Positions 1 through 64,000 of a DNA stretch of 64,000 nucleotides are shown here, piece by piece. Under the pieces are notes generated by a model. It searched no databases and was not told the origin of the DNA. It saw only the letters and a list, made by a program, of their open reading frames with translations. Positions within the stretch are counted from its first letter, which is position 1. The number at the start of each line of letters is the position of its first letter. The position numbers were made by a program, and so were the translations under genes. This DNA is from an uncultured virus (IMG/VR IMGVR_UViG_3300025922_000001) (taxonomy: Duplodnaviria > Heunggongvirae > Uroviricota > Caudoviricetes): the IMG/VR virus record IMGVR_UViG_3300025922_000001; one strand, given 5' to 3'.

Positions 1-231
1 GCTCGGATACGATTGCGAGCATCGTTCTTGATGACCTCGGCGTCACCTCGACCCTTGATGTCGCTGGTGCCGACACCGAAGCCCCAGTGCGCGATGCCGA
101 TGCTGCCGAAGACGACGATCACCACGATGGTAAGAACACCGAGCCAACCGATGCCCTTGGCGGTCTGCCTGACCGGCTTGTATTCGAAGTCCTCTTCGCG
201 ATCGTCCCAACTCTTGGACACTTATTCTCCT

Positions 232-579
232 CTAGAAAATGTCCCACGAGATTCCGCACGCGAGACAGATTTCGCTGTTATTCTCGACGATGATATCCGT
301 CGCCGAACAGCCTGGGCACTTCTTGCGTGCTTTCTTCTTACCGACGAGTTCTCGCTGGTAAGCACTCATCCCGCCCCACACACCAAAGTCGATGCCTTGG
401 TCCAGTGCGTACATCAAACACTCAGCTCGCACGTGGCAAAAATTACACAACTGGCGTGCTTGTGGCGGTGGGTAGGGTGGTTCATCATCGGCATCTCCCG
501 GTGTGATGAACACGTCAAGTGGTGCGTCAATGCACGCGCGGTTGGGATCACTCAAAAAGTCACTTGACGCGTTCATCAC
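232..579 (-). CDS. whiB: WhiB-family transcription factor with C-terminal Zn ribbon
   Basis: C..C..C....C pattern (RAC...LCNFCHVRAECL) plus GVWGG motif. Confidence 0.9.
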   Translation of the reverse strand: MMNASSDFLSDPNRACIDAPLDVFITPGDADDEPPYPPPQARQLCNFCHVRAECLMYALDQGIDFGVWGGMSAYQRELVGKKKARKKCPGCSATDIIVENNSEICLACGISWDIF

Positions 580-618
580 AACTCCGGTTGTGCTCGTCTC
601 CGGCCGGTGATGCGTGCG

Positions 619-1017
619 TTAGAGCTCGGTGAGCTCTGCTCGGTACACCGTGCCGGCGTCCGAACGCAGGAGCACAGTCCCGTCGACCAACTCGCCGACG
701 AACTCGTAGACCGTCGGTCCGGCCGCCCTGGCCTTCGCTCGTGCTTCACGAGCACCAGTGGTGACGGTTGCCGTTGAAGTCTCAGTGTCACGCGCCGAGG
801 AGGCCTTAGGACGCGTGCTGTACGACCACGAGTTGGCCGGAACCACGATGGTGAAGTAATCGCTCGTCGGCTCGATGGTCGAAAACCTTCGCATCACATT
901 GCGAACTTGGCCCTGCGTGAGGTCGAGTGCGTTGGCCAGTTCGGTCGCGCTGACCGGCACATCCGGGTGAGTCTTCATGTACTCGAAGACCTTGTCACCG
1001 ATGCGTGCTGCACCCAT
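619..1017 (-). CDS. winged-helix DNA-binding protein, hypothetical
   Basis: VSATELANALDLTQGQVRNVMRR HTH-like segment; AGGAGAGC RBS upstream. Confidence 0.6.
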   Translation of the reverse strand: MGAARIGDKVFEYMKTHPDVPVSATELANALDLTQGQVRNVMRRFSTIEPTSDYFTIVVPANSWSYSTRPKASSARDTETSTATVTTGAREARAKARAAGPTVYEFVGELVDGTVLLRSDAGTVYRAELTEL

Positions 1018-1058
1018 GTGGCTCTCCTTAATTCCGTGATGTGTGGTGGAGTACTACG

Positions 1059-1117
1059 TGCCCCGGCGGGGATTCGAACCCTCTTTAGTCCGTTAGTCCG
1101 GTACTAAGTTTCCGAGG
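1059..1117 (-). ncRNA. degenerate tRNA-like element lacking a D arm
   Basis: Acceptor GCCTCGG/CCGGGGC, T loop GGGTTCGAATCCC, single central hairpin. Confidence 0.45.
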
Positions 1118-1222
1118 CCTAGATGGTACGGGTTTTGTTAGCGTGGCCTTTGCATGATTGTCCCATACCCAGCCGAGGTCGGCCCCGAAGGTCGATAACG
1201 AAGGCCAGCCCCGGTTTTATCG

Positions 1223-1294
1223 TAGTCCCAACGGGGATCGAACCCGTGTTTCCGGAGTGAAAATCCGGCGTCTTTGCCACTGGACGATGGGACC
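1223..1294 (-). tRNA. tRNA-Glu(TTC)
   Basis: Full cloverleaf: GGTCCCA acceptor, CCGGA-TT TTC AC-TCCGG anticodon arm, GGTTCGATCCC T arm. Confidence 0.92.
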
Positions 1295-1422
1295 TTGGGT
1301 CGGCACACGCTTTGTGCGCACTCCACGCATGCGAACCCAGGTTACTTCTTGCTGCGAGACCATCAGTTTCCTCTGTCTCTTGACATACGTTCACACTGGT
1401 GATCAACTCCAGTGTTGCAGCG

Positions 1423-1494
1423 TAGCGATGGGAGGAATCGAACCTCCGCCTGCCGAATTATGAGTTCGGTGCTCTACCCCTGAGCTACATCGCC
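1423..1494 (-). tRNA. tRNA-Met/Ile2(CAT)
   Basis: Cloverleaf GGCGATG..TAGCTCAGGGGTAGAGC..CCGAA-CT CAT AA-TTCGG..GGTTCGATTCC. Confidence 0.92.
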
Positions 1495-1598
1495 AATGCG
1501 CGTTCAAGTTATCACTGATGACCGTCAGTGGTCTCGCACACGCACCGGGAGCGGTCACTCCCTAAGTTCATTCCTCGTTTTCTGACGAGGCGAACCTG

Positions 1599-1668
1599 TG
1601 GGCCCGGGAGGACTTGAACCTCCCACCTTCCCGTTGTCGAGATGCTCATCCCTGTGAGCTACGGGCCC
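1599..1668 (-). ncRNA. tRNA-like RNA with a 4-nt loop in place of the anticodon loop
   Basis: Perfect acceptor GGGCCCG/CGGGCCC, D arm GCTC..GAGC, T arm GGAGGTTCAAGTCCTCC; anticodon arm TCTCG-ACAA-CGGGA. Confidence 0.75.
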
Positions 1669-1735
1669 TTGGTTGGCCCGCTGGACTCTGGGTCTTTCCC
1701 CTCACCAGAGTCCAGCGGAGCCGTTATTTCATCTC

Positions 1736-2728
1736 CTAGCGAGCCAGGAGAAGTTGTGCCGTGCGGTTGACGTACTTGTTGGTGTCGCCGGACAGACCGC
1801 TCGTGAAGACCGACGCGGCAGTGCGCGTGCCTTCGTTCCGCTGCCACTGGAAGTACTCGCTGACGGCGTTCATCGCGCCCCAGCCGGTACCACCGAAGCC
1901 GACGACCGGGCTCTCGGCGAATGCCGACTGGATCGCCTTGATCTGGTCGTCACGACGAGGCTTGTCCGGGAGAACCCGCTTGAGCACGGTGTCGAAGTCG
2001 TCGGCCGAGACGGAGACCGAACCGAGCTGCTTCGCCATCCCGGCGAACACCTTGGCGTACTCGGTCGAGTTCTTGAGCGTGTCCTGCGCGGCGGCGAGCT
2101 TCTTCGCCGTGTCGCCGACGTGCTTGATGGACCAGCGCTGCTTCGCATTCTTGCTGAACGAGCGAAGTCCAAGCTGGTTCATGCACAGGCCACGAAGCGG
2201 CATGAGGCTGACTTCCACGGCCTTGCTGAGGTCGTGTGACGTGCGCAGCACGAGGTACAGATCGTGCGGGTCGGCGATACCGTTGATCTCGACGTCCATG
2301 TGCTTGAGACCGTCGAGCTGCACGACCATGAAGCCCTGCTTGCCACCGCCGAACGAACCCGCCGAAACGAAGTCCGGGCTGATGCTGTCCATGAACTCGA
2401 ACGCTTCACGGTACTGCACCACCTTGTATCCGGTGGAGACGACCGAGAAGAAGTCGTCGGTGTCGTGTCGAACGACGGCCTTCCGGTTCGGCACCGTCTT
2501 GGTCGTCTTGCCCGAGCGGTAACTGATCGAGCGGAGCTCGACATCGAAGTCGATCCCGCCCATGCGAGCAGCCTCAGCCGCGGTCACCTTGGGGGTGTCG
2601 ATCACGGTGCCGACCTTCATCCACGGGAGCTGTCGGGCGCTGAAGGAGACATCGCCGGTCTTGTTGGCGTACTCGACATCGGTGGCGGTGGGCGCGATCT
2701 CGGTGGTCGTCTCGAGCGTGGCGGTCAT
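1736..2728 (-). CDS. DUF932/DUF945-family phage protein
   Basis: PW..G, Y.VVQY.EAFEFMD, YLVL..SHD, P.R..C.NQL, GT.WGA.NAV.EY motifs. Confidence 0.85.
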   Translation of the reverse strand: MTATLETTTEIAPTATDVEYANKTGDVSFSARQLPWMKVGTVIDTPKVTAAEAARMGGIDFDVELRSISYRSGKTTKTVPNRKAVVRHDTDDFFSVVSTGYKVVQYREAFEFMDSISPDFVSAGSFGGGKQGFMVVQLDGLKHMDVEINGIADPHDLYLVLRTSHDLSKAVEVSLMPLRGLCMNQLGLRSFSKNAKQRWSIKHVGDTAKKLAAAQDTLKNSTEYAKVFAGMAKQLGSVSVSADDFDTVLKRVLPDKPRRDDQIKAIQSAFAESPVVGFGGTGWGAMNAVSEYFQWQRNEGTRTAASVFTSGLSGDTNKYVNRTAQLLLAR

Positions 2729-2764
2729 TATCGTCTACCTTTCCTGGGTTCCTGTTGTCGTGCT

Positions 2765-2801
2765 TAAGACCACAGTATCACATCCACGTGATGATGTAAA
2801 C
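2765..2801 (-). promoter_or_regulatory. repeated early-type promoter
   Basis: GTTTACA-tcATCACgtggatGTGA-TACTGT-ggTCTTA, same consensus as the 35-54 kb promoters. Confidence 0.75.
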
Positions 2802-2825
2802 TAGGTCTTTGAAGACGGTAAAGGG

Positions 2826-2977
2826 GTACGACCCCAACGAGTTGGTCATAGGCCCGACCAAGGCCTCTCGCGCATCACATGCGTACCGACATGAAGTCAG
2901 TGAGCGGACCGGGGATTGAACCCGGTGGGGTACGATTACCCCGTAATCCATCGAAGCTTCCCGCTCTTGGGTCGTGC
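2826..2977 (-). ncRNA. promoter-driven structured RNA containing a tRNA-like domain (2901-2966)
   Basis: Closing stem GCACGACCCAA/TTGGGGTCGTAC; acceptor GAGCGGG/TCCGCTC; T arm CCGGGTTCAATCCCCGG; non-canonical arm GGGGTA-ATCG-TACCCC. Confidence 0.6.
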
Positions 2978-3001
2978 AATTTTGTTTTCGTTTTTCGGTG
3001 C

Positions 3002-3038
3002 TAAGACAAATCTAACAGGTCTTGCTTGTGGTGTAAAC
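3002..3038 (-). promoter_or_regulatory. repeated early-type promoter
   Basis: GTTTACA-N17-TAGATT-tGTCTTA with TG extension. Confidence 0.75.
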
Positions 3039-3112
3039 AGGCAATCTTAAGATCTTTGGGGGAGACCCCCACGCGCGCACGCCTGTGGACGTGGAACGTG
3101 CGCGCGTGAGGA

Positions 3113-3505
3113 TCAGCTCTCTGCGGACGCCTCTTCAGCGGCCGGCTCGGCGGTGACCTTCGGCTCGGGCTCGGGAAGCACGGTGCCCGGGAGTGCCCAG
3201 GTCTTGCCGTTCAGCTTCACGACAGCTTCCGCGTTACGCAGACGCCACAGCGAGAGGTACACCAGGTTGCCCTTGATGCCCAGCTTGGTTGCCAGCTCAT
3301 CACGAGTGGCCGGGCCCTCGCCGAGTGCGGCCAGCACGGAGTTGTCGCGCTCTACGGCAGCCGGATCACGCGGGCGACCCTTCGTGGTGGCCTCGGCCTC
3401 GGTGCTCTCGTCCGTCTCGGTGGCCTCAACCTCCGGGGCTTCCGGTGCTTCGGGCGCGTCAGTGAAGTCCGTCACGGTCTCTTCGGTCAGTTCGTCAGTG
3501 CTCAT
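3113..3505 (-). CDS. winged-helix DNA-binding protein with acidic N-terminus
   Basis: GPATRDELATKLGIKGNLVYLSLWRLR HTH-like segment; biased codon usage. Confidence 0.65.
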   Translation of the reverse strand: MSTDELTEETVTDFTDAPEAPEAPEVEATETDESTEAEATTKGRPRDPAAVERDNSVLAALGEGPATRDELATKLGIKGNLVYLSLWRLRNAEAVVKLNGKTWALPGTVLPEPEPKVTAEPAAEEASAES

Positions 3506-3553
3506 CTTTATCCTTCGTTCGGCGGCTGTGGTTCAGCCTTGCTTGTGACCTAC

Positions 3554-4789
3554 CTAGACAGTAACAGGTTGGCGTACAAGTTGTACACTAGCGGGGCGAT
3601 GAGATTCTTTCTTGATCAACCATTCACGGTCGCCAACGAGCTCGCCACCATCTGGACCTCGTTCACCGTCCAGTGCAGCCTTGGCTTGCTCGCCGATCCA
3701 TCGACCACATTGGGTTGAAATCCCCTTGCCCCAGGTCGCCTTCAGTGTTGCATTGTGACGAAGTGGATAGATGTTCCAGTCATCCGGGAAACCCATGATG
3801 CGTGCAACTTCACGGTGAGAGATGAAGCGGTTTTGCGTGGGGTGGAGTACGAGGTCCAGTGCACCACCCGTGATAACGCGTGCTGATCGTGAGTTGTCCC
3901 ACCTCGTCACCGAGATGAATCCCATGTGGAAATCCTTGCGAAGAAGCTTCTCCTTCATGTAGTCCCACGATGGAGGGAGCTTGTTGTACTTGTTATAGAA
4001 GTACTGAGCGAACCTGCCGACGTGCCAACTCTGTGGCCAGACCTCACCGTGTTGCAACCCCAGGTGTAGCAGGTCGAGAGTCCGTCGATGCGCGACGCCT
4101 GTCCGCGTTGTATGCCCGTCTACGCTGCTGGTTCTCTCGCGAGGCTTCTCTGACCACCAGGAGGCAGGTTGCCGATAGGGCTGCGGAAGCCAGGTCTGAG
4201 GGAGGTTCTCGATGTCACCAATGATATCGGGCAAAAGTGGCACTCTGATGCTCGATGGGTACTCAACACTGAACGGAAGCTGTGATGCCACCCAGAAGTA
4301 ACGCTTACGAACTGCCGCACCGCCAAGTTCGAGTGCATCGTGCATCACGTGATAAAGCCCGTACTTGAGTCCGCTCTTTTCCTCAAGATTCGCACGAAGC
4401 TCTTGCATGAGGACACGACCCTTGGAGTACGCCGGACGCACAGACTCCATAATGACGATTTGCGGCTTCATACGTGCTGCGTAGTCGGAGAGTGCCCACA
4501 TACACTCGCTGACCTTGGCATCAACACCACGATGCTTCTTGTCCGTCATTACAGACCAAGCAGAGCAAGGCGGGTTAGAAGTCAGCACTTCAGCATCTTT
4601 CACGATCCACGTTTTTGGGTCACCGACTTGCGAGGTCCAGTGTTGCCCGAGCACACCACGATTCGCTAGGCAGTTCGGCATACCGAAACCGCCCTTTTGC
4701 TCCACTTTGTGCACAAGTTCGAAGCCCGCCTCGACCATGCCGACGTCAAAGCCGCCCGCGAAGGTTTGTGACGCGACGAACTTATACAC
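3554..4789 (-). CDS. C5 cytosine DNA methyltransferase-like protein (divergent)
   Basis: FAGGF motif I-like, SNPPCSAWS catalytic PC, MESV (for ENV), R.RYF, RFISHREVARIMGFPDDW, GKG motif X-like. Confidence 0.8.
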   Translation of the reverse strand: MYKFVASQTFAGGFDVGMVEAGFELVHKVEQKGGFGMPNCLANRGVLGQHWTSQVGDPKTWIVKDAEVLTSNPPCSAWSVMTDKKHRGVDAKVSECMWALSDYAARMKPQIVIMESVRPAYSKGRVLMQELRANLEEKSGLKYGLYHVMHDALELGGAAVRKRYFWVASQLPFSVEYPSSIRVPLLPDIIGDIENLPQTWLPQPYRQPASWWSEKPRERTSSVDGHTTRTGVAHRRTLDLLHLGLQHGEVWPQSWHVGRFAQYFYNKYNKLPPSWDYMKEKLLRKDFHMGFISVTRWDNSRSARVITGGALDLVLHPTQNRFISHREVARIMGFPDDWNIYPLRHNATLKATWGKGISTQCGRWIGEQAKAALDGERGPDGGELVGDREWLIKKESHRPASVQLVRQPVTV

Positions 4790-4797
4790 GCTTACTC

Positions 4798-5394
4798 CTA
4801 AATATTCCTGCGTGACTGACCGCAGTAGACTTGGCGACTTACGTTATTAGGATCTGTCGCGGCGTAGCAATCAACCGTGTCTGCATAATCACGTGCACAT
4901 CCAGGACACGTCACTTCAGTGTTGACGATGAACATATCTGTCTCGCCGCAAAATGCAGGCGTGCCACTTACACGAGGCTCGGCAGGCGTGCAGATGAGAA
5001 CATCCTCGTAAGCACGCTTACAGCCAGGACACTTCGTTGACACGCCGTCGTACGTGCCACTGGACATGCGATCCCGGTTCACCTGCTGCTTGGCCTGGTA
5101 GGCAGCCTGCCACTCTTCGTCGGTGATGCCGATGGCGGTGAGAATGTTGGCCAAAAAGTGGCCAACGTCAACTGCTTCCTTCAGCGCGAGTTCACGATTG
5201 ACCCAACCGCGTGGTTGCGCCCAGGTCTTCCATCCAAATTCACTGAGGAGTTCGCCAGCCTCAAGCACGAGTGCCGAGTGATTCCACGTCACATAATCAG
5301 CGAGTGCATCACCCTCAGGAAGCGGAAGTTTAAAGCCAAACGACTTTTCCTGGAGTTCCTTCGTCGAAGCGAGCCACTCCCAATTGTCACTCAC
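4798..5394 (-). CDS. all-alpha dNTP pyrophosphatase (dimeric dUTPase/dCTPase-like) with C-terminal Cys-rich repeats
   Basis: E.GELL.E.GWK.W and KEAVDVGHFL motifs, Y.AK...N..R; GTG start overlaps upstream stop. Confidence 0.75.
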   Translation of the reverse strand: MSDNWEWLASTKELQEKSFGFKLPLPEGDALADYVTWNHSALVLEAGELLSEFGWKTWAQPRGWVNRELALKEAVDVGHFLANILTAIGITDEEWQAAYQAKQQVNRDRMSSGTYDGVSTKCPGCKRAYEDVLICTPAEPRVSGTPAFCGETDMFIVNTEVTCPGCARDYADTVDCYAATDPNNVSRQVYCGQSRRNI

Positions 5395-5980
5395 TTGCGA
5401 TCTTCTCCTCGTACTTCTCGTGAAGCGTTCCACCTGGGTGATAAGACCCAAGTTGTTCAGTGGTGAGTGCATCAGCGACATTACAGACGAGCGTGTTGAG
5501 GATCGCCAACTGGACCGCCACCGATACTGTAGGAATGGTTCCGTGCTTTGAACCATCCTCATCGATTTTGTACGTTAGTGCGATATTACACCGCTCAGCC
5601 AACTCACTTTGATGGTTACCCGTTACCGCTGCAGTGATGATGCTTCCATTACTGCTGTGCAATTCAGCAATGTGTTGTGCGTCAAGCACCTCCTCAGTCT
5701 GTCCAGAGTGGCTGATGAAGATAATGACGTTGCGATCAATCCGCGAGATCGTCCCGAGGCCACCGTGTAGAAAATCAGTGGTGTGGATTGCGGAAGCGTG
5801 GTAACCCACCGATTGCAAGAGTGACGCGCCTAGCTGCGCTACTCCAAACGACTTACCAACACCAGTAAGTGTCACAACACCGGTGAGTTCGATGCGTTCA
5901 CGAAGTTGCTTGACAACTTTATCATCGATATTGTACTCGAGCTGCCTAAGCGCATAAATCGTCTTGCTGATGACGTCCAC
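5387..5980 (-). CDS. SIS-domain sugar-phosphate isomerase, KdsD/GutQ (arabinose-5-phosphate isomerase)-like
   Basis: TGVGKS, HGGLG, ISHSGQTEE, PTVS and HPGGTL motifs. Confidence 0.85.
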   Translation of the reverse strand: MDVISKTIYALRQLEYNIDDKVVKQLRERIELTGVVTLTGVGKSFGVAQLGASLLQSVGYHASAIHTTDFLHGGLGTISRIDRNVIIFISHSGQTEEVLDAQHIAELHSSNGSIITAAVTGNHQSELAERCNIALTYKIDEDGSKHGTIPTVSVAVQLAILNTLVCNVADALTTEQLGSYHPGGTLHEKYEEKIASE

Positions 5981-7488
5981 TAGCCCACAATCTCCTTAAT
6001 CAGTTGAACACCGCGTGAAATCATGACTTCACGTTCACGCGGACTGTGGAGTGGTGCACCCGCGAGAAGAAGGCAACCTTCAGCGACTTGAAGCTGTTCA
6101 AGCGAAAAGTATCCCTCAAGAAACTCATCCATAGCTTTGATTTCATCAGCACGATCAGGCATCAGCACATTGTCATTATAGAACAAATTGTGTGTGATCG
6201 CTGAGAATCCGGCATGGTACGAGTACCGCAACTTCGCGATCTCATAGATCAGCGGCATGAACGGTGTGCCGCGTGGATCTACAAGCTTGCACGTACCTGT
6301 GTTGATGGAGTAAAGGATGTTGTTGAAGTTCAAATCACCGTGCGCACGCACCATTGATGCTGAGGTAAACACCTCACTTGCGCGCTCAAGCAAATCAAAA
6401 TGACGCGTCGCGAGCGCGTGATCAAGAGTGGTGAGTCGCTCAAGTGCTTTACCTGCGAACCATGATGCCACCCGAACTGCACTTGCAACTTCGTTATAAG
6501 ACTTGATTGACCACCATAGATCATGATCAAGACGGTCGGTCACAGACTGGAGAATCTGGACCCACGTATCGGGCCTCCCAGGCCAGTAGAGCCACAGTTC
6601 TGAGAGCGTAGGTAGATCGACGTACTCCATCGCATACCCACCGTCGAGTACACTACCGAAGTACCTCGGAATGAGGTTTGCCGACCTGTCTCCCATGGCC
6701 GATTGCTCAATCAGCCAATTTCGCTGTGCTGCGAACTGCTCTCCAGTGCCTCTCTTCGTAATAATACCTGCATCATCTAGTGAAAGCGTGTGCTCAGACC
6801 GCGCGATGAATCGGGTTCGACGTGCAATTGCGAGAGCGTGCACATCGCCAATGTCGAGCCACGTTGGAAACGCAATGGTTCTCGCAGTAGGGAAGCACGA
6901 GAGAAGTGGTCCCATGCCCACTTCATGCTCGTCGTTCAAGTTGGCGCGTGTCATTACCGTGCTGGCTTCACTGAGTAGCTCGATGGTGTCGGCAAAGTGG
7001 TATGCGCCAATGGTAACTGAATCCGCTACACGCACCTGCTTATCGACATACGTGCCATCATCTTCGCGCACACAAAATGAACGACTACCAACTGGTGTAA
7101 GTGCTTCACCGATCCACGTTCCCGAGTGTCGATCAAGCTTTTCCTCGATGAATGTGTCACTCATCAGAACGTACGTGTCGTGCTTGTGACGCTCTGGGCC
7201 CAATGCGTGCAGGCCTACGAGGATTGCATCCACCGGACCACGTGAAACGTTTTGCGGTACGACCTTGATGTCGTAATGCCCAGCGCGCTCGAGTGCAGTC
7301 TGGACCTGGATGTGCGTGGCCGGATTTGCCACGACGATGATGCGCACGCAATTAGCGGCACGCATCAACTCGATTTGGTGAAAGAGGTGAGGACGTTGGC
7401 CGATGGAAACGAGTGCTTTGCTGATCTGTGTTGAGAGCGGTCCGAGACGTGATGCCTTACCGCCGGCGAGAATGATTCCGTTGCTCAC
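5980..7488 (-). CDS. sugar nucleotidyltransferase fused to an APH/choline-kinase-like domain
   Basis: IILAGGKASRLGPLS..SKALV N-terminus, WLDIG; C-terminal HGDLNFNNI and LVDPRG. Confidence 0.85.
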   Translation of the reverse strand: MSNGIILAGGKASRLGPLSTQISKALVSIGQRPHLFHQIELMRAANCVRIIVVANPATHIQVQTALERAGHYDIKVVPQNVSRGPVDAILVGLHALGPERHKHDTYVLMSDTFIEEKLDRHSGTWIGEALTPVGSRSFCVREDDGTYVDKQVRVADSVTIGAYHFADTIELLSEASTVMTRANLNDEHEVGMGPLLSCFPTARTIAFPTWLDIGDVHALAIARRTRFIARSEHTLSLDDAGIITKRGTGEQFAAQRNWLIEQSAMGDRSANLIPRYFGSVLDGGYAMEYVDLPTLSELWLYWPGRPDTWVQILQSVTDRLDHDLWWSIKSYNEVASAVRVASWFAGKALERLTTLDHALATRHFDLLERASEVFTSASMVRAHGDLNFNNILYSINTGTCKLVDPRGTPFMPLIYEIAKLRYSYHAGFSAITHNLFYNDNVLMPDRADEIKAMDEFLEGYFSLEQLQVAEGCLLLAGAPLHSPREREVMISRGVQLIKEIVG

Positions 7489-8819
7489 AGATCGAGTCGC
7501 CTCTCAATGGTAGTGACACAACGCTGACGTTCGAGTTCACGCTTGAAGTGTTCGTACTGGACCCTCGCCAGCCACTCGTACGTGGAACGCGATGTCTTGA
7601 CTGCCTGGACCTTACGTGCGAGATCAGCAGGATCTTTGATGCGAAGCCACTTGTGCAAGTTGACCATGTCATCTGAGTAACGATCACCGTTGGGGAACAG
7701 AATATGATCCTGCGTGTCATAGAGTGGGTGAAAGAAACAGATGATGCCCGTGGCAAATGATTCCCATGGCTTTGCTGTCGCCCATCCTGATCCAGAGGAT
7801 GGGGTGGTGAAGGTGCACTTTGTCGTCTGCATCAAGTTGAAGATTTGGTTGTATGGGATTGGGTTGATTTCGGTGTTGAGCTTTGCTAGCGAGTCTTTCG
7901 ACCAGGTGCCATGAACCCAAGAAGGTCCGAGTGGTCGAACGTAGTGTTCCATGGCATGGAGTCGAGTGAGTTCGGGTCGCATACCATAGTTGCGTGCCTC
8001 GTTGATGAGGATTCCGAAATCGTGATCTCGATCTTCCCACCCGGCTGGAGCTTCCTCACCAAATCCTCGAGGAATCCCGACGAGTTCGAGTCCGGATCCC
8101 ACGTAAGTATCAGTCGTTCGCCACCGCTCTCCCATACCTTCGGCTCGTGCGTTAAACGTATCGAAACCGTGTTCTTGGGGAGTCCTAGTGTCGCCATAAC
8201 GCTCATTCCACTCGTCACGGGTCCAGTCGAACTGGCACAACACGGGATGACGCCGAGGCCACGCAAGATCACGAGACTTCAAGTAGTTGCGAGCATCAGG
8301 AAGAAGCCATACTTCCTCACGCTTTAGAGGATCAACATCACGCCACCGGTTGATTCCACGTGCAATGAACGACACGTACTCAACGAATGAGATTTGTGGG
8401 CTCGTGACGACGTTGCGGTTGTCCACCCTGGGAATGGGCGAGTTGCTTGTGCCGTGCTGTCCAAGCCAGAACACCATGCCATCGAGTGAATCGAACGTTG
8501 GGCCGGTGACACGGTCTAGCCGATCGATGCGATCTTGCAGTGATGCCTTTGCGTGAGAGCGTGCTTCGGCTCGCCACTCTTGCCACGGATTCGTGATGTT
8601 AGGCATGTGTGGCGCCCAACCGGAGTTCTTTCCGACGACGACGAATTCGACGTCAGGATTGCGAGTGGCTAGTTGCTCAAGTAGATACGGCGGCTCATTA
8701 TCTCCACCGGATTCACCCCACTTTTTCGGGTTAATCTCAATGACTCGTCCTAGCTTCCCATACCCAACACGCTTACGAAACGTAGGCATACAGTTCGTCC
8801 TTTCCGAATGATCTGTCAA
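7485..8819 (-). CDS. GT-B-fold glycosyltransferase-like protein, candidate nucleotide/DNA base sugar transferase
   Basis: GGDNE N-terminal motif; C-terminal TAKPWESFATGIICFFHPLYD; translationally coupled to sugar-nucleotide genes. Confidence 0.6.
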   Translation of the reverse strand: MTDHSERTNCMPTFRKRVGYGKLGRVIEINPKKWGESGGDNEPPYLLEQLATRNPDVEFVVVGKNSGWAPHMPNITNPWQEWRAEARSHAKASLQDRIDRLDRVTGPTFDSLDGMVFWLGQHGTSNSPIPRVDNRNVVTSPQISFVEYVSFIARGINRWRDVDPLKREEVWLLPDARNYLKSRDLAWPRRHPVLCQFDWTRDEWNERYGDTRTPQEHGFDTFNARAEGMGERWRTTDTYVGSGLELVGIPRGFGEEAPAGWEDRDHDFGILINEARNYGMRPELTRLHAMEHYVRPLGPSWVHGTWSKDSLAKLNTEINPIPYNQIFNLMQTTKCTFTTPSSGSGWATAKPWESFATGIICFFHPLYDTQDHILFPNGDRYSDDMVNLHKWLRIKDPADLARKVQAVKTSRSTYEWLARVQYEHFKRELERQRCVTTIERRLDL

Positions 8820-8949
8820 TTCCTCAACGCGCAGCGGGGCCTGACGTCTTGTGGCTACTCACGTCAGCTTACGTTCCACCAAGTAGAGCGCACTCTTGCT
8901 ATGCGATGCATGAGGCATTATCGGCGTGGAAACCCCTACGCAGATCGTA

Positions 8950-9630
8950 CTAGATGGGCATCTCCGGCGGAGGCGGCGAGCTATCCGCAGGTGCGGAGAC
9001 CTCCTCAGCAGACGGTGCCGGCTCGACCGGGGCAACTATCGGCGTAGCAGCCGGAGGTGCCACCGGGGCAGGCTGAGCCACCGGAGCGGGCGGCTGAGCC
9101 GGAGTCGGCGGCGCGACAGGCGCAGGAGGTGCAACCGGAGCCGGAGGTGCAACCGGACCAGACGAGACAGGAGGTGCGATAACGGGACCGGCGCTTGGCA
9201 TCCCCGCGACGGGCGCACCGGTGTAGGGCTTCACGCCCTTGACCTCATTGCGCATTTCACCGCCCCACTCCTTTTGGCCCAAAGTGAGACGAGCACGACG
9301 GCCAGTGAGAGCACCAGCGACAGGCTCGAGACTTCCAGCCGGACCAAGCTGTGCGAAGAACTCATCGGTGAGACCGAAGCACTTCATCTGACGGAAGAAG
9401 ATCGAGACAGCAATCGCATTGTCCAAGGAGAGCACGAAGTTGTTGATGATCGGACGGTTCATATGCGGGCCGGAGATGACCTTCATCTTCGCCTTGAGCA
9501 TCGGCTTGCCGTTGCCCGACGTCACAGCATCACAGGCGGTGACTTCGATGTCGTAGTCACCGTTGGGAAGAGGTTCGAAGCTGACTGTCTTCGCATCAGC
9601 AAGAGCCTTGCTGAAGTCAATCGTGGTCAT
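8950..9630 (-). CDS. DUF669-like single-stranded DNA-binding protein, Pro-rich tail
   Basis: FEPLPNGDYDIEV...TSGNGKPML...RNEVK; adjacent to Sak4-like ATPase. Confidence 0.75.
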   Translation of the reverse strand: MTTIDFSKALADAKTVSFEPLPNGDYDIEVTACDAVTSGNGKPMLKAKMKVISGPHMNRPIINNFVLSLDNAIAVSIFFRQMKCFGLTDEFFAQLGPAGSLEPVAGALTGRRARLTLGQKEWGGEMRNEVKGVKPYTGAPVAGMPSAGPVIAPPVSSGPVAPPAPVAPPAPVAPPTPAQPPAPVAQPAPVAPPAATPIVAPVEPAPSAEEVSAPADSSPPPPEMPI

Positions 9631-10475
9631 ACGATGAGCTCCTTAGTTGCGACGGGTGCCACTGTATCAACCGCTGGCTGCACGTCAAATACGATGTTCA
9701 TCCAGTTCGTGATGTCATTTCCAACCCAGTGTCCATCAGTTTTGACGATGGTCTGAAAGTTGCCCAGTCTCCCCTGGACCCGCTCACCGCACGAGTACTG
9801 TGGGTGAGGACCGATCCAGAGACGGCGAACCTCTTTAGTGGGTTGCCCGTTTGCGTCGAGTTCCCAGTCTGGGTACAAATAGCCGCACACATCGACCCAG
9901 TATGGAAGAGACACGGAAATCTGACCCTGCATATATGGCTCCCACTTACCAGAGCCATTTGCTTGTCTTGTCTCAGCGATGAACATCACGCATCGTGTGT
10001 TCAAAGCAGGCACAAGCGCGAGATCACGAAAGCCGCGAATGACTGTGTCCATCTGCATAAGCAGTGCACCCCAGTCCTGCATCTTCATCTGCTCACTACC
10101 GACCAACTGAGTCTTGCAGCGACGCTGAATCTCGGTGATGGAGTCGATCACCACCGACACGAAAGGCGTGATGTACTGGGTGAGCCAGTTATACACAAGC
10201 TGCACCGTGCCCCAGTCACGCACATTGACGATGCATGCTTCCCATGTGCCATCGTACACGGGTGGCCCACCGGTGGAAGGATCCCAGAAAACCTTCTTCA
10301 CCGGAATGAAACGCCAGCTGCCCTCAGCGTCAAGAACAAGCACGGGCTTCGGCGCAGTAGAAGACAGGGTCGACTTACCCATCTTTGAAGGGCCGTGAAT
10401 CAACAGTGATATGCGCTGATCGGTACTGTACGACATGGGAGGATCAATAGCGATGGGAATGCTTGTCTCAGTCAT
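9627..10475 (-). CDS. AAA_24/Sak4-like ATPase recombinase
   Basis: LLIHGPSKMGKST, LVLDAEG, VVIDSITE, QDWG. Confidence 0.85.
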   Translation of the reverse strand: MTETSIPIAIDPPMSYSTDQRISLLIHGPSKMGKSTLSSTAPKPVLVLDAEGSWRFIPVKKVFWDPSTGGPPVYDGTWEACIVNVRDWGTVQLVYNWLTQYITPFVSVVIDSITEIQRRCKTQLVGSEQMKMQDWGALLMQMDTVIRGFRDLALVPALNTRCVMFIAETRQANGSGKWEPYMQGQISVSLPYWVDVCGYLYPDWELDANGQPTKEVRRLWIGPHPQYSCGERVQGRLGNFQTIVKTDGHWVGNDITNWMNIVFDVQPAVDTVAPVATKELIV

Positions 10476-10984
10476 ACACGCCTCTTACGCCGGTTATTTG
10501 CCTGCTGCTTTGCCGTGGCCCATCGTATGTTTCCAGGAAAATATCCATTTTCGTTTTCAATGCGATCAATGGTGTAGCCTTTACCAGGATGTGCACCAAT
10601 TGATGACATAAGATATTCATAAAATGACACGAATGATACTTGCCATTCTTCGCACATTCCACGCTTGGTGTAATCAGGATTGTGCTTAAAACGCTTTCTC
10701 ATCTGCAACCAGGTACGAAATTCTAGCGTCATTGCGCGTTTACCATCAACAAAAGCCGTGTGTCCGTGAATTCGATGCTTGTTATGACGTGTTTCTCGGT
10801 TCAAGCAACCGCATGAACGCGATGCGCCAATGCGTAGTTTTTGCTGTTGCACACTAACTTGCGCGCCACATTCACATTGACACAACCAACGAACTTTTTT
10901 CGCACGGTCTGGTGGATCTTCTGCGCGTGCGATAACAGTAAGACGTGTAAATACTTGTCCTATGAGATTCTCAGCAGTTCTCAC
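10472..10984 (-). CDS. HNH-type homing-endonuclease-like protein
   Basis: GQVFTRLTVI, WLCQCECG, SCGC, TIDRIENENGYFPGNIRWAT..QQANNRR; AT-richer than neighbours. Confidence 0.8.
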   Translation of the reverse strand: MRTAENLIGQVFTRLTVIARAEDPPDRAKKVRWLCQCECGAQVSVQQQKLRIGASRSCGCLNRETRHNKHRIHGHTAFVDGKRAMTLEFRTWLQMRKRFKHNPDYTKRGMCEEWQVSFVSFYEYLMSSIGAHPGKGYTIDRIENENGYFPGNIRWATAKQQANNRRKRRV

Positions 10985-12372
10985 TGAGTGTCCCGGCCCT
11001 TCTTGTCGTAACGGTCACGCGGGTTGTTCTGCTTGTAGAGCGCATCAAGCATATCATCTGCTCCACTGGATCCATCATCGAGCATATTGCAGATGGCCGA
11101 GAAATCACACGACCAAGAACAATCGCCATTGGGCGTCGGGTACACAATATCGAGATGGTGTTGCCCGCGGTCCAGTGCGTCGATTGTTTCAAGCACCTCA
11201 CGGGTTATTGCGATCAAGCGACGTCGATAAGACTCGAGTTCGTACGGGTTGTGCCTCACTTCAATGCGATCGTAGAACGGTGGCTTGGCCTTGGCACTTC
11301 GCTTTACACGACGAAGCATGTTGTAAAGAGCACCATCACAATGCTCTTCACCTTCTTTTGACGCCAGCATTTCCAAGATGTGATAGTGGAGCATCTGTTC
11401 GTTTTGCGGAAGCGTGAGAATGGGGGCGGTCAGAGATCCCACAGTCTTATGGTCAATGAAGACCCTAATTCCATCGGTGACACGATATGCCCGGGTATCA
11501 AGAAGACCGATCAGTTGCACCTCACGTTCATCACTTGCATCACGCATTGGAACGGTGATGTCCGCAACGAGTGGAGTTTCTGACGCGATGATGCGAAGAT
11601 CTGAGTCAGCACCAGTTTCTTCAAGCCACTGGACGTATCCCTCCACCATTGCACGCTCGAGGTTGCAACTCGCTGAAAACTCGGTGGCGAACTCAGCAAG
11701 ACGTTCATCGGTGGCATCGCGCTCTGCGGCGAGGTTCCTGATGGACGTCCAGTCTTCGACGATCACACGTTCAAGTGCATCACGTGGATCGACTCGCTGC
11801 TCACCTTCGGGAACATACCACGCTGCCAATGCACGGTGAATGCGTGTGCCAGTAGAGCGCACTCCGGTGTAAGATTCGGTCTTCAGCGTGAGTTCGCGGT
11901 ACCAGCCAAGCCACCACTTACGCTTACACCGCTTGTATGTCTGGAGTTCGGAGTTCGAGATTCGGTAGACACCGTCCTGGGCTTCTGGATACGGGTCAAT
12001 AAGGGGCAGAGCGTAGTGGTAGAGCTGCGCGCCTTCCTCAGCCGGCAACACCTGTGCCAGGGTATCTTCGGTGTCATCGGGGAGGTCTAGGGAGGACAGC
12101 ATGATTGGGCCCGAAGGGGGTGGTGGCAACTTTGGCACCGTCGTCTTAAGTGGTGCTTTTGCGGCAGGGCCGTTCGCTACGATGTCATTGAGCGCACGCG
12201 CAACTCGATCACGATCGCCTGGCTTCCACGAGTCTTTCGTCTCGATGTTGTAGAGATGCGCTGTACTTTTTCCTGTCAGTCCAGCAAGAGTGCTGAACTT
12301 CGCACGTGACACCTTGTGTTGAGTACGCACCTGAAGAACGAGTGCACCAGTGAGTTCATCCGCTGCATACAA
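10981..12372 (-). CDS. Cas4/RecB-like PD-(D/E)XK exonuclease with N-terminal HTH-like extension
   Basis: ISNSELQTYKRCKRKWW, GTRIH, G.LD, IDHKT, Q...Y, C.W.C.F..IC. Confidence 0.85.
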   Translation of the reverse strand: MYAADELTGALVLQVRTQHKVSRAKFSTLAGLTGKSTAHLYNIETKDSWKPGDRDRVARALNDIVANGPAAKAPLKTTVPKLPPPPSGPIMLSSLDLPDDTEDTLAQVLPAEEGAQLYHYALPLIDPYPEAQDGVYRISNSELQTYKRCKRKWWLGWYRELTLKTESYTGVRSTGTRIHRALAAWYVPEGEQRVDPRDALERVIVEDWTSIRNLAAERDATDERLAEFATEFSASCNLERAMVEGYVQWLEETGADSDLRIIASETPLVADITVPMRDASDEREVQLIGLLDTRAYRVTDGIRVFIDHKTVGSLTAPILTLPQNEQMLHYHILEMLASKEGEEHCDGALYNMLRRVKRSAKAKPPFYDRIEVRHNPYELESYRRRLIAITREVLETIDALDRGQHHLDIVYPTPNGDCSWSCDFSAICNMLDDGSSGADDMLDALYKQNNPRDRYDKKGRDTQ

Positions 12373-12384
12373 GGGTGGTGTCTC

Positions 12385-14313
12385 CTACTCGTCGACGCCG
12401 ACGTACGGAATGGACGCCAACGGGGTGTTCAAGACAAGCGCTTCTTGCGCATCGATGACAGATGTGTCGGCGTGCGGGTTCGCTGCAAGTAGAGCCGCGC
12501 GATCACGAGTGATTTCATCAAGTCGGTTGAACTTCTCGTGAAGCTTTGTAATCTGGTCTTCCTCGAGCGTGTCCTTCATCACAATGTCGATGATCGTAAT
12601 CGAGTCGTGAATTTCGGAGCCAATGCGGTGGTTGCGGCTTTCCTTCTGGACCTCCGCCACGAGAGACCACGAGCGCTGCAAGTTGATGAGTGTGTCAGCA
12701 GCAGTCATATCAAGACCGACACCACCCGCGGCATTCGTGAAGAGAAGCACCTTGACCTGTTTCTTACGAAGTGCGTCCAGTGAACGCTCACGTTCAAGTG
12801 GTGACACATCACCAGTGATCAACGCATACCGCACACCGAGCTTATCAAGACGCTTAGTTGCGAGGTTGATCAGTTGCTTGAACTCAGCAGCGACGATGAC
12901 AGGCGGTCCATCGTATGATGGTGAGAGGATGCCCTTCTCCTCAAGCACTTCTTCGAATGCATCGAGTTTGGGAGACGGTTCCGCGAGCATGACATCCCAC
13001 TGTGTGATGTCATCAGGGTCGTGCTTCACCATCTTCACAGACGATGATGCGACCTGCATCAAGCGAAGTGATGCCTCAAGATGAGATGGTGCGATGAAGA
13101 GATCACCATCAGGTGTTCGGGTGATGAGGCGACTCTTGAGCTCACCGTACATTTTCGACTGTGATGCGGCCATGTCGACATACCGCGTTTGTCGCACCTT
13201 AGGCGGAAGTTGCGGGAGAACGATAGCCTTAATCATTCGTCGAAAACGAGGATCTAGGAGCTTGAAGAGTTCTTCACGTGTGTCGGGGTTGATGCCAATG
13301 ATGTCAAGTTTTCCGAACGCGTTCCACGCAGCTAGGCAGTAACGTTCCACGAATTGGGACTTAGTTGGAAAATCTTCTGGTGCCACCGCGTGCATGATGG
13401 ACCATAGGTCACCCGGATGGTTTGCGACAGGTGTCCCAGTAAGAGCCCATCGGTACTCAACACCTGGCTGGTGCATAACATGCCAAATGGCACGTGTTTG
13501 CAAAGACTTCGGTTCTTTCACACGATGTGCTTCATCAAGTGTGACGGTGACAAAATTGAAGTCGTTGAGTTCCTTCTTGTGTACTTCACACCGTGCTGTC
13601 GTGAGACCAGCATCACCAAATTTTGGATCGCATGTACGACACTTCTTCAACTTCACTGAACCGAACGGTGCAAGACGCGTGAACGAACGCACCGACTCGA
13701 TGTTCATGAGCACGATGCAATGCGGGTTTTGCTTGGCTTCCTTGAGGATCGCGCGCTTCTTCGCCGCGGTGCCCTCAACATTGTACACGTGTGCGGTGGG
13801 CATCCATTTGCTGACTTCGCGTACCCAGTGTCGCTTTACCGAGTTAGGACAAATGATAAGCGCAGGCAGTGCATTTTTACGTTCGTGTTCATGCGCTAGA
13901 TTAAGAGCTAGCGTTTGAAGACTTTTGCCTGTACCCATATCATCGCCAAGCAGTCCGGAGCCCGCTCGTCGCATGAACTCGACGCCAGCCCTTTGATAAG
14001 GATAGAGGTGCTCATCGAGGCCTGGGATCGCTGGCCACTCAAGCAAGTTACGAACCTCGAGTGCCGGATCAATGCGCTTTCTGCGGATGTCCCAGGCCCA
14101 GTCGATGAGTGCTGGGGTGAGCGTGAATGTCTCTTTGAACACACCACGAAGTGTCACAAGAGAAGCCCAGGTGGGTGGAACGCACCAGATTTTCTTGATA
14201 GGGAGCCACCGGCAACCGGAGACTTTCTTGATCAATTCTTTTTCATTCCACTCAGTGGTGACGGTAATTACTTGCTTACCTTTTTCGTCAACACCAATGT
14301 CACCAAGCGGCAC
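12385..14313 (-). CDS. SNF2-family helicase
   Basis: LGDDMGTGKS, DEAH, LTGTPVAN, GGVGLDMT, Q..SR.HRIG. Confidence 0.92.
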   Translation of the reverse strand: MPLGDIGVDEKGKQVITVTTEWNEKELIKKVSGCRWLPIKKIWCVPPTWASLVTLRGVFKETFTLTPALIDWAWDIRRKRIDPALEVRNLLEWPAIPGLDEHLYPYQRAGVEFMRRAGSGLLGDDMGTGKSLQTLALNLAHEHERKNALPALIICPNSVKRHWVREVSKWMPTAHVYNVEGTAAKKRAILKEAKQNPHCIVLMNIESVRSFTRLAPFGSVKLKKCRTCDPKFGDAGLTTARCEVHKKELNDFNFVTVTLDEAHRVKEPKSLQTRAIWHVMHQPGVEYRWALTGTPVANHPGDLWSIMHAVAPEDFPTKSQFVERYCLAAWNAFGKLDIIGINPDTREELFKLLDPRFRRMIKAIVLPQLPPKVRQTRYVDMAASQSKMYGELKSRLITRTPDGDLFIAPSHLEASLRLMQVASSSVKMVKHDPDDITQWDVMLAEPSPKLDAFEEVLEEKGILSPSYDGPPVIVAAEFKQLINLATKRLDKLGVRYALITGDVSPLERERSLDALRKKQVKVLLFTNAAGGVGLDMTAADTLINLQRSWSLVAEVQKESRNHRIGSEIHDSITIIDIVMKDTLEEDQITKLHEKFNRLDEITRDRAALLAANPHADTSVIDAQEALVLNTPLASIPYVGVDE

Positions 14314-14568
14314 TCACGTTCTCCTAGCTTGCGACGCGAAGTGCGTGACGTCCTGTGGGCTCTTCACGAAGACTCACAGCCCACTCGATGTCGGCTCCGG
14401 TGTGAATTCGATTGAAATACGTGTTGAGTGACTTCTTGTCGATGGCATGCGCAAGGAATGCTGCGATCAAGCTAACTATCCAGGCGGTGATCATTTCCGA
14501 GAGAGACATGTCATAGTCCTTTCCGATATTCCGTGTTAAGGAGAATCTATCAAGCAATTACACGACGG

Positions 14569-15072
14569 TCAGACACCCGAATTAGCAAGCATTGCGTCAA
14601 AAATGGACGCTTTGAAGCGAGCGAGAGCAAGTGTCGCATGACGTCCTGCATCATTTACGTCGTTTGCGTCGGGTAGATTGACTTCATTTGGCGTGGTGTA
14701 GAAGTCCAGTCGTTTGAGCATTTCATTTGTCGCAAGCTTCTTTGCATCAGCAGGCGGCTGCATAACGAGACGAGCATTAAACCGCTCAGCGAAAATCTTG
14801 ACGCTTCCAATCGCTTGGAGAGCGGTTGGCTGTTGCGTACGCTTTCCGGTCTCTGGCGTCACCGTATACCGCTCGCAAGCGATCAGAATGCTCTCTGGAC
14901 TCTCGTCAGACGCACGAAGGGTGCTCTCCAGCCAGTTTACTGCCGTCGAAACGTCAGTCTGGAGGAAGTGTATGCGTTCTGCGTACGTGTTGTGGAGTTT
15001 AAGCGCAAGAATGCCCATGCTTGTACCCGGATCGACACCAATGATGAGGCCGAGAGGTTTGATGATTGTCAT
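14569..15072 (-). CDS. RuvC-like Holliday junction resolvase
   Basis: IIGVDPGTSMG, IACE, DVNDAGRH. Confidence 0.7.
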   Translation of the reverse strand: MTIIKPLGLIIGVDPGTSMGILALKLHNTYAERIHFLQTDVSTAVNWLESTLRASDESPESILIACERYTVTPETGKRTQQPTALQAIGSVKIFAERFNARLVMQPPADAKKLATNEMLKRLDFYTTPNEVNLPDANDVNDAGRHATLALARFKASIFDAMLANSGV

Positions 15073-15074
15073 TG

Positions 15075-16871
15075 CTATTCTACCTCTCCCCAACGTTGCC
15101 CGACACCAATTGATGAAGTGATGGGAACTGTAAGTAGCTGATCGTCATTCATGACGAGTTCAATGGTGCGCATGACGTCATCGAAATCATCATTAGGAAT
15201 GTCAAAGTCGATCTCGTCGTGCACTGGAATTGTCATGTACGGTCCAAGTCCGGCGGCATCAGCTTCCACGATCTTCATCTTAAGAATCTCGCCTGCTGTT
15301 CCCTGGATTTCATAGTTAACCAGGGTGTACAGCTTACCTGCATCAGCGGTGTGCTTACGTCCAGTGAGTGGCGAACGTACATATGCTTCACCGGTCAAGT
15401 TGAGATTGGCACGACCTTCACTCTCAACTTCCTTAATCCATTCGGGGACTCGACTATACATTTTGTCAAAGTCCCGCATGAATTGTCCGGCTTCATCTTC
15501 AGGCACACCTGCGGTCTTAGCAAATTTCGGGATGCCTGCGCCATAGATCTTCGCATAGCCACCGTTCTTAAGCAGCTGCCTACGAGGATCTGCCTTTGTG
15601 AAACTCGGCTCGTGAAAAAGTTGCACACCCATGTTAACGAAGAAGTCACCGGGCGTCATAAACGCAGCAATCATCCCCGGGTCTTGGGACATATGCGCCA
15701 TGACCCGCATTTCGATCTGCCCAAAGTCGGCCTTGGCCCACCGGTGATCAATTGATGCAGTGAAGCAGTTGCGAATTTTTCGCCCGAACTTAGTCCTGAT
15801 TGGGACATTTTGTAGATTAGGGTCACTCATCGACATGCGACCCGTGCGAACACCAGAGCCACCACCAGGCTCGAATGGGTTCTTATCGGTGCCACCCACG
15901 GTGTTGATCGATGGATGGATCTTGCCATCCCACTCCGACATCGTAAGATAGTTTGCCAGGTAGGTCGACACCATCTTCTGCGCACGCCGGCGGTTGAGAA
16001 CAGTTGCTGCTAGCGGGTGGTCAATGCTCTCGAGAACCTCCTTGTCTAGTGAGTATTGACCACCACCGGTCATCTTGGTGAACTCGACTCCGAATGACTG
16101 AAGCTTTTCGATGACCTTTGCATTGGCACCCGGTGAGATGCCGTGAACGTCATGACACCACTTCTCGGCCGACTTCACATATGCATCGAGTTCATCCATC
16201 AACTTTTGCGTGTACTCACGATCGACAACGACGCCTTTGTTCTCCATGCGTCGAGCGACCCATGACACCGCAAGTTCAAGTTCGTATGACTTAGGTGCCT
16301 CAGCCATCACCCGTGGATAGAGCTCGTCCTTGAGCTGCATGGTGAGGATGGTGTCAAGCCCACCATACATCCAATAGGCTTCAAGATCGATCGGCACGGT
16401 GGCCCAGTTCCAGCCACCTGCCTTCATCGCATCGTCCAGTTGATGCTGGAAGTTGCCTGCGCGCCTATCGACCAGACGACGAGTAAGAGTCTTGAGTGCT
16501 GTGGAGCCGGTTGATTCGAGCACGTGCGACATAAGTCGAGTGTCATGACATCTGGACTCAGGCAACGACACGCCGAGAGTTCCTCGGATCATGTCCGCGT
16601 CGTACGTTAGATTGTGCGCGACGAATGTGCCTTGGAATCGTTTGAGCATATCCGCGCCGAATGCACCCCACCCGGGAAAGTCGATGGGAATGCAGTACGC
16701 GGTTTGGCGATCGCCAAATTGGAGGAGCCGAACCTTATCAATAAGTGTGCGCAAACCTGTGCCTTCGGTATCGACGGCAATCTCATCGCACGTCGACATC
16801 CAGCGTTGACACTCCCACGCGGTCTCGATGTTATCGATCAGATGAATGCCCTTGACTTCATCAAGACTCAA
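15075..16871 (-). CDS. polA: family A DNA polymerase with 3'-5' exonuclease domain
   Basis: DTE, HNLTYD; RTGRMSMSDPNLQN, DFGQIEMR, R...K...Y...YG, IQGTAGE, VHDE. Confidence 0.95.
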   Translation of the reverse strand: MSLDEVKGIHLIDNIETAWECQRWMSTCDEIAVDTEGTGLRTLIDKVRLLQFGDRQTAYCIPIDFPGWGAFGADMLKRFQGTFVAHNLTYDADMIRGTLGVSLPESRCHDTRLMSHVLESTGSTALKTLTRRLVDRRAGNFQHQLDDAMKAGGWNWATVPIDLEAYWMYGGLDTILTMQLKDELYPRVMAEAPKSYELELAVSWVARRMENKGVVVDREYTQKLMDELDAYVKSAEKWCHDVHGISPGANAKVIEKLQSFGVEFTKMTGGGQYSLDKEVLESIDHPLAATVLNRRRAQKMVSTYLANYLTMSEWDGKIHPSINTVGGTDKNPFEPGGGSGVRTGRMSMSDPNLQNVPIRTKFGRKIRNCFTASIDHRWAKADFGQIEMRVMAHMSQDPGMIAAFMTPGDFFVNMGVQLFHEPSFTKADPRRQLLKNGGYAKIYGAGIPKFAKTAGVPEDEAGQFMRDFDKMYSRVPEWIKEVESEGRANLNLTGEAYVRSPLTGRKHTADAGKLYTLVNYEIQGTAGEILKMKIVEADAAGLGPYMTIPVHDEIDFDIPNDDFDDVMRTIELVMNDDQLLTVPITSSIGVGQRWGEVE

Positions 16872-17015
16872 CGCTCGCTCCTACTTCATCCAGTCAAGAA
16901 ATCCACGCGCTTGACGCTGCATAGCACGGCGGCCATGCCTACGCCCAAGACCATAGAAAAACGCAATTGCCACGAGAACGATTATGATTTCCACTTAAGT
17001 TCCTATGTTCCTAAC

Positions 17016-17708
17016 CTAGAGAAGTTCGGCGTGCACCTGCACCCCGAGCTGATGAAGTAGACGAGTACCACTGTCGTCACGGTACTGTGCTGCTGCGACA
17101 ACGCGAGTGATTCCCGCGTTCACGATCAATTTAGCGCAATCCAGACAGGGTGCCATTGTCGTGTACAACGTAGCACCGTCGGTTGACACGCCATTCTTCG
17201 CGGCGAATGCGATAGCATTGGCCTCGGCGTGTACGCTGAATCGGCAAGGTTGCCTTGAGTTGCAGTCAGCCCAATGGTGCTTGGGATCAGGGTTCGTCGG
17301 AAGCTTTGTGCAGTCGCATGCGTGATTGCAGTGTGGAAGTCCGGTCGCGGTGCCGTTGTATCCACTGGACACTGGTCTCGTCTCAATGACGATGACAGCA
17401 CCGACCTGCGCGCGTGAGCAGGTGGCACGATCGGCCATCAGCTTCGCCATTTGCATGAGCGTCTGGTCCATCGAGGGACGGGTCTTTTTCACAGGCAACT
17501 TGGAATGTTCACGAAGTGCTGCGATGGCAGCTGTGCGGGTTGTGCAGAAGAATGGAGACTTGTATCCTTGCACCGAACTCCATGCGTAGTGCTTTTCTTT
17601 TGCACCACTTGGCAATATCACGTTGACTTGCCACACGAAACCGATTGGCTTCGTCTGCGCATCATCTTCATAGATGCGTTGTTCGTTGATGTTATCTTCG
17701 TCACTCAC
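17016..17708 (-). CDS. dCMP deaminase
   Basis: RATCSRAQVGAVI, GYNG, HAEANAI, PCLDC. Confidence 0.92.
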   Translation of the reverse strand: MSDEDNINEQRIYEDDAQTKPIGFVWQVNVILPSGAKEKHYAWSSVQGYKSPFFCTTRTAAIAALREHSKLPVKKTRPSMDQTLMQMAKLMADRATCSRAQVGAVIVIETRPVSSGYNGTATGLPHCNHACDCTKLPTNPDPKHHWADCNSRQPCRFSVHAEANAIAFAAKNGVSTDGATLYTTMAPCLDCAKLIVNAGITRVVAAAQYRDDSGTRLLHQLGVQVHAELL

Positions 17709-18574
17709 GCTGACACCACGTTTTCATTGGGAAGAAGTGTTTCGATCAGGTCGAGCTGTTTGGTGTACCATGGGTTGGCTTCATCTTCCTCCTGCGTGGT
17801 GTTGCCTTCAAGGAGATATGCTGCGACGTCCAGTGATGATGTCGCACGATCTGCTGAGCACACACCAAGTGGCAGATCGATGAATACGAAATCAGTTGGT
17901 GCATGAAGCTTGCTCGCTGCTTCGATGTCACGCTCGTAGATGTGCAGACTCGTCGTGTGATGCACGTATCTGCCTACTGGCATGTGCAGTTCGTATGCAA
18001 TGGTGTGTTGAAGTTGCGTGAACATAAAGAAGTCATACGGTACACCCAACCACACGTCTTGGCTGCGCATATGCGTGTGCATTTCGAGAGCTGGAAAGCC
18101 GTGACCACTTTCACGGATGAGGAACTGAAAGAACACGGTGCACGGCTTGTCACCGATGTGCCGTAGGTCAGCCTTGGTCCAGATGACTGCGATGGCTTGC
18201 CTACTGGACGGATCCTCCTTGAGGAGTTCGATGCAATCCGCAAGTTGCTGCACCACGCGAGGTCCGTAAGCGCCGTAGTCGGGATCCGTAGCATCTACCA
18301 GGACGTTTTCGAACGTCGGAGCGGCTACCCTGACCAAATCAGAGCGTGGAGTTCCAGAGATGAGCTGGAGCGCTTCAAGTGCCGCAAGCTTCAAGTTCAC
18401 ACCGCGGCCAACACCGACTGGAAGCAGTGGCTCAAGGGTGTTGGGAACAATCAACGTCACTGCAGTGAGTTCGCGCGTGGGAATTCCACGTGCTGAAACG
18501 CTCTCGCCCTTATTGATGATGTGGTTGACCAACTTGACGTAGTCGCCACGTAGGTCGTTCAGCTTCAGTTCCAT
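17705..18574 (-). CDS. thymidylate synthase homologue, probable dCMP-modifying (hydroxymethylase/hydroxylase-type)
   Basis: YGPR, SRQA, PC, MRSQDVWLGVPYD (Asp where dUMP-specific TS has Asn), SLHIYE. Confidence 0.8.
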   Translation of the reverse strand: MELKLNDLRGDYVKLVNHIINKGESVSARGIPTRELTAVTLIVPNTLEPLLPVGVGRGVNLKLAALEALQLISGTPRSDLVRVAAPTFENVLVDATDPDYGAYGPRVVQQLADCIELLKEDPSSRQAIAVIWTKADLRHIGDKPCTVFFQFLIRESGHGFPALEMHTHMRSQDVWLGVPYDFFMFTQLQHTIAYELHMPVGRYVHHTTSLHIYERDIEAASKLHAPTDFVFIDLPLGVCSADRATSSLDVAAYLLEGNTTQEEDEANPWYTKQLDLIETLLPNENVVSA

Positions 18575-19539
18575 CAGAGCCTTTCAACACGATCATAAAA
18601 ATCTGTCCGACCGCGACCGAGAATATCGTTCACGTATGTCGAACCTGTGCTGTGCTTGAAGCGACGAATGAATTGGGGGTGTGACACCGGCCAGTCAGCC
18701 CAGTGCGCAGCTTTGAATGCTTTGCGCCCAAGAGCAACCGACGTAGGCCTGTCGAGCATATGACGTAGAAGATCGATGTCATCCACATCGCATGCGTTAA
18801 CAATACCCATCGAGCGAAGCTCACGGATGTCAGCGTGTCGCGCGAGTGCATTAGTGAGGAAATGTCCAGAGGTGGACTGATACGGCATGAACGCAGGCCG
18901 AGGATCAGATGCAGAAGCATCAGGATCGACATGATGTCGCACGTCACCGATAAGAAGCATGCGCGGTGATGGTGGACCGATATACGTCGTGAATGGATTT
19001 AGCTTCACGGCCGCTGTCGACTCAATGCCTGCACGGTGAATGATTGCTTGGATCGTGTCATCAATCACGTGCCGACCATCCACGTTGACGATAGGCAAGA
19101 GACTTGTCATCGCAACGATCTCGTACAATTCATTGAGTTGATGTCCCTTGCCTGCTTCGATGAGATCATCACCACGACGAGAGATGCACTGATCAAGTAC
19201 ACGATCGTTAGCTGACACGTGCACGATGATGGCACCACGTGAACGCAAGAACATCTCGATGTGAAGACGAACACCGTCATCCATAAGCGTTGGACGGTTC
19301 AACACTGTGGGGTAAACACTTTCACCCCAATGCCAACGATCACAGATGATGTGGTGACCTCGTTGCGGACGATAGTCCAGCAGGGGTGTTTCATACTCGT
19401 CGAGTGGATGTACTTCCGGTGGACCCTTATGGAGAAGAGTCACGGTGTTATCGGGAAATCGCTTCTCGAGTTCACACGCTAGTTTGCTCGCAAGAGTTGA
19501 TTTTCCGCTGCAATCCGGCCCTTCCAATATGATAAGCAT
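18574..19539 (-). CDS. dNMP kinase fused to a UDG-like C-terminal domain
   Basis: IILEGPDCSGKST, ICDRWHWGESVY; C-terminal LLIGD...SG.FL...VALGRKA...HPQF. Confidence 0.75.
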   Translation of the reverse strand: MLIILEGPDCSGKSTLASKLACELEKRFPDNTVTLLHKGPPEVHPLDEYETPLLDYRPQRGHHIICDRWHWGESVYPTVLNRPTLMDDGVRLHIEMFLRSRGAIIVHVSANDRVLDQCISRRGDDLIEAGKGHQLNELYEIVAMTSLLPIVNVDGRHVIDDTIQAIIHRAGIESTAAVKLNPFTTYIGPPSPRMLLIGDVRHHVDPDASASDPRPAFMPYQSTSGHFLTNALARHADIRELRSMGIVNACDVDDIDLLRHMLDRPTSVALGRKAFKAAHWADWPVSHPQFIRRFKHSTGSTYVNDILGRGRTDFYDRVERL

Positions 19540-19771
19540 CTTACTTTCCTTTGATCGTTACCCGGTGACGTACTTTGCGTCGCGTGCAATGATGAGCCTA
19601 TTATCATCGGCACCGTCTGAACTAGTGATGGCTTCAATGACTCCCTCGACATCGGTACCGAGTTCGTACTCGATGGCTTCTTCCACCGACATATCTGGGT
19701 ATGCGTTGAGTGGAATGTCGGCTGTGTACACCAACTCGTATTTTACCCGGATGAAGCCAGGCTTAGGCGCA

Positions 19772-20092
19772 TCAGAGGGTTGAGGCATCTTCTCCCCTTG
19801 CTTGCGTAATCATGAATTCGATGTAGTGGATAGCCTTGTTGAGATCCTCGATACCGCCCTTATCGCGGTACCGAGTGACGAGCTTGATCACGTTACCTTG
19901 GCAGAAGTCCAGTGAGTTCGCCAGGATGTACTCGATTGGCTGAATCGCCAAGCCCCGGTAGTGGTTACCCCCGACCTGTCGTTCGAGGGGTAGAGGAGGT
20001 TCTGGGGCTGGTTCTCGGATCACTGGCGGCAGGTTGACTACACTAACCGCAGGCTCACGAGGTCGAGAGGGTTCGCTGATCATAACTCCCAT
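19772..20092 (-). CDS. DUF3310-family protein
   Basis: QVGGNHY...IQPIEYI...FCQGNVIK...RY..KGGIEDL.KA..Y. Confidence 0.85.
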   Translation of the reverse strand: MGVMISEPSRPREPAVSVVNLPPVIREPAPEPPLPLERQVGGNHYRGLAIQPIEYILANSLDFCQGNVIKLVTRYRDKGGIEDLNKAIHYIEFMITQARGEDASTL

Positions 20093-20169
20093 GCGCTCTC
20101 CTATTTAAATCCCGGGTGGGAATTAAAAGAGGGGACCGAGCCTACCCTGGCCCGGCCCCCATAGAAGTG

Positions 20170-20241
20170 TTGTCACGACCGGATTCGAACCGGTTCATAC
20201 AGATTAGAAGTCTGTTGCTCTACCAAGTGAGCTACGTGTCG
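20170..20241 (-). tRNA. tRNA-Arg(TCT), imperfect acceptor stem
   Basis: D arm GCTC-ACTTGGTA-GAGC, ACAGA-CT TCT AA-TCTGT, ACCGGTTCGAATCCGGT; two acceptor mismatches. Confidence 0.75.
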
Positions 20242-20299
20242 GTTGTTGCCTGTGATTACGAACCCGGCGACGTTTAAGGATGCAACTCAGGTTTAATTC

Positions 20300-20370
20300 G
20301 CTCACGTGTTACCGCTAACACCAGGCAGCCACGCAGAGGCTGCCCCGGGATTTGAACCCGGGTCTTGAGC
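20300..20370 (-). ncRNA. circularly permuted tRNA-like domain 2
   Basis: Order GCTCA / T arm CCGGGTTCAAATCCCGG / GGCAGCC-tctgcgt-GGCTGCC / D arm GTGT-TAGCGGTA-ACAC / TGAGC. Confidence 0.85.
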
Positions 20371-20462
20371 TGATTAGGTCGCACCCGATTGATCCGGGAT
20401 CGCACAAGCTTAAGCTGAGGTTGTGGTACGGCAGGATGACTCTTGAAGCTGATAAGGTCGTG

Positions 20463-20538
20463 CCCAGCGCCTCTGCCAGTTTGGGCTACTCCGACTTGAG
20501 TGCCGGAGGCAGGGTTCGAACCTGCACTATGTCCTGGG
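20463..20538 (-). ncRNA. circularly permuted tRNA-like domain 1
   Basis: Order CCCAG / T arm GCAGGTTCGAACCCTGC / CTCCGGC-actcaa-GTCGGAG / TAGCCCAAACTGGCAGAGGCG / CTGGG. Confidence 0.85.
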
Positions 20539-20573
20539 TTTTTGCACTTCATGAGATTGAGGTTGGTACCGCG

Positions 20574-20661
20574 CTACACGGACGGGATTTGAACCCGCAA
20601 CCTTCCTGGCTTCACCACCACAGTCAGCCAGGATGCTCTGAACCGAGTGAGCTCCCGTGTA
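20574..20661 (-). ncRNA. tRNA-Asp-like RNA with enlarged anticodon arm (8-bp stem, 14-nt loop)
   Basis: Acceptor TACACGG/CCGTGTA+G, D arm GCTC..GAGC, TCCTGGCT-GACTGTGGTGGTGA-AGCCAGGA, GCGGGTTCAAATCCCGT. Confidence 0.75.
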
Positions 20662-20754
20662 AACCTTACAGCCCGAACATTCCCCTTGACAAACACCAAC
20701 CGGAATCCGAAGGTTTCCGAGCAGTTGGCCGACTAGGAAACTCTATCAAACCCG

Positions 20755-21492
20755 CTATTCTTCGAGCAGAAAGCCGAAGAGAGCGTCGCCGACGAATACG
20801 TTCTCGACGGTGACGAGGTTGGCTTCCTCACGTGCGATCTTCACCGCGTCGATGAGCTCGTTCACGCGGTTCACCAGCTTGTGCTGCTGAAGCGCCGTGA
20901 GTGCGCCAGAGAGGTGAGTCGTGGCCCACGTGCCGACGATCTGATCACGCACACGGTCGCGAGTCTGTGCCGGGTGACGCTCGTTGGGCGGCACCACGAC
21001 GACCGTTTCCTCGATCTTCTCCGAGCGGGTCGTTTCGACCGGCCGAGTGCGGCTGATGCCAGTGATCTCGTCGGTCGTCCACTCCTTGGCCGTGTCGAGC
21101 ACGGGGCACGCGGTGATGAACGTACGAACATCGATGAGCTGCTTCTCCAGGAAGAGGAGGTTGCTGCTCGAGACATCGTTCAGGATGACACGACCACGCA
21201 CGACCACATTGCCCTTGGCAACCTGATTGCCCGCGTCACGCGTTGCGGTCAGGTCCCACAGCTGACCGAGGTCAGTTGCGATGGCGCTGATCAGCGACGA
21301 GGCCACCAGCTGGACCTGAAGTGCCTCAGACGGAAGCTTCTGGCCCTCTTCCGCCTTGGGAGTGTACTCACGCGCGATACCCGCGAAGAGTGGCGCCTTC
21401 TGCACGTTCTTGTATGCTTCGTTCACGACCGTGCTGACTCGCGCCTTGAGCGTGCGCTGAAGCATGACGACCGAAATGAGACGACGAGACAT
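20755..21492 (-). CDS. conserved uncharacterised protein (recalled as DUF7873-like)
   Basis: LFAGIAREYTP..EEG..LP.E, LLFLEKQL, LSGAL, AVKIAREEAN, GDALFGFL resemble a widespread bacterial hypothetical family (from memory). Confidence 0.7.
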   Translation of the reverse strand: MSRRLISVVMLQRTLKARVSTVVNEAYKNVQKAPLFAGIAREYTPKAEEGQKLPSEALQVQLVASSLISAIATDLGQLWDLTATRDAGNQVAKGNVVVRGRVILNDVSSSNLLFLEKQLIDVRTFITACPVLDTAKEWTTDEITGISRTRPVETTRSEKIEETVVVVPPNERHPAQTRDRVRDQIVGTWATTHLSGALTALQQHKLVNRVNELIDAVKIAREEANLVTVENVFVGDALFGFLLEE

Positions 21493-21536
21493 GACTTCCT
21501 ATCCTGTGATCACTTTGAGGTTGATGTTGCGTGGTG

Positions 21537-22526
21537 TTAAGAGGAATGCTTGCGCTGGACACGCAGCCAAACGAACGAACCAAGTCCAAGTGCGATCAGA
21601 AATCCTGCGATTCCCAGGTACGTACCAATTCCTGATGTTCCCGTGTTCGCAAGTCCAGAGGTAGAGCCAACCGGAACTACCGCGGGTGCTGTAGTTGACG
21701 TTGTAGCCGACGTAGAACTCTCGACAGACGTCGTAGACGTAGTACTGGTGGTTGTTACCGGGGTAGTTGTTGCGGCGGTAGTAGAGGAGGTTGTAGAGGT
21801 GGTCGTTGTCGTGGTGGTGGCCGGTGAAGTCGACGTGGTCGTTTCAGTTGGAGTGCACAGGCTGAAGTTCCAGACACTGTCATTGAACGTCAACGTCTTG
21901 AGAACGCCGCGTGCTTCGGTGCCAACACCCAATGTGCCGAGTGAAAAGCCGACTGCGACAACTTTAGCATCCGGGTCGAACCCGGCGAAATCAGCGAGCG
22001 TCCCGTCCACGTTCGTGTTCGTCGGTACGGTGATGTTCTCTGGACCATCGACCCATCGTGATGGCTTTGATGCCCACCAGATATCGCCATACGCACTGGG
22101 TTCACCGACGAGAATGCCATCGTAGCCATCATCGGGATCGGAAGGCGTGCGGTCAACGACGAGCTGGTAGCCCGGCTTTGCTGAGCCGACCGACTGCACG
22201 AAGTCCAGTGAGGCGATATCAACATCAGCGAGCAGAGTTGGCGTGACGGCCACATAGCCGGCAACCTTCCCGCCTGCTGGGGAGACTGTCGTCGGATCTT
22301 GTTGCGCACGCGGTCCTGTGATGTCAAGTATGAGACCGTCAGGCACGAAGTCCTGGACTCGCACCGGGGAGTGCGCACGTGATTCGGTGAACTTCCACGT
22401 ACCGTCGATCTTACACACGCCACTCGGCACCGAGTCAGTGACTTGTGCTTCGGCGGTTGGTGAGCACAGGATCACCGGCACGAGCGATATGATGCCAATG
22501 ATGCCGGCTGCGATGAGCTTACGCAT
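21537..22526 (-). CDS. secreted, sortase-anchored surface protein (LAxTG)
   Basis: Signal peptide ending AEA, Thr/Ser-rich stalk, LANTG, hydrophobic helix, basic tail RVQRKH. Confidence 0.8.
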   Translation of the reverse strand: MRKLIAAGIIGIISLVPVILCSPTAEAQVTDSVPSGVCKIDGTWKFTESRAHSPVRVQDFVPDGLILDITGPRAQQDPTTVSPAGGKVAGYVAVTPTLLADVDIASLDFVQSVGSAKPGYQLVVDRTPSDPDDGYDGILVGEPSAYGDIWWASKPSRWVDGPENITVPTNTNVDGTLADFAGFDPDAKVVAVGFSLGTLGVGTEARGVLKTLTFNDSVWNFSLCTPTETTTSTSPATTTTTTTSTTSSTTAATTTPVTTTSTTSTTSVESSTSATTSTTAPAVVPVGSTSGLANTGTSGIGTYLGIAGFLIALGLGSFVWLRVQRKHSS

Positions 22527-22542
22527 GCTTGATGTTGCCCTT

Positions 22543-22860
22543 CTAGTCGGGGAACTTCATGGCAGCTATGGTGTCCTGCCATTCACGCTCGAGTGTTTTC
22601 CAGTTTGCCTGGATCGTGACGATGGGAGTTGTGAGGTGATTGTGCTGGAGCTCGAATCCGTACTTCACAGCATCAGTCAAGTACGCGATCTCAAGCACAG
22701 TCAGCGCACCGTCATAACCTACGCCCGTTGCCTGCGCTGCGACGCAACCCCAAGGATTCAACATGCGAATTCGAGCCGGGTCGATTCGGGAGAGCCAAAC
22801 ATCACGGCCAAGCTTCTCGTCGAGCAGATCGAGTCCGTTCTGAATCTCTACCTCGTACAC
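22543..22860 (-). CDS. hypothetical protein
   Basis: ORF with GAGGAG RBS within a minus-strand gene run. Confidence 0.6.
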   Translation of the reverse strand: MYEVEIQNGLDLLDEKLGRDVWLSRIDPARIRMLNPWGCVAAQATGVGYDGALTVLEIAYLTDAVKYGFELQHNHLTTPIVTIQANWKTLEREWQDTIAAMKFPD

Positions 22861-23094
22861 TGTATCTCTCCTCAGTTCCGCGGGTCTCGGGTTGAGAATT
22901 AATTGGGCGATGTCACCAAGTTTACCAAGATGATACCGCCCAGTGAGATGAGAAACACGGCGAGTGGAATGATCACCGACTTTGTGCTCTTGAGTTGTGT
23001 CAGCGCTGCCACTGAGAGAAGAGCCGACGCGAGTGCGAAGAGAGTTAGGATGATAAAGATCACCCAGAGTGATGTCTGGTTGAGTGCGGACACG

Positions 23095-24273
23095 TTAGTC
23101 ACCCTTCACATTGAGAATCTGGTGAAGCGTGTGCTTGATGGTGACAAGATCAATCGAGTCGGCCATCACGACGTCGATGTCCTTGTACGCACCGGGGATT
23201 TCATCGACGAACGCTGCACTGTCGCGGTACTCGATGCCCTTCATTGCTTCACGCAGGTCGTCATGCGTGAACATCTTTCGCGCAGTGGAACGCGAGAAGT
23301 TGCGCCCAGCGCCATGAGGTGAAGAGTCAAGGGACATGTAGTTACCCTTGCCCTGGACCACATACGATGCTGTCCCCATGGAACCAGGGATGAGACCCAT
23401 CTTTCCCGCGGTGGCATCGATGGCGCCCTTGCGCGACAGCCACACCTGCTTGCCGAAATGCTTCGCGGATGTGGTGTAGTTATGATGGCAGTTGATGGTC
23501 TCTTGCACCTCGATTGATTCGCCTGACCACTCCTCGACGCACAGCATGAGACGATCCATCATTTCTTCGCGATTGAACCACGCAAACTCCTGGGCCCATC
23601 GCATTTCACGGATGTACGCCCAGAACTCCTTATCACCTTCGACGAGGTATGCAAGATCCGGGTTGGGTAGGTTGATCCAACGCTTCTCACACTGCTGTGC
23701 CGCAATCTTGATGTGTCGCTGCGCGATCTTGTTGCCAACACCACGTGAGCCCGAGTGGAGAAAGAGCCACACGCGATCCATTTCGTCGATGGTGATCTCG
23801 ATGAAGTGATTGCCACCACCGAGTGTGCCGAGCTGAAGCTTCCAATTCGATGCATATGCGTCTGGATCGAACTCAGCTGACTCGAGAGCCTTCATCTCGA
23901 GGATGTCCGTGCGTAGCTTGGCGGTGTTGGTGAGTTGCGTGTTGTACTTACCGGCTGAGGTCGGGATGGTCGCTTCGATCAGTTCGCGAAGCGCCGTAAG
24001 AGACTTCTCGGATTCCGTGAAGTCATGTTTGGTGAATTGTGTACGCACTGCGATCATGCCGCAGCCGATATCCACGCCGACCGCCGCGGGCATGATGGCA
24101 CCGAGAGTTGGGATAACACTGCCGACGGTGCTTCCACGCCCAAGATGCGCATCAGGCATGAGAGCGACGTGTGGAAAGATGAACGGCATCGTTGAAGTCT
24201 GCTCGGCCTGCTTGCGTGTCTGGTCTTCGAGAATGGACGCGAAGTTGACGAGCTTATCGTTGATCTGTTCCAC
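23095..24273 (-). CDS. rtcB: RtcB RNA ligase
   Basis: MPDAHLG, VGVDIGCG, GTLGGGNHFIE, HSGSRG, HHNY, RKGA, PGSMG, HGAGR, DEIPGAYKDI. Confidence 0.97.
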   Translation of the reverse strand: MEQINDKLVNFASILEDQTRKQAEQTSTMPFIFPHVALMPDAHLGRGSTVGSVIPTLGAIMPAAVGVDIGCGMIAVRTQFTKHDFTESEKSLTALRELIEATIPTSAGKYNTQLTNTAKLRTDILEMKALESAEFDPDAYASNWKLQLGTLGGGNHFIEITIDEMDRVWLFLHSGSRGVGNKIAQRHIKIAAQQCEKRWINLPNPDLAYLVEGDKEFWAYIREMRWAQEFAWFNREEMMDRLMLCVEEWSGESIEVQETINCHHNYTTSAKHFGKQVWLSRKGAIDATAGKMGLIPGSMGTASYVVQGKGNYMSLDSSPHGAGRNFSRSTARKMFTHDDLREAMKGIEYRDSAAFVDEIPGAYKDIDVVMADSIDLVTIKHTLHQILNVKGD

Positions 24274-24306
24274 TGGTGTGCTCTCCTAGATTCGTTTAAC
24301 AACTTG

Positions 24307-24786
24307 CTATTGAGTATAACTGCGTGTTTTCTTACAGTCGCACACTGCGCAACCAGCGCGGTAGAGACCATCTGAAGTGTAGTCATGCACGATCATGACA
24401 TGACCACAATCACAACGAACAGTGGGTTTGCTTTCATTAGGCATTACGAGGCCATGCGCACCAAAAAGTCGGTACATCGCGTCAGTGGTAAATCGTTGAC
24501 GCAGGCGAGCGAAGTCAATCGGCTTTGGTATCGCAGTGACCATTTCATACGCTTTCGCGTACGCGGCCTCCCACGTACGAAACGCAGAAATATCGGTGCC
24601 ACCGCGCTCATCCGAAAGGATCCACGGATAAAGCATATACATGAGCCACTCACTAGATGTCCAATAACCGTCATCACGTCGAAGTTTTCTGATGTGAAGA
24701 CGCTTGGGGATCGTGTGAACGCCACCTAGTTTCTTAAGGTCTTCATATGAAACATCATACTCACCCGGTGGAAGCTTCTCGTTCAT
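24307..24786 (-). CDS. hypothetical protein with C-terminal Cys/His cluster
   Basis: ORF coupled to upstream gene; CDCGH...H...C..CDC. Confidence 0.55.
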   Translation of the reverse strand: MNEKLPPGEYDVSYEDLKKLGGVHTIPKRLHIRKLRRDDGYWTSSEWLMYMLYPWILSDERGGTDISAFRTWEAAYAKAYEMVTAIPKPIDFARLRQRFTTDAMYRLFGAHGLVMPNESKPTVRCDCGHVMIVHDYTSDGLYRAGCAVCDCKKTRSYTQ

Positions 24787-25298
24787 GCCGTCGCTCGCTG
24801 AGTGTAGGCACGCTCGAGGTCGGTGTCGAACCCAGCGGCTTGTGCAAGTGCACGTGCCGCCGGGCGTGTGAGGAAGGGAGGTTGTGCGTCGCCAGACGGC
24901 CCGGTCTTACGGATGGTGAATGCCTCGATGACTTCATGAGGTGAGCGAACGGCTTCGTAGCGATAGTGCACCACTTCTCCAGGCACGATCGAGACGCCCG
25001 AGTGGTGGAGTAGATAGTTGGATCCCGCGAGCTCGCCATCCTCCTCAGCGGACGCCACGAGGCGGAAAATGCGGGTCTCGAACCACCGGCACGCGTTGCA
25101 GTGGTGCTTGGGCTGCGCAAACTCGGCATCATCCAAATGGTTGTGGTGTCGAGTCCGTGCAGACGAACCGATGCCGATGAACCGAGCATTGATCACGATC
25201 GGTTCACTACGACTTACCGGCAGGGTCCAGGTGGTGCGGTGGCCGACGCTGCGGACGTGGGGAAGCTTCATATGATCGTTGAGCACGCTTGACATCGT
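24783..25298 (-). CDS. hypothetical protein
   Basis: RBS-preceded start within the 224-aa ORF; C.ACRW.E motif. Confidence 0.55.
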   Translation of the reverse strand, partial: TMSSVLNDHMKLPHVRSVGHRTTWTLPVSRSEPIVINARFIGIGSSARTRHHNHLDDAEFAQPKHHCNACRWFETRIFRLVASAEEDGELAGSNYLLHHSGVSIVPGEVVHYRYEAVRSPHEVIEAFTIRKTGPSGDAQPPFLTRPAARALAQAAGFDTDLERAYTQRATA

Positions 25299-25484
25299 GT
25301 CGTCCTCTCCTAGTTTCCTATGGGTGGTGCAGTACAGCATAAGCTGGTTGCTGGCCGGGCGTTGTGATCTTGGAATCACGTACCCGGCCAGCGTGACCGA
25401 CCCTGGGGGAGCACGGTCGGGGGGTCGTGCGGGGTCGGTCGATGGCAACTCTAACAAGCGGGTGTCTAGCGGTGAGATGATGTG

Positions 25485-25838
25485 TTACTTGCAGAAATAC
25501 TTGTCTGCCGTTTCGTACATGACACGCGCTTGGATTTCGGTGTAACTGTTGATGAGACCCGAGATGATGCTGTCACGTGAGATGCCCGCTTCACGCTGCT
25601 GACACGTCAACTTACCGATTGCGATGACTGAACTTTCTTCAAGATCAGTGTCCGCGTCAGCGCCGAGAACTGGTTGAACGTCGGACAAGTACGCTCGTTC
25701 TTTCGCGGTATAAGAACGATTGGTGTCTGTCTTCGTAGGCGTGCATGCGGTGAGGGATAGGATGACACCTACGCCTGCGAGAAGAATGACGATGAGTGCT
25801 GCAATCTGGATCATCTGATGACGGTAGTTTTTGTCCAT
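25485..25838 (-). CDS. DUF732-like lipoprotein
   Basis: LTAC lipobox, E.AYL, G..TC, A...FC. Confidence 0.6.
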   Translation of the reverse strand: MDKNYRHQMIQIAALIVILLAGVGVILSLTACTPTKTDTNRSYTAKERAYLSDVQPVLGADADTDLEESSVIAIGKLTCQQREAGISRDSIISGLINSYTEIQARVMYETADKYFCK

Positions 25839-26102
25839 AATAAGGGGCTGCTTTCCTAGGTCCTAAGTGTACTCTCTGATCAAGACAGCGGGCAGCGAGG
25901 TTGTAGATTTGAGGTCTACTCTTCGATGAAACTGCCCGATGCGAGCAGTGCCAAGAGCACGCTCGATGCACAAGTCCAGTGGGATTGGACGAAACAAAGA
26001 ACACGCTCTTGGCACCGTTGTGCTCAGGCTCGACACCCCTCCGAAAGGTGAGATACCCGTGGCAGATAGTATCACGCGCCGACTTCACGGTGAGGGTCAG
26101 GG

Positions 26103-28466
26103 ATGACGGGGCCGTATGGGGAGGCCGCGGAGCTTTACCGCAATGCTGGTTGGCAGGGTGTGCTGCCTATTGTGGGTAAACGAATGGCACCGACTGGGTA
26201 CACCGGGTATAACGGTGCATGGCCTACTGATGCCGTCATTGATGACTGGGTGAATGTCCGGGGCGATGAGAACATCGGTCTGCGCATGCCTGATGACATC
26301 ATCGGTATCGATGTCGACGCGTATGACGGACGTAAGGGCCTCGAGACCATCGAGTGGTGGGAATCACAGCTGGATTGTGTACTGCCGCTTTCACCCAGGT
26401 CCAGTGCGAGAACCGATGGCTCGGGCATCAGGTTCTTCCGGGTTCCGCCTGGCTTGAACTGGAAGTCGGATCTTGGCACCGGCTCAAACGTCGAGATCAT
26501 CCGCTTCGGGCACCGGTTCGCCATGGTGTGGCCGTCTGTGCATCCTGACATCAATGAGACGTACAAGTGGCTCGCGCCGGATAGCACGGTCTTGGATGAC
26601 ATCCCGATGGCGGGGGAATTCCCTGCGCTGCCTGACGAATGGGTCGCGGGACTACAAGCAGGTAGTGGTCCTCGAACGTCTGGTAGTGGTGAAGATCATA
26701 GTGGTGATGACGCACCTATCACTGCACGAGATGGTTCAGTCATCAATGTTGAAGCAATGTATACGCATGGCTTGCCTGATGGTGAACAGAATAAGATGCT
26801 TTTCGACTACATGTGTTCCATGCGAGCAAGGAACTTTCGACATGTTGAGATGATCAATGCTGGTATGGTCTTGCTTCAGCGTATGGAAAATCGTATTGGC
26901 GATAAGCCATGGGGTGTCGAAGACATCACAGATATGGTTAGTCGTGTTAGGCGTAGTTACCCCGCGGGATTGTCATCAGGAATGATGCAGGGTTTGGGTC
27001 CGGGGGCTCTCGCGTACGCACAACGACTCGCCGGTGGACAGGCTGTCACCGAGGTTAGTGAACTTCCACCACGTGAAGCTCTTGCAACCGACATGGGTAA
27101 CTCCATGCGGATGGTGCAGTTGCTCGGAGATCGTATTCGCTACTCAGCTAATGAAGATCAGTGGTATGTCTGGGACGATCGACGTTGGTGTCCTGATGAA
27201 ACAAACCGCGTGATGGATCTCACTAAGACCGTTATCGACTCAATTCGTGCCGACGCCATTGTCGCTGAAGGAGATGAACGCACTCGCTGGCTTAACTGGG
27301 CAAGAGACTCGGAAAGCATTGCACGTCGTAAAGCAATGATCGCTGGTGCCGAGTCTGAGCCTGAGCTTGTCATTACCACAAATGATCTCGACACCGACTC
27401 AAATATTCTCGTCGTGCGAAACGGTACCTTGGACTTGCGCACAGGGCAATTGCGAGAGTCGAGAAGGGAAGAGCTGTGTAGTCATTTGGCTGAAGTAGAC
27501 TTTGATGCTGATGCTTCGTATGAACGTTGGCTTGGGCACGTAAGCTTCTTGTGCAATGATGATCCCGTTCTTATGGCATACATTCAACGTGCGGCTGGCT
27601 ACACACTTACGGGCAACGTCGGCGCAAGGTCGTTCTTCTTCATGGAAGGCACTGGGTCAAATGGCAAAAACGCGTTCATTGAACCGTTGATGATGGTGAT
27701 GGGTTCGTACGCGAAGACTGCTACCACTGCACTGTTGACTGGTGGTGATGAGCAGCATCCCACCATCCTGGCGGATCTGCAAGGATCAAGATTGGTGTTC
27801 ATCGATGAGACACGGCAGGGTAAGGCGCTGAACGTCGAGCGACTGAAAGCTTTGACAGGAAGCAAGCGCGTCAAGGCACGGAAAATGCAAAAGGACTTCT
27901 TTGAGTTCGACGCGCAGTTTAAGCTGTGGATCGCTGGGAATGGGCAACCTACCATCAGGGATCCCAGTGATGGTGTCTGGAATCGAATGCATCGCATTGT
28001 CTGTCATGGCAAGGTCGCACCCGGTAAAGTTATCGATCGCTTTGGCGACCTACTTTACGCAGAAGAGGCGTCGGGCATTCTTCGTTGGGCACTTGAGGGA
28101 CTGCGGGGTTGGCGTGAACTTGGCGGGCTAGGGATTCCGGACAGCATCAAGGAAGATGTGCAGTCTTATCGTGATGATGAAGACTACGTTGGGCAGTTCA
28201 TCGAGGATGTCTTGGTTAAGACAGGAAATACCGGAGATTTCATCTTCAACACTGACTTGTACTTTGCCTATGAACAGTGGGCTACTGCTCATGGCTTGCG
28301 CGGTATCGATAAGTTGAATTCTGCGCTCTTGGGTAAAGCATTGGGATCACATGGCATTGGGCGGCCTAAGCAGGGTAAGATGCGGAATGGCAAGCGCGAA
28401 CGTGGCTATTGCGGTGTTGCGTTTAGTGATGGTAAGGCTGACTGGGTCAATAGCTTTAAGCAGTAG
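26103..28466 (+). CDS. bifunctional primase-polymerase / D5-like (P4-type) helicase
   Basis: NIGLR...IIGIDVD Prim-Pol motif; TDMGN, G.GSNGK, KALTG, GVWNR of phage/plasmid primase. Confidence 0.92.
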   Translation: MTGPYGEAAELYRNAGWQGVLPIVGKRMAPTGYTGYNGAWPTDAVIDDWVNVRGDENIGLRMPDDIIGIDVDAYDGRKGLETIEWWESQLDCVLPLSPRSSARTDGSGIRFFRVPPGLNWKSDLGTGSNVEIIRFGHRFAMVWPSVHPDINETYKWLAPDSTVLDDIPMAGEFPALPDEWVAGLQAGSGPRTSGSGEDHSGDDAPITARDGSVINVEAMYTHGLPDGEQNKMLFDYMCSMRARNFRHVEMINAGMVLLQRMENRIGDKPWGVEDITDMVSRVRRSYPAGLSSGMMQGLGPGALAYAQRLAGGQAVTEVSELPPREALATDMGNSMRMVQLLGDRIRYSANEDQWYVWDDRRWCPDETNRVMDLTKTVIDSIRADAIVAEGDERTRWLNWARDSESIARRKAMIAGAESEPELVITTNDLDTDSNILVVRNGTLDLRTGQLRESRREELCSHLAEVDFDADASYERWLGHVSFLCNDDPVLMAYIQRAAGYTLTGNVGARSFFFMEGTGSNGKNAFIEPLMMVMGSYAKTATTALLTGGDEQHPTILADLQGSRLVFIDETRQGKALNVERLKALTGSKRVKARKMQKDFFEFDAQFKLWIAGNGQPTIRDPSDGVWNRMHRIVCHGKVAPGKVIDRFGDLLYAEEASGILRWALEGLRGWRELGGLGIPDSIKEDVQSYRDDEDYVGQFIEDVLVKTGNTGDFIFNTDLYFAYEQWATAHGLRGIDKLNSALLGKALGSHGIGRPKQGKMRNGKRERGYCGVAFSDGKADWVNSFKQ

Positions 28467-28486
28467 TTATAGATCTTGAGACTAAC

Positions 28487-28873
28487 TTGTGAACAGTGAA
28501 CAGCAGTTGGAAAAAATTGCTGTTCAGTGAACAGGAAGACTAATGTTTGTGAACAGTAAGCGTCGACTTGTGAACAGCAGGATCGACGCTTACTGTTCAC
28601 AATGATAAGAGATCTTATGAGGTTCTGAAGTCGATGAATGGGGTATTTTTTAGTCTTGTGAACAGAGTGAACAGAAAGAACAGTAAAATCTCCAATTGTC
28701 AGTATACGCCCCTCTGAGTCACTAAGACTAACATGGTTAATACAAACGGACTACGCGACCGTCCGTATTGGCAACTACCGGAGAGTTGCTGTTCACCTGT
28801 TCATAGGAGGACATATTTAATAAAAACCCGCGCCTGTGAACAGCAATTTTGTTGATCTCCGGAGAGCTGTTCA
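28487..28873. repeat. iteron array, putative replication origin
   Basis: More than a dozen (TG)TGAACAG / CTGTTCA copies in both orientations in an AT-richer gap after the primase. Confidence 0.8.
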
Positions 28874-29292
28874 GGGCTGTTTTTGAGCAAATGTCAAGTA
28901 ACGATCGTAGGATAAGGTTAAAGACATGAATGAAACCGAGTGGGATAAGAAGCGTAAGTGGTTTCCCGTATCAGCGGTGCCGATGCCTAACACTATGGCA
29001 TGGCGAAAATTTAGCGAGAATGGTCCATGGGTTAAACTCGCTGAATGCCCAGTTGCTCTTGTTACTTATCATCTATGCGAGGTGATGGAAGTAAAATCAA
29101 ATGCAATAGAGTACGCACGTTGTAATGACTTTGTGTATGATATGTTTGTAACTCCTTCGCTTTGGGTGAATGACTCAGGTAACTTCTGGTCACCTCAAAT
29201 TAAGAATACATTTGATCCATACCGCGCTACTGATGCACTCATTGCATTTATGCCACATGGCGTCAATCTTGGGTAAGCGAGCCGATCGTAAG

Positions 29293-29946
29293 ATGGCGAG
29301 AGCAGCGGTCATGCGTTGCCGAAAGTTGAAGCGCGGCGGAGTCGGTGAGTGTAGGATGCCGGCCGGTGATGGAACGAAGCATCGCGGATACGGGCCGTGT
29401 CGCATTCACGGTAAGGCAGTCGAGCATAGGGCGTGGGAGATGGCGATGGATGTAGCACGGGAACTGCACATCTCACCGTGGGAAGCATTGCTCAAGAGCG
29501 TAAGGCTGAGCGCCGGACGCGTGGCATGGGTCGATGAGCAGCTTCGTGAGGCAACACGAAGGAATGATGGTGAGGAGAGTGCAAGTGAAGTCAGGATCTG
29601 GCTGAAGGAAAGTCGAGACGAGAGGACGCACCTGGCTAAGGTCTCGAAAGCAGCCATCGACGCGGGTGTCGCGGAAAGACTCGTACGAAATGTCGAGTTG
29701 GAGGGGCAGTTGGTGGCGGAGGTCATCGGGCGAGTGCTTGACAAGCTTTCACTGGACCCCGCGATGAGGGTGCTGGCTTTCGAGGAGGCGCATCGGCAGC
29801 TGCTAGTACTAGAGGCCCCGTCTGGTACCCCAGTAGAGGTGCAGGGCACATGGAGTCCGCCGGGGGTTGTCGACCCTGGGGTTGATAGCGGGGGCGGTCC
29901 GGGGAGGTCTGAGGAGGATGACCATGGAGATGGAACGCGATCGTAG
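29293..29946 (+). CDS. terminase-small-subunit-like protein
   Basis: N-terminal C...C..PAG.GT.H.G.G.C..HG; C-terminal ER..LAK..KAAIDAGVAER helical region. Confidence 0.55.
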   Translation: MARAAVMRCRKLKRGGVGECRMPAGDGTKHRGYGPCRIHGKAVEHRAWEMAMDVARELHISPWEALLKSVRLSAGRVAWVDEQLREATRRNDGEESASEVRIWLKESRDERTHLAKVSKAAIDAGVAERLVRNVELEGQLVAEVIGRVLDKLSLDPAMRVLAFEEAHRQLLVLEAPSGTPVEVQGTWSPPGVVDPGVDSGGGPGRSEEDDHGDGTRS

Positions 29947-31247
29947 AATTGTCATGCAGCGGCTCGCTGACTCACTGGACATTCCGGTGGAGTTGCTTGA
30001 CATGGACGCACCGGGTGTTGGAGCCACATACGAGATGCCGATGGGATACGGCGTAGGCATCGTCACGGCATTGGGTATACTCATTGAGGAGTGCCGGGCG
30101 ACACAACGCATTCGTGAAGACGCGCCGCTAGTCGTCTCGCTGGGAAGAGACGTAATTCGGATCCTAGAGCAGCGAGGAAGACTGCTAGGTGGAGACGCTG
30201 GTGCGAAGAGATACGTGATGGTGGGAGATGAGAAGGTTGAGGTGCAAGAGGACGGTTGGATAACATCCGGAAGAAACATCATCACGGGATTCATTGATGG
30301 GGTAGGTGGAGGTGCGAAGGTGCAGGCACCACCCACTGGACCCAGGCCGAAGCCATTTAAGAAGAGAGGCAAGCGATGACAAAAGAAGATGACGCCGTTG
30401 CCGAGCTAGGCGATGACATGAAGCATGCGATGGCTGACGTCATCAGATCGGTGCAGATGTGTGAAGGGTTGCACCCGTCTGCGACGTTGAAGCACATAGG
30501 ACCACTCGAGCTGTACATCTGTGATGATCCTCAGTGCGCGCACATCATCGCAAAGTGCACGCACCAGGTTGAGATTCCCGAGAATGAGGACACCGTTCCA
30601 CGTAAGTTTGTAAAGAGTATCTGCGAGTGGAACAAAGATGGCACCGTATTGACGTGCACGTTCTGTGGTAAGGATGGCACGTGATGGAAGGTAAGCTAGG
30701 CGAGTCATCATGGCGTGTACTCGATCGTGTCTTGGCCGAGTATGGTCGTCGCATTGATGAACTTCATGACGCGCGTGAAGCTCAGGCTCGTGATAACGTG
30801 GTTCGTGACAAGCGCACTGAGAAGCTCGTCGAGCGACTGGACCGTGCCTACACCAAGATCCACGCGTTGGAAAAGAAGACGAGAGGGCTGGGTGAGACGT
30901 GAGAGTGTGCGATTGTGACGCGAGTTGGTGCCTCGGTGATGACTGCCCTCATGAGGTTTGCTGGACCGATCGCTTGCCCTGCCCGAAAGGCGTAGACGAT
31001 GTGGCACGATGAAAAGATTTGCGTGAGTGAAAAGAGATTCATCGCTGGATCATGGCTTGTCGTAGGCATGGGGTTGGGGATGGCGCTGTTGAGCGTCATT
31101 AGGAGGATGCGTGCCTAGGGAATTGCACTGGTCAATCGGTGATCACGATGAGCAAGATGAAGTGAAGACGCCGTGTGCCTGGTGCCAAGAGCCTGACGGC
31201 GATGACTGTCGTTGCTACGCTGAGCAAGATGAAGAGGAGTACGCACG

Positions 31248-31934
31248 GTGAAGGTTGACCTGCTCGCGTTCACGGCTATCACGCCTACTGCACTTGAGGT
31301 CTTGGAGTACCAGCGAGGAACAGCAGCGGCCGATCACCTTGCGGAACTCGGTGGCCGCGAATGCTACCAGTCTTTTCACCGGCCTAATCCGAAGACGTCG
31401 GACAACGAGGATTACCTCAAGCACATTCTCGAGATTGATCACACGTCAATCATGGAACACTCGAGCGCGACGTTCCGCATCACCTTCGTGAGTAGGAATT
31501 TGCTTGTTGAGCTGACCCGTCACAGGCATCTCTCGTTCTCGGTCCAGTCACAGCGTTACGTCGACGAGTCGCATGGTCAGATGATCATTCCACCGGACAT
31601 CATGGGAGATACGGCACTCTCTGGACTTGTGGAGAAGATTGATCACTTCCATCAGGACGCGAAGATTCTTTACGATGAGATCGTTGATACGATGATGAAA
31701 GAGGGCTACAAGCGCAAGCAGGCAAGGCAAGCGGCCAGGGCCGTGCTCCCAGGTGGGCACGAGACGCGCATCATCGTCACGGGAAACATTCGCGCGTGGC
31801 GACACGTAATTCACATGCGCTTTAGCGAGCACGCTGATGTGGAGATTCGCGAGATGGCCAAGCAAATTCTTGGACACTTGCGCATCATCGCACCGAACCA
31901 GGTGCAGGATATCAGCGACGATCCTCGTCAGTGA
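31248..31934 (+). CDS. thyX: flavin-dependent thymidylate synthase
   Basis: HTSIMEH, ELTRHRHLSFSVQSQRYV, AR.VLP, N.RAW, EIR. Confidence 0.96.
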   Translation: MKVDLLAFTAITPTALEVLEYQRGTAAADHLAELGGRECYQSFHRPNPKTSDNEDYLKHILEIDHTSIMEHSSATFRITFVSRNLLVELTRHRHLSFSVQSQRYVDESHGQMIIPPDIMGDTALSGLVEKIDHFHQDAKILYDEIVDTMMKEGYKRKQARQAARAVLPGGHETRIIVTGNIRAWRHVIHMRFSEHADVEIREMAKQILGHLRIIAPNQVQDISDDPRQ

Positions 31935-34040
31935 AAAGACCTGATAGGATCAGGCAATGGACATGGAAGATAAGATCGATCAGCTGACGGAGCGAGTGGA
32001 GCAGCTTGCCGCCCGACTGGAGAACATCGAGTTTACGTTGGGCATCAGGCCAACGTCTTTGCAACCGCTTAGTTCGTGCGCACTCGACGAAATTAGGGGT
32101 CGGCTGACTGCACTTGAAATGGCAACGGGCACCAACGGGTATTGATGAAGGGAAATAGGGTTGCCAAAGTGAAGCGACTTCGTCAGTTCTTCTGCTTGAT
32201 GATCACTGCACATAGTATGTCAGAGATGATCACTCATCCATTCGATTTTCCTGCTGGCTTTCGATGCTCACGCTGTGGAGCAGAGCTGTGGCTGTATTAA
32301 ACACGATAGGAGGTAAGTGCATGCACTGGACCGCTGCATTGATCATTGGCATCGTCGTAGGTGTACTCGCCACGTTGCTGATCATTCGGCACTATCTTAA
32401 GGACATGTGGCGATGAATACACTCGAGATCATTGGCACTGCAGTGCTGCTGTCGGGCTGCTTGTTCGTAATCATCATCGCTCTCGTGCTATGGAGTCAGC
32501 GACGATGAAGCCCATTACGTTTGACGTGCAGTATTGGCCCGGGGTGAAGGGCAAGAACCCAAGCCGGATCACTCTCGATGACGGCCGCACTATGATGACC
32601 GATCTTCGCAAGCTACTTCGCGATCCCGCGGTGCGTGGAGTGCAGGTCACTGTAGAGAAGACTCATAGCGGGGAGTTCTGATGGTCATCTTCGGGCTTGA
32701 GTTCTTCAAGCGATTGAGATTTAGGCTGACTGTTGGGTACTGGTGTAGACATTACACGTGGACACCCTGGGAGCGTGTCAATGACTATGGTCTTCGCATG
32801 CAGCAGTGCGAGAGCTGTGGGATCAGGCGAACGCGGTGAGCAACAGAGTTGTCCTACGACATCAGTGTCCCGATTGCGGGGCAAAGATCGCTGTGCCCGC
32901 GGATGTCGTGCTCGGTGATGACATGAGCCTCTCGATCATCCCCATCGAGGATGAGCTCTATGATGCAATGGTGAGGCACGTGGAGCTGAATCCGGAGATT
33001 CATCCCACGTTTACGAATGAGGAGACAGAATAGTGGGTTGCGACGACGGCACCGTCATCTTTGACTCGATGGTGGAAATTGTCGACAAGGTGATGAAAGA
33101 GTTCTCGGGTCCAGCAGCGGGCGAGGAGTCGATCACCGAATTCGTCGATGCTCTTATTCGAGACGATGTGAAAAGGTTTGCCGCGTTCTTGCACACTCGA
33201 GGCTGGAACTGCGTGGATGAATCGCAGTACTACGATCGCTTCACGCAGGAGCTTGAGGACTGGAGCAATGACGAATACGAGGAGTGGTTGCTTGAGCAAA
33301 TCGGCGAGTACCCAACACTCGCACCGCAGTACTTCGCGAGACTGAAGGTGTTGCACGACAGGATGGGGAAGAGCGATGCGAGTACGCAAGTGTAGCTGGT
33401 GTCAGATTAGGTTGAAGTGGTGGCAGATTTGGCATTGCCCGATTTGTCGACGTCGTGTGAATGGCTGATGCATGATGTGTAGCCCAATGCCCGACATAGA
33501 TGATGACGATGTTGACGCGCCAGGACCATGCGCGCGTCATCCAGGGTGTGACACCTGCACCTGCGAAAAATGTCCAGAGACATCGCAGTGGTCAACACTT
33601 ATTGGCACGCTGCCATGTCTGACGAAGACGTGCACGTGGCCGACATGTGAGGTGACACAGTGACAGAGATTCTTGGCTGGCTTGCCGCGTACATCGTTCT
33701 CGCAGTCGTTGCCGACCGCTTTGGCACGCATATGTTCTTTCGCCTGCTTGCTAAGAAGTACAGGCGATGGGGATACACTGTCACACTTAAGCAAAGCATC
33801 TTCATGAATGAACTTCACGCGCATAAGCATGGAAAGTGCTCTATTTACATGAAGGTAGGACGGGTTCCGTGGCGCCACTGAAGTGCACCCAGCCATGCTG
33901 GTACCTGTGTCCACAGGACTGCTGGTGCGAGTGTCACACTGGACCCAAGGCCGGTGCACGCATGCCTCTTGTTGCTGAGAATGATGGGATGTGTTACCGT
34001 CGGTATCACAATACCCATGTCATAGGCAATGGAGAACAGC

Positions 34041-35396
34041 ATGAAGATCACACGGACAGCGAGCGCACTGTTCGCATGTCTCGCACTGGGCGCTTGCGTT
34101 CAGCCACTGGCGGAAGCGGCACCCGCCGCGACCTCCCTACCGCGAATCAGTTTCTCGAGCACTGGCTTCAGCAAGAGCAGCACCGGAGCCGCATTCATTC
34201 TGCGCGGTACAAACTACCTACGATTGCACGACAGTGGAGGCGTGTGGTATCTCTCGCACTTCGAACCTGGGCAGTACGACGGCACCGCGATGGAGACGAT
34301 GCTGAAGGCCCAGGTAGCAGACGGTAACAACGTCGTACGAATCTTCATCGACGAAGGTCGCCCCCTTGATTCACAGGTGGGTGACCTTCACGGTATCGGA
34401 CGAGGCATGGAGGATGAGCGTCCATACGACCCCGCGTACATGGACAACGTCGCGGACTTCGTCAAGCGAGCGATTGCGAACAAGATCTACGTCATTCCCG
34501 TGACGTACCGATTCCCGCAAAGCTGCTTCTACTTCAGGATCGTCCAGGGAGATGGCACCTGCAGCGTGACGCCAAGGACGCCGAACATCGAGGGACGTAA
34601 CGCTCTCTTCATGGACACGGGATACGTTGCAGCGAAGCGAGAGTACCTGAAGCAGTTCAGCACGGGCCTGCTTTCACGCATTGGGCAGGAGAACAGCAGC
34701 GCGATCATCGCGTATGAGGCTGAGAATGAGGCCTACTACCCCACGAACAAGCTTCCGTGGAGCATGTCGAGTGGAACCATCACACCGTCTGATGGTGGAA
34801 CGTACGATATGGGCGTTCCAAGTGAGCGGCAGCAGGCAGCCGACGCCACGCTGGTGCGATACACACTTGAGGCGAAGGCAGGCTTGTTTGAGGGAGACCC
34901 GAACGGGAAGCTGATGATGGGGTTCTACGGGCATCAAGCGGTGGGAAAGGGAGACGGCCCGAGCGGGCTGATGACGAGCTGTAGCACGGCGTGTGATGCC
35001 TCCCTGGACTATCGATACCCAGCGCGCGGTCTTATCGCAGCGATGTACGGGGCGGTCGACGTGGTGGATATCCACCTGTACCCACGTGCTGGTACGTATG
35101 ACGTGGCGAGTGATCTTCGCTCAGCGGAGGCGCATCTCATCACGAACAAGCCGTGGTTCATCGGCGAGCTAGGCGCATTCCGCGACGTGTACGCGAATGA
35201 TCCGGTAGCAGCGGGCAATGGGATGCGAAGCGCGAGGGCATCATCATGCGGTGTTGGTGCTGGAGCGAAGGGAGCACTTGGGTGGACGTGGGACACGCAG
35301 GACAATGACGACCAGCGACGGCTGCTCACATCACTGGACCCAAGCATCCGTAAGGCGTTCTCCACGAAGGTCCAGCCGAACATGTGCAAGCGATAG
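34041..35396 (+). CDS. secreted clan GH-A (GH5-like) glycoside hydrolase
   Basis: Signal peptide; RGTNY, NVVRIF, YEAENE acid/base, DIHLY, PWFIGELG nucleophile, WTW. Confidence 0.75.
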   Translation: MKITRTASALFACLALGACVQPLAEAAPAATSLPRISFSSTGFSKSSTGAAFILRGTNYLRLHDSGGVWYLSHFEPGQYDGTAMETMLKAQVADGNNVVRIFIDEGRPLDSQVGDLHGIGRGMEDERPYDPAYMDNVADFVKRAIANKIYVIPVTYRFPQSCFYFRIVQGDGTCSVTPRTPNIEGRNALFMDTGYVAAKREYLKQFSTGLLSRIGQENSSAIIAYEAENEAYYPTNKLPWSMSSGTITPSDGGTYDMGVPSERQQAADATLVRYTLEAKAGLFEGDPNGKLMMGFYGHQAVGKGDGPSGLMTSCSTACDASLDYRYPARGLIAAMYGAVDVVDIHLYPRAGTYDVASDLRSAEAHLITNKPWFIGELGAFRDVYANDPVAAGNGMRSARASSCGVGAGAKGALGWTWDTQDNDDQRRLLTSLDPSIRKAFSTKVQPNMCKR

Positions 35397-35461
35397 TTTG
35401 CACAGTAATGGGACTTATGATAAAGTTAGTCTTGCACCACTTGCAGGAATAAGGAGAGCAC

Positions 35462-35710
35462 GTGCATCAGTTATGGTCATGGGGTTTGATGATTGTCGGA
35501 GTCACCGGTTTGTATCTCGCCGGACGAGGAGGTCGCGCCACGGTCGCGGGTTGGATCGTCGGTGCGGCTGCACAGATCCTGTGGTTCATCTACGCGATCG
35601 TGACGAAGCAGTATGGCTTCCTCGTCTCGGCTATCGCGTACGGCTCCATCATCGTGTTGAACTTGCGAAAGGCGCTTGTGCGTCAACGTGAGGACGACGC
35701 GCAGAAGTAA
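35462..35710 (+). CDS. small 3-TM membrane protein (PnuC-like)
   Basis: Three hydrophobic segments, GW.VG...Q.LW..YA...QYGF. Confidence 0.6.
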   Translation: MHQLWSWGLMIVGVTGLYLAGRGGRATVAGWIVGAAAQILWFIYAIVTKQYGFLVSAIAYGSIIVLNLRKALVRQREDDAQK

Positions 35711-35723
35711 CGAGTAAGCGAGA

Positions 35724-35760
35724 CGGTGGGAGAGACGAAAGTTTCTCCCACTTTCTTGTT
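35724..35760 (+). terminator. intrinsic terminator
   Basis: GTGGGAGAGAC-GAAA-GTTTCTCCCAC then TTTCTTGTT; related copy at 36385-36418. Confidence 0.7.
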
Positions 35761-35794
35761 TGCATTAGTATGAACGCCTAGTACTGTAGTCTTA
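35758..35794 (+). promoter_or_regulatory. repeated early-type promoter
   Basis: GTTTGCA...TACTGT-AGTCTTA, near-duplicate of 50511-50548. Confidence 0.75.
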
Positions 35795-35826
35795 CAAGCA
35801 AAACAACCAGAACTTAGGAGAGCACG

Positions 35827-36138
35827 ATGGCTGCCACGATCACGGTTACGAAGTCCGACAAGGTCGACTACGATGGCGAGACCCTCTGGACCGTCACCAT
35901 GGACAAGACCGTGATCGGCACCGTCCGCAAGGACACGACCACCACGTACAAGATGTCTGGCATGATTCGCGTGGGTCAGACGATCAAGAAGGGTTGGAGC
36001 TGGGAGATGACGAACGCGACCCGCGTGGCCGCGAATGTGAACCGAACCTGCGCACGGAGCAACTTCGTCCAGACGAGCAAGGTGAAGGCCGTCGCCGCGA
36101 TGATTGACATGTACACCACGTTCGCCGCCCGTGTCTGA
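35827..36138 (+). CDS. small early-region hypothetical protein
   Basis: Promoter plus TTAGGAGAGC RBS; high GC3. Confidence 0.75.
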   Translation: MAATITVTKSDKVDYDGETLWTVTMDKTVIGTVRKDTTTTYKMSGMIRVGQTIKKGWSWEMTNATRVAANVNRTCARSNFVQTSKVKAVAAMIDMYTTFAARV

Positions 36139-36702
36139 TGGTGGCATCGGCAACCACCCGGGTTCGAGGCCCGGGGCCGCACTATTCCACGCACGAATTT
36201 TAGGAGAGCATCATGGAACACGATGAAGTGAGTGACGCGGCGACCCGTCTGCGCAAGTACCTCGCGGACTTCGCCACCTTGGGTGGAGTCGACCAAGAGG
36301 TTATTCACCGGGCAAACTACTCGGAGCTGCGACGTTCCGACCTCACGCTCGTCTTGGACGCGTTGGGACGAGACCGCTAAGTGAGGGTGGGAGAGTCCTT
36401 TGGGATTCTCCCACTTTGTCGTTTGCTTGATCACAGGAGTGTGGTAGAGTAGTCACTAGCGGGAAAAGATCCGAGCACGGGAGACGACATGCCGACGAAG
36501 ACCGCGATTCGCTACGACGTTACGCTCATGGGATCGCTCATCGGTGAGGGCTTCGGCATCGAGAGCGCCGAGGACCGGGCGCGCGAGTTGTCGCAGAGCG
36601 CCTTCACGGGCCGCCTCATCTGGGTGATGGACGTGTGTGGACTTGACGTGATCGCCGAGTTCCGCAACGGTGAGAAGCTCGTTGCATAAATCACACGTGG
36701 TG

Positions 36703-36739
36703 GTTTACATAATCACACATGTGTGATACGATTAGTTTA
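36703..36739 (+). promoter_or_regulatory. repeated early-type promoter with ATCAC-N6-GTGAT palindrome
   Basis: GTTTACA-taATCACacatgtGTGA-TACGAT. Confidence 0.75.
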
Positions 36740-37083
36740 CGCACAACAACTACACAGACCCTGGAGCCTCACATGAAGGAGAACACTTCCGTCACGGTCC
36801 CCGGAACGACCGTGAAGATCGCGATCATGCAGACGATCGAGGGCGGGTGGAAGGTCACTCGCACCCAGCAGTTCGGCATCGCACGACGAGTTGATGTCAC
36901 GTTCCCCGCCAACTCACGGGAAGCAGCGAAGGTGTTCGCCGACGTCTGCTGGACCAACGCAGTGGATGCTCGTAACGAGCAGATTGCACGTGCGGACACG
37001 GACGCGTACGCTGGTTTTCACCGCGCTCAAGCACGCAATTCGTTCATCATCGAAGTACGTTTCGACGATTAATCACGTTGCCT

Positions 37084-37120
37084 GTTTACACGAGTGCAGG
37101 ATCCTGTTAGATTTATCATA
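37084..37120 (+). promoter_or_regulatory. repeated early-type promoter
   Basis: GTTTACA-N17-TAGATT with TG extension. Confidence 0.75.
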
Positions 37121-37155
37121 TCACCACGAACCACCCCGGATCCAAGGAGAGACTC

Positions 37156-37422
37156 ATGGCGATCGCCACCACGACCCGCTTCGTTCCCAAGAAGACCGGC
37201 GCCGGCGATTTCATCTGGGTGGGCGTCGACAGCAAGTCGTACGCGCTGGTCGGGGTCGGCACCACGAGCCGGGTCCAGATCGACAGCCGTCGTGAGATGA
37301 GGGTTTCGAAGAGCTCGTTCGGCAAGGGCTGGGACTTGATCATCGACGGCGAGGTGTTCGACACGTACCGCCTGAAGGTTGACGCCCAGTGGGACGGCAT
37401 CGAGTACATCACCGCCCCCTGA
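37156..37422 (+). CDS. small early-region hypothetical protein
   Basis: Promoter plus AAGGAGAG RBS. Confidence 0.75.
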   Translation: MAIATTTRFVPKKTGAGDFIWVGVDSKSYALVGVGTTSRVQIDSRREMRVSKSSFGKGWDLIIDGEVFDTYRLKVDAQWDGIEYITAP

Positions 37423-37474
37423 TCTTTACCGCATCACTTCACACATCACGCACAATCGATCTTAGGAGAGCACC

Positions 37475-37741
37475 ATGGCCAAGTACGCCGTCCAGGTTTT
37501 CGTCAACCGCAAGTACATCACCATCATGGAGAGCGCGAAGGCGACCGCCGGCCACCTCTCGAACGTGATGGACAAGTTCATCGCGTTCAACCGCACGGGT
37601 GACACCAAGTTCATCGCGACTGGTGTCGCGATCGAGTCGCTCGCTGACCGCGCCACCCGCCTCATCCGCATCCCGGCCGACGGTGTCAAGCCGATCGTTC
37701 TTCGCAAGGGCCGCACCACGGCGGAGAAGATCGCCGCGTAG
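37475..37741 (+). CDS. small early-region hypothetical protein
   Basis: TTAGGAGAGC RBS, high GC3. Confidence 0.75.
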   Translation: MAKYAVQVFVNRKYITIMESAKATAGHLSNVMDKFIAFNRTGDTKFIATGVAIESLADRATRLIRIPADGVKPIVLRKGRTTAEKIAA

Positions 37742-37799
37742 TTCGCTTGACAGCCCGTGCGTGCGCTCGCAGATCGGCGCACGGGCACTCATATTGCTT

Positions 37800-37836
37800 G
37801 TTTACACCGAGTGCGTGATGTGATAGATTTGTCTTA
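37800..37836 (+). promoter_or_regulatory. repeated early-type promoter
   Basis: GTTTACA-N17-TAGATT-tGTCTTA. Confidence 0.75.
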
Positions 37837-38146
37837 GCACCACGAAGGCCCCAGGAACTTAGGAGAGTATGATGCTATACGAGTACAAGCTTACGTTTTC
37901 GAAAGAGCGCAACGCTTTTGTGGATGAGACGGCGACGATCACCATCAATTCGACCATTGACCCCGCGACTCTCGTTCTCCGCGGTGAGTACACCTTGGGC
38001 GATTACGAGTACGTGCAGGGGAAGCTGGGTGAGCTCGAAGCACTTGCTCGCTCTCACTACGATGACATCATCGGGCTGCACGACTTCACGTCCGTTGAGT
38101 GCCCTGACGGCACGGTCGTCGAGCCGAGCTGATCATCACATTGCCT

Positions 38147-38183
38147 GTTTACATCATCACACGATCCTGTTAGATTTGTCTTA
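38147..38183 (+). promoter_or_regulatory. repeated early-type promoter heading the hammerhead 1-3 transcript
   Basis: GTTTACA-N17-TAGATT-tGTCTTA. Confidence 0.75.
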
Positions 38184-38426
38184 ACACCGAAAACGACGTA
38201 GGAGAGCATGATGCTGAAGACGATGCAGGTTGGCACGCACGGCGCGTTCTCGTTTGACGAGAAGATTTACAACGCGATGATCAAGCTGCCTCGTCCGACG
38301 CTGTACGCGACCGTGAAGAACATCTACGATGGCACGGGCGTCACCGGTCTCGCGACCCTCAAGAAGGCTGAGCTTGCCGCGATCGTGTCGGACGTCGCGA
38401 CCGCCATCGCGTAGCGTTACTACCCA

Positions 38427-38486
38427 GGACGAAACCCACGGCCGAGAGGTAGCGGGTCTGCGGGTGATGCCCGCACTGATGAGTCC
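38427..38486 (+). ncRNA. hammerhead ribozyme 1 (type II), cleavage after C38458
   Basis: GGAC-GAAA-CCC...GGG-TC / TGCGGG-tgatg-CCCGCA / CTGATGA-GTCC. Confidence 0.92.
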
Positions 38487-38503
38487 GATGTAAGGAGAGC
38501 AAG

Positions 38504-38650
38504 ATGATTCCTGAGAACGTGCTGACCCTGCCTGCGGCACTGGGACTACACAGTCCGAAGAAGAAGTGTCCTGACTGCGGTGGCTCGGGCGTCAGCCCCG
38601 ATGGCGACGAGTGTCAGTACTGCTCGGGTCAAGGCTGGACGCACCACTAG
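38504..38650 (+). CDS. 48-aa Zn-finger peptide flanked by hammerheads
   Basis: AGGAGAGC RBS; CPDCGGSG...CQYCSGQG. Confidence 0.75.
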   Translation: MIPENVLTLPAALGLHSPKKKCPDCGGSGVSPDGDECQYCSGQGWTHH

Positions 38651-38719
38651 CTATGATGAAACACCCACGCCGGGAGGCGTTGGTGTCCACCGGTAAAACC
38701 GGTGCTGATGAGTCCATAG
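38651..38719 (+). ncRNA. hammerhead ribozyme 2 (type II), cleavage after C38687
   Basis: CTATGAT-GAAA-CACC...GGTG-TC / CACCGG-taaaa-CCGGTG / CTGATGA-GTCCATAG. Confidence 0.85.
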
Positions 38720-38736
38720 GAATTTAGGAGAGCAAG

Positions 38737-38850
38737 ATGCTTCCCAAGAGTATGATGAAGACCGGCGGCAAGGAAGACGAGGGTACGGCCGACGCCCGCA
38801 GGGAGCTCGAGAAGATGATCGAGGCGGAAGAGAAGAAGCAGGGCCAGTAG
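38737..38850 (+). CDS. 37-aa charged peptide flanked by hammerheads
   Basis: TTTAGGAGAGC RBS; TAG stop overlaps next ribozyme. Confidence 0.7.
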   Translation: MLPKSMMKTGGKEDEGTADARRELEKMIEAEEKKQGQ

Positions 38851-38911
38851 GACGAAACGCGCACGCTGGGAAGCGTCCGCGTCCACGGGTAAAGCCCGTG
38901 CTGATGAGTCC
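38850..38911 (+). ncRNA. hammerhead ribozyme 3 (type II), cleavage after C38883
   Basis: GGAC-GAAA-CGCG...CGCG-TC / CACGGG-taaag-CCCGTG / CTGATGA-GTCC. Confidence 0.92.
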
Positions 38912-39641
38912 AGGGAGAACGCATGAGTGATCACAATGCAAAGCAGGCCATCCCATCCTTGCTTCAGGCGGCGATGTACGTGTCGCCGACAGGCACCGAG
39001 CAGGCAGCGTTTGGCGCGCTGGTCAACAAGATGGAGGGTGCGGGAGAGCCGTCGACCGTCATCGCGCTCGCACTTGCTGACGCGATCAGCGACGGTGTCC
39101 GGGCGGGCAACTGGCCGAAGGTCGATGGCTGATGGTCGACAAGCCTGCTCCGAAGGAATCGCTCCGCGTCGCGACCAACCTTCTACTGCGCTCAGCGCTT
39201 CTGATTGCACCCGACGCGGCATCGCGCGACTTTCTGACGGGTATTGTTACTGCCGGACGGAAGCTAGCTCCGAGGGTGTCTGAGGCAGATGAGCCTAGCA
39301 TCATTCGATCTCTTGTCGTTGCACTGGACCAGGGTGTCACACACAGGAAGTGGCAACGGTGACGGGGCTGATGGGTAACATCATCTGGACCGTGCTATTC
39401 GTTGGCTCGAGTGTGGGCATCATGATCGCACTCGTACGACGCGCACGGAGGCGATGATGGCGAAGATGTTAAGTCGTGACCAGCTGCTTCTCTGGATCGG
39501 TGAGGATCCTCTTGGCCTGCGGGCCAACCTCGCTGCGTGGGCTGAACAGGCTGTCTCAGACATCCACGCGAACGTCGAACCGGGGTCCGAGCAGTTCTAC
39601 TCCTTGGTGCTGGCGGAGGTTCTCAGAAAGTGACTGACGTC

Positions 39642-39679
39642 GTTGTACACAATCACGTTAACGTGATACTGTAGTCTTA
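39642..39679 (+). promoter_or_regulatory. repeated early-type promoter with ATCAC-N6-GTGAT palindrome
   Basis: TTGTACA-caATCACgttaacGTGA-TACTGT-AGTCTTA. Confidence 0.75.
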
Positions 39680-39721
39680 GCACCGGAAAACAGCCCGAGT
39701 GCAGGACACAAGGAGAGAATC

Positions 39722-39892
39722 ATGCGCGAGCGCTACGTGATTTACGTTCACACGAGCCCCCACTTCGAGCCCACTGAGCTGTTCGTCTTCGCTGACAGCC
39801 CGGATGATGCGCTTGACACCGTGACGCACATGGTCAAGCAGCTAGGCGGCGACATCGGCAAGGCGCATGATGTGACGGTTAACGTCGACTAG
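39722..39892 (+). CDS. 56-aa hypothetical protein
   Basis: AGGAGAG RBS; stop overlaps hammerhead 4. Confidence 0.7.
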   Translation: MRERYVIYVHTSPHFEPTELFVFADSPDDALDTVTHMVKQLGGDIGKAHDVTVNVD

Positions 39893-39953
39893 GACGAAAC
39901 TGCATTGCCGGGAGGCGACGCGGTCCGCGGCTAACTGCCGCGCTGATGAGTCC
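39892..39953 (+). ncRNA. hammerhead ribozyme 4 (type II), cleavage after C39925
   Basis: GGAC-GAAA-CTGC...GCGG-TC / CGCGGC-taact-GCCGCG / CTGATGA-GTCC. Confidence 0.92.
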
Positions 39954-39970
39954 AGGGAATCAAGGAGAGC

Positions 39971-40147
39971 ATGATGCCTACGACGAAGTATGTTCTTCTG
40001 GTTGTGCGTGAGGACAACACGCAGCATGAGATTTCTGCGTGGGGTGTTGATGGGAATGACGCGGTTAACGTTCTTAAGTCAGTGATCGCATCAGCGGGTG
40101 GAGATGCAGGTATGGTGCTCATCACCGTCATTGATGAAGATTACTAG
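39971..40147 (+). CDS. 58-aa hypothetical protein flanked by hammerheads
   Basis: AAGGAGAGC RBS; stop overlaps hammerhead 5. Confidence 0.7.
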   Translation: MMPTTKYVLLVVREDNTQHEISAWGVDGNDAVNVLKSVIASAGGDAGMVLITVIDEDY

Positions 40148-40208
40148 GACGAAACTACACCACCGTGAGGTGACGTAGTCCGTGCGTAACGCGCACGCTG
40201 ATGAGTCC
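40147..40208 (+). ncRNA. hammerhead ribozyme 5 (type II), cleavage after C40180
   Basis: GGAC-GAAA-CTAC...GTAG-TC / CGTGCG-taacg-CGCACG / CTGATGA-GTCC. Confidence 0.92.
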
Positions 40209-40227
40209 AGGAATTTAGGAGAGCACG

Positions 40228-40362
40228 ATGCTGAGCAAGATCATCGAACTGATCCTCCGCCCCGTCGCACCGGGCAACAGTGGTGAGCGTCGCTGCCCCG
40301 AGTGTAGCGGCGTGAACGGGAACCACAAGGACGACTGCTCGTTCAACCCGAAGAACTGGTGA
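40228..40362 (+). CDS. 44-aa Cys/His peptide
   Basis: TTTAGGAGAGC RBS; CPEC.....H...C. Confidence 0.65.
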   Translation: MLSKIIELILRPVAPGNSGERRCPECSGVNGNHKDDCSFNPKNW

Positions 40363-40378
40363 CGTAGATCCACGCGTG

Positions 40379-40417
40379 AAGGCCTCGGTCCTCCTTCCCG
40401 GAGGGCCGGGGCCTTTG
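40379..40417 (+). terminator. intrinsic terminator
   Basis: AAGGCCTCGGTCCTCC-ttccc-GGAGGGCCGGGGCCTTTG. Confidence 0.65.
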
Positions 40418-40433
40418 TGATATAGTCGACCGC

Positions 40434-41024
40434 GTGGGAACAAACGGGTATCAGCGAGCGACTGACGTCTCGTACGGATCAGATAGTGTCATCCTTGAGG
40501 TCGGTGTTGAACGCGACTCGGTGGGAGATGGCTCCACAACGTTTCTCTCGCGGGTAGGTCCGCCGGTGCACGTCATCGACGTGGAGCCGACACAGGTGGA
40601 GCGTGCGAGACAGATTCCTAACGTGACAGCATATCTTGGTGGTGCTGAGCATGTGCTTGAATACTGGGAACTGCCCATCGGCTTTGCATGGCTTGACGGG
40701 CATGACTGGCCTTACGAGCACGCAACCGAGGGCATGTGGGACGCCCAGGAGCGAGAGTATCTCGCACGTGGGCAGGCGTATTCGCGTGAAGCAAGCCGCG
40801 CATCGCATCTCACCATTGCGAAGCTTGTCGAGCCGTGGATCATCCCAGGTGGCATCATCGCATGTGATGACACGTGGGTGCTGCCATCGGTGCTTGACCC
40901 CACCCCCGGACCTGGGTGGAATGGCAAGTGTGGTGCTGCTGTGCCTTACCTGCTCGATCACGGGTTCAAGATTCTTGAGCAGGGTGACATCTACTTCGGA
41001 CGTGTCATTCTTCAACGAGAGTAA
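40434..41024 (+). CDS. class I SAM-dependent methyltransferase-like protein
   Basis: VILEVG, VIDVE, FAWLDG, PGGIIACDD, GK. Confidence 0.6.
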   Translation: MGTNGYQRATDVSYGSDSVILEVGVERDSVGDGSTTFLSRVGPPVHVIDVEPTQVERARQIPNVTAYLGGAEHVLEYWELPIGFAWLDGHDWPYEHATEGMWDAQEREYLARGQAYSREASRASHLTIAKLVEPWIIPGGIIACDDTWVLPSVLDPTPGPGWNGKCGAAVPYLLDHGFKILEQGDIYFGRVILQRE

Positions 41025-42064
41025 GGATGCATGATGGAAGATCAGTGCAACGACGCAACATGCGACATTCGTGGTGAGCACCCGGTGCACACACCTGAGA
41101 CTCGCTCCACGTCATGGTACAACAACCCAGCGCGCTTCTTTAAGCGCATGCCAGGTGGTGGTACCGTGTATGTACAGCTAACCTAGACAACCAGACCCGT
41201 GTGTGGTATGATTGTCTTGAGCGACCCGGTGTCCCCTCTGGACCGCCACGGGCCCGGGTCCCCGAACTTGCGGAACCTAGGAGAGCGTGATGGCGTATTT
41301 TGTGTATAAGCGTAGTGATGGCTACGTAGGCGTGGTCAATTCGAGCGAGCAGCTCGCGCCGGATGAAAAGCCTAAGCGTTTGCGCAATCGCACGATCGAG
41401 GATATTCACATCACGTTTACGGTGCTGCTTCAGACTGACGATTGGGATGAGGCAGTCCTGCTTCTTCAACACGAGCGTGGTGTCATCGACGTCATCGTCG
41501 ATACGAAGCCGCCGGCTGACCCGGATGAAGTGAGGCGACGTACGATTGATGACATTGCCGTTCGACTCGCCGCAATCGAGCGTGTGTTGATGCAGCTTGA
41601 CGCAGAGATCTCGGAGTGCCACGGGTATGCGAGTCCGGCGCAGCTGATGGTTGAGTTGGCTGGCGACTGCGTGAAGAAGGCCATGCGAGCGAATGGGAAG
41701 GAGAGTAAGTGATGGACGAGCTGATCAGCGAATTCGCTGCGAAGCTGCGCGAGATCTACAAGAAGCAGACCGCGGGTGACTTCACATTTGAGGGTGTGCT
41801 CGCTGAATTCGCACGACGAGAGTCAGAACTCGTCATCGCTGAGCGAATCAAGAACTTGGAGAAAGCGCACTGATGCGCAAGGCTTTCGTTATCATTGCAC
41901 TCGCACTTGCGTTGTGCGCGTGCGAACGTCCGGTGAAAACTCCTACGCCTAAGCCAAGTGTCGTCATCGTTCCTACCGAAGTCGACACGCGGTGTGAGGA
42001 AGATGAACCATGCTGGGTGTGTTCGGCAGCCGACGATCGCTGCACATCACGTAGCTTCTGACAC

Positions 42065-42101
42065 GTTTACTTTGATCACGCAACCTGATACTGTGGTCTT
42101 A
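42065..42101 (+). promoter_or_regulatory. repeated early-type promoter
   Basis: GTTTACT...TGA-TACTGT-gGTCTTA. Confidence 0.7.
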
Positions 42102-43584
42102 TCACCGAACGACACGAGCACTAGGAGAGCATGATGCAGGCACTCACCCTGGACGTTTGCTTCGGGCCCGAGGAAGAGGTGACCGACGTGGTTGACGCGC
42201 TGGTACACGAGACTGATGTGACGGCCGACTTCACGGGCGTTCACGTGGCCGGTGGCTGGCCCGAGATCAAGTTCACCGGCACGCAGGAGGACCTGATCAT
42301 CGTGGCCAACCGCTACGCTCTCGACACGGGTGACGCGAACGAAATCATCACGCGCATCACGTCGGCCTAGCGCGCAACACGCTCCCCTCGCCGTCACGCA
42401 TTCGTGCGTGGCGGCTTGTGGGAGTAGAAGGACTTTCGTTCGTGACTTAGGAGAGCAACATGTCCACGTACCGGTATAACGTCACGTTCCGCAAGGACAC
42501 CAACCCGGCGTTCGAAACGCTTGTGCCGACTGACCACCCGGCAAACCCGGCCGACATCGATGAGCATGCCAACGCGATCGTTGATTTTGCGCGTGCGCTC
42601 GTCGCGGCGAACCAGCCAGAGATCAAGCTTGACGGGTACTCGGCGTACTGCATCACGCGCAATGGAAGGACGATTTGGAGGTTCTGGTGAAGAACACGTC
42701 CCCGTACGTTCTCGTGTTTGAGAACGACTACAGCAACATCTTCTCATTGGTGATGAAGGTCGACTTCGAGAAGATGCCGTGGGACATCGACGACGGGTTT
42801 ACTGCGTTCGTCGCGTACGCGTACGACCGTGCCGCCGACATGAATATTGACCTGAGTGACTACACGCTCAAGAGCATCGCATACGGCGGGATGGTCATCA
42901 TTTCGTTCGACTAGATCACGCTTTCCTGATACAATAGTCTTAACACAACGACTTGATCGTTAGGAGAGCACGATGAACACGTACACGCTTGTTTGGCGTC
43001 ACGACTTCATTTCCGCGGTACGCATCACGGTTGACATCGACTCGGATGATGTTCCTTTGGCCGTCATGTTGGATGCGACTACCATCATGAGCGAGGCCGA
43101 CGATTTCATCTTCGGTTCCGAGCTTGATATGCGCGATTACACGCTCGTGGAGATCAAGTTTGGCGGCCTGCCCATCAAGCAATTCGCGTGATTTCACGAT
43201 GATGGGGTGCGCCTGTTGCACCCCATCATTTAGTGTGATACAATAAACATATCAACACGAATACCACAGGAACCCAGGAGAGCATCATGCCGAAGGCGCC
43301 CGTTACCCACTTCATCGTTTCGTTCGTTCGCCAGAACGACATCAACACGCTCATCACGCTTCCCGTCGCGTACGAATGCGAGTGGACCGAGACCGAAGAG
43401 TACGCGGAGATCATCATCGAGTGTGCGTACGCGGTTGCCGCGACGCGTGGGACCGATCTCGACAAGCACGAAGCATTCATGATCTCGCACGAGCACGGTG
43501 ACTTTCGCTTCAGCCGTTGAGTGAGGGTGGCTGATGTCGCTCTCATCACCGAATGAAATGCCCGTGGTAGGATACTCGTTAACT

Positions 43585-43639
43585 GGTCGAAACGCCTGCG
43601 TGCGGGCGTCGCCGGGAAAGAGACCGGCCCGAAGAGACC
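43585..43639 (+). ncRNA. variant hammerhead ribozyme (core CCGAAGA, U4C), putative cleavage after C43610
   Basis: GGTC-GAAA-CGCC...GGCG-TC / GCCGG-gaaagaga-CCGGC / CCGAAGA-GACC; precedes AGGAGAGC RBS. Confidence 0.7.
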
Positions 43640-44679
43640 CCTAGGAATCGAGGAGAGCGTGTTCGAACGAAAGGTCAATGTCCGGCAGCGTGAACTGGCT
43701 AAGAGCATGGTCGTGAAGCACGATGGTGCGTGGGTTCGCATCGAGCACATCGACCCGGTGATGCCAGGCTCAAATCAGCGCAAGGCCACGTGCACGTTAC
43801 GGCATCAGATGCGCTCGGGCGCATTCACCGCGTGGTTCGTCGAGGGCGAGCACAAGGTGGTGGCAAGCACTCTCCCACTGGACTTCGCGATCAAGCCAAG
43901 CCCGGTACCGGTCAAGCACGAACAGGTCCAGAGAGGAGTGCACAACGTCGTCAACGGCGAGGTGAACGGCCCGCTGATTCAGGCAGGCTCCATCGACGGG
44001 CAAACTGTCACCGACTTCTTCAAAGATAAGTGAGGTACACGCTGTGAAGAGGGTTCTTTTCATCGTCTGCTGCGTCGTGGGCGGGCTCTTCTTGATCGAG
44101 ATCGCGATTCCCGGACACTTCGCACTGCTCGAAGCGTACTTCACCGGCGTCGGTAACCTCATCGGTGTTCGCGTCGGCAGCTAGGTACCCCAGCACCTCC
44201 TCCTGATTGCCTCGCCCGAAGCAGCGGCAACTGCTTCGGCCGGGGCTTTAGGCGGTTGAGAGGAGGTCTCAGATGCCCGCTCAGGGGAGACTGAAGCCGG
44301 TTTGGAGATGGTTGGCAGTTCGACTAGCCGACCTGGAGGTGCAGCGAATCAAGATTGACCTTGGCTTGAACACGACCATGTGGGACGCCGAGATTCCGCC
44401 GAGAATCGTCGCCGACGCGCAGGAGCAGTGGGAGGCAGTCCGTGATTTGCCCTGATCATGATCGTCGAGCAGCGATGAGTGACGAAGAGTTTTGGGATGA
44501 GGTGCTTGACGTTTCGCTTGAGTTTGAAGGGCCGATGATCGAGCCCGAAGACGAGATCGTTGAAAAGCTTTCACTCACGGGCTCATCATGCGTTCAGTGC
44601 GGCTCCACTGGACCCTGCGCATACGACGCTGAGGGACGTCCCCTCATTCACGCAGATTCACAGGAAGTAGGATAGTAGG

Positions 44680-45147
44680 ATGGGATACTATGGGCGTAGC
44701 CCTGGCTTAAGCGTTGGCGAAGCTGCGGCGGTTTCTGTCCTAGGACTAGGCGCACTTGCGGTCGTCATAGGCATCATCGCTGTTGCCACAGGTGAAGTTG
44801 CTGGCGATGAAGCTGACGCACTCGCTGTATGCACGAGTCCAGATGGTTTCACGCGTGTCGACGATTCACAGTGTGGTGATTACGGTGATGATGGCGGGAT
44901 TATCTACGCCGGTGGCTACCACTACATGGTCTTTGACACGCGCACGTATCGTGGTGACATTCCCGCGGTGGGGCAGAAGATGCCCGTAGGAAATCCCGCC
45001 GGGTATGTTCGTACGTATAGGGTCGCTGACACAGGCAAGACGGTAGGGACGAAGGTGCCTGCCACGGGTGGCAAGACGAGCACGATTTCGCGCGGCGGGT
45101 TTGGCGTGAAGGCCGGCGCAAGCGCTGGAACGAGCGGAGGATCATGA
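44680..45147 (+). CDS. membrane-anchored protein with DUF1190-like RGGFG tail
   Basis: N-terminal TM, C....RVDD..C, TISRGGFG...GGS. Confidence 0.6.
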   Translation: MGYYGRSPGLSVGEAAAVSVLGLGALAVVIGIIAVATGEVAGDEADALAVCTSPDGFTRVDDSQCGDYGDDGGIIYAGGYHYMVFDTRTYRGDIPAVGQKMPVGNPAGYVRTYRVADTGKTVGTKVPATGGKTSTISRGGFGVKAGASAGTSGGS

Positions 45148-45830
45148 CTGACGAGTTTGAAATCGAGCTTGGTGACAACATGAAGTGGCATGATTTTAAT
45201 ATTCCCGACGACTACGTCCTCCCACCGCGCGAGTGTTGCGGTACTGCTGACGACGCGAGCATCGACATCGCAGTTGATTGCGAGAAGGGCAACTGCACCT
45301 GGCTGTACTGCCGCTGTGGCCGCTCTACGCAGTCCGGCTACGGTACCTTCGGTTGTCCCTGCGTGGAGAACGCGAGTGGACACTGGCGAGTGTCTGAGCG
45401 TAAGATGATTTCCGTCAAAAAGGTTGCACTGTCAACCACCAAGAAGCGAGCGAGGCAGGGACGTGGCTGACGAAGAACACACAGGCATTAACTTCTTCAT
45501 TCAAGCCGCGGCAGCGATGCGTGAACTACCGGGCGCTGACGCTACGTCAGAGTATGTCGTGTACTCGAAGACAGACGCTAAGGTCACGGCGGCAATCGTG
45601 GAGGCATCACCTGAGCCGATCAAGGCGACGAATTACTTTGAGCAGGCGGAAGCCGCGGCCCCTCTCTTCGCTGAGATGTGTAAGCGAGCGAAGATTGCCG
45701 ATCACGACGGTTACCTCACGCTTGAGCTGGAGACTGACGATTCACCCGAGGGTAAGTTCATCACTTTCGTTGAGGCGGGAGATGATCTCTACACGCTTCT
45801 TGGTGAAGTGGCTGCCCAGTGGGGTGAGGG

Positions 45831-46139
45831 TTGATGGCACGCAAACTGACGAGCACCGAGCGCGATGCGCTTCACGCGCCTGCCGCTCGACCACAAAGTT
45901 GGAGCGGACCCAGGCACAACCCAAAACCAGCGACACCGACTGACGAACTCACACTCATCGAGACCGTCATTCTTCGCCGTGTTGCCACAGGTGAAAAGAC
46001 GGGCGCGATAGGCGCAGCGCTTAGCATGTCAAGGCAGACGGTCTACACGCACATCGTACGTGCGATGGCGCGGTTTGGCGTTGAAACGCGTGAGGAACTT
46101 CTGGACCTTCCTCGCGTGCAGGAATTGCTGGAGCAGTGA
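45831..46139 (+). CDS. LuxR-type HTH protein
   Basis: LTLIETVILRRVATGEKTGAIGAALSMSRQTVYTHI...FGV.TR. Confidence 0.8.
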   Translation: MMARKLTSTERDALHAPAARPQSWSGPRHNPKPATPTDELTLIETVILRRVATGEKTGAIGAALSMSRQTVYTHIVRAMARFGVETREELLDLPRVQELLEQ

Positions 46140-46423
46140 ATAGGCGGAGAGAGTACAACGGTCTTCGTCAGCCACAGCCATGGCATAATCCCAGGGCTAT
46201 CGCGAAGCGGGCACGTGGCAACGCTCTCACCTTTCACCAGATCGTTATTCTTCGACGTCTTCGCGCCGGTGAAACTCAGGCAAGCATCGCGCGTGCACTT
46301 AATTACGCGTCGGGCGTGGTGAACAAGCATCTCAGAATGGCGATGGAACTTCACCCAGAGTGCACGACATATGAGGAGCTGTGGAACCTGCCTGAAATTC
46401 GAGCCCAGCTGGACGGTGAATGA
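46136..46423 (+). CDS. LuxR-type HTH protein (tandem paralogue)
   Basis: LTFHQIVILRRLRAGETQASIARALNYASGVVNKHL; shares Q.W..P, LP.....L with neighbour. Confidence 0.75.
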   Translation: MNRRREYNGLRQPQPWHNPRAIAKRARGNALTFHQIVILRRLRAGETQASIARALNYASGVVNKHLRMAMELHPECTTYEELWNLPEIRAQLDGE

Positions 46424-48808
46424 TACCCGTGATTAGTTGCTACTTGTGAGGTGATGTGGTAAAGTCTTCATTACCAACCCGTAAAGATTAATAGGAGAGC
46501 ATCATGAGCCGCCACCGTTCGCACGTCGTCCGGCCGATTCGGCCTGTGACCGTCGTCAACGCCATCATCACATCCGCATTCGCCGGTGTCGTTCTCGGTG
46601 TCGTCAAGCCCCTGGGTCCGCTCTTCGCTTACATGATGGGAATGTGATATGGACGATCTCCCGGAGATTATAGCGCTTGACGCCGAGCAGGCGAAGGAGC
46701 TGCTGTGTCTCTTTCGAAAGCAGGTGATGGCACGCGACTGGTTTCACCTGATGACAGATGAACAGCTGAAGACGGCTTGTCACGAGCGCATGTTGCGGAC
46801 GGTAGGAGATCGTGCGACGGTGATTGCACGACTGGACCGTCACGTCGCGCGTGGTGGCGGAGTTATCCCGGGGAGGATCGCATGAATTTCATGGAATGGC
46901 TTCACGCGCAGGAGAATGTCAACGACGAGCTCGTCAATGAGATTCTTGACTATGAATCGAGCATCGACAGCGAGTATGGTTGCGTGCATAGCACCAGCGA
47001 GATCGCTGTTGGTATGTGTCGCAGGGTTCAGCCGCACGACATTCGCGCTCTGCAAATCATCGCAGAGCAGGCAGGATGGCCGAAGGAATGGAAGTTTTCT
47101 CGTTCGACGTGACGGACGTGTACGACAGGATCTGAGGAGAGATAGTCATATGACAAACGAGATGCATCCGCGTGCTAAAATTGTGAATGAGGCACGTCGC
47201 GCGCTTGATGTTGCGCTTGGGGCGTGGTTCAAGAAGCATGACTTGACAACCGCTGAAGAAGTCATGATTCTTACGGCCACATTCAACGGCATCATTGTTG
47301 GCGCGATGCGTCGCGCTGTGAAGGAGGAACGTGAGGTAGGCAACGATGCCTCACCTGACTTCCCACCGTGAACTGATTTCCTGGGGGTTTCGTGCTGACA
47401 CGACTGTGCCGCTGGCAGCGTCGACATAGCTCACTTGTGACGGGTCTGCTGATGACGTTCCTCTGGACCTGCCTAGGAATTGCGTCGGCATCCGTCATGG
47501 TGAAGATCGGGTTGTTTCCCGTCGCGCTGTGGAAGCTGTTCGACACGCTTAACACGTACCACATGAAATTGACGAGTGCGAAGGAGGAAACACCGCACAT
47601 CGGAGGAGGCATTAATTCGTCAGTTGCCTCATTGGACAAAGAACATGCACATGCCTGAAGGAGAAAAGTGTCTCAGCATATTGAAGAATCATCACACTAC
47701 GTTGCTCGCATCGTCGTTGAGCGTGTTGATCACAAGTTGATCGAGACTTACGGTGGAGTCGGCAACTCGAAGATCAAGGAGCCAAAGCGCACCGTCACCG
47801 AGCTGACGGCACTGACGCTCAAGTCGGACGAGCTCGATGCACTCGTTGAGCGCGTGGGTAGGCATCTTGCTCTCGTGGAAGACATCGAGAGCGTCGACCC
47901 AGTGAAGCCGAGGGGTACGAGGTCCAGTGAGTAGGACAAAGCGCACAGCAGAAAACACCGTCGTCATGCAAGAGTTTGATCAGGTGATGATGTGCCACCC
48001 GAACCCAGATAAGGTGTGTCTCGCTGGTGGGTGTATTCACTGCGAAGACAGTGCTACGTGGTGGACCGTTGATGCGATTCGTGCGTACGCTGTGACGAAA
48101 GATCAAGCGTACTGGGAAGAGTATCTTTTCGGATACCAGCACTGGTGGTGGAACTTGCCCAAGAAGATGGGCGACACCGGTGAACCGTTCTTTGGTGCGG
48201 GTAATGGCTGACATCACGCATGAAGACCTCGTCATTGCATTGTGCGTCTCGCATGATGCGGTGACGAGGGCGCAGAAGTTGGCGTGTCGTACATGTAGTA
48301 GGCGTGCGCATCTCGTTCTTGAGCTCGAACCTGAGCACCGCGTCTCACCTGTGCTGAGGACCGTCTTCAATACCGATCATGGTCATGCGAATCAGCGTGG
48401 CAACTCGCGTTGTCTTTCGTGTAGCTTTAACGTTGCTCGCGCACTTGATGCAATCGAGCGTAAGAGATTGGGTTAATATGCGCACCATTCAAGAAGTCAT
48501 CAATTCGCTCAACGCACTCAATGCAGATGGCATTCACGACTTGCTCGCCGAGAAAGGCATCAGGGGTCGACGACACATCACGACCGACTGTCCCATCGCG
48601 AACTACGTGCGGACTGAGACGGATATATTCGTCCAGGTGGGTGCCTACACGCTCAATGATCTCTCATGCGTACCCGTCACACCACGCACATACGATCTTG
48701 GCAACTCCATCACTGACTTCATCGTGGCATTCGATGAAGAGCAGTACCCGGACCTCATTCGCTCATGAGCCTATTTGCATAAGTCCCGTCGCCTGTTAGG
48801 ATAAGACT

Positions 48809-49168
48809 ATGAACGCGACCACGCTCGAAGCTCCCGCCCTCGCTCCCATCCCGTGTCTTGAGTGTGGGCGGATGCTTCGCTCCGTCAAGTCCATCAAGCG
48901 TGGTCGCGGCGCGGCCTGCCAGACGAAGGTCAACAAGGCAGCGAAGACCGTCGACTTGAGTGACTTCAAGCCGGCCCAGGTCCGGTCAGCGCTGGACCTG
49001 ATCGAGGACGCGGCGATCGTGAAGGTTCGCCCGAACGTGTTCCGTTCGGTTTCGACCGATGGCACTGCTGAATACCTCACGCACCCGGCGGCGTGCAACT
49101 GCCCCGCCGGACTCAAGTCCCGCAACTGCTACCACCGCGCCGCTGCGCTCATCCTGCTCGCGGCCTAG
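48809..49168 (+). CDS. DUF6011-like plus SWIM Zn-finger protein, probably leaderless
   Basis: C..CGR.L....S..RG.G..C and CNCPAG....CYH; ATG lies just after promoter -10 TAGGAT. Confidence 0.75.
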   Translation: MNATTLEAPALAPIPCLECGRMLRSVKSIKRGRGAACQTKVNKAAKTVDLSDFKPAQVRSALDLIEDAAIVKVRPNVFRSVSTDGTAEYLTHPAACNCPAGLKSRNCYHRAAALILLAA

Positions 49169-50510
49169 GAAACGAGGAGAGAAATGGCTCACCTGAAGTG
49201 CACGCACGAGCGACGTGTGGTTGTCGTTCGTGACATCGAGAAGAATGCCGTGATTCGTCACCGTGGTGACGGCAGCAAGTGCAATGCGCGATACGTCGCG
49301 ATTGGCACTGTCGTGTTCGAGCCGACTGTGCACGGCGTAGCAGTCACGGCAGACACATCGCAGGACAAGATGTTCGGGCCGCTTGGTCAGTCGGTCAACA
49401 TCGGTGAGTTTGGCGAAGTCGCCACGCGTGCCGTCAAGGCGCGGCGCAAGGTCAAGAAGACGCGCGCACAGGAGCTGGCCGACTACGCGCAGAAGGTCGT
49501 CAACGCCGCTGACCGCCGGGCACGTAAGCGAGAGCGCTCGAAGAAGTGATCGCGTTCATCGCACAGGGCCAACAGCCGACCGCACTGAATGGGATCGGTT
49601 CTTTCGTTCTCATCCTCGCCGCGCTTCTCGTCGTCGCGGCGCTCGTGGGGAAGAAGAAATGAACACGGTCATCGAGGACAGCCAGAGCTCTCCGGCATCA
49701 CAAGGGCTTGGCGTTGTCATTATCGTCGTCATCATCCTCGTGATCTTCAAGCTTTTCGACAAGAACGGATGGAAATGAGCTCTTTCGAGTATCACCCCAC
49801 AACGTGGCCTGACGTGGCGTTCTTCGTTGTCATCGGCCTCACGATTTTCGGTGTCGTGTGGGCGCGCAACCGGAGGCGGCCGTGAACGACCAGCACATGT
49901 ACGATCTCTCCACACCCACGCATCCGGACCACCTCGCTGACATCACCGCGGGATTGCGTCGGCCGGCGCGACGAAACCAGCACGGCCCCACGTCGGATGA
50001 TTTCATTGCTCACACGTTCGATGAAGTCAATCATGATGCCTGGGAGGGCGAGGGTGGCGCGGTGATCGACTCATGATCTTATCTCAGGTGTTGTTCGAGT
50101 GGGGAAACGAGCAAAAGGGCGGGATCGTCGTCATCGTGTTGGTGGTGGCCGCGCTCATCGCCCTTGGAACGTCGAAGAAAAAGTGACGCATAGGTGGTGA
50201 TCGAACGTGAACGAACCGTGGATGATTCTTGAGCCCGATGCCGAGGGAAACTACACAAGTGCGCTCCTCGTTGTGGAGCGTAGCGAGTACGTGAAGTATC
50301 TTCGTGGCGAACAAGCATCATTCACGAAGCGCACGTTCACGTCAAGAGAAGACGCCGAAGAGAACTGCCGTTACCGCAACCGCGGGTGGCGCTGAGTACC
50401 CTCTGGACCGCTCAGTCTCTTACGGGAGCCCGAGCGGTCCAGGGGTTGTAGTTGCTGGTGGTCAGCCAGATGTGACTGTCCGAGGATGTCTGAAGTCATG
50501 GGACTTGCTT

Positions 50511-50548
50511 GTTTGCATTAGTCACAGTAGCCTGATACTGTAGTCTTA
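50511..50548 (+). promoter_or_regulatory. repeated early-type promoter heading the second hammerhead-rich transcript
   Basis: GTTTGCA...TGA-TACTGT-AGTCTTA. Confidence 0.75.
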
Positions 50549-50869
50549 CAAGCAAAGCAGCAAAACGAAAACAGGAGAGCATCATGGACATCGCAACCCG
50601 TAACGACGCTCGGACGCTCGCGCAATTCGCTGCGATGGATCGCATCCCGGCTGCCACGCTTAAGCAGGCGACCGAGTTCGGGATTCACACTGTGAGCCGT
50701 GATGAAGAGATGTACGAGCAGGTCGCGGGTATGTTCACCGCGATCAAGCAGTTGGCTGCGGTAAGCGGCACGAGCGCCCGGGAAATTGGCCAGGTGGTCA
50801 ACACGGAGCTGATGAAGCGCTACGCGGCCGAGCTTGCGTCGATGGGCATTACGGTTTGATGGCTGTGCA

Positions 50870-50919
50870 GGGCGAAACGCCGTGAGGCGTCCAGCGGTTA
50901 GGCCGCTGCTGATGAGCCC
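50870..50919 (+). ncRNA. hammerhead ribozyme 6 (type II), cleavage after C50891
   Basis: GGGC-GAAA-CGCC-gtga-GGCG-TC / CAGCGG-ttagg-CCGCTG / CTGATGA-GCCC. Confidence 0.92.
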
Positions 50920-51129
50920 ACGTGAGGAGAATATCATGGGGATGATGGCAAGCGAGCGCAACCGAGGCGTTCTCAACAAGGACAACCCGTGGGACGACGA
51001 CGGCTTCTCGAGCTACCGTCGCTTCAAGAAGCGCGGTGGTTCTGGCTTGAGTGGTAAGCGTCCCCTCCGACGCGCCATTCGCGCGAAGGAGAAGACGCTC
51101 TGGTTCCGGGACGAGTGAGATTACTTATA

Positions 51130-51167
51130 GGGCGAAACACCATGAGGTGTCCGCTGCTAACGAGCCT
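51130..51167 (+). ncRNA. degenerate hammerhead (G5A core, stem I collapsed)
   Basis: GGGC-GAAA-CACC-atga-GGTG-TC / cgctg / CTAACGA-GCCT. Confidence 0.65.
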
Positions 51168-51182
51168 GGGAAGTAGGAGAGC

Positions 51183-51665
51183 ATGAAGAACGATGTGCAC
51201 GTGCGGGCCGTTGACCCGCGACGCACCGAAATCAGCTGTGGTGACTGGAAAGCCATCATCGTCAAGCGAGTGCATGACACTGATCGTCACTGGAACTCGA
51301 TGACTCGAGTATATGGTGCCATCGCTACGTTCGCACCTGATCTCGAAGAAAAGATCTACGAGAACGCATGTAAGCCTGCGTGGGGCGACGGTGACGGCTT
51401 CACCGAAGACGAGCGCGACGCGCACATGAAGGCATACCGAGCGCTCAAGGCGAAGGCGCTGAAGGACGTGAAGTTGGCGCTCATCGAGCCGATCGCACTC
51501 CTTCACGCGTACGGGCTTGGCCGACTTGGCATCGACCCGCCAACCATGCACTTCTCGTCGAAGGCCGGCTGCTCGATGTGCGCGTGTAGCCCCGGCCACA
51601 TCTTGAGCACTCGCTGGACCCTCGTCGGTTCGCCTGTGGATGTCTGGTTTGAACTGATCAAGTGA
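51183..51665 (+). CDS. hypothetical phage protein
   Basis: AGGAGAGC RBS; FS.KAGCSMCACSPG motif. Confidence 0.7.
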   Translation: MKNDVHVRAVDPRRTEISCGDWKAIIVKRVHDTDRHWNSMTRVYGAIATFAPDLEEKIYENACKPAWGDGDGFTEDERDAHMKAYRALKAKALKDVKLALIEPIALLHAYGLGRLGIDPPTMHFSSKAGCSMCACSPGHILSTRWTLVGSPVDVWFELIK

Positions 51666-51770
51666 ACACTAGGAGAGCACAATGATTCATGGTGGATGTG
51701 GTTGTGAATGCTGTAGTGGCGGCTTCTGTGGTGGCTGCGGTCACGCGGGATGTGGTGGTCGATAACTGAA

Positions 51771-51820
51771 GGCCGAAACGTCGGGAGACGTCGCAGCGTG
51801 ACGCGCTGCCTGATGAGGCC
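51771..51820 (+). ncRNA. hammerhead ribozyme 7 (type II), cleavage after C51792
   Basis: GGCC-GAAA-CGTC-ggga-GACG-TC / GCAGCG-tgacg-CGCTGC / CTGATGA-GGCC. Confidence 0.92.
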
Positions 51821-51838
51821 AAGAGTGAGGATAGACCG

Positions 51839-52294
51839 ATGACCGATGTTGCGGAAACCTTCATCGAAATCCTGAAGAAAGCGCGTGTGGAGTTGACCAC
51901 GGGCTTGGGTAAGGACTTGCCTGCGGGCGATGGGTTCGAGACGAGGGAAGCGCTCGAAGCACGCGTTTCCGAGATCGAGACGGAGATCGTGGTCCCGTTG
52001 CGTGCACTCATCGATGATCTCACGGAATACGTCCACGAGGTGAGTGGCAAGTGCGATGATGTTGCCACGGCGGTGGAAAGTGCTGACACTGCGTCCGATG
52101 AGTTCGACACAGCGAACGAAGCACGTGAAGAATTCGACGGCGATGACGAGAGCGACGAATTCGAAGAGCTTGACAACGAGGTCACCCGCACCGAACGCGC
52201 GATGGAAGAGGCGGACGAGGAATTGTCCGGCTATCGTGACGAGCTCATCGACGCCATCGCACAGCTCGTCGAGTTGATTGGCGGGGGCGAGTAA
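51839..52294 (+). CDS. highly acidic coiled-coil protein
   Basis: Asp/Glu-rich helical ORF directly after hammerhead 7. Confidence 0.65.
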   Translation: MTDVAETFIEILKKARVELTTGLGKDLPAGDGFETREALEARVSEIETEIVVPLRALIDDLTEYVHEVSGKCDDVATAVESADTASDEFDTANEAREEFDGDDESDEFEELDNEVTRTERAMEEADEELSGYRDELIDAIAQLVELIGGGE

Positions 52295-53023
52295 TGGGCA
52301 CCACGCAGATCGGCACGGTTGATGTGCTCTTCCCTCGCACGTACAGCCTCGACCCCACTTCGACGAGTAACGACGGCGCCGCTGTTCTCGTACAGCCGGG
52401 TTCGTACCCTGTGTACAGCGACGGATGGTCGCACTACTGGCTGATGACCGGTAAAATCAATCACGCCGGAATGCACCGGCTCGGTGATGGTGCATTCACT
52501 CATCACGCCGGTGACTGGATTGATGAAACGTCGCCTGATGTTACGTTCATGTCGGGTGTCTTCGGTCCAGATGAATTCGCCGACTTTCTCGATAACGACC
52601 CGGTGTGCCAGCCTGGTGCTGCGCAACGCCTCGTGTTTCACGTGGAGCGACCCGATGAAGAGAAGAACGAGGAGGGAGAGTGAAGGGCACCCACATCAGA
52701 AAGATCCTCGCCCGACACGAGCGCGTGGTCTCGAAGTTCGGCGATGAGGCACGGGTGCGACGCATGCTCTTCCGCGCGGTGCCGAACATCCTCGCGCGTG
52801 ATGCATCAAACCGGGCAAACGATCTCATCCGCTTGCTTAACGATGTGCCGGCGCTCATCGAGGATATCTACGAGTTGCGCGCCGAGCGCGCGAGGCTCAG
52901 CCGAGAGCTTCGTGAGCTACGTGCACAGGTGGACAACACGATCATCGAAGATGATGGCGTGGAAGTCGAGCGCGAGCCTGGCATCGGCGATGTTCTCCAA
53001 GCAATGGGTTACCTCGACTGAAA

Positions 53024-53073
53024 GGACGAAACCCCGGGAGGGGTCGGCACGTGATGCGTGTCCTGACGAGTCC
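53024..53073 (+). ncRNA. hammerhead ribozyme 8 (type II), cleavage after C53045
   Basis: GGAC-GAAA-CCCC-ggga-GGGG-TC / GGCACG-tgatg-CGTGTC / CTGACGA-GTCC. Confidence 0.92.
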
Positions 53074-53575
53074 GGAGGAGAGCACCATGTCCGTGAAGGC
53101 CACATTGATCGTGCAGACAAATGATCACGCAGAGGGGAGCGTGCGGATGGAGCGCACCATTGAACGCGGTGGTGATAACTATCGCTTCTACCCGAGTGAG
53201 GCCGTGGCCGCAGCCATTGATCTCGCCGAGTGGGCGAGCGACCAGCTGACGAGGCTTGCCGGCGGCAGGGCCAACACGCTCTCTGACGTGGGTGTGAGGA
53301 CACTAGCCAACGATGAAGAGCTGCTGACGCTGCGCTTGGTCGAGCAGTCATACAGGCGCCTCACGACCGGGGACAGCGTGTACGTCAGCGCTGAACAGGT
53401 CAAGGAGTGGCGTCGGCGCGACGCTCGTCTGACGGCCATGGAAGCCGCGGGCGTGGACAACTGGGAAGGAATGGACCACGTCGTCTTCTCGGAGGACTGA
53501 GGCGTTGTTTGCATAACGACTTGGGTCCTGATAAGATTACCTTGTAAGCGAAACCAAAACAAGGAGTGGTATTCG

Positions 53576-53809
53576 GTGAAGGTTTTCCTCACTGGACTCG
53601 CGGTCATTGCCGCGCTGGCGGGCGTTACTGCCTGCGAGGGTACTCGTACGCACGTCACTGACAAGAAGGGCGCAGTCAACGAAGCGCTTTGCTCGGGTAG
53701 CACGCCGTACATCATGTTCACCAAGACGGGCGACGCGGGCGAGATGGTCGTCTGCGTGACCCAAGCAACGTACGACAAGTACAAGATCGGGGACGTGTAC
53801 AGGGGCTGA
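53576..53809 (+). CDS. small lipoprotein
   Basis: VTAC lipobox; CV....YDKYKIGD.Y. Confidence 0.65.
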   Translation: MKVFLTGLAVIAALAGVTACEGTRTHVTDKKGAVNEALCSGSTPYIMFTKTGDAGEMVVCVTQATYDKYKIGDVYRG

Positions 53810-53901
53810 TGAAGTGGGTCGCCGTCACATTCGTGGCGGCGACCCATTCACGTGAAGTTGCACTAGCATCTCGATCCGTGCTTGACAAGCTAGGAGAGTA
53901 A

Positions 53902-54156
53902 GTGCACTTACGAGTTATGTACACCGCCGTCATCGTCGCGATGGCTCTTGCCGGTTGCGCGAAAGCGGTGACAGGCGTCGTGATCGAAAAGCATGACGCG
54001 CGCTCGGGCGTTCCGCAAGTGTTCAACTGTGCGAAGACCGAGTGGCTGCTTGTGATCGATCAGGGCGAGCGCACCAAGGCGTCCGATCGGTTCAAGAAGA
54101 AGTGCGTGTCGTTCACCGTCGCAACACAGTACGAGATCGGCAAGAAGTACCCGTAA
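53902..54156 (+). CDS. small lipoprotein (paralogue of 53576-53809)
   Basis: LAGC lipobox; CV.......YEIG..YP. Confidence 0.65.
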   Translation: MHLRVMYTAVIVAMALAGCAKAVTGVVIEKHDARSGVPQVFNCAKTEWLLVIDQGERTKASDRFKKKCVSFTVATQYEIGKKYP

Positions 54157-54162
54157 ATTACA

Positions 54163-54212
54163 GTCCGAAACGCCGGGAGGCGTCCGTGAGTAAGTCTCAC
54201 GCTGATGAGGAC
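54163..54212 (+). ncRNA. hammerhead ribozyme 9 (type II), cleavage after C54184
   Basis: GTCC-GAAA-CGCC-ggga-GGCG-TC / CGTGAG-taagt-CTCACG / CTGATGA-GGAC. Confidence 0.92.
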
Positions 54213-57209
54213 ATCGGAATGAGGAGAGCATGAGTGTAAAGAAGTGTCGTTCATGCGCTCGTGAAATCGGCGGTGACGCTGGCATGACCGACGCGGGTCG
54301 TGACTTGTGCACGACGTGCCACAGTCGGCATTTGAACGACGACGCACTCGCTGATTTTCCACGTAAGACGTGGAAGGCGGAAGATCTTGTTGCTGAAGCA
54401 GATCTTCTTTTCTCAGCAGGAGTCAGCCGTGAAGAGATTGCCGAGCGCCTTGGTGTGAAGTGGGTCAGCATCATGTCGGCGAAACGACGTCTGCGCGCAC
54501 GCGCTGAGAATAAAACCAAGGATGAAGCCATGACAGGTCCTGACGATAAGGTGTACGTCGAGCACGAGAAACTCGCTAAGATTGCACCGCTTTCACAGGC
54601 AATCGGCGAGTTTCTTGAGTGTCTTGAGACACAAGGCGTGCGCCTGATGCGCTGGACCGAGACGATCGATATCGAGGCATGCGATGGCACGATGATGGAC
54701 ACGTGTCGAGGTGAAGCATGCCAGACATGCGGTGGCGCTAACGTCGTTGAGGTGAAGCGTTCAGGTTGGGCGCCCTACGGCGTTAGCATTGCCACCATGC
54801 TTGCTCAGCACTTCGAGATCGATCAGACGAAGATCGAGACCGAGAAGCGTGAGATGCTGGAAGATCTTCGTAAACGAAATGGAGGATGAAGATCCAGTGA
54901 GAGAGATCAAGAAAACCGCCAATGCGATCGACGCCATCACGCTGGCGTACAACGTTGGGCCGGGTGAGGACAATACACCACGCGCGATTTACTGGGCGCC
55001 GGGTGATTACACTCGGTACGTCGTTGCATTGTTGAGGATGCAACCACTTGAGCAGACCGTCGAACCAGTGCCGAGAATGACGTTCCTGTTCGTCAATTCG
55101 GCCGGCCTCAACCTCGTCATCCCTGAGCCTCAGAATGAATACGTGATGTACTCGGTCGAGTACTTCTTCGCGAAGTTCGGAGAGCGTTACATGGGGTGGT
55201 GGAGCGGCGTACGGCCACTGCTCGCCGGTCTCGGCTGGACCCCGCCGGGCGAACGCAATACCGAATTCACGGTCAGTGACGCCTCTCGAATCGGTGACCT
55301 GCTTCGTCGGCACTGAGAGAGGTTCACGTAGTAGGGTCGATACACGCGCTCGACAATAAGATGCGAGGAGAGCACAATGGTATCACGTAGAGAACGACTC
55401 GAGATTCGGATGGCGGTGTTGTCCGAACAGTTAGGAGCGATGGCCGAGGAAGTCGGCAAGCTCAAGAATCGCCCGGCCGAACCGAGGTCGGATACGATTC
55501 GGTTCACGAAGAGGTTCCGTGACAACGGCAAGTCGTACAACTACGTCGCCCGACGTGGTTTTGAGAGTGACATGTGGTTCGTCTCAGGCCGTGCCAACAT
55601 GGGCCAGAAGACGTGGGACGAGCTGCTCGACTTCATCGAATCTGACGACCCGAACGCGCTTGCCACCGTTGAGGTGGCAACGAGGTGGAAGACGTGGGTG
55701 GCGGAATGAGTGTTCCCGTTCCTGGCTTCGAGGATTACCCCGAACACCTTCGACCTGAGTTGACCGAGCGCGGTTTCAAGCACATGCCGGCGCTCAGCGT
55801 TAGCTACGATGGTCGCATCGCGGTGTACGAATCGTCGGCTGCCGACTCGCCGCACGTGTGGCTGAACGGTGTGATGAAGAAGCACCCGGGTGATCCTCGC
55901 AGCGAGAAGATCTCGGTGTCGATGCACATCGAACTCGATGACGTCGATCGTCTCATCGATCAACTGAAGTGGTTGCGTGACAATCACTACCAGCGTCCAG
56001 AGGGTGAACGCGTGTGTGCTGTCGACGGTGAACCACCGTGGTGGCATCAATAGGCCATGAGGATGAAGAGGTCGAGCGAGTCGTCCGGTTGATGGACGCG
56101 CTCGCTCGTCCCTTCTTCGTCCTCCGAGCCGCACAAGGTTTGCTGGCATCGAAGCCTACATGGGATACCACAGCGGACATCGCGAGGCGTCGAGGGGCTG
56201 CCGCGAGGCGTGAGAGGGCAGTCACCGAGATTACTGAGATCATCAACAAGTACGTACGAGAGGAGTGAGGATGCCCACCGCGAAGCAACTTAAGGAGTAC
56301 CGGCTGGAGCTCACCGGACTCATTCCGTGGGTGTCCATCCTTAAGCGTCCCAGGGCGCAGTGCACCGGGTATCGTGACCGGCCGATGAAGGCGAGATTTG
56401 GGCCCCTCGCTGAAACGCTCAAAGAAAAGTACCGCTGTAAGAACAAGGGTAAGTTTCGCTTCCGTGGGCTTAAGCGTGAAGGCGGCGGGATCGACGGAGT
56501 TTACTGCGAGCAGCACCTCCGAACACGAGGTATCTTTTACTCGATGGAAGAGGACGAGCGCTTTCGCAATTGGTGCGAAAAGAACATCGACATGCTCAAT
56601 CCGATTCGCGTGAAGTACGGACTTGAGCCCATGCTTCAAGAGAGGAGGCTAGCAGATGGAAACCGACGTCGTGCATGAGCCTGTCATCGATGTTGATCGA
56701 CTGCGTGCGTTGCTCGAGCACCTCACTGCACATCCTGAGATGCATGATCAGCGTGAGTGGGCCATTCACACGCAGCGTGGCAATCGCCCGTGTATGACTG
56801 CGCACTGCGCGGCCGGCTGGACCGTCGCACTCGATGATCGATACTCGATTGTTTGGCACCCTATCGATGATGTAACAAGCTTTGGTATTCATGCGATCAC
56901 ACCGAGTGGCACAACGCGAGTCATTCGCTACATCGCGCAAGAGCTGCTTGGTTTTGAGTCATGGCATGCAGCGACGTTTTTCTGCGCGTCGAATTCGCTT
57001 CACGACCTGTGGGGCTACGCTAACACCTGGACTAACGGCGCGATTCAGATTCCTGATAGCGTCACTGAATTCGGTGACCAAATCTGACTTGACATCGGTG
57101 CGTCAAAACGTGGACCACGAAGAGTACCGCACGTAAAGGTTCGATCGGGGGACATCACTTATCCTCTGCCATGAGAGTTCCTGCGTGACCGATGTTGCCG
57201 AGAGCGGGT

Positions 57210-57248
57210 CATAGGTGGCGGGCAAGCCTGTGACTCGCTCTCATTTTA
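57210..57248 (+). terminator. intrinsic terminator
   Basis: GAGAGCGGGTCATAGGT...GCCTGTGACTCGCTCTC-ATTTT. Confidence 0.6.
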
Positions 57249-58704
57249 TGATATAATTGATCTTAGGAGATCTTGTGCCAAAACTCAAATTGGAACAGCC
57301 GTTGATCTTTAACGCGTTGATGACTGAAGCAGAATGCTGGGAAGGCGGATTCAACGTGCACACGCCTGACAGCATTCCGCCTACGTTCATCGGCGACCTG
57401 CTAGACCTGCACTTTCCAGATCGTGACAAGGCTGAGCGTCTTGAGCCTGTCACCGATGAGGACATCTTCCATGATCTTCTCGTTGGTGAATATGTCACCC
57501 CACTCGACACCGTTGTCGTTCTTGAGCACCACAATGTTAGGACGCAAGGTGCGCCAGTTAAGGCACCAGCTGAGTCCACGTCGTTCATCTCGTTGAAGAG
57601 TGCGTTTATCGGTTTGCCCGATGATGTACGTGACTACACCATCCTGCCCACTCCTAAAGCTGAGGACACGTCGAGCTAAAATGTCGCTCGCATTCCGGGT
57701 AATCATTGCCATCACTTCGTTGCTCATTTTCGTGATTACCGGAATCCTCTGGATGTACACGTGATACATACACTTTAGACATCACGTGTAGTATGTGTTG
57801 GATATACTTAGGAAAGCAGGAAACGTCAGGAACATAGGGAAAGCAAGTGAGGAGAAGTCCAGTGGGTTGGATGGACGCTGAGATCGCAGAGCATCGTGCG
57901 TATAAGAACGAATTGGAAGCCCGTCGAATGCAGCAGGTCACAACGCATGATGGTGAGCCCGAGCTGTGGTTTGATGTTGTGTTCTCGGTCGCCGGAATCA
58001 ATGACATTCCATTGCCGTGGAAGGGCGTCGACTACGAAGATGCTCTGAGGAGCTTTAAGATCTGGCTCGCGACGGTAGAAGATCCTGAGGTGGATGGTAC
58101 GATTCCATGGCACACCATTTCAGTGGTCATCGATGGTGCTGAGCGAGTGTTCACTTTTCGCGGTGACTGGGTTGCCGGCTTCAAGATGAAGTGGAAGGGA
58201 CGGGCACGTGCCTAAATTCACGGTGTACTTCACCACAACCGCAAGTGCGTCTGTGGAAGTGGAGATTCCACAGGAAACGATCGATGAAGAGGGTGTGTAC
58301 GTCGCAGTCGCTAGTCTTGTTGAGAGCGGCTTGATCGACACGCCTGACATCTGCGCTCGGTGTGGCGGCTGGGGTCACACGTACAGTCTTGAGCTCAATG
58401 GTGAGTGGGACACAAACAACGTCACTGACGAAGACGATAAGGTGGTGTGGGGTGAAGGTCAAGAAGACTAGCACGTACATTTCCGGCTTCTGCAATAGCA
58501 CTGCGAAGGGTGCGCACGATCGCTGTGGTCGGTTTTCACTGCCCAATGGCATGACGTGCAGGTGCCGCTGTCACCTCTCTCAGGGGGTTAAGGAGGCGAC
58601 TGGTAATTTCCCTAGTGGGGAAGCTGTTGACGGCCAGACGGAGGCGACAGCGGCAGATAGCGACGGCTGACGGCCAGTCGGTCGAAGGTCCAGGAGGTTA
58701 GGAA

Positions 58705-58896
58705 ATGCTTAAGACTTTGTTCTCCCCGGAGTCAACCAAGGCGTGGATCGCTGCCGCTGGTGCGCTCATTTCAGCACTCGTGATGGGGAGTCAGGATCAG
58801 GTGATCGACCTCACGGATTGGCTGACCGCAGCCGGCGCATTCATCGTTACCTTGGGCGCTGTGTTCGGTATTCCCAATCGAGACCCTGAGAAGTGA
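58705..58896 (+). CDS. holin-like 2-TM protein
   Basis: KAWIAA.GA.......I...DWL.......LGAVFGIPN pattern of actinophage holins. Confidence 0.65.
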   Translation: MLKTLFSPESTKAWIAAAGALISALVMGSQDQVIDLTDWLTAAGAFIVTLGAVFGIPNRDPEK

Positions 58897-59525
58897 GACT
58901 CATGGCAGCAACGATCGCCGTTTGTATTCCCACGATTCCTAGTCGGGAGGAGATGCTCGAGCGGGCCGTTCGGTCAGTGCAAACACAAACACGTCAAGCC
59001 GACGAGATCATCGTTCGTGTCGACACCGAAGGTCTTGGCGCGGCGAAGAATCGCAACATGGCGTGGCAGCTCTCGCATCCTGACACCGACTGGATCGCCT
59101 TCGTCGATGACGATGATGTCATCTACCCCAATCATCTCGAGTTCCTGCTTCAGACCGCCGAGGCAACGGGTGCCGACCTGGTGTACCCATGGTTCGACTT
59201 GTGGGAAGGGCCGGACCCGCTCTCGGTTCTCCACAACGGGAAGTACGTCTCGCCCCTTGGTGTTCCATTCGGTGATGATGCCGCCCGGTACATCATGACC
59301 GAAGGCAACTTCATTCCCATCACCGTTCTTGTGAAGCGCTCCATGCTTGAGAAGGTTGGTGGCTTCCCGCAGCCTGGCACGGAAGAGTGGCCAAACGAAA
59401 TCAACGAGGACTGGGGCTGCTGGCAGAAGATGTTGCGCGAGGGCGCGAAGTTTGTACACGCACCCAAGCGCACGTGGCGCTGGATCTGGCATGGAAACCA
59501 CACCAGCGGTAGGGCCTGGAAGTAA
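58893..59525 (+). CDS. GT2-family glycosyltransferase
   Basis: VCIPT, SV..QT, G.A.NRN, IAFVDDDD, GGF, EDW. Confidence 0.9.
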   Translation: MRLMAATIAVCIPTIPSREEMLERAVRSVQTQTRQADEIIVRVDTEGLGAAKNRNMAWQLSHPDTDWIAFVDDDDVIYPNHLEFLLQTAEATGADLVYPWFDLWEGPDPLSVLHNGKYVSPLGVPFGDDAARYIMTEGNFIPITVLVKRSMLEKVGGFPQPGTEEWPNEINEDWGCWQKMLREGAKFVHAPKRTWRWIWHGNHTSGRAWK

Positions 59526-59588
59526 GTTCATCTGAGTGCCCGGTTCAGCAATCCGCTGGACCGGGCACTTTCGCATCAAGGAGTAAGT

Positions 59589-60278
59589 ATGATCAGCATT
59601 CTCTGTCCCACGCGTGGTCGTCCCGAGAGCATGCAGCGCATGGTGACATCAGCACGCAAGACAGCGACAATGCCGGACGACCTGGAGTTCGTCTTCTACA
59701 TCGATGAAGACGACATGGCATCTTACGAGATGGCTGAGCGTCTTGACGTCAAGGCTGTCGTTGGTCCGCGCATCATCCTCTCGGAGATGTGGAACGCCTG
59801 CTGGATGCAGGCGAATGAGGATAGCGATATCTTCATGCATTGTGGTGACGACATCATCTTCCGATCGGAAGGCTGGGACTCACACGTGCTTGACGCGTTC
59901 GCACGCATTCCCGACAAGATCGTGCTCGTCCATGGCCGTGATGGCTATCAAGATGCGAACCTCGCCACGCACGGCTTTTATCATCGCCGCTGGACTGACG
60001 CACTAGGCTACCTGGTTCCACCATACTTCAGCTCCGACTACAACGACTCATGGAACACGGAAGTCGCTGATACGATTGGCCGGCGAACCTACCTGCACCA
60101 CGTCTACACCGAGCACATGCATCCTGTTGTGAACAAGGGGCCATGGGACACGACGCACACCGAGCGGCTCGCCCGTCATCAGCAGGACAACGTCCAGGCG
60201 ATTTACAATTCCAAGGCGCATGAGCGTATCGAGGATGCCAACAAGCTACGAGCAGCTATCGCTGCGTTCACCGTCTAG
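59589..60278 (+). CDS. GT-A glycosyltransferase
   Basis: ISILCPTRGRP, YIDEDD, GDD, Y.D, EHMHP. Confidence 0.85.
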   Translation: MISILCPTRGRPESMQRMVTSARKTATMPDDLEFVFYIDEDDMASYEMAERLDVKAVVGPRIILSEMWNACWMQANEDSDIFMHCGDDIIFRSEGWDSHVLDAFARIPDKIVLVHGRDGYQDANLATHGFYHRRWTDALGYLVPPYFSSDYNDSWNTEVADTIGRRTYLHHVYTEHMHPVVNKGPWDTTHTERLARHQQDNVQAIYNSKAHERIEDANKLRAAIAAFTV

Positions 60279-60280
60279 GA

Positions 60281-60937
60281 GTGCGTGTGTCGCCTAAGTG
60301 GAACATCCTGATTGCGACTCTTGGACAGCGAGGTGATCGGTTTAAGCGTCTTACTGATATCCTCATGCCGCAAGTCGACAAGTACGATGGTGATGTTATC
60401 GTCACAGCACTGTGGAATAACGGTGAGCACTCGCTGTCGCACATTCGGCAATCGCTTATCGAGCGTGCTGATGGTGAGTACGTTTCGTTCATCGATGATG
60501 ACGACATCGTGCCGCACTATTTTGTCGACGAGGTTGTGAGCCGACTGGACGGTGTTGATTACGTCGGCTGGCGAATGCAGACGTACATCGACGGGAATCC
60601 ACTTAAGCCGACATACCACAGCCTGAAGTACGATCACTGGTGGGATGACCCTGAGGGTTATTACCGCGATGTAAGTCACCTTAATCCAGTGAGATTGCAG
60701 CTTGCTAGGCAGGCTGATTTTCGAAAGACTGTGCCACCTGAAGATGTTGCGTGGTGCGATCAGATGCGCGGTCTCGTCATCACCGAACACTACATCGATC
60801 GCATCATGTACGAATATTACTCGTCCAGTGGTGACAGCACATGGCAGCCGGGATCTGTGCCTGTGTCTGCGAAGCAGCACACGCGTGTTGTCGTCAATAG
60901 CCCTTACTTCTCATATCACCCGGGGAGTTCCACGTGA
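60281..60937 (+). CDS. GT2-family glycosyltransferase
   Basis: ILIAT, RQ.L...A.GEYVSFIDDDD, HLNP, ED..W. Confidence 0.85.
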   Translation: MRVSPKWNILIATLGQRGDRFKRLTDILMPQVDKYDGDVIVTALWNNGEHSLSHIRQSLIERADGEYVSFIDDDDIVPHYFVDEVVSRLDGVDYVGWRMQTYIDGNPLKPTYHSLKYDHWWDDPEGYYRDVSHLNPVRLQLARQADFRKTVPPEDVAWCDQMRGLVITEHYIDRIMYEYYSSSGDSTWQPGSVPVSAKQHTRVVVNSPYFSYHPGSST

Positions 60938-61908
60938 GAGTACTTATCACAGGCACTGCTGGATTCGTGGGGAGTCATGTCCTCGAGACGGTGTTGCAGA
61001 AGACTGATTGGGATGTCGTCTGTATTGATTCACTCAAGGCCTGGCATAATGGGAATGTCCGGTCGACGATGCAGGCTATGTCTGATTTGCGACAGGCTGG
61101 GCGTGGTGTTTCTCATATGACGCACGATCTCTCGGTGCCATTTCGCAATCAGCAATTTGACTTCATCGGTGACATTGACTACATCGTGAACATCGCGTCG
61201 ATGAGTCAGGTTGAGGCAAGCATTAAGGACCCTGTTGGCTTCATTAGCAACAATGTCCAGTTGATGCTCAACATGCTTGAATTGGCGCGTGAAACGGGAC
61301 CGCGTCGATTCATTCATATGTCAACTGACGAGGTGTACGGACGGACGTCCCCCTGCGCCCCAGCAGATCACCAGCCAAGCAGTCCGTATGCCGCCTCTAA
61401 GGCGTCTCAGGAGGACATCTGTCACTCGTACAGGCGTACGTTCCGAATTCCGGTAGCGATTGTCAACAGCGCCAATATGTTTGGTCAGAGGCAGTCTGAG
61501 CTGGCCTTCATCCCCAAGGTCGTGCGCTGGATTAGCGAGGGCACTCGAATTCCCGTGCACTATTACGCGGATTTCCCAGGTGGTCGGCATTACACTTACG
61601 TGAAGAATGTTACCGAGCACATCATTGGACTTCTCCGTGAAGACGCTGAGCACACGAGTAAGTTGTTCCAATTTCCTGAGCGTATCGTGCTCCAGGGGCA
61701 AGAGTACGTGGACAATATGTCACTCGTCAATCGCATCGGTGACATGATGGGTAAAGCACCGTACGCCATTAAACAGCGCGGTGAAGATGCACGACCGGGT
61801 TGGGATCCGAAGTACGCAGAGCTTATTCCGAATCAAGACTGGAGTCCGACCCATTCATTTGATGAGGGTCTTGAGCAGACTGTGAAGTGGCTGGTGGAGC
61901 AGCTGTGA
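60934..61908 (+). CDS. NAD-dependent NDP-sugar epimerase/4,6-dehydratase (RmlB-like)
   Basis: VLITGTAGFVGSH, STDEVYG, PSSPYAASK, RPG.D..Y. Confidence 0.9.
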   Translation: MRVLITGTAGFVGSHVLETVLQKTDWDVVCIDSLKAWHNGNVRSTMQAMSDLRQAGRGVSHMTHDLSVPFRNQQFDFIGDIDYIVNIASMSQVEASIKDPVGFISNNVQLMLNMLELARETGPRRFIHMSTDEVYGRTSPCAPADHQPSSPYAASKASQEDICHSYRRTFRIPVAIVNSANMFGQRQSELAFIPKVVRWISEGTRIPVHYYADFPGGRHYTYVKNVTEHIIGLLREDAEHTSKLFQFPERIVLQGQEYVDNMSLVNRIGDMMGKAPYAIKQRGEDARPGWDPKYAELIPNQDWSPTHSFDEGLEQTVKWLVEQL

Positions 61909-62492
61909 ATGAACATCTTTCGGACGCGATGGCGCATGCATATCGCAATAACTGGTTGAGCACGTATGATTGGGCGGGTGCGCAGGTTCGACGACAGGTG
62001 AGTCAGTACGACCCACTAGACATTCGCATCCTTGATGTTGGCGCTGGGCAGGGTAAGTATCGAGTGCTTCTTGCCGATTACCCACAGATGGATGCCATCG
62101 AGATTTTCGAGCCATACATCGAAGAACATAGGCTTCATGAATTGTATGACACTGTGTACATCGGTGATGCCGCGTATGTTGTCACGCAATTCCCCGATGG
62201 CACGCACTGGGATGTGGTCATTTTTGGCGATGTGCTTGAGCACTTGGATCTCGAGCGCGCACAGCAGATGCTGCTTGATTTTGAGCGTGTGTGCACTGAA
62301 TACTACGTGATCGTTCCCTATGATTATCCTCAGGGTGAGGAAGACGGGAACATCCATCAGCGTCACTTGCAGGATACTCTGACCCCTGCGAAGATGGTGT
62401 TTCAGTACCCCCAGCTCTCGCTGGTGGCAGTAGAGTCTACCGTTGATGGAACGCCGTTCAAGGGGCTGTACAAGAGGAGGACTAACTCGTGA
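61905..62492 (+). CDS. class I SAM-dependent methyltransferase
   Basis: ILDVGAGQGKY, AIEIFEPY, GDVLEHL. Confidence 0.85.
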   Translation: MNEHLSDAMAHAYRNNWLSTYDWAGAQVRRQVSQYDPLDIRILDVGAGQGKYRVLLADYPQMDAIEIFEPYIEEHRLHELYDTVYIGDAAYVVTQFPDGTHWDVVIFGDVLEHLDLERAQQMLLDFERVCTEYYVIVPYDYPQGEEDGNIHQRHLQDTLTPAKMVFQYPQLSLVAVESTVDGTPFKGLYKRRTNS

Positions 62493-63703
62493 GTGCGGTC
62501 AGCTGGGTGGGACTTGGTAAGTTGGGGCTGCCGTGCGCATGGGCCTTGAACGTGTATGGCGGGCATGATGTTCTCGGCTACGATATCAATGGTGGTGCGA
62601 CTGAAGAGGGAAAGTTTGTGTCACGAACTAATTCCCTTGACGATGTTGTCAAGCACACTGATGATGTCGTGTACGTCGCTGTCCAGACGCCGCATGCCGC
62701 TGATTTTGGTGGCGAAATCGCGATGGATGATGACTTCGTACCTGAAGATTTCGAGTATGGCTATCTCATCAACGCGGTGCGTGCGATCGCTAAGACGGCA
62801 GGTGATCTTGGCAAGACCATCACGATTGTCATCGTCTCGACTGTGCTTCCCGGTACGGTCGACCGTGACATTCGTCCGTTGCTCAATGTGCACACACGAC
62901 TTGTGTACCACCCGTTTTTCATCGCCATGGGCACCGTGATCGATGACTTCACCAACCCAGAATTCGTGCTGCTCGGTGTGGACACTCCGGGTGACGAACA
63001 GCGGGTCCTTGATCTCTATGATGGCATGCATTCTTCGCCGCCTTGCGTGGTCTCGATTGCGTCGGCTGAACTTACGAAGGTGGCCTACAACACCTTCATC
63101 ACTATGAAGATTGTGTTCGCCAACACGATGGCGGAAATGTGCGACAACACTGGCGCTGACGTCGATGAGGTGACGACCGCCCTCGGCTATGGTACTGACC
63201 GCATCATCTCGACGAAGTACCTCACCGCTGGAATGGGTGATGGCGGAGCGTGCCACCCGCGTGACAACATTGCCATGTCAGCGCTTGCGGTCAAGCACAA
63301 CATGTCGGTCGACTTGATGGGATATCTCGTCTCGGCACGGCAGGCGCATGCGTCGTGGCAGGCAAGTCTCATTGTGAAGTGGCAGCGCCTCACTGGACTG
63401 CCAATCACCATCTTCGGTATGACATATAAGCCGGGTGTCGATTCTACTGCAGGCTCTCCCGCGATGCTACTCGCTGATCTTCTCGCAGGTGCAGGCATCA
63501 AGTTCTTGCACACTGACTTCATCGTTGAGGGCAAGGACCCGTACATGTCCACCTCGTCTTTCACAGCACGCATTTTCTTCATCGCGACGAAGCACCCTGA
63601 ATACGCCAACATCACGTTCCCGAGCGGTAGCGTCGTGATTGATCCGTTTGGTTACATTCCTGCGGCTTCGCACATCACGCTTGTTACGCCCGGTCGTAAG
63701 TAG
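62489..63703 (+). CDS. UDP-glucose/GDP-mannose 6-dehydrogenase family
   Basis: GLGKLGLP, VAVQTP, STVLPGT, SAELTKVAYNTF, GDGGACHPRD, YKP. Confidence 0.92.
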   Translation: MSAVSWVGLGKLGLPCAWALNVYGGHDVLGYDINGGATEEGKFVSRTNSLDDVVKHTDDVVYVAVQTPHAADFGGEIAMDDDFVPEDFEYGYLINAVRAIAKTAGDLGKTITIVIVSTVLPGTVDRDIRPLLNVHTRLVYHPFFIAMGTVIDDFTNPEFVLLGVDTPGDEQRVLDLYDGMHSSPPCVVSIASAELTKVAYNTFITMKIVFANTMAEMCDNTGADVDEVTTALGYGTDRIISTKYLTAGMGDGGACHPRDNIAMSALAVKHNMSVDLMGYLVSARQAHASWQASLIVKWQRLTGLPITIFGMTYKPGVDSTAGSPAMLLADLLAGAGIKFLHTDFIVEGKDPYMSTSSFTARIFFIATKHPEYANITFPSGSVVIDPFGYIPAASHITLVTPGRK

Positions 63704-63714
63704 GAGGTCCAGTG

Positions 63715-64000
63715 GTGACTCGCGGAATCGACGTCTCACGTTATCAGGGATATCTGAACTGGGAAGCGATGCCTGACTGGGTCGAGTTTGCCTACATCGG
63801 TTTGATGGATTGGCGAAACAACTGCGTCGATAAAATGGCACGAACGAATGCTATCAACGCGAGTCGTACTCGAGTTACTGGCGGGTACTATCGGGTTGAT
63901 GCTGTGAAGCGTTCGCCGTATGCTGAAGCGATGGACATGCTCGGTGTCATTGATGCACTTGGCCTCATGCTTCCTGGTAATCTCTTTCCGGCTGTTGACA
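63715..64000 (+). CDS. GH25 muramidase (endolysin), truncated by window end
   Basis: AGGAGG RBS; translates MTRGIDVSRYQG.LNW....DWVEFAYI...GGYY. Confidence 0.75.
   Translation, partial: MTRGIDVSRYQGYLNWEAMPDWVEFAYIGLMDWRNNCVDKMARTNAINASRTRVTGGYYRVDAVKRSPYAEAMDMLGVIDALGLMLPGNLFPAVD

Follow-up and report, generated by a model that had tools for sequence, protein, structure and literature searches.

A candidate pathway for arabinose-type glycosylation of hydroxymethylcytosine in an uncultured actinophage

A stretch of 64,000 nucleotides from an uncultured phage (referred to as the window) contains genes for nucleotide metabolism next to genes for sugar activation and transfer, which raises the question whether the phage replaces cytosine in its DNA by a sugar-bearing derivative and, if so, which base and which sugar are used. 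The well-known example of such a system is phage T4 (Tequatrovirus), which has the dCTPase gp56, the dCMP hydroxymethylase gp42, the dNMP kinase gp1 and alpha- and beta-glucosyltransferases, and whose DNA contains glucosyl-5-hydroxymethylcytosine. The reading that we prefer, predicted from the genes and with a probability of roughly 55%, is that cytosine is converted to hydroxymethylcytosine and capped with a phage-made arabinose-type sugar, in a mix of the T4 and RB69 kinds of pathway. If this is true, the phage DNA would be protected against nucleases, restriction enzymes among them.

Gene content and predicted formation of the modified base

Window proteins were assigned to families by Pfam and PHROGs profile searches (Table 1). 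All genes that an earlier, sequence-only reading had named between 3554 and 8819 and between 17016 and 19539 were recovered in place with family matches. Neighbouring pathway genes overlap by 1-4 nt, with overlapping start and stop codons, or are separated by a gap of 8 nt. A WhiB gene in the window indicates that the host is an actinobacterium.

Table 1. Position and family assignment of pathway genes and other features of the window
Feature	Position	Strand	Family or structural match
Dcm-like enzyme	3554..4789	-	PF00145
dCTPase-like pyrophosphatase	4798..5394 (ORF open to 5562)	-	PF08761
SIS-domain isomerase (predicted)	5387..5980	-	SIS, phrog_5670
Nucleotidyltransferase-kinase fusion, 502 aa	5980..7488	-	PF00483 + APH-like half
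GT-B transferase, 444 aa	7485..8819	-	fold
PolA (family A DNA polymerase)	15075..16871	-	PF00476 + PF01612
dCMP deaminase	17016..17708	-	PF00383, phrog_174
TS homologue	17705..18574	-	PF00303
Tmk/YorR-like kinase + UDG-superfamily domain	18574..19539	-	phrog_761, YorR 2axp, UdgX 6ail
ThyX	31248..31934	+	PF02511, TIGR02170
Second sugar locus, two GT2 enzymes	58893-63703

The TS homologue matches Thymidylat_synt (PF00303, E 4.4e-26) and stays under every NCBIfam thymidylate-synthase equivalog cut-off. In an alignment with E. coli ThyA, T4 gp42 and RB69 gp48 it keeps E58, C146 and D169 and shows L143D, H147T and N177D (E. coli numbering). The sequence-only reading had equated the aspartate of its GVPYD motif with the position of E. 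coli N177 and had taken it as a mark of dCMP-acting enzymes; the alignment agrees on the position, and L143D and N177D bear out the signature. L143D, C146, D169 and N177D together with E58 are the signature of T4 gp42, whereas RB69 gp48 differs by E58F and D169N. Of 39 TS homologues from related loci, 38 likewise have L143D, C146, D169 and N177D, and the 39th is truncated. We predict that the TS homologue is a dCMP hydroxymethylase of the T4 gp42 type. According to excerpts of PMC13326640, the arabinose of RB69 sits on 5-hydroxycytosine (5hoC), a base that a TS homologue with D169N produces; the rule of D169 versus D169N is empirical and comes from one tested set without actinophage enzymes (section 28 of the same excerpts). 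Since D169 is kept in the window, the predicted acceptor is 5-hydroxymethylcytosine (5hmC) and not the RB69 base.

The separate source of dTMP that had been claimed is present as ThyX (PF02511, E 3.9e-48; TIGR02170, 161 bits, cut-off 87.9), and the dCMP deaminase matches PF00383 (E 1.5e-25) and phrog_174 (E 2.9e-53). The gene next to the TS homologue encodes a kinase (residues 1 to about 178) followed by a UDG-superfamily domain (about 178-308), with matches to phrog_761 (E 2.1e-12) and, in the PDB, to YorR (E 1.6e-7). In a structure model (pLDDT 88.3), residues 1-191 align with YorR 2axp (VIA Z 17.9) and residues 177-308 with UdgX 6ail (Z 11.1, rmsd 2.8, 120 aa) and T. maritima UDG 1l9g (Z 11.0). 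The kinase half is a predicted 5hm-dCMP kinase; YorR is the structure matched by the DLP3 'nucleotide kinase' adjoining the TS homologue of that phage, as listed in the available part of Table 1 of PMC13326640. PolA (PF00476, E 4.1e-69, plus the 3'-5' exonuclease domain PF01612) is located between the two pathway gene groups of the conserved module and would need to accept the modified dCTP.

The complete ORF of the pyrophosphatase (4798-5562) matches dUTPase_2 (PF08761, E 1.7e-8) and phrog_18650 (E 6.8e-30). T4 gp56 falls into the same Pfam family, with a local BLASTP alignment to the window protein of E 1e-6 over 41 aa, and there are weak PDB matches to dimeric dUTPases and DCTPP1. The C-terminus carries two CPGC zinc-ribbon-like motifs, and translation likely starts near 5394, the stretch up to 5562 overlapping the SIS gene. 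The protein is predicted to be an all-alpha NTP pyrophosphatase of the dimeric dUTPase/T4 gp56 family with dCTPase/dUTPase activity; a specificity for dCTP or dUTP is not readable from the sequence.

The Dcm-like enzyme scores 74 bits with DNA_methylase (PF00145, E 1.4e-20; cut-off 22), and its alignment with M.HhaI and M.HaeIII spans motifs I, IV, VI, VIII and IX. Among 49 unique homologues, conservation is 90% or more in the elements FAGGF..G, NPPCS, ESV, R.RYFw, RE.ARi.GFPD.W and WGKGI. It is apparently an active enzyme of the C5-pyrimidine methyltransferase fold. Throughout the clade its gene adjoins that of the dCTPase-like enzyme, and this linkage suggests that it belongs to the module, although its step is not explained by the pathway. 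If all cytosine were replaced, this conserved enzyme would have no obvious substrate.

The predicted glycosyltransferase and the proposed supply of its sugar donor

The only Pfam match of the glycosyltransferase (GT) is Glyco_trans_1_2, which is sub-threshold (23.8 bits against 25), and its identity therefore follows from the fold. The earlier proposal of a GT-B-like transferase was confirmed by Foldseek, where the best match of the model (pLDDT 90.6, pTM 0.89) is T4 beta-glucosyltransferase (BGT; E 9.2e-9). With VIA, T4 BGT (1j39) scores Z 21.5 (rmsd 3.6, 307 aa), the next entry Z 18.4 and other GT-B enzymes at most 17.9, among them T4 alpha-GT with 17.5; the GT of phage HY126 is structurally more distant (Z 17.1) than T4 BGT. 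Rank 2 in BFVD is labelled 'DNA beta-glucosyltransferase'. Among the 120 listed of 709 metagenomic homologues, none has a precomputed Pfam domain. Unlike T4 BGT, the GT is not a member of the BGT sequence family: no significant match to T4 BGT was obtained (hhalign probability 14%, E 0.0019) and the Pfam search gave no PF09198 match, so that we infer the DNA acceptor only from fold rank and linkage. The protein is a predicted GT-B-type DNA (5hmC) glycosyltransferase.

The SIS protein matches SIS (E 1.6e-11) and phrog_5670 'arabinose 5-phosphate isomerase' (E 7.9e-22). Of its eight PDB matches, the four best comprise two phosphosugar isomerases, 5uqi (E 1.8e-15) and 3etn, as well as the SIS-domain protein 3fxa and the E. 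coli arabinose-5-phosphate (A5P) isomerase 2xhz, and GmhA is not among the eight; excerpts of PMC13326640 cite 5uqi, 3etn and 2xhz as A5P isomerases. The match to NCBIfam KpsF/GutQ (E 4.4e-21) is under the cut-off. The protein has a single domain with no CBS pair and is 27% identical to RB69 gp55 (E 3e-14), the two having HPGG at the C-terminus in common. We predict that it is a D-arabinose-5-phosphate isomerase.

In the fusion protein, NTP_transferase (PF00483) covers residues 4-119 (E 3.4e-16), the N-terminal half has RmlA-type PDB matches, and residues 1-231 match RB69 gp53 (BLASTP E 6e-6). RB69 gp52 is matched at the catalytic loop HGDxNFxN...DPRG (BLASTP E 5e-6), and the Atlas clusters that resemble residues 236-502 belong to the APH family (score 0.98). 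The fusion appears to combine an N-terminal sugar-1-phosphate nucleotidyltransferase with a C-terminal sugar-phosphate kinase, similar to AfhE and RB69 gp53:gp52. An HY126 enzyme of the same two-domain layout converts A5P to UDP-arabinose according to the available part of section 27 of PMC13326640.

Both this fusion and the KdsD-like isomerase, as the sequence-only reading had termed it, match arabinose-donor genes of RB69. The parallel to RB69 holds for the sugar-donor genes; it fails for the acceptor base, predicted from D169 to be 5hmC, and for the AfhF-type phosphatase. The latter was found neither in the window (best tblastn E 0.24; no HAD motif I) nor in a 98%-complete relative of 93 kb, while the same query detected counterparts in two other phages, Enterococcus phage 9183 (E 1e-12) and Pseudoalteromonas phage XG4 (E 6e-11). 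As encoded, the route to the donor sugar therefore lacks a step.

The GT, dCTPase-like and Dcm-like enzymes are conserved in 75 related loci, where the GT gene, part of the replication module, lies between an SSB-like gene on one side and a dCTPase-like gene on the other. Many of these loci are cut by contig ends, with the Dcm-like gene being present in 57, the dCTPase-like gene in 56, the TS homologue in 39 and all three together with the GT in 30 of the 75. The cassette of one to three genes between the GT and the dCTPase-like gene varies: it consists of an epimerase, an RGP-like protein, a kinase plus nucleotidyltransferase or, as in the window, an isomerase plus fusion. Of the 55 loci in which the interval from GT to Dcm is complete, three lack cassette genes altogether, which means that a host donor must serve at least some members of this GT family. 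The GT clades follow the type of cassette, with 10 changes where shuffling gave a mean of 34.9. In a complete 66-kb relative, the genes for the Dcm-like enzyme, TS homologue, kinase, a 153-aa ORF, GT, nucleotidyltransferase-kinase fusion and PolA are contiguous.

Proposed pathway and competing explanations

A modified dC with an NDP-pentose-derived sugar, as proposed before, is supported by the TS signature, ThyX, the GT fold and the RB69-like donor genes. Before replication, the gp56-family pyrophosphatase would convert dCTP (and dUTP) to the monophosphates, and the TS homologue would use methylene-tetrahydrofolate to turn dCMP into 5-hydroxymethyl-dCMP. The YorR/Tmk-like kinase would yield the diphosphate and a host NDP kinase the triphosphate, from which the phage PolA would incorporate 5hmC into DNA; dCMP deaminase and ThyX would keep the dTMP supply separate. 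After replication, ribulose-5-phosphate would be isomerized by the SIS enzyme to D-arabinose-5-phosphate, the kinase half of the fusion would phosphorylate C1 and the nucleotidyltransferase half would produce an NDP-arabinose-type donor, whose sugar the T4-BGT-like enzyme would move onto the 5hmC hydroxyl in DNA. Dephosphorylation at C5 has no phage gene and might be performed by a host enzyme, or the step might be skipped.

The same pathway might use a sugar other than plain D-arabinose, with NDP-arabinose-5-phosphate or another pentose or ketose donor, or with a host NDP-sugar and a second step for the cassette product. The absence of AfhF homologues despite working controls, the SIS matches under curated cut-offs and the intervals lacking a cassette fit this version. 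It is nevertheless rather unlikely, given that A5P isomerases cited in excerpts of PMC13326640 rank among the top PDB structures for the SIS protein, and given its RB69 gp55 match, the layout shared with the HY126 enzyme said there to make UDP-arabinose, and the agreement of GT clades with cassette type. An arabinose-derived sugar is somewhat favoured. That the TS homologue is instead a flavin-dependent 5-hydroxy-dCMP synthase, giving arabinosyl-5-hydroxycytosine as in RB69 and DLP3, would suit the RB69-like donor genes and the Tmk-like kinase adjoining the TS homologue, an arrangement shared by RB69, DLP3 and RL38J1. D169, however, is aspartate in the window and in all 38 complete clade homologues, and E58 is kept where RB69 gp48 has phenylalanine, which makes this explanation very unlikely; given a sugar-modified C5-substituted cytosine, 5hmC rather than 5hoC is quite probable.

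It is also conceivable that no hypermodification takes place, that TS homologue, kinase, deaminase and pyrophosphatase tune dNTP pools, that the Dcm-like enzyme methylates DNA and that the GT and sugar genes glycosylate virion proteins or the host envelope. Glycosylation of virion proteins is known from actinophages, two GT2 enzymes are encoded in a further sugar locus of the window, and in the related phage DSL-LC01 a UDP-galactopyranose mutase was read as a cell-wall auxiliary gene by its authors (PMC10611076, in excerpt). Against this, N177D and L143D make methylation of dUMP by the TS homologue unlikely, dTMP is already supplied by ThyX, the best structural match of the GT is a DNA-modifying enzyme, and the GT gene lies inside the replication module in the 75 loci and is directly flanked by TS, kinase and PolA genes in one relative. 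We regard the absence of hypermodification as highly improbable, and sugar-modified C5-substituted cytosine in the virion DNA as very probable.

Relation to known phage systems

The window resembles T4 in its gp42-type TS signature, the Pfam family of its pyrophosphatase, the nearest solved GT fold and its dCMP deaminase, which T4 also carries. In contrast to T4, which uses host UDP-glucose, the donor would be phage-made by isomerase and kinase/nucleotidyltransferase, the kinase is YorR/Tmk-like with a UDG-like domain and not gp1-like, dTMP comes from ThyX, the module includes a Dcm-like enzyme and the host is an actinobacterium. Escherichia phage RB69, Acinetobacter phage DLP3 and E. coli phage HY126 (Afh genes), whose modified base is arabinosyl-5-hydroxycytosine according to excerpts of PMC13326640, have in common with the window the A5P isomerase, the nucleotidyltransferase/kinase layout, a Tmk-like kinase encoded beside that of the TS homologue, a GT-B enzyme and a dCTPase-like enzyme. 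The window differs from them in keeping D169 and E58, hence the prediction of 5hmC rather than 5hoC, in lacking the AfhF/gp51 phosphatase and in having one GT in the operon. Rhizobium phage RL38J1 (Pootjesviridae) has galactosyl/glucosyl-5-hydroxycytosine, and a phage UDP-galactopyranose mutase supplies its DNA GT, a phage-encoded sugar-nucleotide enzyme as in the window; its 5hoC synthase is of the D169N type (section 28 of PMC13326640, in excerpt), whereas D169 is kept in the window.

Similar gene sets occur in Enterococcus phages of the Denvervirus group (VPE25, VFW, 9183). A single operon of phage 9183 encodes Tmk, a gp42-type TS, a dUTPase-like protein, a nucleotidyltransferase-kinase fusion (21% identity, 98% of the query covered) and a GT from the window family (profile E 1.5e-13); tblastn of a 15.6-kb stretch of this phage detected neither a SIS isomerase nor a Dcm-like gene. 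Compared with the window, these phages have the AfhF-like HAD protein (E 1e-12 to RB69 gp51) and a Firmicute host. The TS-homologue matches of VPE25 and VFW are near-identical to those of 9183-sized Enterococcus phages. Experiments showed that the DNA of VPE25 and VFW is cytosine-modified: it withstands bisulfite, EcoRI and MspI, and the hmC-dependent PvuRts1I cleaves it, the sugar being assumed to be glucose (PMC4999554, in excerpt).

The nearest named relative by similarity of the TS homologue is Actinomycetia phage DSL-LC01 (39.9% identity). Its GTs are different ones that the window GT profile does not match, its UDP-galactopyranose mutase is found where the window has arabinose genes, and its TS homologue has the gp42-type residues. 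As read from its genes, the predicted pathway of the window is a new variant that mixes the known T4 and RB69 kinds.

Predicted pathway and modified base

Overall, the gene content of the region most likely reflects a pathway, predicted throughout on a computational basis, in which 5-hydroxymethylcytosine (5hmC) is made before replication and an arabinose-type sugar is added to it afterwards. In such a pathway dCTP would be hydrolysed, dCMP would be hydroxymethylated, phosphorylated and polymerised into DNA, and an enzyme resembling the T4 beta-glucosyltransferase (BGT) would then add the sugar, whose donor, of the NDP-arabinose type, would come from an isomerase and a nucleotidyltransferase-kinase fusion. 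As judged from the genes, the system appears to combine the base chemistry of T4 with the sugar supply of RB69, minus one RB69 step. Its extras relative to T4 and RB69 are a Dcm-like enzyme and a protein in which a kinase is fused to a UDG-like domain, and it belongs to a clade with exchangeable sugar genes.

Both gene groups recognized in the sequence-only reading were borne out. The first (3554-8819, minus strand) is confirmed by family matches, that of the glycosyltransferase (GT) being sub-threshold, and the second (17016-19539, minus strand) indeed comprises a dCMP deaminase, a thymidylate synthase (TS) homologue and a thymidylate-kinase-like protein. Within each group the genes are tightly packed, with overlaps of 1-4 nt or a spacing of 8 nt between neighbours. 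Between the two groups, and in the same orientation, lies a replication module that encodes an SSB-like DUF669 protein, a RecA-like AAA_24 protein, an HNH endonuclease, a PD-(D/E)XK nuclease, an SNF2 helicase, a RuvC-like protein and PolA. The separate ThyX of the sequence-only reading is also present, and a WhiB gene points to an actinobacterial host.

Positions of the features of the window, in order along the stretch
Feature	Position	Strand	Remarks
WhiB gene	232-579
tRNA-Glu(ttc), tRNA-Met(cat), tRNA-Arg(tct) and one odd tRNA-like call	1222-1668 and 20169-20241	-
Dcm-like enzyme	3554-4789	-
Pyrophosphatase, dimeric-dUTPase family	4798-5394	-
SIS protein	5387-5980	-
Nucleotidyltransferase-kinase fusion	5980-7488	-	502 aa
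Glycosyltransferase (GT)	7485-8819	-	444 aa
HNH endonuclease	10472-10984	-	phrog_374, E 1.4e-45; between RecA-like and PD-(D/E)XK genes
PolA	15075-16871	-
dCMP deaminase	17016-17708	-
TS homologue	17705-18574	-	PF00303, E 4.4e-26
Kinase-UDG protein	18574-19539	-	UDG-like domain at residues ~178-308
DUF7873 protein	20755-21492	-	strong match, E 2.6e-76
RtcB RNA ligase	23095-24273	-	PF01139, E 2e-115
PrimPol-D5_N-DUF5906 primase/helicase	26103-28466	+	at strand switch
ThyX	31248-31934	+
T7 gp5.9 RecBCD-inhibitor family match	53051-53500	+	C-terminal 36 residues, PF25708, E 1.8e-9
Second sugar locus	58893-63703	+	runs on to window end

The nature of the base is suggested by the TS homologue, whose catalytic Cys aligns at E. 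coli C146. The alignment with E. coli ThyA, T4 gp42 and RB69 gp48 gave the residues E58, L143D, C146, H147T, D169 and N177D, and thereby upheld the Asp that had been noticed at the N177 column. These active-site residues are identical in T4 gp42, whereas RB69 gp48 shares N177D but differs by Phe at the E58 column, L143E and D169N. According to PMC13326640, N177D marks the use of dCMP, an acidic residue at position 143 marks a non-methyl product, namely hydroxymethyl instead of methyl, and D169N marks flavin-dependent 5-hydroxy-dCMP synthases. Since N177D and an acidic residue 143 are present and D169 is kept, the protein types as a predicted dCMP hydroxymethylase of the T4 gp42 type, by a rule that for D169 derives from this one study. 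The 5-hydroxycytosine chemistry of RB69 and DLP3 would call for the diagnostic D169N, which is absent from the TS homologue of the window, with Asp in place of the Asn of RB69 gp48. L143D, C146, D169 and N177D recur together in 38 of the 39 TS homologues of related loci, some of these being duplicates of one phage and the 39th being truncated. Moreover, the TS homologue scores under every NCBIfam thymidylate-synthase cut-off, which fits a diverged function. For a route from 5-methylcytosine to 5hmC by enzymes of the TET/JBP type, no such family was found in Pfam scans of 23 and 140 ORFs of the window, which is a weak negative. Among the palindromes of the window, no 6-mer is strongly depleted (lowest z -2.1), and mild depletion is seen for CATG (z -5.7) and GATC (z -3.7).

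Predicted sugar donor and glycosyltransferase

The SIS protein matches phrog_5670, annotated as arabinose 5-phosphate isomerase (E 7.9e-22), and its four best PDB matches are the phosphosugar isomerases 5uqi and 3etn, the SIS-domain protein 3fxa and the E. coli arabinose-5-phosphate (A5P) isomerase 2xhz; GmhA was not found among its eight PDB matches. In PMC13326640, 5uqi, 3etn and 2xhz are cited as A5P isomerase structures. The protein reaches E 4.4e-21 with NCBIfam KpsF/GutQ but stays under the cut-off, and it shares 27% identity with RB69 gp55 (E 3e-14), including the C-terminal HPGG. It is thus predicted to be an A5P isomerase. In the fusion, an NTP_transferase domain (E 3.4e-16) forms the N-terminal part and an APH-like kinase the C-terminal half; residues 1-231 of the fusion align with RB69 gp53 and its kinase catalytic loop aligns with gp52.

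In phage HY126, as described in PMC13326640, AfhE phosphorylates A5P at C1, AfhF removes the C5 phosphate and AfhE then makes UDP-arabinose; the RB69 counterparts are gp52:53 and gp51, respectively. A tblastn search with RB69 gp51 gave a best E of 0.24 in the 64-kb window, which is part of a phage genome with approximately 30 kb more expected, judged from a 93-kb relative. HAD motif I was not found in any window ORF of at least 60 aa. The gp51 search also gave no match in five related records, one of which is the 98%-complete 93-kb genome, and in this relative the HAD_2 and PNK3P profiles were negative as well. Since RB69 gp51 itself has no Pfam match, a Pfam negative alone means little, and tblastn with positive controls is the better test. 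These controls were detected in Enterococcus phage 9183 (E 1e-12) and Pseudoalteromonas phage XG4 (E 6e-11), where the AfhF-like homologues lie directly upstream of the fusion gene. In one relative (G006), an ORF of 153 aa lying upstream of the GT showed a 12-bit HAD_2 motif match, but BLASTP related it to neither RB69 gp51 nor the UDG-like domain, and it was not called a phosphatase.

The phage UDP-arabinose route therefore seems to be matched here in its isomerase and its bifunctional fusion, with no gene found for the AfhF step. If no 5-phosphatase is encoded, the sugar might be a phospho-arabinosyl form, never seen before, instead of arabinosyl. Arabinosyl-5hmC is the base formerly claimed for RB69 and later reassigned.

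The GT has a sub-threshold glycosyltransferase match in Pfam and no match in PHROG or NCBIfam, and among its 709 metagenomic homologues a precomputed Pfam domain is present in none of the 120 matches listed. A model built from a 38-sequence alignment (pLDDT 90.6) shows a GT-B two-Rossmann fold, in agreement with the GT-B-like transferase of the earlier reading, and BGT is the closest structure. T4 BGT entries were the top matches in a Foldseek search of the PDB (E 9.2e-9), and with VIA-align the BGT structure 1j39 ranked first among 997 aligned chains (Z 21.5, rmsd 3.6, 307 aa). The next family reached Z 18.4, followed by BshA/GT4 enzymes (17-18), T4 alpha-GT (17.5) and the HY126 phage GT (17.1). 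Among predicted viral structures, rank 2 carries the annotation 'DNA beta-glucosyltransferase'. Sequence membership in the BGT family was rejected: PF09198 gave no match at E <= 0.01, whereas T4 BGT scores 325 bits, and hhalign of the GT profile with T4 BGT gave a probability of 14%. Since there is no significant sequence link, we regard the GT as a protein that would work like BGT, not as a member of its family. From fold rank and gene linkage, we infer that it acts on 5hmC in duplex DNA.

Accessory enzymes of the predicted pathway

The kinase adjoining the TS homologue matches YorR in the PDB (E 1.6e-7; structural Z 17.9), and Table 1 of PMC13326640 gives this same structure for the 'nucleotide kinase' beside the DLP3 TS homologue. 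In the predicted model its C-terminal ~130 residues adopt a UDG-superfamily fold, closest to UdgX (Z 11.1, rmsd 2.8, 120 aa) and T. maritima UDG (Z 11.0). An atlas search with the C-terminal half gave UDG leads that were all below 0.9, and a later fold search favoured UDG. In an 18-sequence alignment the fusion is kept across the clade and the UDG-like domain shows the conserved pattern VGD...PAFMP...NAC...HPQ. We know of no described kinase-UDG fusion beside a dCMP hydroxymethylase. The protein annotated as 'thymidylate kinase' in Actinomycetia phage DSL-LC01 has 331 aa, which is close in length to the kinase-UDG protein of the window.

The pyrophosphatase matches PF08761 (E 1.7e-8), the Pfam family to which T4 gp56 also belongs, and phrog_18650 (E 6.8e-30). 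A local BLASTP match to T4 gp56 (E 1e-6) covers 41 residues of the catalytic domain only, and gp56 is shorter (171 aa). The C-terminal ~80 residues of the window protein end with two CPGC...C zinc-ribbon-like motifs.

The Dcm-like enzyme matches PF00145 above the cut-off (E 1.4e-20, 74 bits) and TIGR00675 under it (43, cut-off 100.65), and it aligns with M.HhaI and M.HaeIII over motifs I, IV, VI, VIII and IX. Motif IV (PPCS) and motif VI (ESV, in place of the typical ENV) are conserved in 49 homologues, and the segments FAGGF..G, NPPCS, ESV, R.RYFw, RE.ARi.GFPD.W and WGKGI are at least 90% conserved among these 49 unique sequences. Given this conservation, the enzyme is probably active. If cytosine is fully replaced, it has no obvious DNA substrate. 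One could speculate that it methylates residual cytosine, acts before replacement is complete or catalyzes a different C5 chemistry.

Related loci and other features

A literature search returned no report of this system in actinophages, and at the DNA level 3554-8819 had no megablast match among 50,697 phage records. The nearest record (G001) is a 36-kb IMG/VR fragment identical to the window over the region. By TS homologue, the closest named relatives are DSL-LC01, at 39.9% identity, and two Gordonia phages, GodonK and Phendrix; they share the order Tmk, TS, deaminase, PolA, RuvC, helicase, nuclease, RecA-like. Where the window has its sugar genes, DSL-LC01 carries a UDP-galactopyranose mutase, and its GTs there are different ones. 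A complete 66-kb relative with terminal repeats has a contiguous run of genes for the Dcm-like enzyme, gp42-type TS, kinase, a 153-aa ORF, GT, nucleotidyltransferase-kinase fusion and PolA. Pseudoalteromonas phage XG4 (vB_Psh_XG4) encodes within 8 kb an AfhF-like protein, a fusion, a GT of the window family (E 3.7e-32 with the window GT profile), a Dcm-like fragment match and a MazG-like protein. Enterococcus phage 9183 possesses Tmk, gp42-type TS, a dUTPase-like protein, an AfhF-like protein, a fusion and a GT of the window family. The TS-homologue matches of VPE25 and VFW closely resemble those of other ~86-kb Enterococcus phages. PMC4999554 reports that the DNA of VPE25 and VFW has bisulfite-resistant cytosines, is resistant to EcoRI and MspI and is cut by PvuRts1I; by analogy, these phages come closest to experimental evidence that a gene set of this kind leads to glycosylated DNA of the hmC type.

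A profile search yielded 75 related viral loci, many of which stop at contig edges; scored by tblastn, the Dcm-like gene is present in 57 of them, the dCTPase-like gene in 56 (54 with the window query, the rest by combination with the MazG query from DSL-LC01), the SSB-like and RecA-like genes in 70 and the TS homologue in 39. GT, Dcm-like, dCTPase-like and TS genes occur together in 30 of the 75. Between the GT and the dCTPase-like gene sit zero to three variable genes. A Pfam scan of 57 ORFs from this slot assigned 21 to NAD-dependent epimerase/dehydratase, ten to RGP/STELLO-like, six to NTP_transferase, two to SIS and one each to APH and dUTPase_2; of the 16 without a family, six are BLASTP homologues of the RGP-like group. 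Where the GT-to-Dcm interval is complete (55 loci), the slot contains RGP-like protein plus epimerase (16), RGP-like protein alone (13), epimerase alone (8), separate kinase and nucleotidyltransferase (7), SIS plus fusion as in the window (5, two of them being the same phage as the window), nucleotidyltransferase alone (3) or nothing (3). In a quick maximum-likelihood tree built from 56 GTs, the cassette type changes 10 times versus a shuffled mean of 34.9; since both traits are common to related phages, this shows clustering, not co-evolution.

RGP/STELLO-like proteins are present in 29 of the 55 complete loci (within L015-L081), often with the NAD-dependent epimerase. Their family, PF03214, is that of plant UDP-arabinopyranose mutases, and the proteins could be mutases making a furanose donor or second transferases.

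Taken jointly, these observations would describe a large clade of uncultured actinophages with a fixed core inside the replication module (gp42-type hydroxymethylase, kinase, dCTPase-like protein, BGT-like GT and Dcm-like enzyme) and, adjoining the transferase, a sugar slot with repeatedly exchanged genes, which would give differently glycosylated 5hmC DNAs. Here the product would be arabinosyl- or phospho-arabinosyl-5hmC, with the Dcm-like enzyme performing a further step of the pathway. We hold this joint reading tentatively, at a probability of roughly one in three.

Sugar-coated cytosines are a main escape of phages from restriction enzymes and CRISPR nucleases, and to our knowledge nearly all known cases are T4-like phages of Gram-negative hosts. 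If the joint reading is true, soil actinophages possess a modular version, with a T4-like base, an RB69-like sugar supply and sugar genes that can be swapped among relatives. It would add a base so far undemonstrated in nature, arabinosyl-5hmC or its phosphorylated form, and offer a natural series of DNA glycosyltransferases with differing donor specificities, useful in 5hmC labelling chemistry. It would also help to account for possible odd behaviour of such DNA during cloning and restriction mapping and in nanopore or PacBio base-calling, and would mark the conserved Dcm-like enzyme and the kinase-UDG fusion as components of a hypermodification pathway that still call for an explanation.

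Several other genes of the window deserve mention. The HNH gene was found among the 75 related loci only in two that are identical to the window, and it has the appearance of a homing endonuclease gene inserted recently. The second sugar locus encodes two GT2-family glycosyltransferases, a 229-aa ORF, a dTDP-glucose-4,6-dehydratase-like SDR, a class I methyltransferase and an NDP-sugar dehydrogenase; glycosylation of virion proteins, or the addition of further sugars, is a possible role. tRNAs together with RtcB are often associated with the repair of tRNAs during infection. For the odd tRNA-like call at 1598-1668, a two-base anticodon loop was read.

Follow-up and report, generated by a model that had tools for sequence, protein, structure and literature searches.

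Hammerhead ribozymes have been described in clusters in phage DNA. Perreault et al. 2011 (PLoS Comput Biol, PMC3088659) reported prophages in which multiple hammerheads flank individual genes or short gene blocks, and proposed that long phage transcripts are processed into single-gene mRNAs; three tandem arrangements cleave in vitro and one set in vivo, and most type II hammerheads are described there as using a pseudoknot. Natural hammerheads are sped up by a contact between a loop 1 U and a loop 2 R...A motif (Dufour et al. 2008, PMC2632901). RNase J1 acts on the 5'-OH product left by a further self-cleaving leader RNA, the glmS ribozyme (Collins 2007, summarised in PMC3328962).

The window, as we call the whole 64,000-nt stretch analyzed here, comes from an uncultivated soil phage in which the hammerheads sit among small genes. 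We identified 9 intact type II hammerheads, 1 core variant (43585), and 1 truncated remnant (51130), all 11 on the coding strand and occupying gaps between a stop codon and a Shine-Dalgarno (SD) site (Table 1). A first-pass annotation of this DNA had listed the 9 intact copies, and their coordinates, + strand orientation, and type II order were confirmed in the sequence, with cleavage positions identical to those predicted here; its list did not include the variant and the remnant. Its view that no such systematic array was known proved wrong, given the clusters of Perreault et al. 2011 (PMC3088659) and 2 other IMG/VR contigs, G005 with 11 type II copies in 5 kb and G007 with 9, each set in the same orientation. 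The layout had thus been described for phages in 2011 and is not novel in kind. The prophage clusters described there likewise hold several hammerheads, type II among them, that share one orientation between phage genes, and core variants and decayed copies occur there too. The window differs in holding 9 intact and 2 degenerate copies against the triple arrangements tested there, in showing no pseudoknot between loop I and the 3' flank, and in belonging to an uncultivated phage whose DNA polymerase has its nearest relatives among phages of Actinobacteria.

Table 1. Hammerhead elements and promoter-like repeats of the window (all on the + strand; HH1 to HH9 are type II hammerheads; R1 and R2 are covariance models)
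Feature	Position	Predicted cleavage after	R1 (bits)	R2 (bits)	RF02276 (bits)	Upstream stop	Start codon	Remarks
Promoter-like repeat	38148..38176							TTTACA, 17 nt, TAGATT, with TG; upstream of HH1-HH3 unit; consensus match, candidate only
HH1	38427..38486	38458	80.1	38.3 (E 1.3e-7)	26.1 (below threshold)	TAG 38412-38414	ATG 38504	stem II GGAC/GUCC; long stem III, GAGA loop
HH2	38651..38719 (4-bp register 38654-38715)	38687	71.8	29.0 (E 3.6e-5)	20.8	TAG 38648-38650, abutting	ATG 38737	
HH3	38850..38911	38883	80.0	44.3	23.1	TAG, its G being the first G of HH3	ATG 38923	
Extended -10-like repeat and 16-bp palindrome	39652..39683							upstream of HH4-HH5 unit; repeat families D11-D13; putative
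HH4	39892..39953	39925	77.1	33.5	absent at E<=10	TAG, overlapping	ATG 39971	
HH5	40147..40208	40180	77.4	44.0	absent at E<=10	TAG, overlapping	ATG 40228	
Full-length core variant	43585..43639		31.9 (E 3e-7)	25.7 (E 2.8e-4)			GTG 43659, after SD	CCGAAGA replaces CUGAUGA (C at position 4)
Copy of the 39652 -10-like repeat	50521..50552							upstream of HH6 and remnant unit; families D11 and D13; putative
HH6	50870..50919	50891	65.7	51.4 (E 4.6e-11)	27.5	TGA 50857-50859	ATG 50936	short stem III; stem II GGGC/GCCC
Truncated remnant	51130..51167		26.9 (E 1e-5)	13.9 (E 0.36)		TGA 51116-51118	ATG 51183	stem II 5' arm, GAAA, stem III, GUC retained; same type of slot as intact copies
HH7	51771..51820	51792	64.1	45.9	20.8			stem II GGCC/GGCC
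HH8	53024..53073	53045	63.2	37.7	absent at E<=10			core CUGACGA
HH9	54163..54212	54184	65.4	42.7	absent at E<=10			stem II GUCC/GGAC

All 9 intact elements follow the order stem II 5' arm, GAAA, stem III, GUC, 6-bp stem I, CUGA(U/C)GA, and stem II 3' arm, with the core and all 3 helices complete in each. The stem II pairs quoted earlier (GGAC/GTCC, GGGC/GCCC, GGCC/GGCC, and GTCC/GGAC) are correct, and HH2 deviates from them: it has a G.U pair adjoining the core, and its stem II, as read from the sequence, extends to 7 bp with a single bulged C; the minimum-energy fold of HH2 alone retains stems I and III and, of stem II, five outer pairs. Elements begin -1 to 12 nt from the stop codon, with 3 overlapping the TAG and HH2 abutting it, and end 11-19 nt before the start codon in all 11 cases. 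The predicted downstream piece opens in the hairpin of stem I, at 39-49 nt ahead of the start. The proposed placement between stop codon and next ribosome-binding site, with 3 overlaps, therefore held for all nine; of the further idea that the elements punctuate the operons, the inter-cistron location stood and the extent did not, only 8 of the 22 AGGAGAGC ribosome-binding sites on the + strand between 35.4 and 55.4 kb being preceded by a hammerhead. The 43585 variant keeps its 3 stems intact, with a loop I lacking the initial U and a C after stem II, and is probably slow or inactive. The 51130 remnant has lost the stem I 5' arm and loop, and its core reads CUAACGA. Outside 38.4-54.2 kb of the window, and on its minus strand, neither R1 nor R2 returned a convincing hit.

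The data support the interpretation that these are type II hammerhead motifs selected for structure and placed between cistrons on the coding strand. A loose core pattern (GAAAC..GTC..CTGANGA) matched the window 10 times against 0.37 expected, a count reached by 0 of 100 shuffles; the tenth match (61291) was found by neither covariance model and was taken as chance. Selection on structure, as first proposed from the differing but complementary stems, is borne out across the 9 copies, in which pairing holds in 98.1% of base-pair cells and compensatory changes are seen in 15 of 20 pairs, values matched by 0 of 500 shuffles, and RNAalifold independently recovers the same three-way junction. Further, R2, built solely from 11 copies of an unrelated viral contig, recovers all 9 hammerheads (E 4.6e-11 to 3.6e-5), and in an alignment of 32 model matches from four sources 98.5% of cells pair, with compensatory changes in 16 of 19 pairs. 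Against this, in single-sequence folding with 25-nt flanks the minimum-energy fold of several copies contains no complete hammerhead junction, and that of HH7 misses it even without flanks.

The Rfam result counts against the assignment. No hammerhead was reported in the window at the gathering threshold; in E-value mode RF02276 (Hammerhead_II) listed 5 of the 9 copies at 20.8-27.5 bits, all below the gathering score of 37, and HH4, HH5, HH8, and HH9 went unlisted even at E<=10. The window copies share with the Rfam family the circular permutation, with stem II open, and the core, and 4 of the 5 listed copies align to the model end to end. They differ in their 4-bp stem II and in the absence of the conserved 3' tail, which in the Rfam consensus forms pairs with loop I; a type II pseudoknot was likewise not seen by eye in the element flanks.

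The unpaired nucleotides are more constant than the stems. In the 9 canonical window copies every catalytic-core position except N7 is invariant while the stems vary freely, and across four viral records only 3 of 29 canonical copies depart from the core beyond N7 (two G005 copies have C at position 4, and one G003 copy has U at position 3). The loop I 5' U, the A immediately 5' of stem II, and the purine immediately 3' of it are present in 29 of 29 copies, a count that is not independent because many copies are duplicates or counterparts of one another. These positions fit the tertiary contact between loop 1 and loop 2 of Dufour et al. 2008 (PMC2632901), which may form here too. The type I and III hammerheads described there have the same loop 1 5' U and the same purine and A at the ends of loop 2; in the window loop 2 is open, and each of the two mRNA flanks starts with one of these nucleotides, the purine or the A.

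The motif is conserved at matching junctions in relatives. G002 (98% complete) shares its DNA polymerase with the window phage at 93% amino-acid identity, with flanking DNA at 67-92% identity in BLAST, mostly 70-86%, and all 7 of its hits fall inside the matching region. It holds counterparts of 6 of the 9 canonical elements and of the 43585 variant, whose core is identical there (L159:8849-8901). Counterpart cores differ at N7 only, and in the 6 canonical comparisons 15 model pairs have changed, of which 14 still pair. Changes range from none in HH9, which has an identical copy, through differences confined to loop I and N7 in HH3, to HH7, in which 5 of 6 stem I pairs are altered on both sides with pairing preserved in all. 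SD-like sites follow the hammerheads in G002, in the relative G003, and in G005. The arrays of G005 and G007 show the same motif and orientation as the window, and no homologue of the window phage's DNA polymerase or primase was detectable in either. The G005 copies are far more alike than the window copies, which points to recent duplication.

We favor, with moderate confidence, the reading that the elements are cis-acting type II hammerheads in multi-gene messages of a probably early small-gene region and cut these transcripts into gene-sized mRNAs. When transcription had passed the upstream stop codon by about 60 nt, each element would fold into the three-way junction and cut itself after the C of GUC; with an open stem II of only 4 bp, the 2 products would be expected to come apart. 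The stem III hairpin and a 2',3'-cyclic phosphate would then terminate the upstream message, about 30-45 nt past its stop codon. The 6-bp stem I hairpin, with a 5'-OH and no unpaired nucleotide before it, would open the downstream message, whose uniform leader of 39-49 nt would carry the ribosome-binding site. If the elements cleave, long phage transcripts would probably be chopped into gene-sized messages with hairpin-capped ends and standard leaders, and neighboring cistrons would be uncoupled in stability and translation. We infer cleavage in vivo, the separation of the products, and the effect on stability and translation alike. The principle resembles that of RiboJ, an engineered insulator from a type III satellite hammerhead, and of the T7 RNase III intercistronic sites, which depend on a host protein enzyme: a cut between cistrons yields defined, hairpin-bearing message ends. 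Processing is dispensable at some junctions, with 51130 decayed, 43585 changed in its core, only 2 hammerheads in G003, and most ribosome-binding sites of the region hammerhead-free.

The resistance of the 5'-OH end to RNase J, expected in the first-pass annotation, is doubtful, since the glmS 5'-OH product is an RNase J1 substrate (PMC3328962). In both cases self-cleavage in an mRNA leader, predicted for the window, leaves the coding piece with a 5'-OH; in the glmS account this end triggers decay, whereas here pairing would include the very first nucleotide of the new 5' end and might block that route. Cleavage could, on the glmS precedent, destabilize the downstream message rather than protect it, and any RNase J protection would need to derive from the terminal hairpin.

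A reading that can coexist with transcript processing, and that we regard as unlikely to be the main explanation, takes the hammerhead-plus-SD units mainly as cassette boundaries, conserved linkers at which recombination between copies duplicates, removes, or exchanges small accessory genes, with RNA cleavage secondary or serving only to make incoming genes independently expressible. Three differences between the window and G002 start or stop at a hammerhead: a 48-aa ORF with HH2 is extra in the window between HH1 and a shared 37-aa ORF, an extra 58-aa ORF is bounded by HH4 and HH5, to both of which a single G002 hammerhead (L159:6192) aligns, and the gene after HH8 has been replaced, with the left breakpoint at the element end. 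The G002 hammerhead at L159:5175 lacks an equivalent in the window, and copy number in the phage's family ranges from 2 to 11. Such coincidences between breakpoints and intergenic elements are nevertheless expected because gene boundaries are where phage mosaic joints fall in any case; of the window-specific blocks the largest (about 50587-51561), which includes HH6 and has no counterpart in G002 by BLAST, is not flanked by hammerheads on both sides; and recombination requires sequence identity, whereas in the copies the catalytic core is conserved and the stem changes are compensatory.

We consider it improbable that the elements no longer cleave and act as plain structured spacers, such as protective hairpins, RNase III or RNase E entry sites, or translation-uncoupling structures. 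The 43585 element, with its stems kept without a canonical core and conserved in G002, the persistence of the 51130 remnant in the same slot, and the missing canonical pseudoknot are what such spacers would look like, but conservation of unpaired catalytic nucleotides is unexpected for a mere hairpin, and the core and the U and R...A contact positions are retained while the stems are free to vary.

The phage also encodes an RtcB-family ligase (23095-24273, minus strand; phrog_1075, E 7e-145), retained in G001, G002, and G003. RtcB chemistry suits hammerhead ends, and 5 adjacent copies have GGAC/GUCC, or a variant, as their stem II pair, so a partnership could be imagined in which RtcB rejoins 2',3'-cyclic-phosphate and 5'-OH ends, circularizing single-gene RNAs or reversing and re-sorting the cuts. 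The usual role assigned to phage RtcB is the repair of cut tRNAs, and the window carries tRNA genes. This link finds no support and is highly improbable: the gene is missing from all 7 hammerhead-bearing viral records outside the phage's family (G005-G011, G005 and G007 included), three of them with a completeness of 95% or more and two with arrays of 11 and 9 copies, and G003 retains it with only 2 hammerheads. Circular or spliced products were considered in the account of Perreault et al. 2011 (PMC3088659) and were not detected there.

Promoter-like repeats, taken here as context only, lie upstream of the units that hold HH1-HH3, HH4-HH5, and HH6 with the remnant (Table 1). The TTTACA/TAGATT repeat occurs 4 times in the window against 0.15 expected in a consensus scan, and HH7 and HH8 come after the HH6/remnant unit on the same strand. 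The hammerhead region probably comprises early, host-takeover genes, an assignment made from context because its genes are small with no assigned function, sigma-70-like promoter matches are repeated, and one gene encodes a T7 gp5.9-like RecBCD-inhibitor domain. The latter is the gene after HH8 (ORF 53087-53500; PF25708, 38.1 bits), and the gene after HH9 (ORF 54230-54889) is HNH-endonuclease-like (phrog_20467).

Nine elements (HH1 to HH9), at the positions that the first-pass annotation had assigned to them, were read directly from the plus strand, and all 9 have the same order of parts: the stem II 5' arm, GAAA, a stem III hairpin, GUC, a 6-bp stem I hairpin, CUGA(U/C)GA, and the stem II 3' arm. 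They are type II circular permutations of the hammerhead, in which stem II is open and the other two stems are closed. The core between stems I and II (C3 U4 G5 A6 N7 G8 A9) is CUGAUGA in 8 elements and CUGACGA in 1, GAAA (G12 A13 A14 plus A15.1) is invariant, and the A15.1-U16.1 pair was identified in all 9, as was the cleavage-site triplet GUC, in keeping with the H17 requirement (not G). The pair adjoining the core, 10.1-11.1, is G-C in 8 elements and G.U in HH2. Stem III ends in a GNRA loop in all nine; it is long in HH1 to HH5 (38.4-40.2 kb), with 10 potential pairs and a mismatch that is conserved, and has 5 bp in HH6 to HH9 (50.9-54.2 kb). In HH2, the sequence can be read as a 7-bp stem II with a single bulged C; of these pairs, the five outer ones alone are present in the minimum-energy fold. 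From these sequences, all nine elements are predicted to undergo Mg2+-dependent self-cleavage, leaving 2',3'-cyclic phosphate and 5'-OH ends, and the cut sites derived here coincide with those predicted earlier in every case.

A loose core pattern (GAAAC, GTC, and CTGANGA with gaps) had 10 matches in the window against 0.37 expected, and none of 100 shuffles reached 10. One of the ten, at 61291, is without the helices and is found by neither of the two covariance models described below; it was dismissed as chance. In the alignment of the nine, standard pairs fill 98.1% of pair cells and both partners vary at 15 of the 20 pairs, which none of 500 shuffles equaled, with pairing of only 28-45% when partners were slid by 1-3 columns as a control. 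RNAalifold recovered the same three-way junction unprompted. Because a covariance model built from the nine copies (R1) matches them by construction, a second model (R2) was built from 11 copies on G005, a viral contig without polymerase or primase homology to the window's phage, and it recovered 9 of 9 window elements (E 4.6e-11 to 3.6e-5). An R2 match at 42290-42367 (-; 21.6 bits) lies inside a plus-strand ORF, lacks GAAA and the CUGANGA core, and was likewise attributed to chance.

The search with Rfam hammerhead models that the first-pass annotation had proposed as a check runs counter to these results. RF02276 lists 5 of the 9 elements in E-value mode (20.8-27.5 bits), with the other 4 unlisted at E<=10, and none reaches the 37-bit gathering threshold. 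The alignments point to the reason for the shortfall: stem II is 2 bp long in the RF02276 consensus, which also includes a 3' tail pairing with loop I, and the window copies are without this tail. At the gathering threshold, Rfam identified three tRNA matches in the window and nothing else; an HDV-like match at 50250-50320 is noise (20.3 vs 44 bits, E 7.1).

With filters off, R1 identified two further elements that the first-pass annotation had overlooked, bringing the window to 11 elements: 9 canonical, 1 variant, and 1 remnant. The variant has three complete stems, a CCGAAGA core (C at position 4), and a loop I that does not start with U, and the remnant has lost the stem I 5' arm and loop and has a CUAACGA core. 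Neither core is canonical; both elements occupy the same stop-to-SD slot as the canonical copies.

Positions of the hammerhead-type elements and other features in the window and, where a locus is named, in other viral records
Feature	Position	Strand	Remarks
HH1	start 38427	+	
HH2	start 38651	+	
HH3	start 38850	+	
HH4	start 39892	+	
HH5	start 40147	+	
HH6	start 50870	+	
HH7	start 51771	+	
HH8	start 53024	+	
HH9	start 54163	+	
Hammerhead variant	43585-43639	+	
Hammerhead remnant	51130-51167	+	
Hammerhead copies, G005	L161:2576-2637, 2813-2874	-	C at core position 4 (CCGAUGA), other features canonical; 2 of 11 copies
Hammerhead copy, G003	L160:16394-16455	-	U at core position 3 (UUGACGA)
Hammerhead, G002	L159:5175		no copy at matching place in window
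Sigma-70-like promoter match	37085-37113, 37801-37829, 38148-38176	+	TTTACA, 17 nt with TG, TAGATT; 4 copies (both strands) vs 0.15 expected
Sigma-70-like promoter match	3009-3037	-	as preceding line
Related -10-like repeat	35776, 39652, 42083, 42915, 43236, 50521		
Perfect 16-bp palindrome	39652-39667		within a copy of the -10-like repeat
tRNA genes	1222-1294, 1422-1494, 1598-1668, 20169-20241	-	tRNA-Glu, tRNA-Met, tRNA-Arg, and one odd tRNA-like call (anticodon of 2 nt)
RtcB-type RNA ligase gene	23095-24273	-	phrog_1075, E 7e-145
Thymidylate-synthase-like gene	17705-18574	-	two different genes
Thymidylate-synthase-like gene	31248-31934	+	as preceding line
48-aa ORF	38504-38650	+	between HH1 and HH2; DnaJ CXXCXGXG zinc-finger match, weak (24.9 bits vs cut-off 32.7)
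27-codon ORF	51682-51765	+	own strong SD; peptide almost wholly Gly and Cys; no family match
137-aa ORF after HH8	53087-53500	+	C-terminal T7 gp5.9-like RecBCD-inhibitor domain (PF25708, 38.1 bits vs cut-off 24.5)
Sugar-gene block	58893-63703	+	three glycosyltransferases, nucleotide-sugar epimerase, UDP-glucose dehydrogenase

The elements were compared with those of the phage's own family. In G001, the nearest record, coverage leaves out 36-56 kb of the window. Two other IMG/VR records are G002 (93 kb, 98% complete, polymerase 93% identical to the window's), with 7 canonical hammerheads and a counterpart of the variant that has the identical CCGAAGA core, all in the syntenic region, and G003 (84 kb, terminal repeats, polymerase 76% identical), with 2 hammerheads. 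Between counterparts, N7 is the sole core difference. The six canonical comparisons between the window and G002 include 15 changed model pairs, with 14 of these still paired, and HH7 and its counterpart differ on both sides at 5 of the 6 stem I pairs. The flanking DNA is 67-92% identical by BLAST, mostly 70-86%. The earlier claim of selection on structure, and not recent duplication, is borne out by these comparisons: a core changed at N7 alone, compensated stems, and diverged flanks argue for selection on the RNA fold and catalytic core and against recent copying.

At three places where the window and G002 differ, the difference has an edge at a hammerhead. The window has an additional 48-aa ORF together with HH2, missing in G002, and an additional 58-aa ORF between HH4 and HH5, where the single G002 hammerhead can be aligned with HH4 as well as HH5; the gene that follows HH8 also differs between the two records. 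Hammerheads coincide with mosaic joints, yet such joints fall at gene boundaries anyway.

The window is phage DNA with a G+C content of 55%. The minus strand at 0.6-25.5 kb encodes DNA polymerase I, a helicase, an exonuclease, thymidylate synthase, and the RtcB-type ligase, and the plus strand encodes a primase, then many small genes, and then sugar-modifying enzymes. All eleven elements are on the plus strand and separate ORFs of 37-160 aa or short gene blocks. Each fills an intergenic gap, and the distance from the stop codon to the element is -1 to 12 nt except at the variant, where it is 64 nt. The distance from the element end to the start codon is 11-19 nt, and that from the predicted cut to the start codon is 39-49 nt. 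The flanked genes are mostly of 37-160 aa and without family assignment; two that follow hammerheads are exceptions, the gene after HH8 with its gp5.9-like domain and the gene after HH9, which is HNH-endonuclease-like.

The SD-like word AGGAGAGC occurs 26 times vs 2.07 expected, usually 2-4 nt before ATG, with 22 occurrences on the plus strand at 35452-55373. It is associated with starts and common to most small plus-strand genes, with or without a hammerhead. Since a hammerhead-type element precedes only 8 of these 22 sites, the array, described as systematic in the first-pass annotation, is selective. The hammerhead-bearing units are preceded by the promoter match and the related -10-like repeat, and the 16-bp palindrome could be an operator. 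On the grounds of the promoter-like repeats ahead of the units, the small genes, and the gp5.9-like domain, it is reasonable to infer that these are early operons.

Three features are constant across the 29 canonical copies of the window, G002, G003, and the unrelated G005: a U at the start of loop I, an A just 5' of stem II, and a purine just 3' of it. The count of 29 overstates independence because many copies are duplicates or counterparts. In HH3 to HH5, the A next to stem II belongs to the UAG stop codon upstream. Most natural hammerheads have a contact between loop 1 (U first) and loop 2 (purine first, A last), including a reverse Hoogsteen U-A pair, as set out in passages of Dufour et al. 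(2008, PMC2632901). The U and R...A residues are the same here, with the difference that loop 2 is opened and its end residues would be supplied by the two flanks; the residues suggest that window-type copies form this contact. In the two CCGAAGA position-4 variants, two of the three features are absent: the U of loop I and the purine 3' of stem II. A pseudoknot between loop I and the sequence 3' of stem II is attributed to most, not all, type II hammerheads in parts of PMC3088659; inspection by eye of 20-24 nt of either flank identified no consistent complement of loop I.

What the analysis shows is the motif, selection on it, and its placement. Each hammerhead would cut itself after GUC, co-transcriptionally or soon after transcription. 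Given the type II topology, the hairpin of stem III would form the 3' end of the upstream product, the downstream product would start with the very first base of stem I, and the two, joined by only four stem II pairs, would presumably separate. Multi-gene transcripts would give rise to shorter messages whose ends are capped by hairpins and whose leaders are uniform, and this may uncouple the fates of neighbouring genes in decay and translation. The first-pass proposal that the 5'-OH end resists RNase J is doubtful, with the 5'-OH product of the glmS ribozyme being degraded by RNase J1 according to passages of PMC3328962. Any protection of the downstream message should come from the hairpin.

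A wider reading joins four proposals, and we consider it unlikely that all hold together. The type II topology may have been chosen in phage operons because no other hammerhead topology provides each product with a whole hairpin at its new end (stem III on the 3' end of one, stem I on the 5' end of the other). The contact between the loop 1 U and loop 2 R...A would replace the usual pseudoknot in the window's lineage, with the mRNAs supplying R and A. The hammerhead and SD would form a portable boundary unit that insulates each small gene and also serves as a joint for gene duplication or swapping. Finally, the variant would be deliberately slow or non-cutting, keeping two genes on one message.

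RtcB ligase chemistry fits the ends left by hammerhead cleavage, and the RtcB gene is kept within the phage family. That the phage RtcB works together with the hammerheads is nevertheless very improbable, with RtcB identified in 0 of 7 hammerhead-bearing records outside the family (among the matches listed), G003 retaining the gene with two hammerheads only, and the window also carrying tRNA genes. The RtcB and tRNA genes probably serve tRNA repair and supply, unlinked to the hammerheads.

The first-pass annotation knew of no such array; the layout has been known, and its role proposed, since 2011. Passages of Perreault et al. (2011, PMC3088659) describe prophages in which single genes, or short runs of genes, often have several hammerheads beside them, with three tandem arrangements cleaving in vitro and one in vivo; they propose that long phage transcripts are thereby cut into single-gene mRNAs, and raise spliced or circular products as an idea, undetected there. 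Those clusters likewise have several hammerheads of the same orientation around single phage genes or short blocks; the window has eleven elements. Further, a pattern scan of IMG/VR identified at least 132 matching stretches and several contigs with arrays, including, among the matches listed, 11 copies in 5 kb in G005, 9 in G007, and 3 in the provirus G010; no homologue of the window phage's polymerase or primase was detected in these three. Our literature search identified no paper dealing specifically with arrays of hammerheads in phages of Actinobacteria, which does not show that none exists. The observation itself holds and extends to 11 elements, its interpretation is supported in part, and the novelty claim is unsupported: the array is nothing new in kind, and arrays of such size are easily found in viral metagenomes. 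In their 2019 review (PMC6765202), Weinberg et al. still describe as elusive the biological role that hammerheads encoded in bacterial and phage genomes have. A natural comparison set is offered by a phage family whose members have 2 to 11 copies at matching gene junctions, some intact, some variant, and some decayed; this set could test whether ribozyme cuts alter the stability or translation of flanking genes.

Near and distant DNA searches of the GenBank phage collection yielded no match to the window. The best DNA polymerase matches are to Micrococcus, Arthrobacter, and Microbacterium phages, and because the best identity is only ~36%, an actinobacterial host is a guess. DNA of the window was identified in rhizosphere metagenomes, with nine runs, all of metagenome DNA, containing about half or more of the words sampled from 38300-40300; among the runs listed for this part of the window, none is of RNA. 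The sugar-gene block possibly serves DNA or surface sugar modification.

Follow-up and report, generated by a model that had tools for sequence, protein, structure and literature searches.

The window, by which we mean the whole 64,000-nt stretch of viral DNA analysed here, carries two arrays of type II hammerhead ribozymes. We conclude that these are probably ordinary, locally folding hammerheads in intergenic gaps that split long rightward phage transcripts into linear mRNAs of one or a few genes. In rightward transcripts, each hammerhead would sit between the stop codon of a small gene and the next RBS, with ~50–70 contiguous nt predicted to fold in the order 3' arm, GAAA, stem III hairpin, GUC, stem I hairpin, CUGAUGA, and 5' arm. 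Cleavage after C17 would then leave a 5'-OH at the head of each piece, where the stem I hairpin closely precedes the RBS, and a 2',3'-cyclic phosphate at its tail, after the stem III hairpin. Termini of this kind may uncouple the stability and translation of neighboring early or host-takeover genes, with the hammerheads acting as naturally occurring ribozyme insulators. The hammerhead repeats may also be sites of recombination in the DNA, where gene-plus-hammerhead periods are gained or lost as whole units.

Nine intact hammerheads between small phage genes

A descriptor search of the window returned exactly nine intact type II hammerheads on the plus strand and none on the minus strand. Five form array A (38427–40208, plus strand) and four form array B (50870–54212), and there is also one relic and one core variant (Table 1). 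The variant at 43581–43643 was excluded from the count of nine because of its CCGAAGA core. All nine lie on the coding strand and are strictly intergenic, with an RBS ~5–20 nt past the 5' arm and, in HH3, HH4, and HH5, a stop codon overlapping the 3' arm. Allowing at most one mismatch, CTGATGAGTCC has eight matches against 1.67 expected, a number that none of 100 shuffles reached, and the nine copies score 65–84 bits (E 1e-18 to 1e-24) against a covariance model for which they themselves were the input.

Every copy has the catalytic core CUGA(U/C)GA plus GAAA, the GUC cleavage triplet, and the A15.1-U16.1 pair, and all share a three-helix topology in which stem I and stem III each have a closing loop and stem II is open, the type II permutation. 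The G10.1-C11.1 pair is present in eight of the nine; HH2 has G-U at this position, and its cleavage may be slowed as a result. Among the nine copies, 99.3% of pair cells are paired and double changes occur in 14 of 18 pairs. Among 20 sequences from three phages, 99.4% are paired with double changes in 13 of 17 pairs, and none of 500 shuffles matched either result. When folded in isolation, seven of the nine give the hammerhead junction as the minimum-energy structure, and the stem II probability is at least 0.95 in eight. When long RNAs are folded at equilibrium, other pairings often out-compete the local stem II (probability 0.00–0.48 in nascent RNA and 0.00–0.75 in a 1.86-kb precursor), but such models ignore tertiary contacts and kinetics, and in our judgment they are not suited to telling local pairing from cross pairing.

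Rfam made no hammerhead call in the array at its gathering score. Relaxing the search to E ≤ 1 did not recover the array either, returning only HH1 (RF02276, 26.1 bits against a cut-off of 37, E 0.49). This cut-off is a curated model threshold rather than a biochemical definition, and the window copies lack two features of the RF02276 consensus, namely its 3' tail and its stem II of 2 bp. In addition, stem III in array A carries a 3x3 internal loop. The published consensus for type II hammerheads has a tertiary contact, a pseudoknot, that links stem I to the stem II region; by eye, we saw no complementarity between loop I and the tail, and a U and an A in loop I are invariant in all nine copies.

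All five array A sites follow the same order of 3' arm, GAAAC, stem III hairpin, GTC, stem I hairpin, CTGATGA, GTCC, RBS, and ATG. Cut sites are 229, 196, 1042, and 255 nt apart in array A and 901, 1253, and 1139 nt apart in array B. The original prediction had singled out fragments 38459–38687 (229 nt), 38688–38883 (196 nt), and 39926–40180 (255 nt), and these boundaries coincide exactly with the C17 positions. Each of the three does hold one AGGAGAG-type RBS and one ORF, and the first ends in TGAT-GAAA as described. The excision half of the prediction was supported, in that the hammerheads are genuine and flank single small genes that they would be expected to release. The 1042-nt fragment between HH3 and HH4, which the prediction omitted, is a multi-gene unit with a promoter-like motif inside it at 39665–39679.

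The cassette ORFs of 48, 37, and 58 aa are mutually unrelated, and the fragments are not repeat copies of one element as in retrozymes and viroids. Most cassette ORFs could be given no function from Pfam or PHROGs, and the 48-aa ORF matches PF00684 at 24.9 bits, under the cut-off of 32.7. A comparison of the ORFs at 39722–39892 (56 aa) and 39971–40147 (58 aa) as possible paralogs showed only a weak likeness (E 8e-4, 25% over 28 aa).

Table 1. Hammerheads, cassette ORFs, and related features of the window
Feature	Coordinates	Strand	C17	Stem II	Covariance model (bits)	Remarks
RtcB RNA ligase gene, 392 aa	23095..24273	-				PF01139 E 2.1e-115; phrog_1075 E 7e-145
HH1, type II hammerhead	38427..38486	+	38458	GGAC/GUCC	79.5	Rfam RF02276 match below cut-off
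48-aa ORF	38504..38650	+				Sole ORF of fragment 38459-38687; two CXXCXGXG-like zinc-finger motifs
HH2	38651..38719	+	38687	UGAU/GUCC	74.2	Private CUAU:AUAG extension of stem II
37-aa ORF	38737..38850	+				Fragment 38688-38883; final TAG base is first base of HH3 3' arm
HH3	38850..38911	+	38883	GGAC/GUCC	83.5	
Multi-gene fragment, 1042 nt	38884..39925	+				HH3 to HH4; ORFs 38923-39132, 39132-39362, 39350-39457, 39454-39633, 39722-39892
HH4	39892..39953	+	39925	GGAC/GUCC	81.8	
58-aa ORF	39971..40147	+				Fragment 39926-40180; TAG stop overlaps HH5 3' arm; cassette absent in G061
HH5	40147..40208	+	40180	GGAC/GUCC	81.8	
44-aa ORF	40228..40362	+				3' of HH5; followed by terminator-like hairpin 40396-40411 with T-rich tail
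Hammerhead-like element	43581..43643	+		GGUC/GACC	25.6	Variant core CCGAAGA; just 3' of promoter-like site
HH6	50870..50919	+	50891	GGGC/GCCC	68.2	Short stem III
Relic half-hammerhead	51126..51171	+			29.6	GGGC-GAAAC-stem III-GTC; lacks CUGAUGA
HH7	51771..51820	+	51792	GGCC/GGCC	67.6	
HH8	53024..53073	+	53045	GGAC/GUCC	65.2	Core CUGACGA
137-aa ORF	53087..53500	+				Directly 3' of HH8; C-terminus matches T7 gp5.9 RecBCD-inhibitor family; PF25708 38.1 bits (cut-off 24.5); phrog_6234
HH9	54163..54212	+	54184	GUCC/GGAC	68.8	Stem II flipped

Relatives and the turnover of cassettes

The phage is of an actinobacterial type, with a DNA polymerase that shares no more than 36.5% identity with its counterparts in Micrococcus, Arthrobacter, and Microbacterium phages and a gene content that includes PrimPol/D5, PolA, SNF2, and RtcB. 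A blastn search with 37000–41500 found no relative among cultured phages. G061, a 93-kb relative, keeps seven canonical hammerheads and the core variant, and G007 keeps two orthologous hammerheads, in both cases with compensated stems. For example, the G061 ortholog of HH7 has a different but fully compensated stem I, and the CCGAAGA core of the variant element is conserved there (40.7 bits). The nearest record, G001, has RtcB and no hammerhead, and this 36-kb fragment (38% complete) probably covers the other arm.

Two of the three single-ORF cassettes, including the one with the 48-aa ORF, are missing from G061, and the periods 38459–38687 and 39926–40180 behave as exact one-period DNA indels. 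That G061 lacks exactly two periods follows from the alignment of HH1 and HH2 to one of its hammerheads and of HH4 and HH5 to another. The copy matching HH4 and HH5 is a mosaic, with an HH4-like upstream ORF and an HH5-like stem I and flank, and the HH1 copy bears a duplicated leader together with ~12 initial codons of the gene that follows. We considered insertion of an RNA cassette at the cleavage site as the source of these indels and dropped it, since the duplicated leader and codons and the mosaic pattern fit DNA duplication or unequal recombination. The 37-aa ORF of the remaining cassette has a 38-aa homolog in G061, which is flanked by two hammerheads there as well.

One alternative is that the hammerheads are mainly linker repeats in the DNA, through which recombination duplicates, deletes, and exchanges small accessory genes between phages, with RNA cleavage secondary. 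This would account for G061 being one period short at two places where flanking window hammerheads align to a single, mosaic copy, for array sizes of 2, 8, and 9+2 among the three relatives, and for the lack of any tblastn match in G007 to the array A cassette ORFs. It would also fit a pattern in other phages, where neighboring hammerheads with the same stem II arms share more of stem I (identity 0.72 vs. 0.52), which points to paralogy. Still, DNA repeats have no need of a catalytic core, yet the core is kept in all nine copies, and the stems change by compensatory pairs, indicating selection on RNA structure rather than on DNA identity. We therefore regard linkage at the DNA level as unlikely to be the main role of these elements. 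It is compatible with RNA cleavage, and we treat it as a side-effect.

Stem II arms, RtcB, and the prediction of circular mRNAs

The original prediction went beyond excision, proposing that the arms of an excised fragment pair across its ORF to rebuild a nicked chimeric hammerhead, which is then sealed by the reverse reaction or by RtcB to give circular or reshuffled single-ORF mRNAs. We consider this very unlikely, although its geometry is correct in the sequence. The predicted probability of the closing helix is 0.34 in excised fragment 38688–38883, 0.92 in 38884–39925, and 0.96 in 39926–40180. The last of these values is equaled in no more than 3 of 60 controls with shuffled interiors, aided by an extension past the 4 bp. 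Folding thus allows end-pairing in two of the three fragments named in the prediction. By contrast, fragment 38459–38687 is unable to close (probability 0.00), and the value for 38688–38883 is under its shuffled median of 0.51, with 38 of 60 shuffles equaling or exceeding it.

The claim that stem II arms are interchangeable held only within array A, where GGAC/GUCC, the arm pair of five of the nine copies overall, is constant in four of five hammerheads despite the divergence of stems I and III. The arms of neighboring hammerheads in array B do not match, and the pairing that would close a fragment fails at all three junctions; the four hammerheads of this array have four different arm pairs, each compensated locally. 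In HH2, moreover, the weakened UGAU arm is compensated by the private extension, which indicates selection for local pairing. Together, the four array B arm pairs and this extension show that each stem II arm changes along with its partner in the same hammerhead. In other phages, the closing arm combination showed no advantage over the reverse control, being fully complementary in 32 of 54 adjacent hammerhead pairs vs. 28 of 54 for the control, and in 8 of 25 vs. 4 of 25 where the neighbors had differing arms.

The RtcB invoked by the prediction is a real gene (PF01139) at the predicted position, with the correction that it lies on the minus strand. RtcB joins exactly the kind of ends that hammerheads leave (PMC8782182), and the gene is kept in the window phage, G061, and G007. 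However, it sits in the replication and nucleotide-metabolism arm, on the strand opposite to the arrays and with tRNA genes close by; Pfam and PHROGs gave no function for the neighboring genes. G007 also retains RtcB despite having only two hammerheads, 12 kb apart. The expected co-occurrence of hammerhead arrays with rtcB was not borne out in either direction, as RtcB was present in 1 of 57 hammerhead-bearing viral records and a type II hammerhead in 0 of 50 RtcB-bearing records.

Pairing that aligns the ends would, moreover, also rebuild a complete, active hammerhead within the circle. In circular folds, the closing helix has modeled probabilities of 0.17 and 0.35, and a circle that restores a foldable active hammerhead would be expected to reopen. 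Perreault 2011 raised and sought spliced or circular products of clustered phage hammerheads and is reported to have detected neither (PMC3088659). Judged by titles and the openings of abstracts, literature on RtcB, hammerheads, phages, and circular RNA yielded nothing on phage arrays. Overall, circularization through interchangeable arms and RtcB gained no positive support, and several tests went against it, namely the local covariation of stem II, the reverse control, and the lack of co-occurrence.

An extended form of this idea treats the single-gene units of the lineage as cassettes that are excised and re-paired via their GUCC/GGAC arms. A fraction would be sealed, by the reverse reaction or the conserved RtcB, into exonuclease-proof circular mRNAs for small host-takeover proteins, and the same units would be gained and lost between relatives. 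We hold this to be highly improbable. Equally hard to credit is a reading in which the copies, in part or in full, are fossils that have lost activity or have another RNA role, as RBS-masking structures or protein-binding hairpins, without self-cleavage in vivo: the relic, the core variant, the G-U pair of HH2, and the lack of any copy at the Rfam threshold are in its favor, but every core nucleotide is kept in nine copies whose stems vary freely by compensation, and decay is visible where it occurred, in the relic, suggesting that the intact copies are under selection.

Known systems and significance

If the hammerheads cleave as ordinary local ribozymes, as we favor, they would resemble ribozyme insulators such as RiboJ, in which a cut just upstream of the RBS leaves a hairpin-capped 5' end. 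They would also produce RtcB substrates, as engineered ribozyme-plus-RtcB systems do. In the engineered circularization design, cleavage removes the ribozymes, which the circle then lacks, whereas both ribozyme halves stay on the window fragment.

The layout has been known in phages since 2011, and the idea of circular or spliced products is likewise not new. According to Perreault 2011, several same-strand hammerheads, type II included, occur near each other between varied phage genes, and such clusters were proposed to process long transcripts to single-gene mRNAs (PMC3088659). In the same paper, hammerheads clustered in prophages cleaved while being transcribed in vitro, and a triple arrangement did so in E. 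coli (PMC3088659). The window copies cluster in the same way, lying close together on one strand of phage DNA around single genes or short blocks. Unlike those clusters, the window has nine intact copies in two arrays in an uncultured phage, with stop codons overlapping stem II in three copies, the 3x3 stem III loop of array A, a miss by the Rfam type II model, and an RtcB gene. A literature search for hammerheads in actinobacteriophages found no papers.

Three type II hammerheads were found to cleave in vivo in Desulfovibrio vulgaris by cyPhyRNA-seq (PMC8782182). Their topology is the same, phage-like genes lie close to them, and a single small gene is flanked by two copies with a spacing of ~310 nt; cleavage in that system is directly evidenced, whereas in the window it is predicted. 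Viroids, satellites, and retrozymes share with the window the two-ribozyme-flanked unit with 5'-OH and 2',3'-cyclic phosphate ends that a tRNA-type ligase can seal (PMC6765202; PMC7229834). Their units are repeated, mostly non-coding copies of one sequence with type I or III hammerheads that replicate or retrotranspose (PMC6765202). By contrast, the window units are different protein-coding genes of a DNA phage, and the hammerhead in a modeled circle would stay foldable.

A 2019 review describes the biological role of bacterial and phage hammerheads as still open (PMC6765202). This phage offers a natural test bed of unusual richness for that role, as a single genome combines nine intact copies with one relic and one core variant that is conserved. 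It also offers single-small-gene units that would be excised, a gp5.9-like RecBCD inhibitor directly behind one ribozyme, and a close relative from which it differs by exactly two cassettes. On the recurring idea of RtcB-made circular phage mRNAs, our comparative evidence is negative, as the ligase and the arrays do not travel together in ~100 viral records. Were circles to be found here, this would be the first DNA phage with a natural system of circular mRNAs.

Architecture and support of the hammerhead arrays

Reading the plus strand at 38200-40500, we found a single architecture repeated five times. Each copy runs, in order, through a 4-nt 3' arm, GAAAC, the stem III hairpin, GTC, the stem I hairpin (6 bp, 5-nt loop), CTGATGA, and a 4-nt 5' arm, the two arms being the halves of stem II. 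This order is that of a type II hammerhead, in which stem II is the open helix. Downstream of each 5' arm come a leader, an RBS (AGGAGAG), and an ATG. That flank is the phage's generic leader, AGGAA-N2-5-AGGAGAG, which occurs at eight sites, five of them without an adjoining hammerhead or hammerhead-like element. By enumerating every split of the motif on both strands of the window with a descriptor, we located exactly nine intact copies on the plus strand and none on the minus strand: HH1-HH5 in array A (38427-40208) and HH6-HH9 in a second array, B (50870-54212), beyond those listed in the original prediction. The mapped cleavage sites match the ends of the three fragments that were predicted to be excised and circularized (38459-38687, 38688-38883, and 39926-40180), and those ends are therefore exact. 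Each of these fragments also holds one RBS and one ORF, as had been proposed (48, 37, and 58 aa, respectively). The copies share core and topology and are sited strictly from stop codon to RBS.

The hammerhead motifs exceed chance. With at most one mismatch, CTGATGAGTCC matched eight times against 1.67 expected, and 0 of 100 shuffles reached eight. Of the pair cells in the nine copies, 99.3% were occupied by standard pairs, and both partners had changed in 14 of 18 pairs; none of 500 shuffles reached any of these measures, and slid controls were 27-45% paired. Twenty sequences from the window and two related phages were 99.4% paired, with double changes in 13 of 17 pairs, in an alignment that was fitted to a covariance model and leans towards structure. 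Folded alone, seven of the nine copies had the hammerhead junction as their minimum-energy structure, and under a covariance model made from these nine they scored 65-84 bits. At its gathering score, Rfam reported no copy in the window; at E ≤ 1 it returned HH1 only (26.1 bits vs. a cut-off of 37), and its consensus differs from the window copies by a shorter stem II and an additional 3' tail.

The covariance model also matched a relic and a core variant (see table). The 3' arm of the relic still agrees with the 5' arm of HH6 upstream. The core variant lies a few bases 3' of a promoter-like site and combines core changes U4>C and U7>A with a GGUC/GACC stem II; its core is kept in G061, a 93-kb relative (L289:6346-6406), with a different stem III loop. 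This element may be active despite its altered core and remove the triphosphate leader, or it may be a conserved fossil.

Features of the window discussed in the text
Feature	Position	Strand	Evidence or remarks
Cleavage-site C, HH1-HH9	38458, 38687, 38883, 39925, 40180, 50891, 51792, 53045, 54184	+	descriptor
Relic half-hammerhead (GGGC-GAAAC-stem III-GTC)	51126-51171	+	covariance model, 29.6 bits; CUGAUGA lost
Core-variant hammerhead-like element	43581-43643	+	covariance model, 25.6 bits; core CCGAAGA
Replication/nucleotide-metabolism genes		-	PolA, SNF2 helicase, PD-(D/E)XK nuclease, thymidylate synthase, C5 methylase, RtcB, four tRNA-like genes
RtcB	23095-24273	-	
ORF with C-terminal T7 gp5.9 RecBCD-inhibitor domain	53087-53500	+	PF25708, 38.1 bits, cut-off 24.5; directly after HH8
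GATACTGTAGTCTTA site	2765	-	
GATACTGTAGTCTTA sites	35780, 39665, 42087, 42928, 50534	+	
48-aa ORF	38504-38650	+	two CXXCXGXG-like motifs; DnaJ zinc-finger family match below cut-off
44-aa ORF	40228-40362	+	CPEC...C
27-aa Cys/Gly peptide	51682-51765	+	

Stem II pairing and the proposed closure of excised fragments

Circularization was predicted to rely on interchangeable stem II arms, with the 5' arm of one hammerhead pairing with the 3' arm of the next. Within array A, this closing combination does give 3, 4, 4, and 4 contiguous pairs, but in array B it gives 1, 1, and 1, and each stem II arm has covaried with the opposite arm of its own hammerhead: GGAC/GUCC in HH1, 3, 4, 5, and 8, GGGC/GCCC in HH6, GGCC/GGCC in HH7, and a flipped GUCC/GGAC in HH9. 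In HH2, the 3' arm is weakened to UGAU and a private 4-bp extension lies right there (upstream CUAU paired with downstream AUAG). Compared with both HH1 and the G061 orthologue, AUAG is inserted sequence, and the extension is a compensation that serves local pairing.

Across 134 loci in other phages, we counted 147 distinct type II hammerheads, among which 54 pairs were neighbors on one strand, under a search pattern that fixes the first stem II pair only. Local stem II was complementary at 4/4 positions in 115 of the 147. Between neighbors, the closing combination reached 4/4 in 32 of 54 pairs vs. 28 of 54 for the reverse, non-closing control, in 15 vs. 14 of the 23 pairs spaced <400 nt apart, and in 8 vs. 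4 of the 25 pairs with different arms; random pairs gave 19%. No direction-specific (closing) signal was found in these 54 pairs. Stem I identity between neighbors was 0.72 where arms were identical vs. 0.52 otherwise. The common arms thus look like common ancestry of tandem copies.

Circular or spliced products of such arrays were raised in Perreault 2011, which reports them as undetected ("data not shown") (PMC3088659). When we folded the excised window fragments with ViennaRNA, the closing helix had a probability of 0.00 for 38459-38687, 0.34 for 38688-38883, 0.92 for 38884-39925, and 0.96 for 39926-40180. Across 60 shuffles of the interior with the ends kept, medians were 0.00, 0.51, and 0.06 for the three predicted fragments, and the observed value was equaled or exceeded in 38/60 shuffles for 38688-38883 and 3/60 for 39926-40180. 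The proposed end-pairing geometry is therefore feasible in two of these fragments, with 39926-40180 beating most controls, but fails for 38459-38687; this amounts to one nominal success among three tests. In circular folds, the closing helix had probabilities of 0.17 and 0.35. By inference, a circle would hold a complete foldable hammerhead, so it would reopen. In engineered ribozyme-plus-RtcB systems, the ribozymes are lost from the circle, and viroids conceal theirs within a rod-like fold. We consider it very improbable that excised single-ORF fragments are sealed into circles.

Cassette turnover and the distribution of RtcB

The relative G061 (93,054 bp, 98% complete) is syntenic with the window and carries a single hammerhead opposite HH1 and HH2 and another opposite HH4 and HH5. 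In each case, both window copies align to the lone G061 copy; thus, periods 38459-38687 and 39926-40180 are exactly absent from G061, while the 37/38-aa gene between two hammerheads is retained. These cassette differences are one-period DNA indels between ribozyme repeats, and the G061 copies are mosaic. Its first hammerhead has the stem III of HH1 (1 mismatch) and a stem I closer to HH2 (3 vs. 6 mismatches of 17), and its fourth comes after the orthologue of the ORF that precedes HH4, yet its stem I (1 mismatch of 17) and flank are those of HH5. A duplicated leader accompanies the HH1 copy, together with the initial ~12 codons of the 37-aa gene. This pattern fits events at the DNA level, with hammerhead repeats duplicated in tandem or recombining unequally, and has no need for an RNA intermediate. 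Stem changes among orthologous hammerheads are fully compensated, as in HH7 stem I.

Across the viral records compared, the arrays and rtcB rarely travel together. RtcB was found in 0/7 other hammerhead-bearing viral records (9, 11, 3, 3, 1, 8, and 8 copies by the covariance model) and in 1/50 further records of ≥30 kb picked solely by a hammerhead pattern match (1/25 of those ≥90% complete). Among 50 RtcB-bearing viral records (≥40 kb, 37 of them ≥90% complete, RtcB 44-67% identical), none held a type II hammerhead at E ≤ 0.001 under the covariance model, which is blind to type I/III hammerheads and other ribozyme classes. The same model found hammerheads in unrelated phages, so its detection capability holds. 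The phage family of RtcB is a large one (phrog_1075; at least 578 viral loci). Within the lineage, RtcB is retained by the window, by G061 (87-88% identity; eight hammerhead model matches), and by G007, a complete relative (73%; two hammerheads only, 12 kb apart). The G007 copy of rtcB has relocated to the opposite arm (C1:14418-15584), between the two hammerheads and on their strand, so the position of the gene is unconserved in the lineage. Given the rarity of RtcB among hammerhead records, the lack of hammerheads in those 50 RtcB records, and the lineage-wide presence of RtcB, its co-occurrence with hammerheads in the window therefore looks like lineage history. Phage RtcB is usually read as repairing tRNA or other RNA, and this is most plausibly its function here, fitting its siting among tRNA and nucleotide-metabolism genes.

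Genome context and likely role of the arrays

The window is a tailed-phage-like genome arm, with PrimPol/D5 opening the plus-strand arm. Its DNA polymerase shares no more than 36.5% identity with the polymerases of Micrococcus, Arthrobacter, and Microbacterium phages, and no cultured relative was found by DNA match to 37000-41500. Every hammerhead lies in the rightward arm, amid small genes without annotated function. A promoter-like, phage-specific motif, GATACTGTAGTCTTA, is present at six sites, a count reached by 0/100 shuffles; site 39665 falls within array A and site 50534 ahead of array B. TTTACA-N17-TAGATT occurs four times at 36704-38176, once ahead of each small gene upstream of array A, and beyond the final gene of that array lies a terminator-like hairpin. 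Three tiny Cys-rich ORFs stand beside hammerheads (see table). On the minus strand, ARAGORN called a tRNA-like gene (1598-1668) whose anticodon is abnormal, at 2 nt, beside tRNA-Glu and tRNA-Met; this gene is absent from the Rfam tRNA model matches.

The gp5.9-domain ORF, a host-takeover gene, has a ribozyme (HH8) directly ahead of it and is reminiscent of the hammerhead-flanked ardA described in Perreault 2011 (PMC3088659). The clusters flanking single genes in phages presented in that paper resemble the window arrays, which belong to this class, known since 2011, and are a rich new example of it. Clustered phage hammerheads are reported there to cleave in vitro and in E. coli, and D. vulgaris hammerheads to cleave in vivo (PMC8782182); the purpose of such hammerheads was still called open in a 2019 review (PMC6765202). 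By analogy with published work on such arrays, self-cleavage would occur co- or post-transcriptionally and would yield linear single-gene or few-gene mRNAs. Each would begin with a 5'-OH, carry a hairpin before its RBS, and end in a hairpin with a cyclic phosphate, and such ends may shield adjacent genes from each other in stability and translation.
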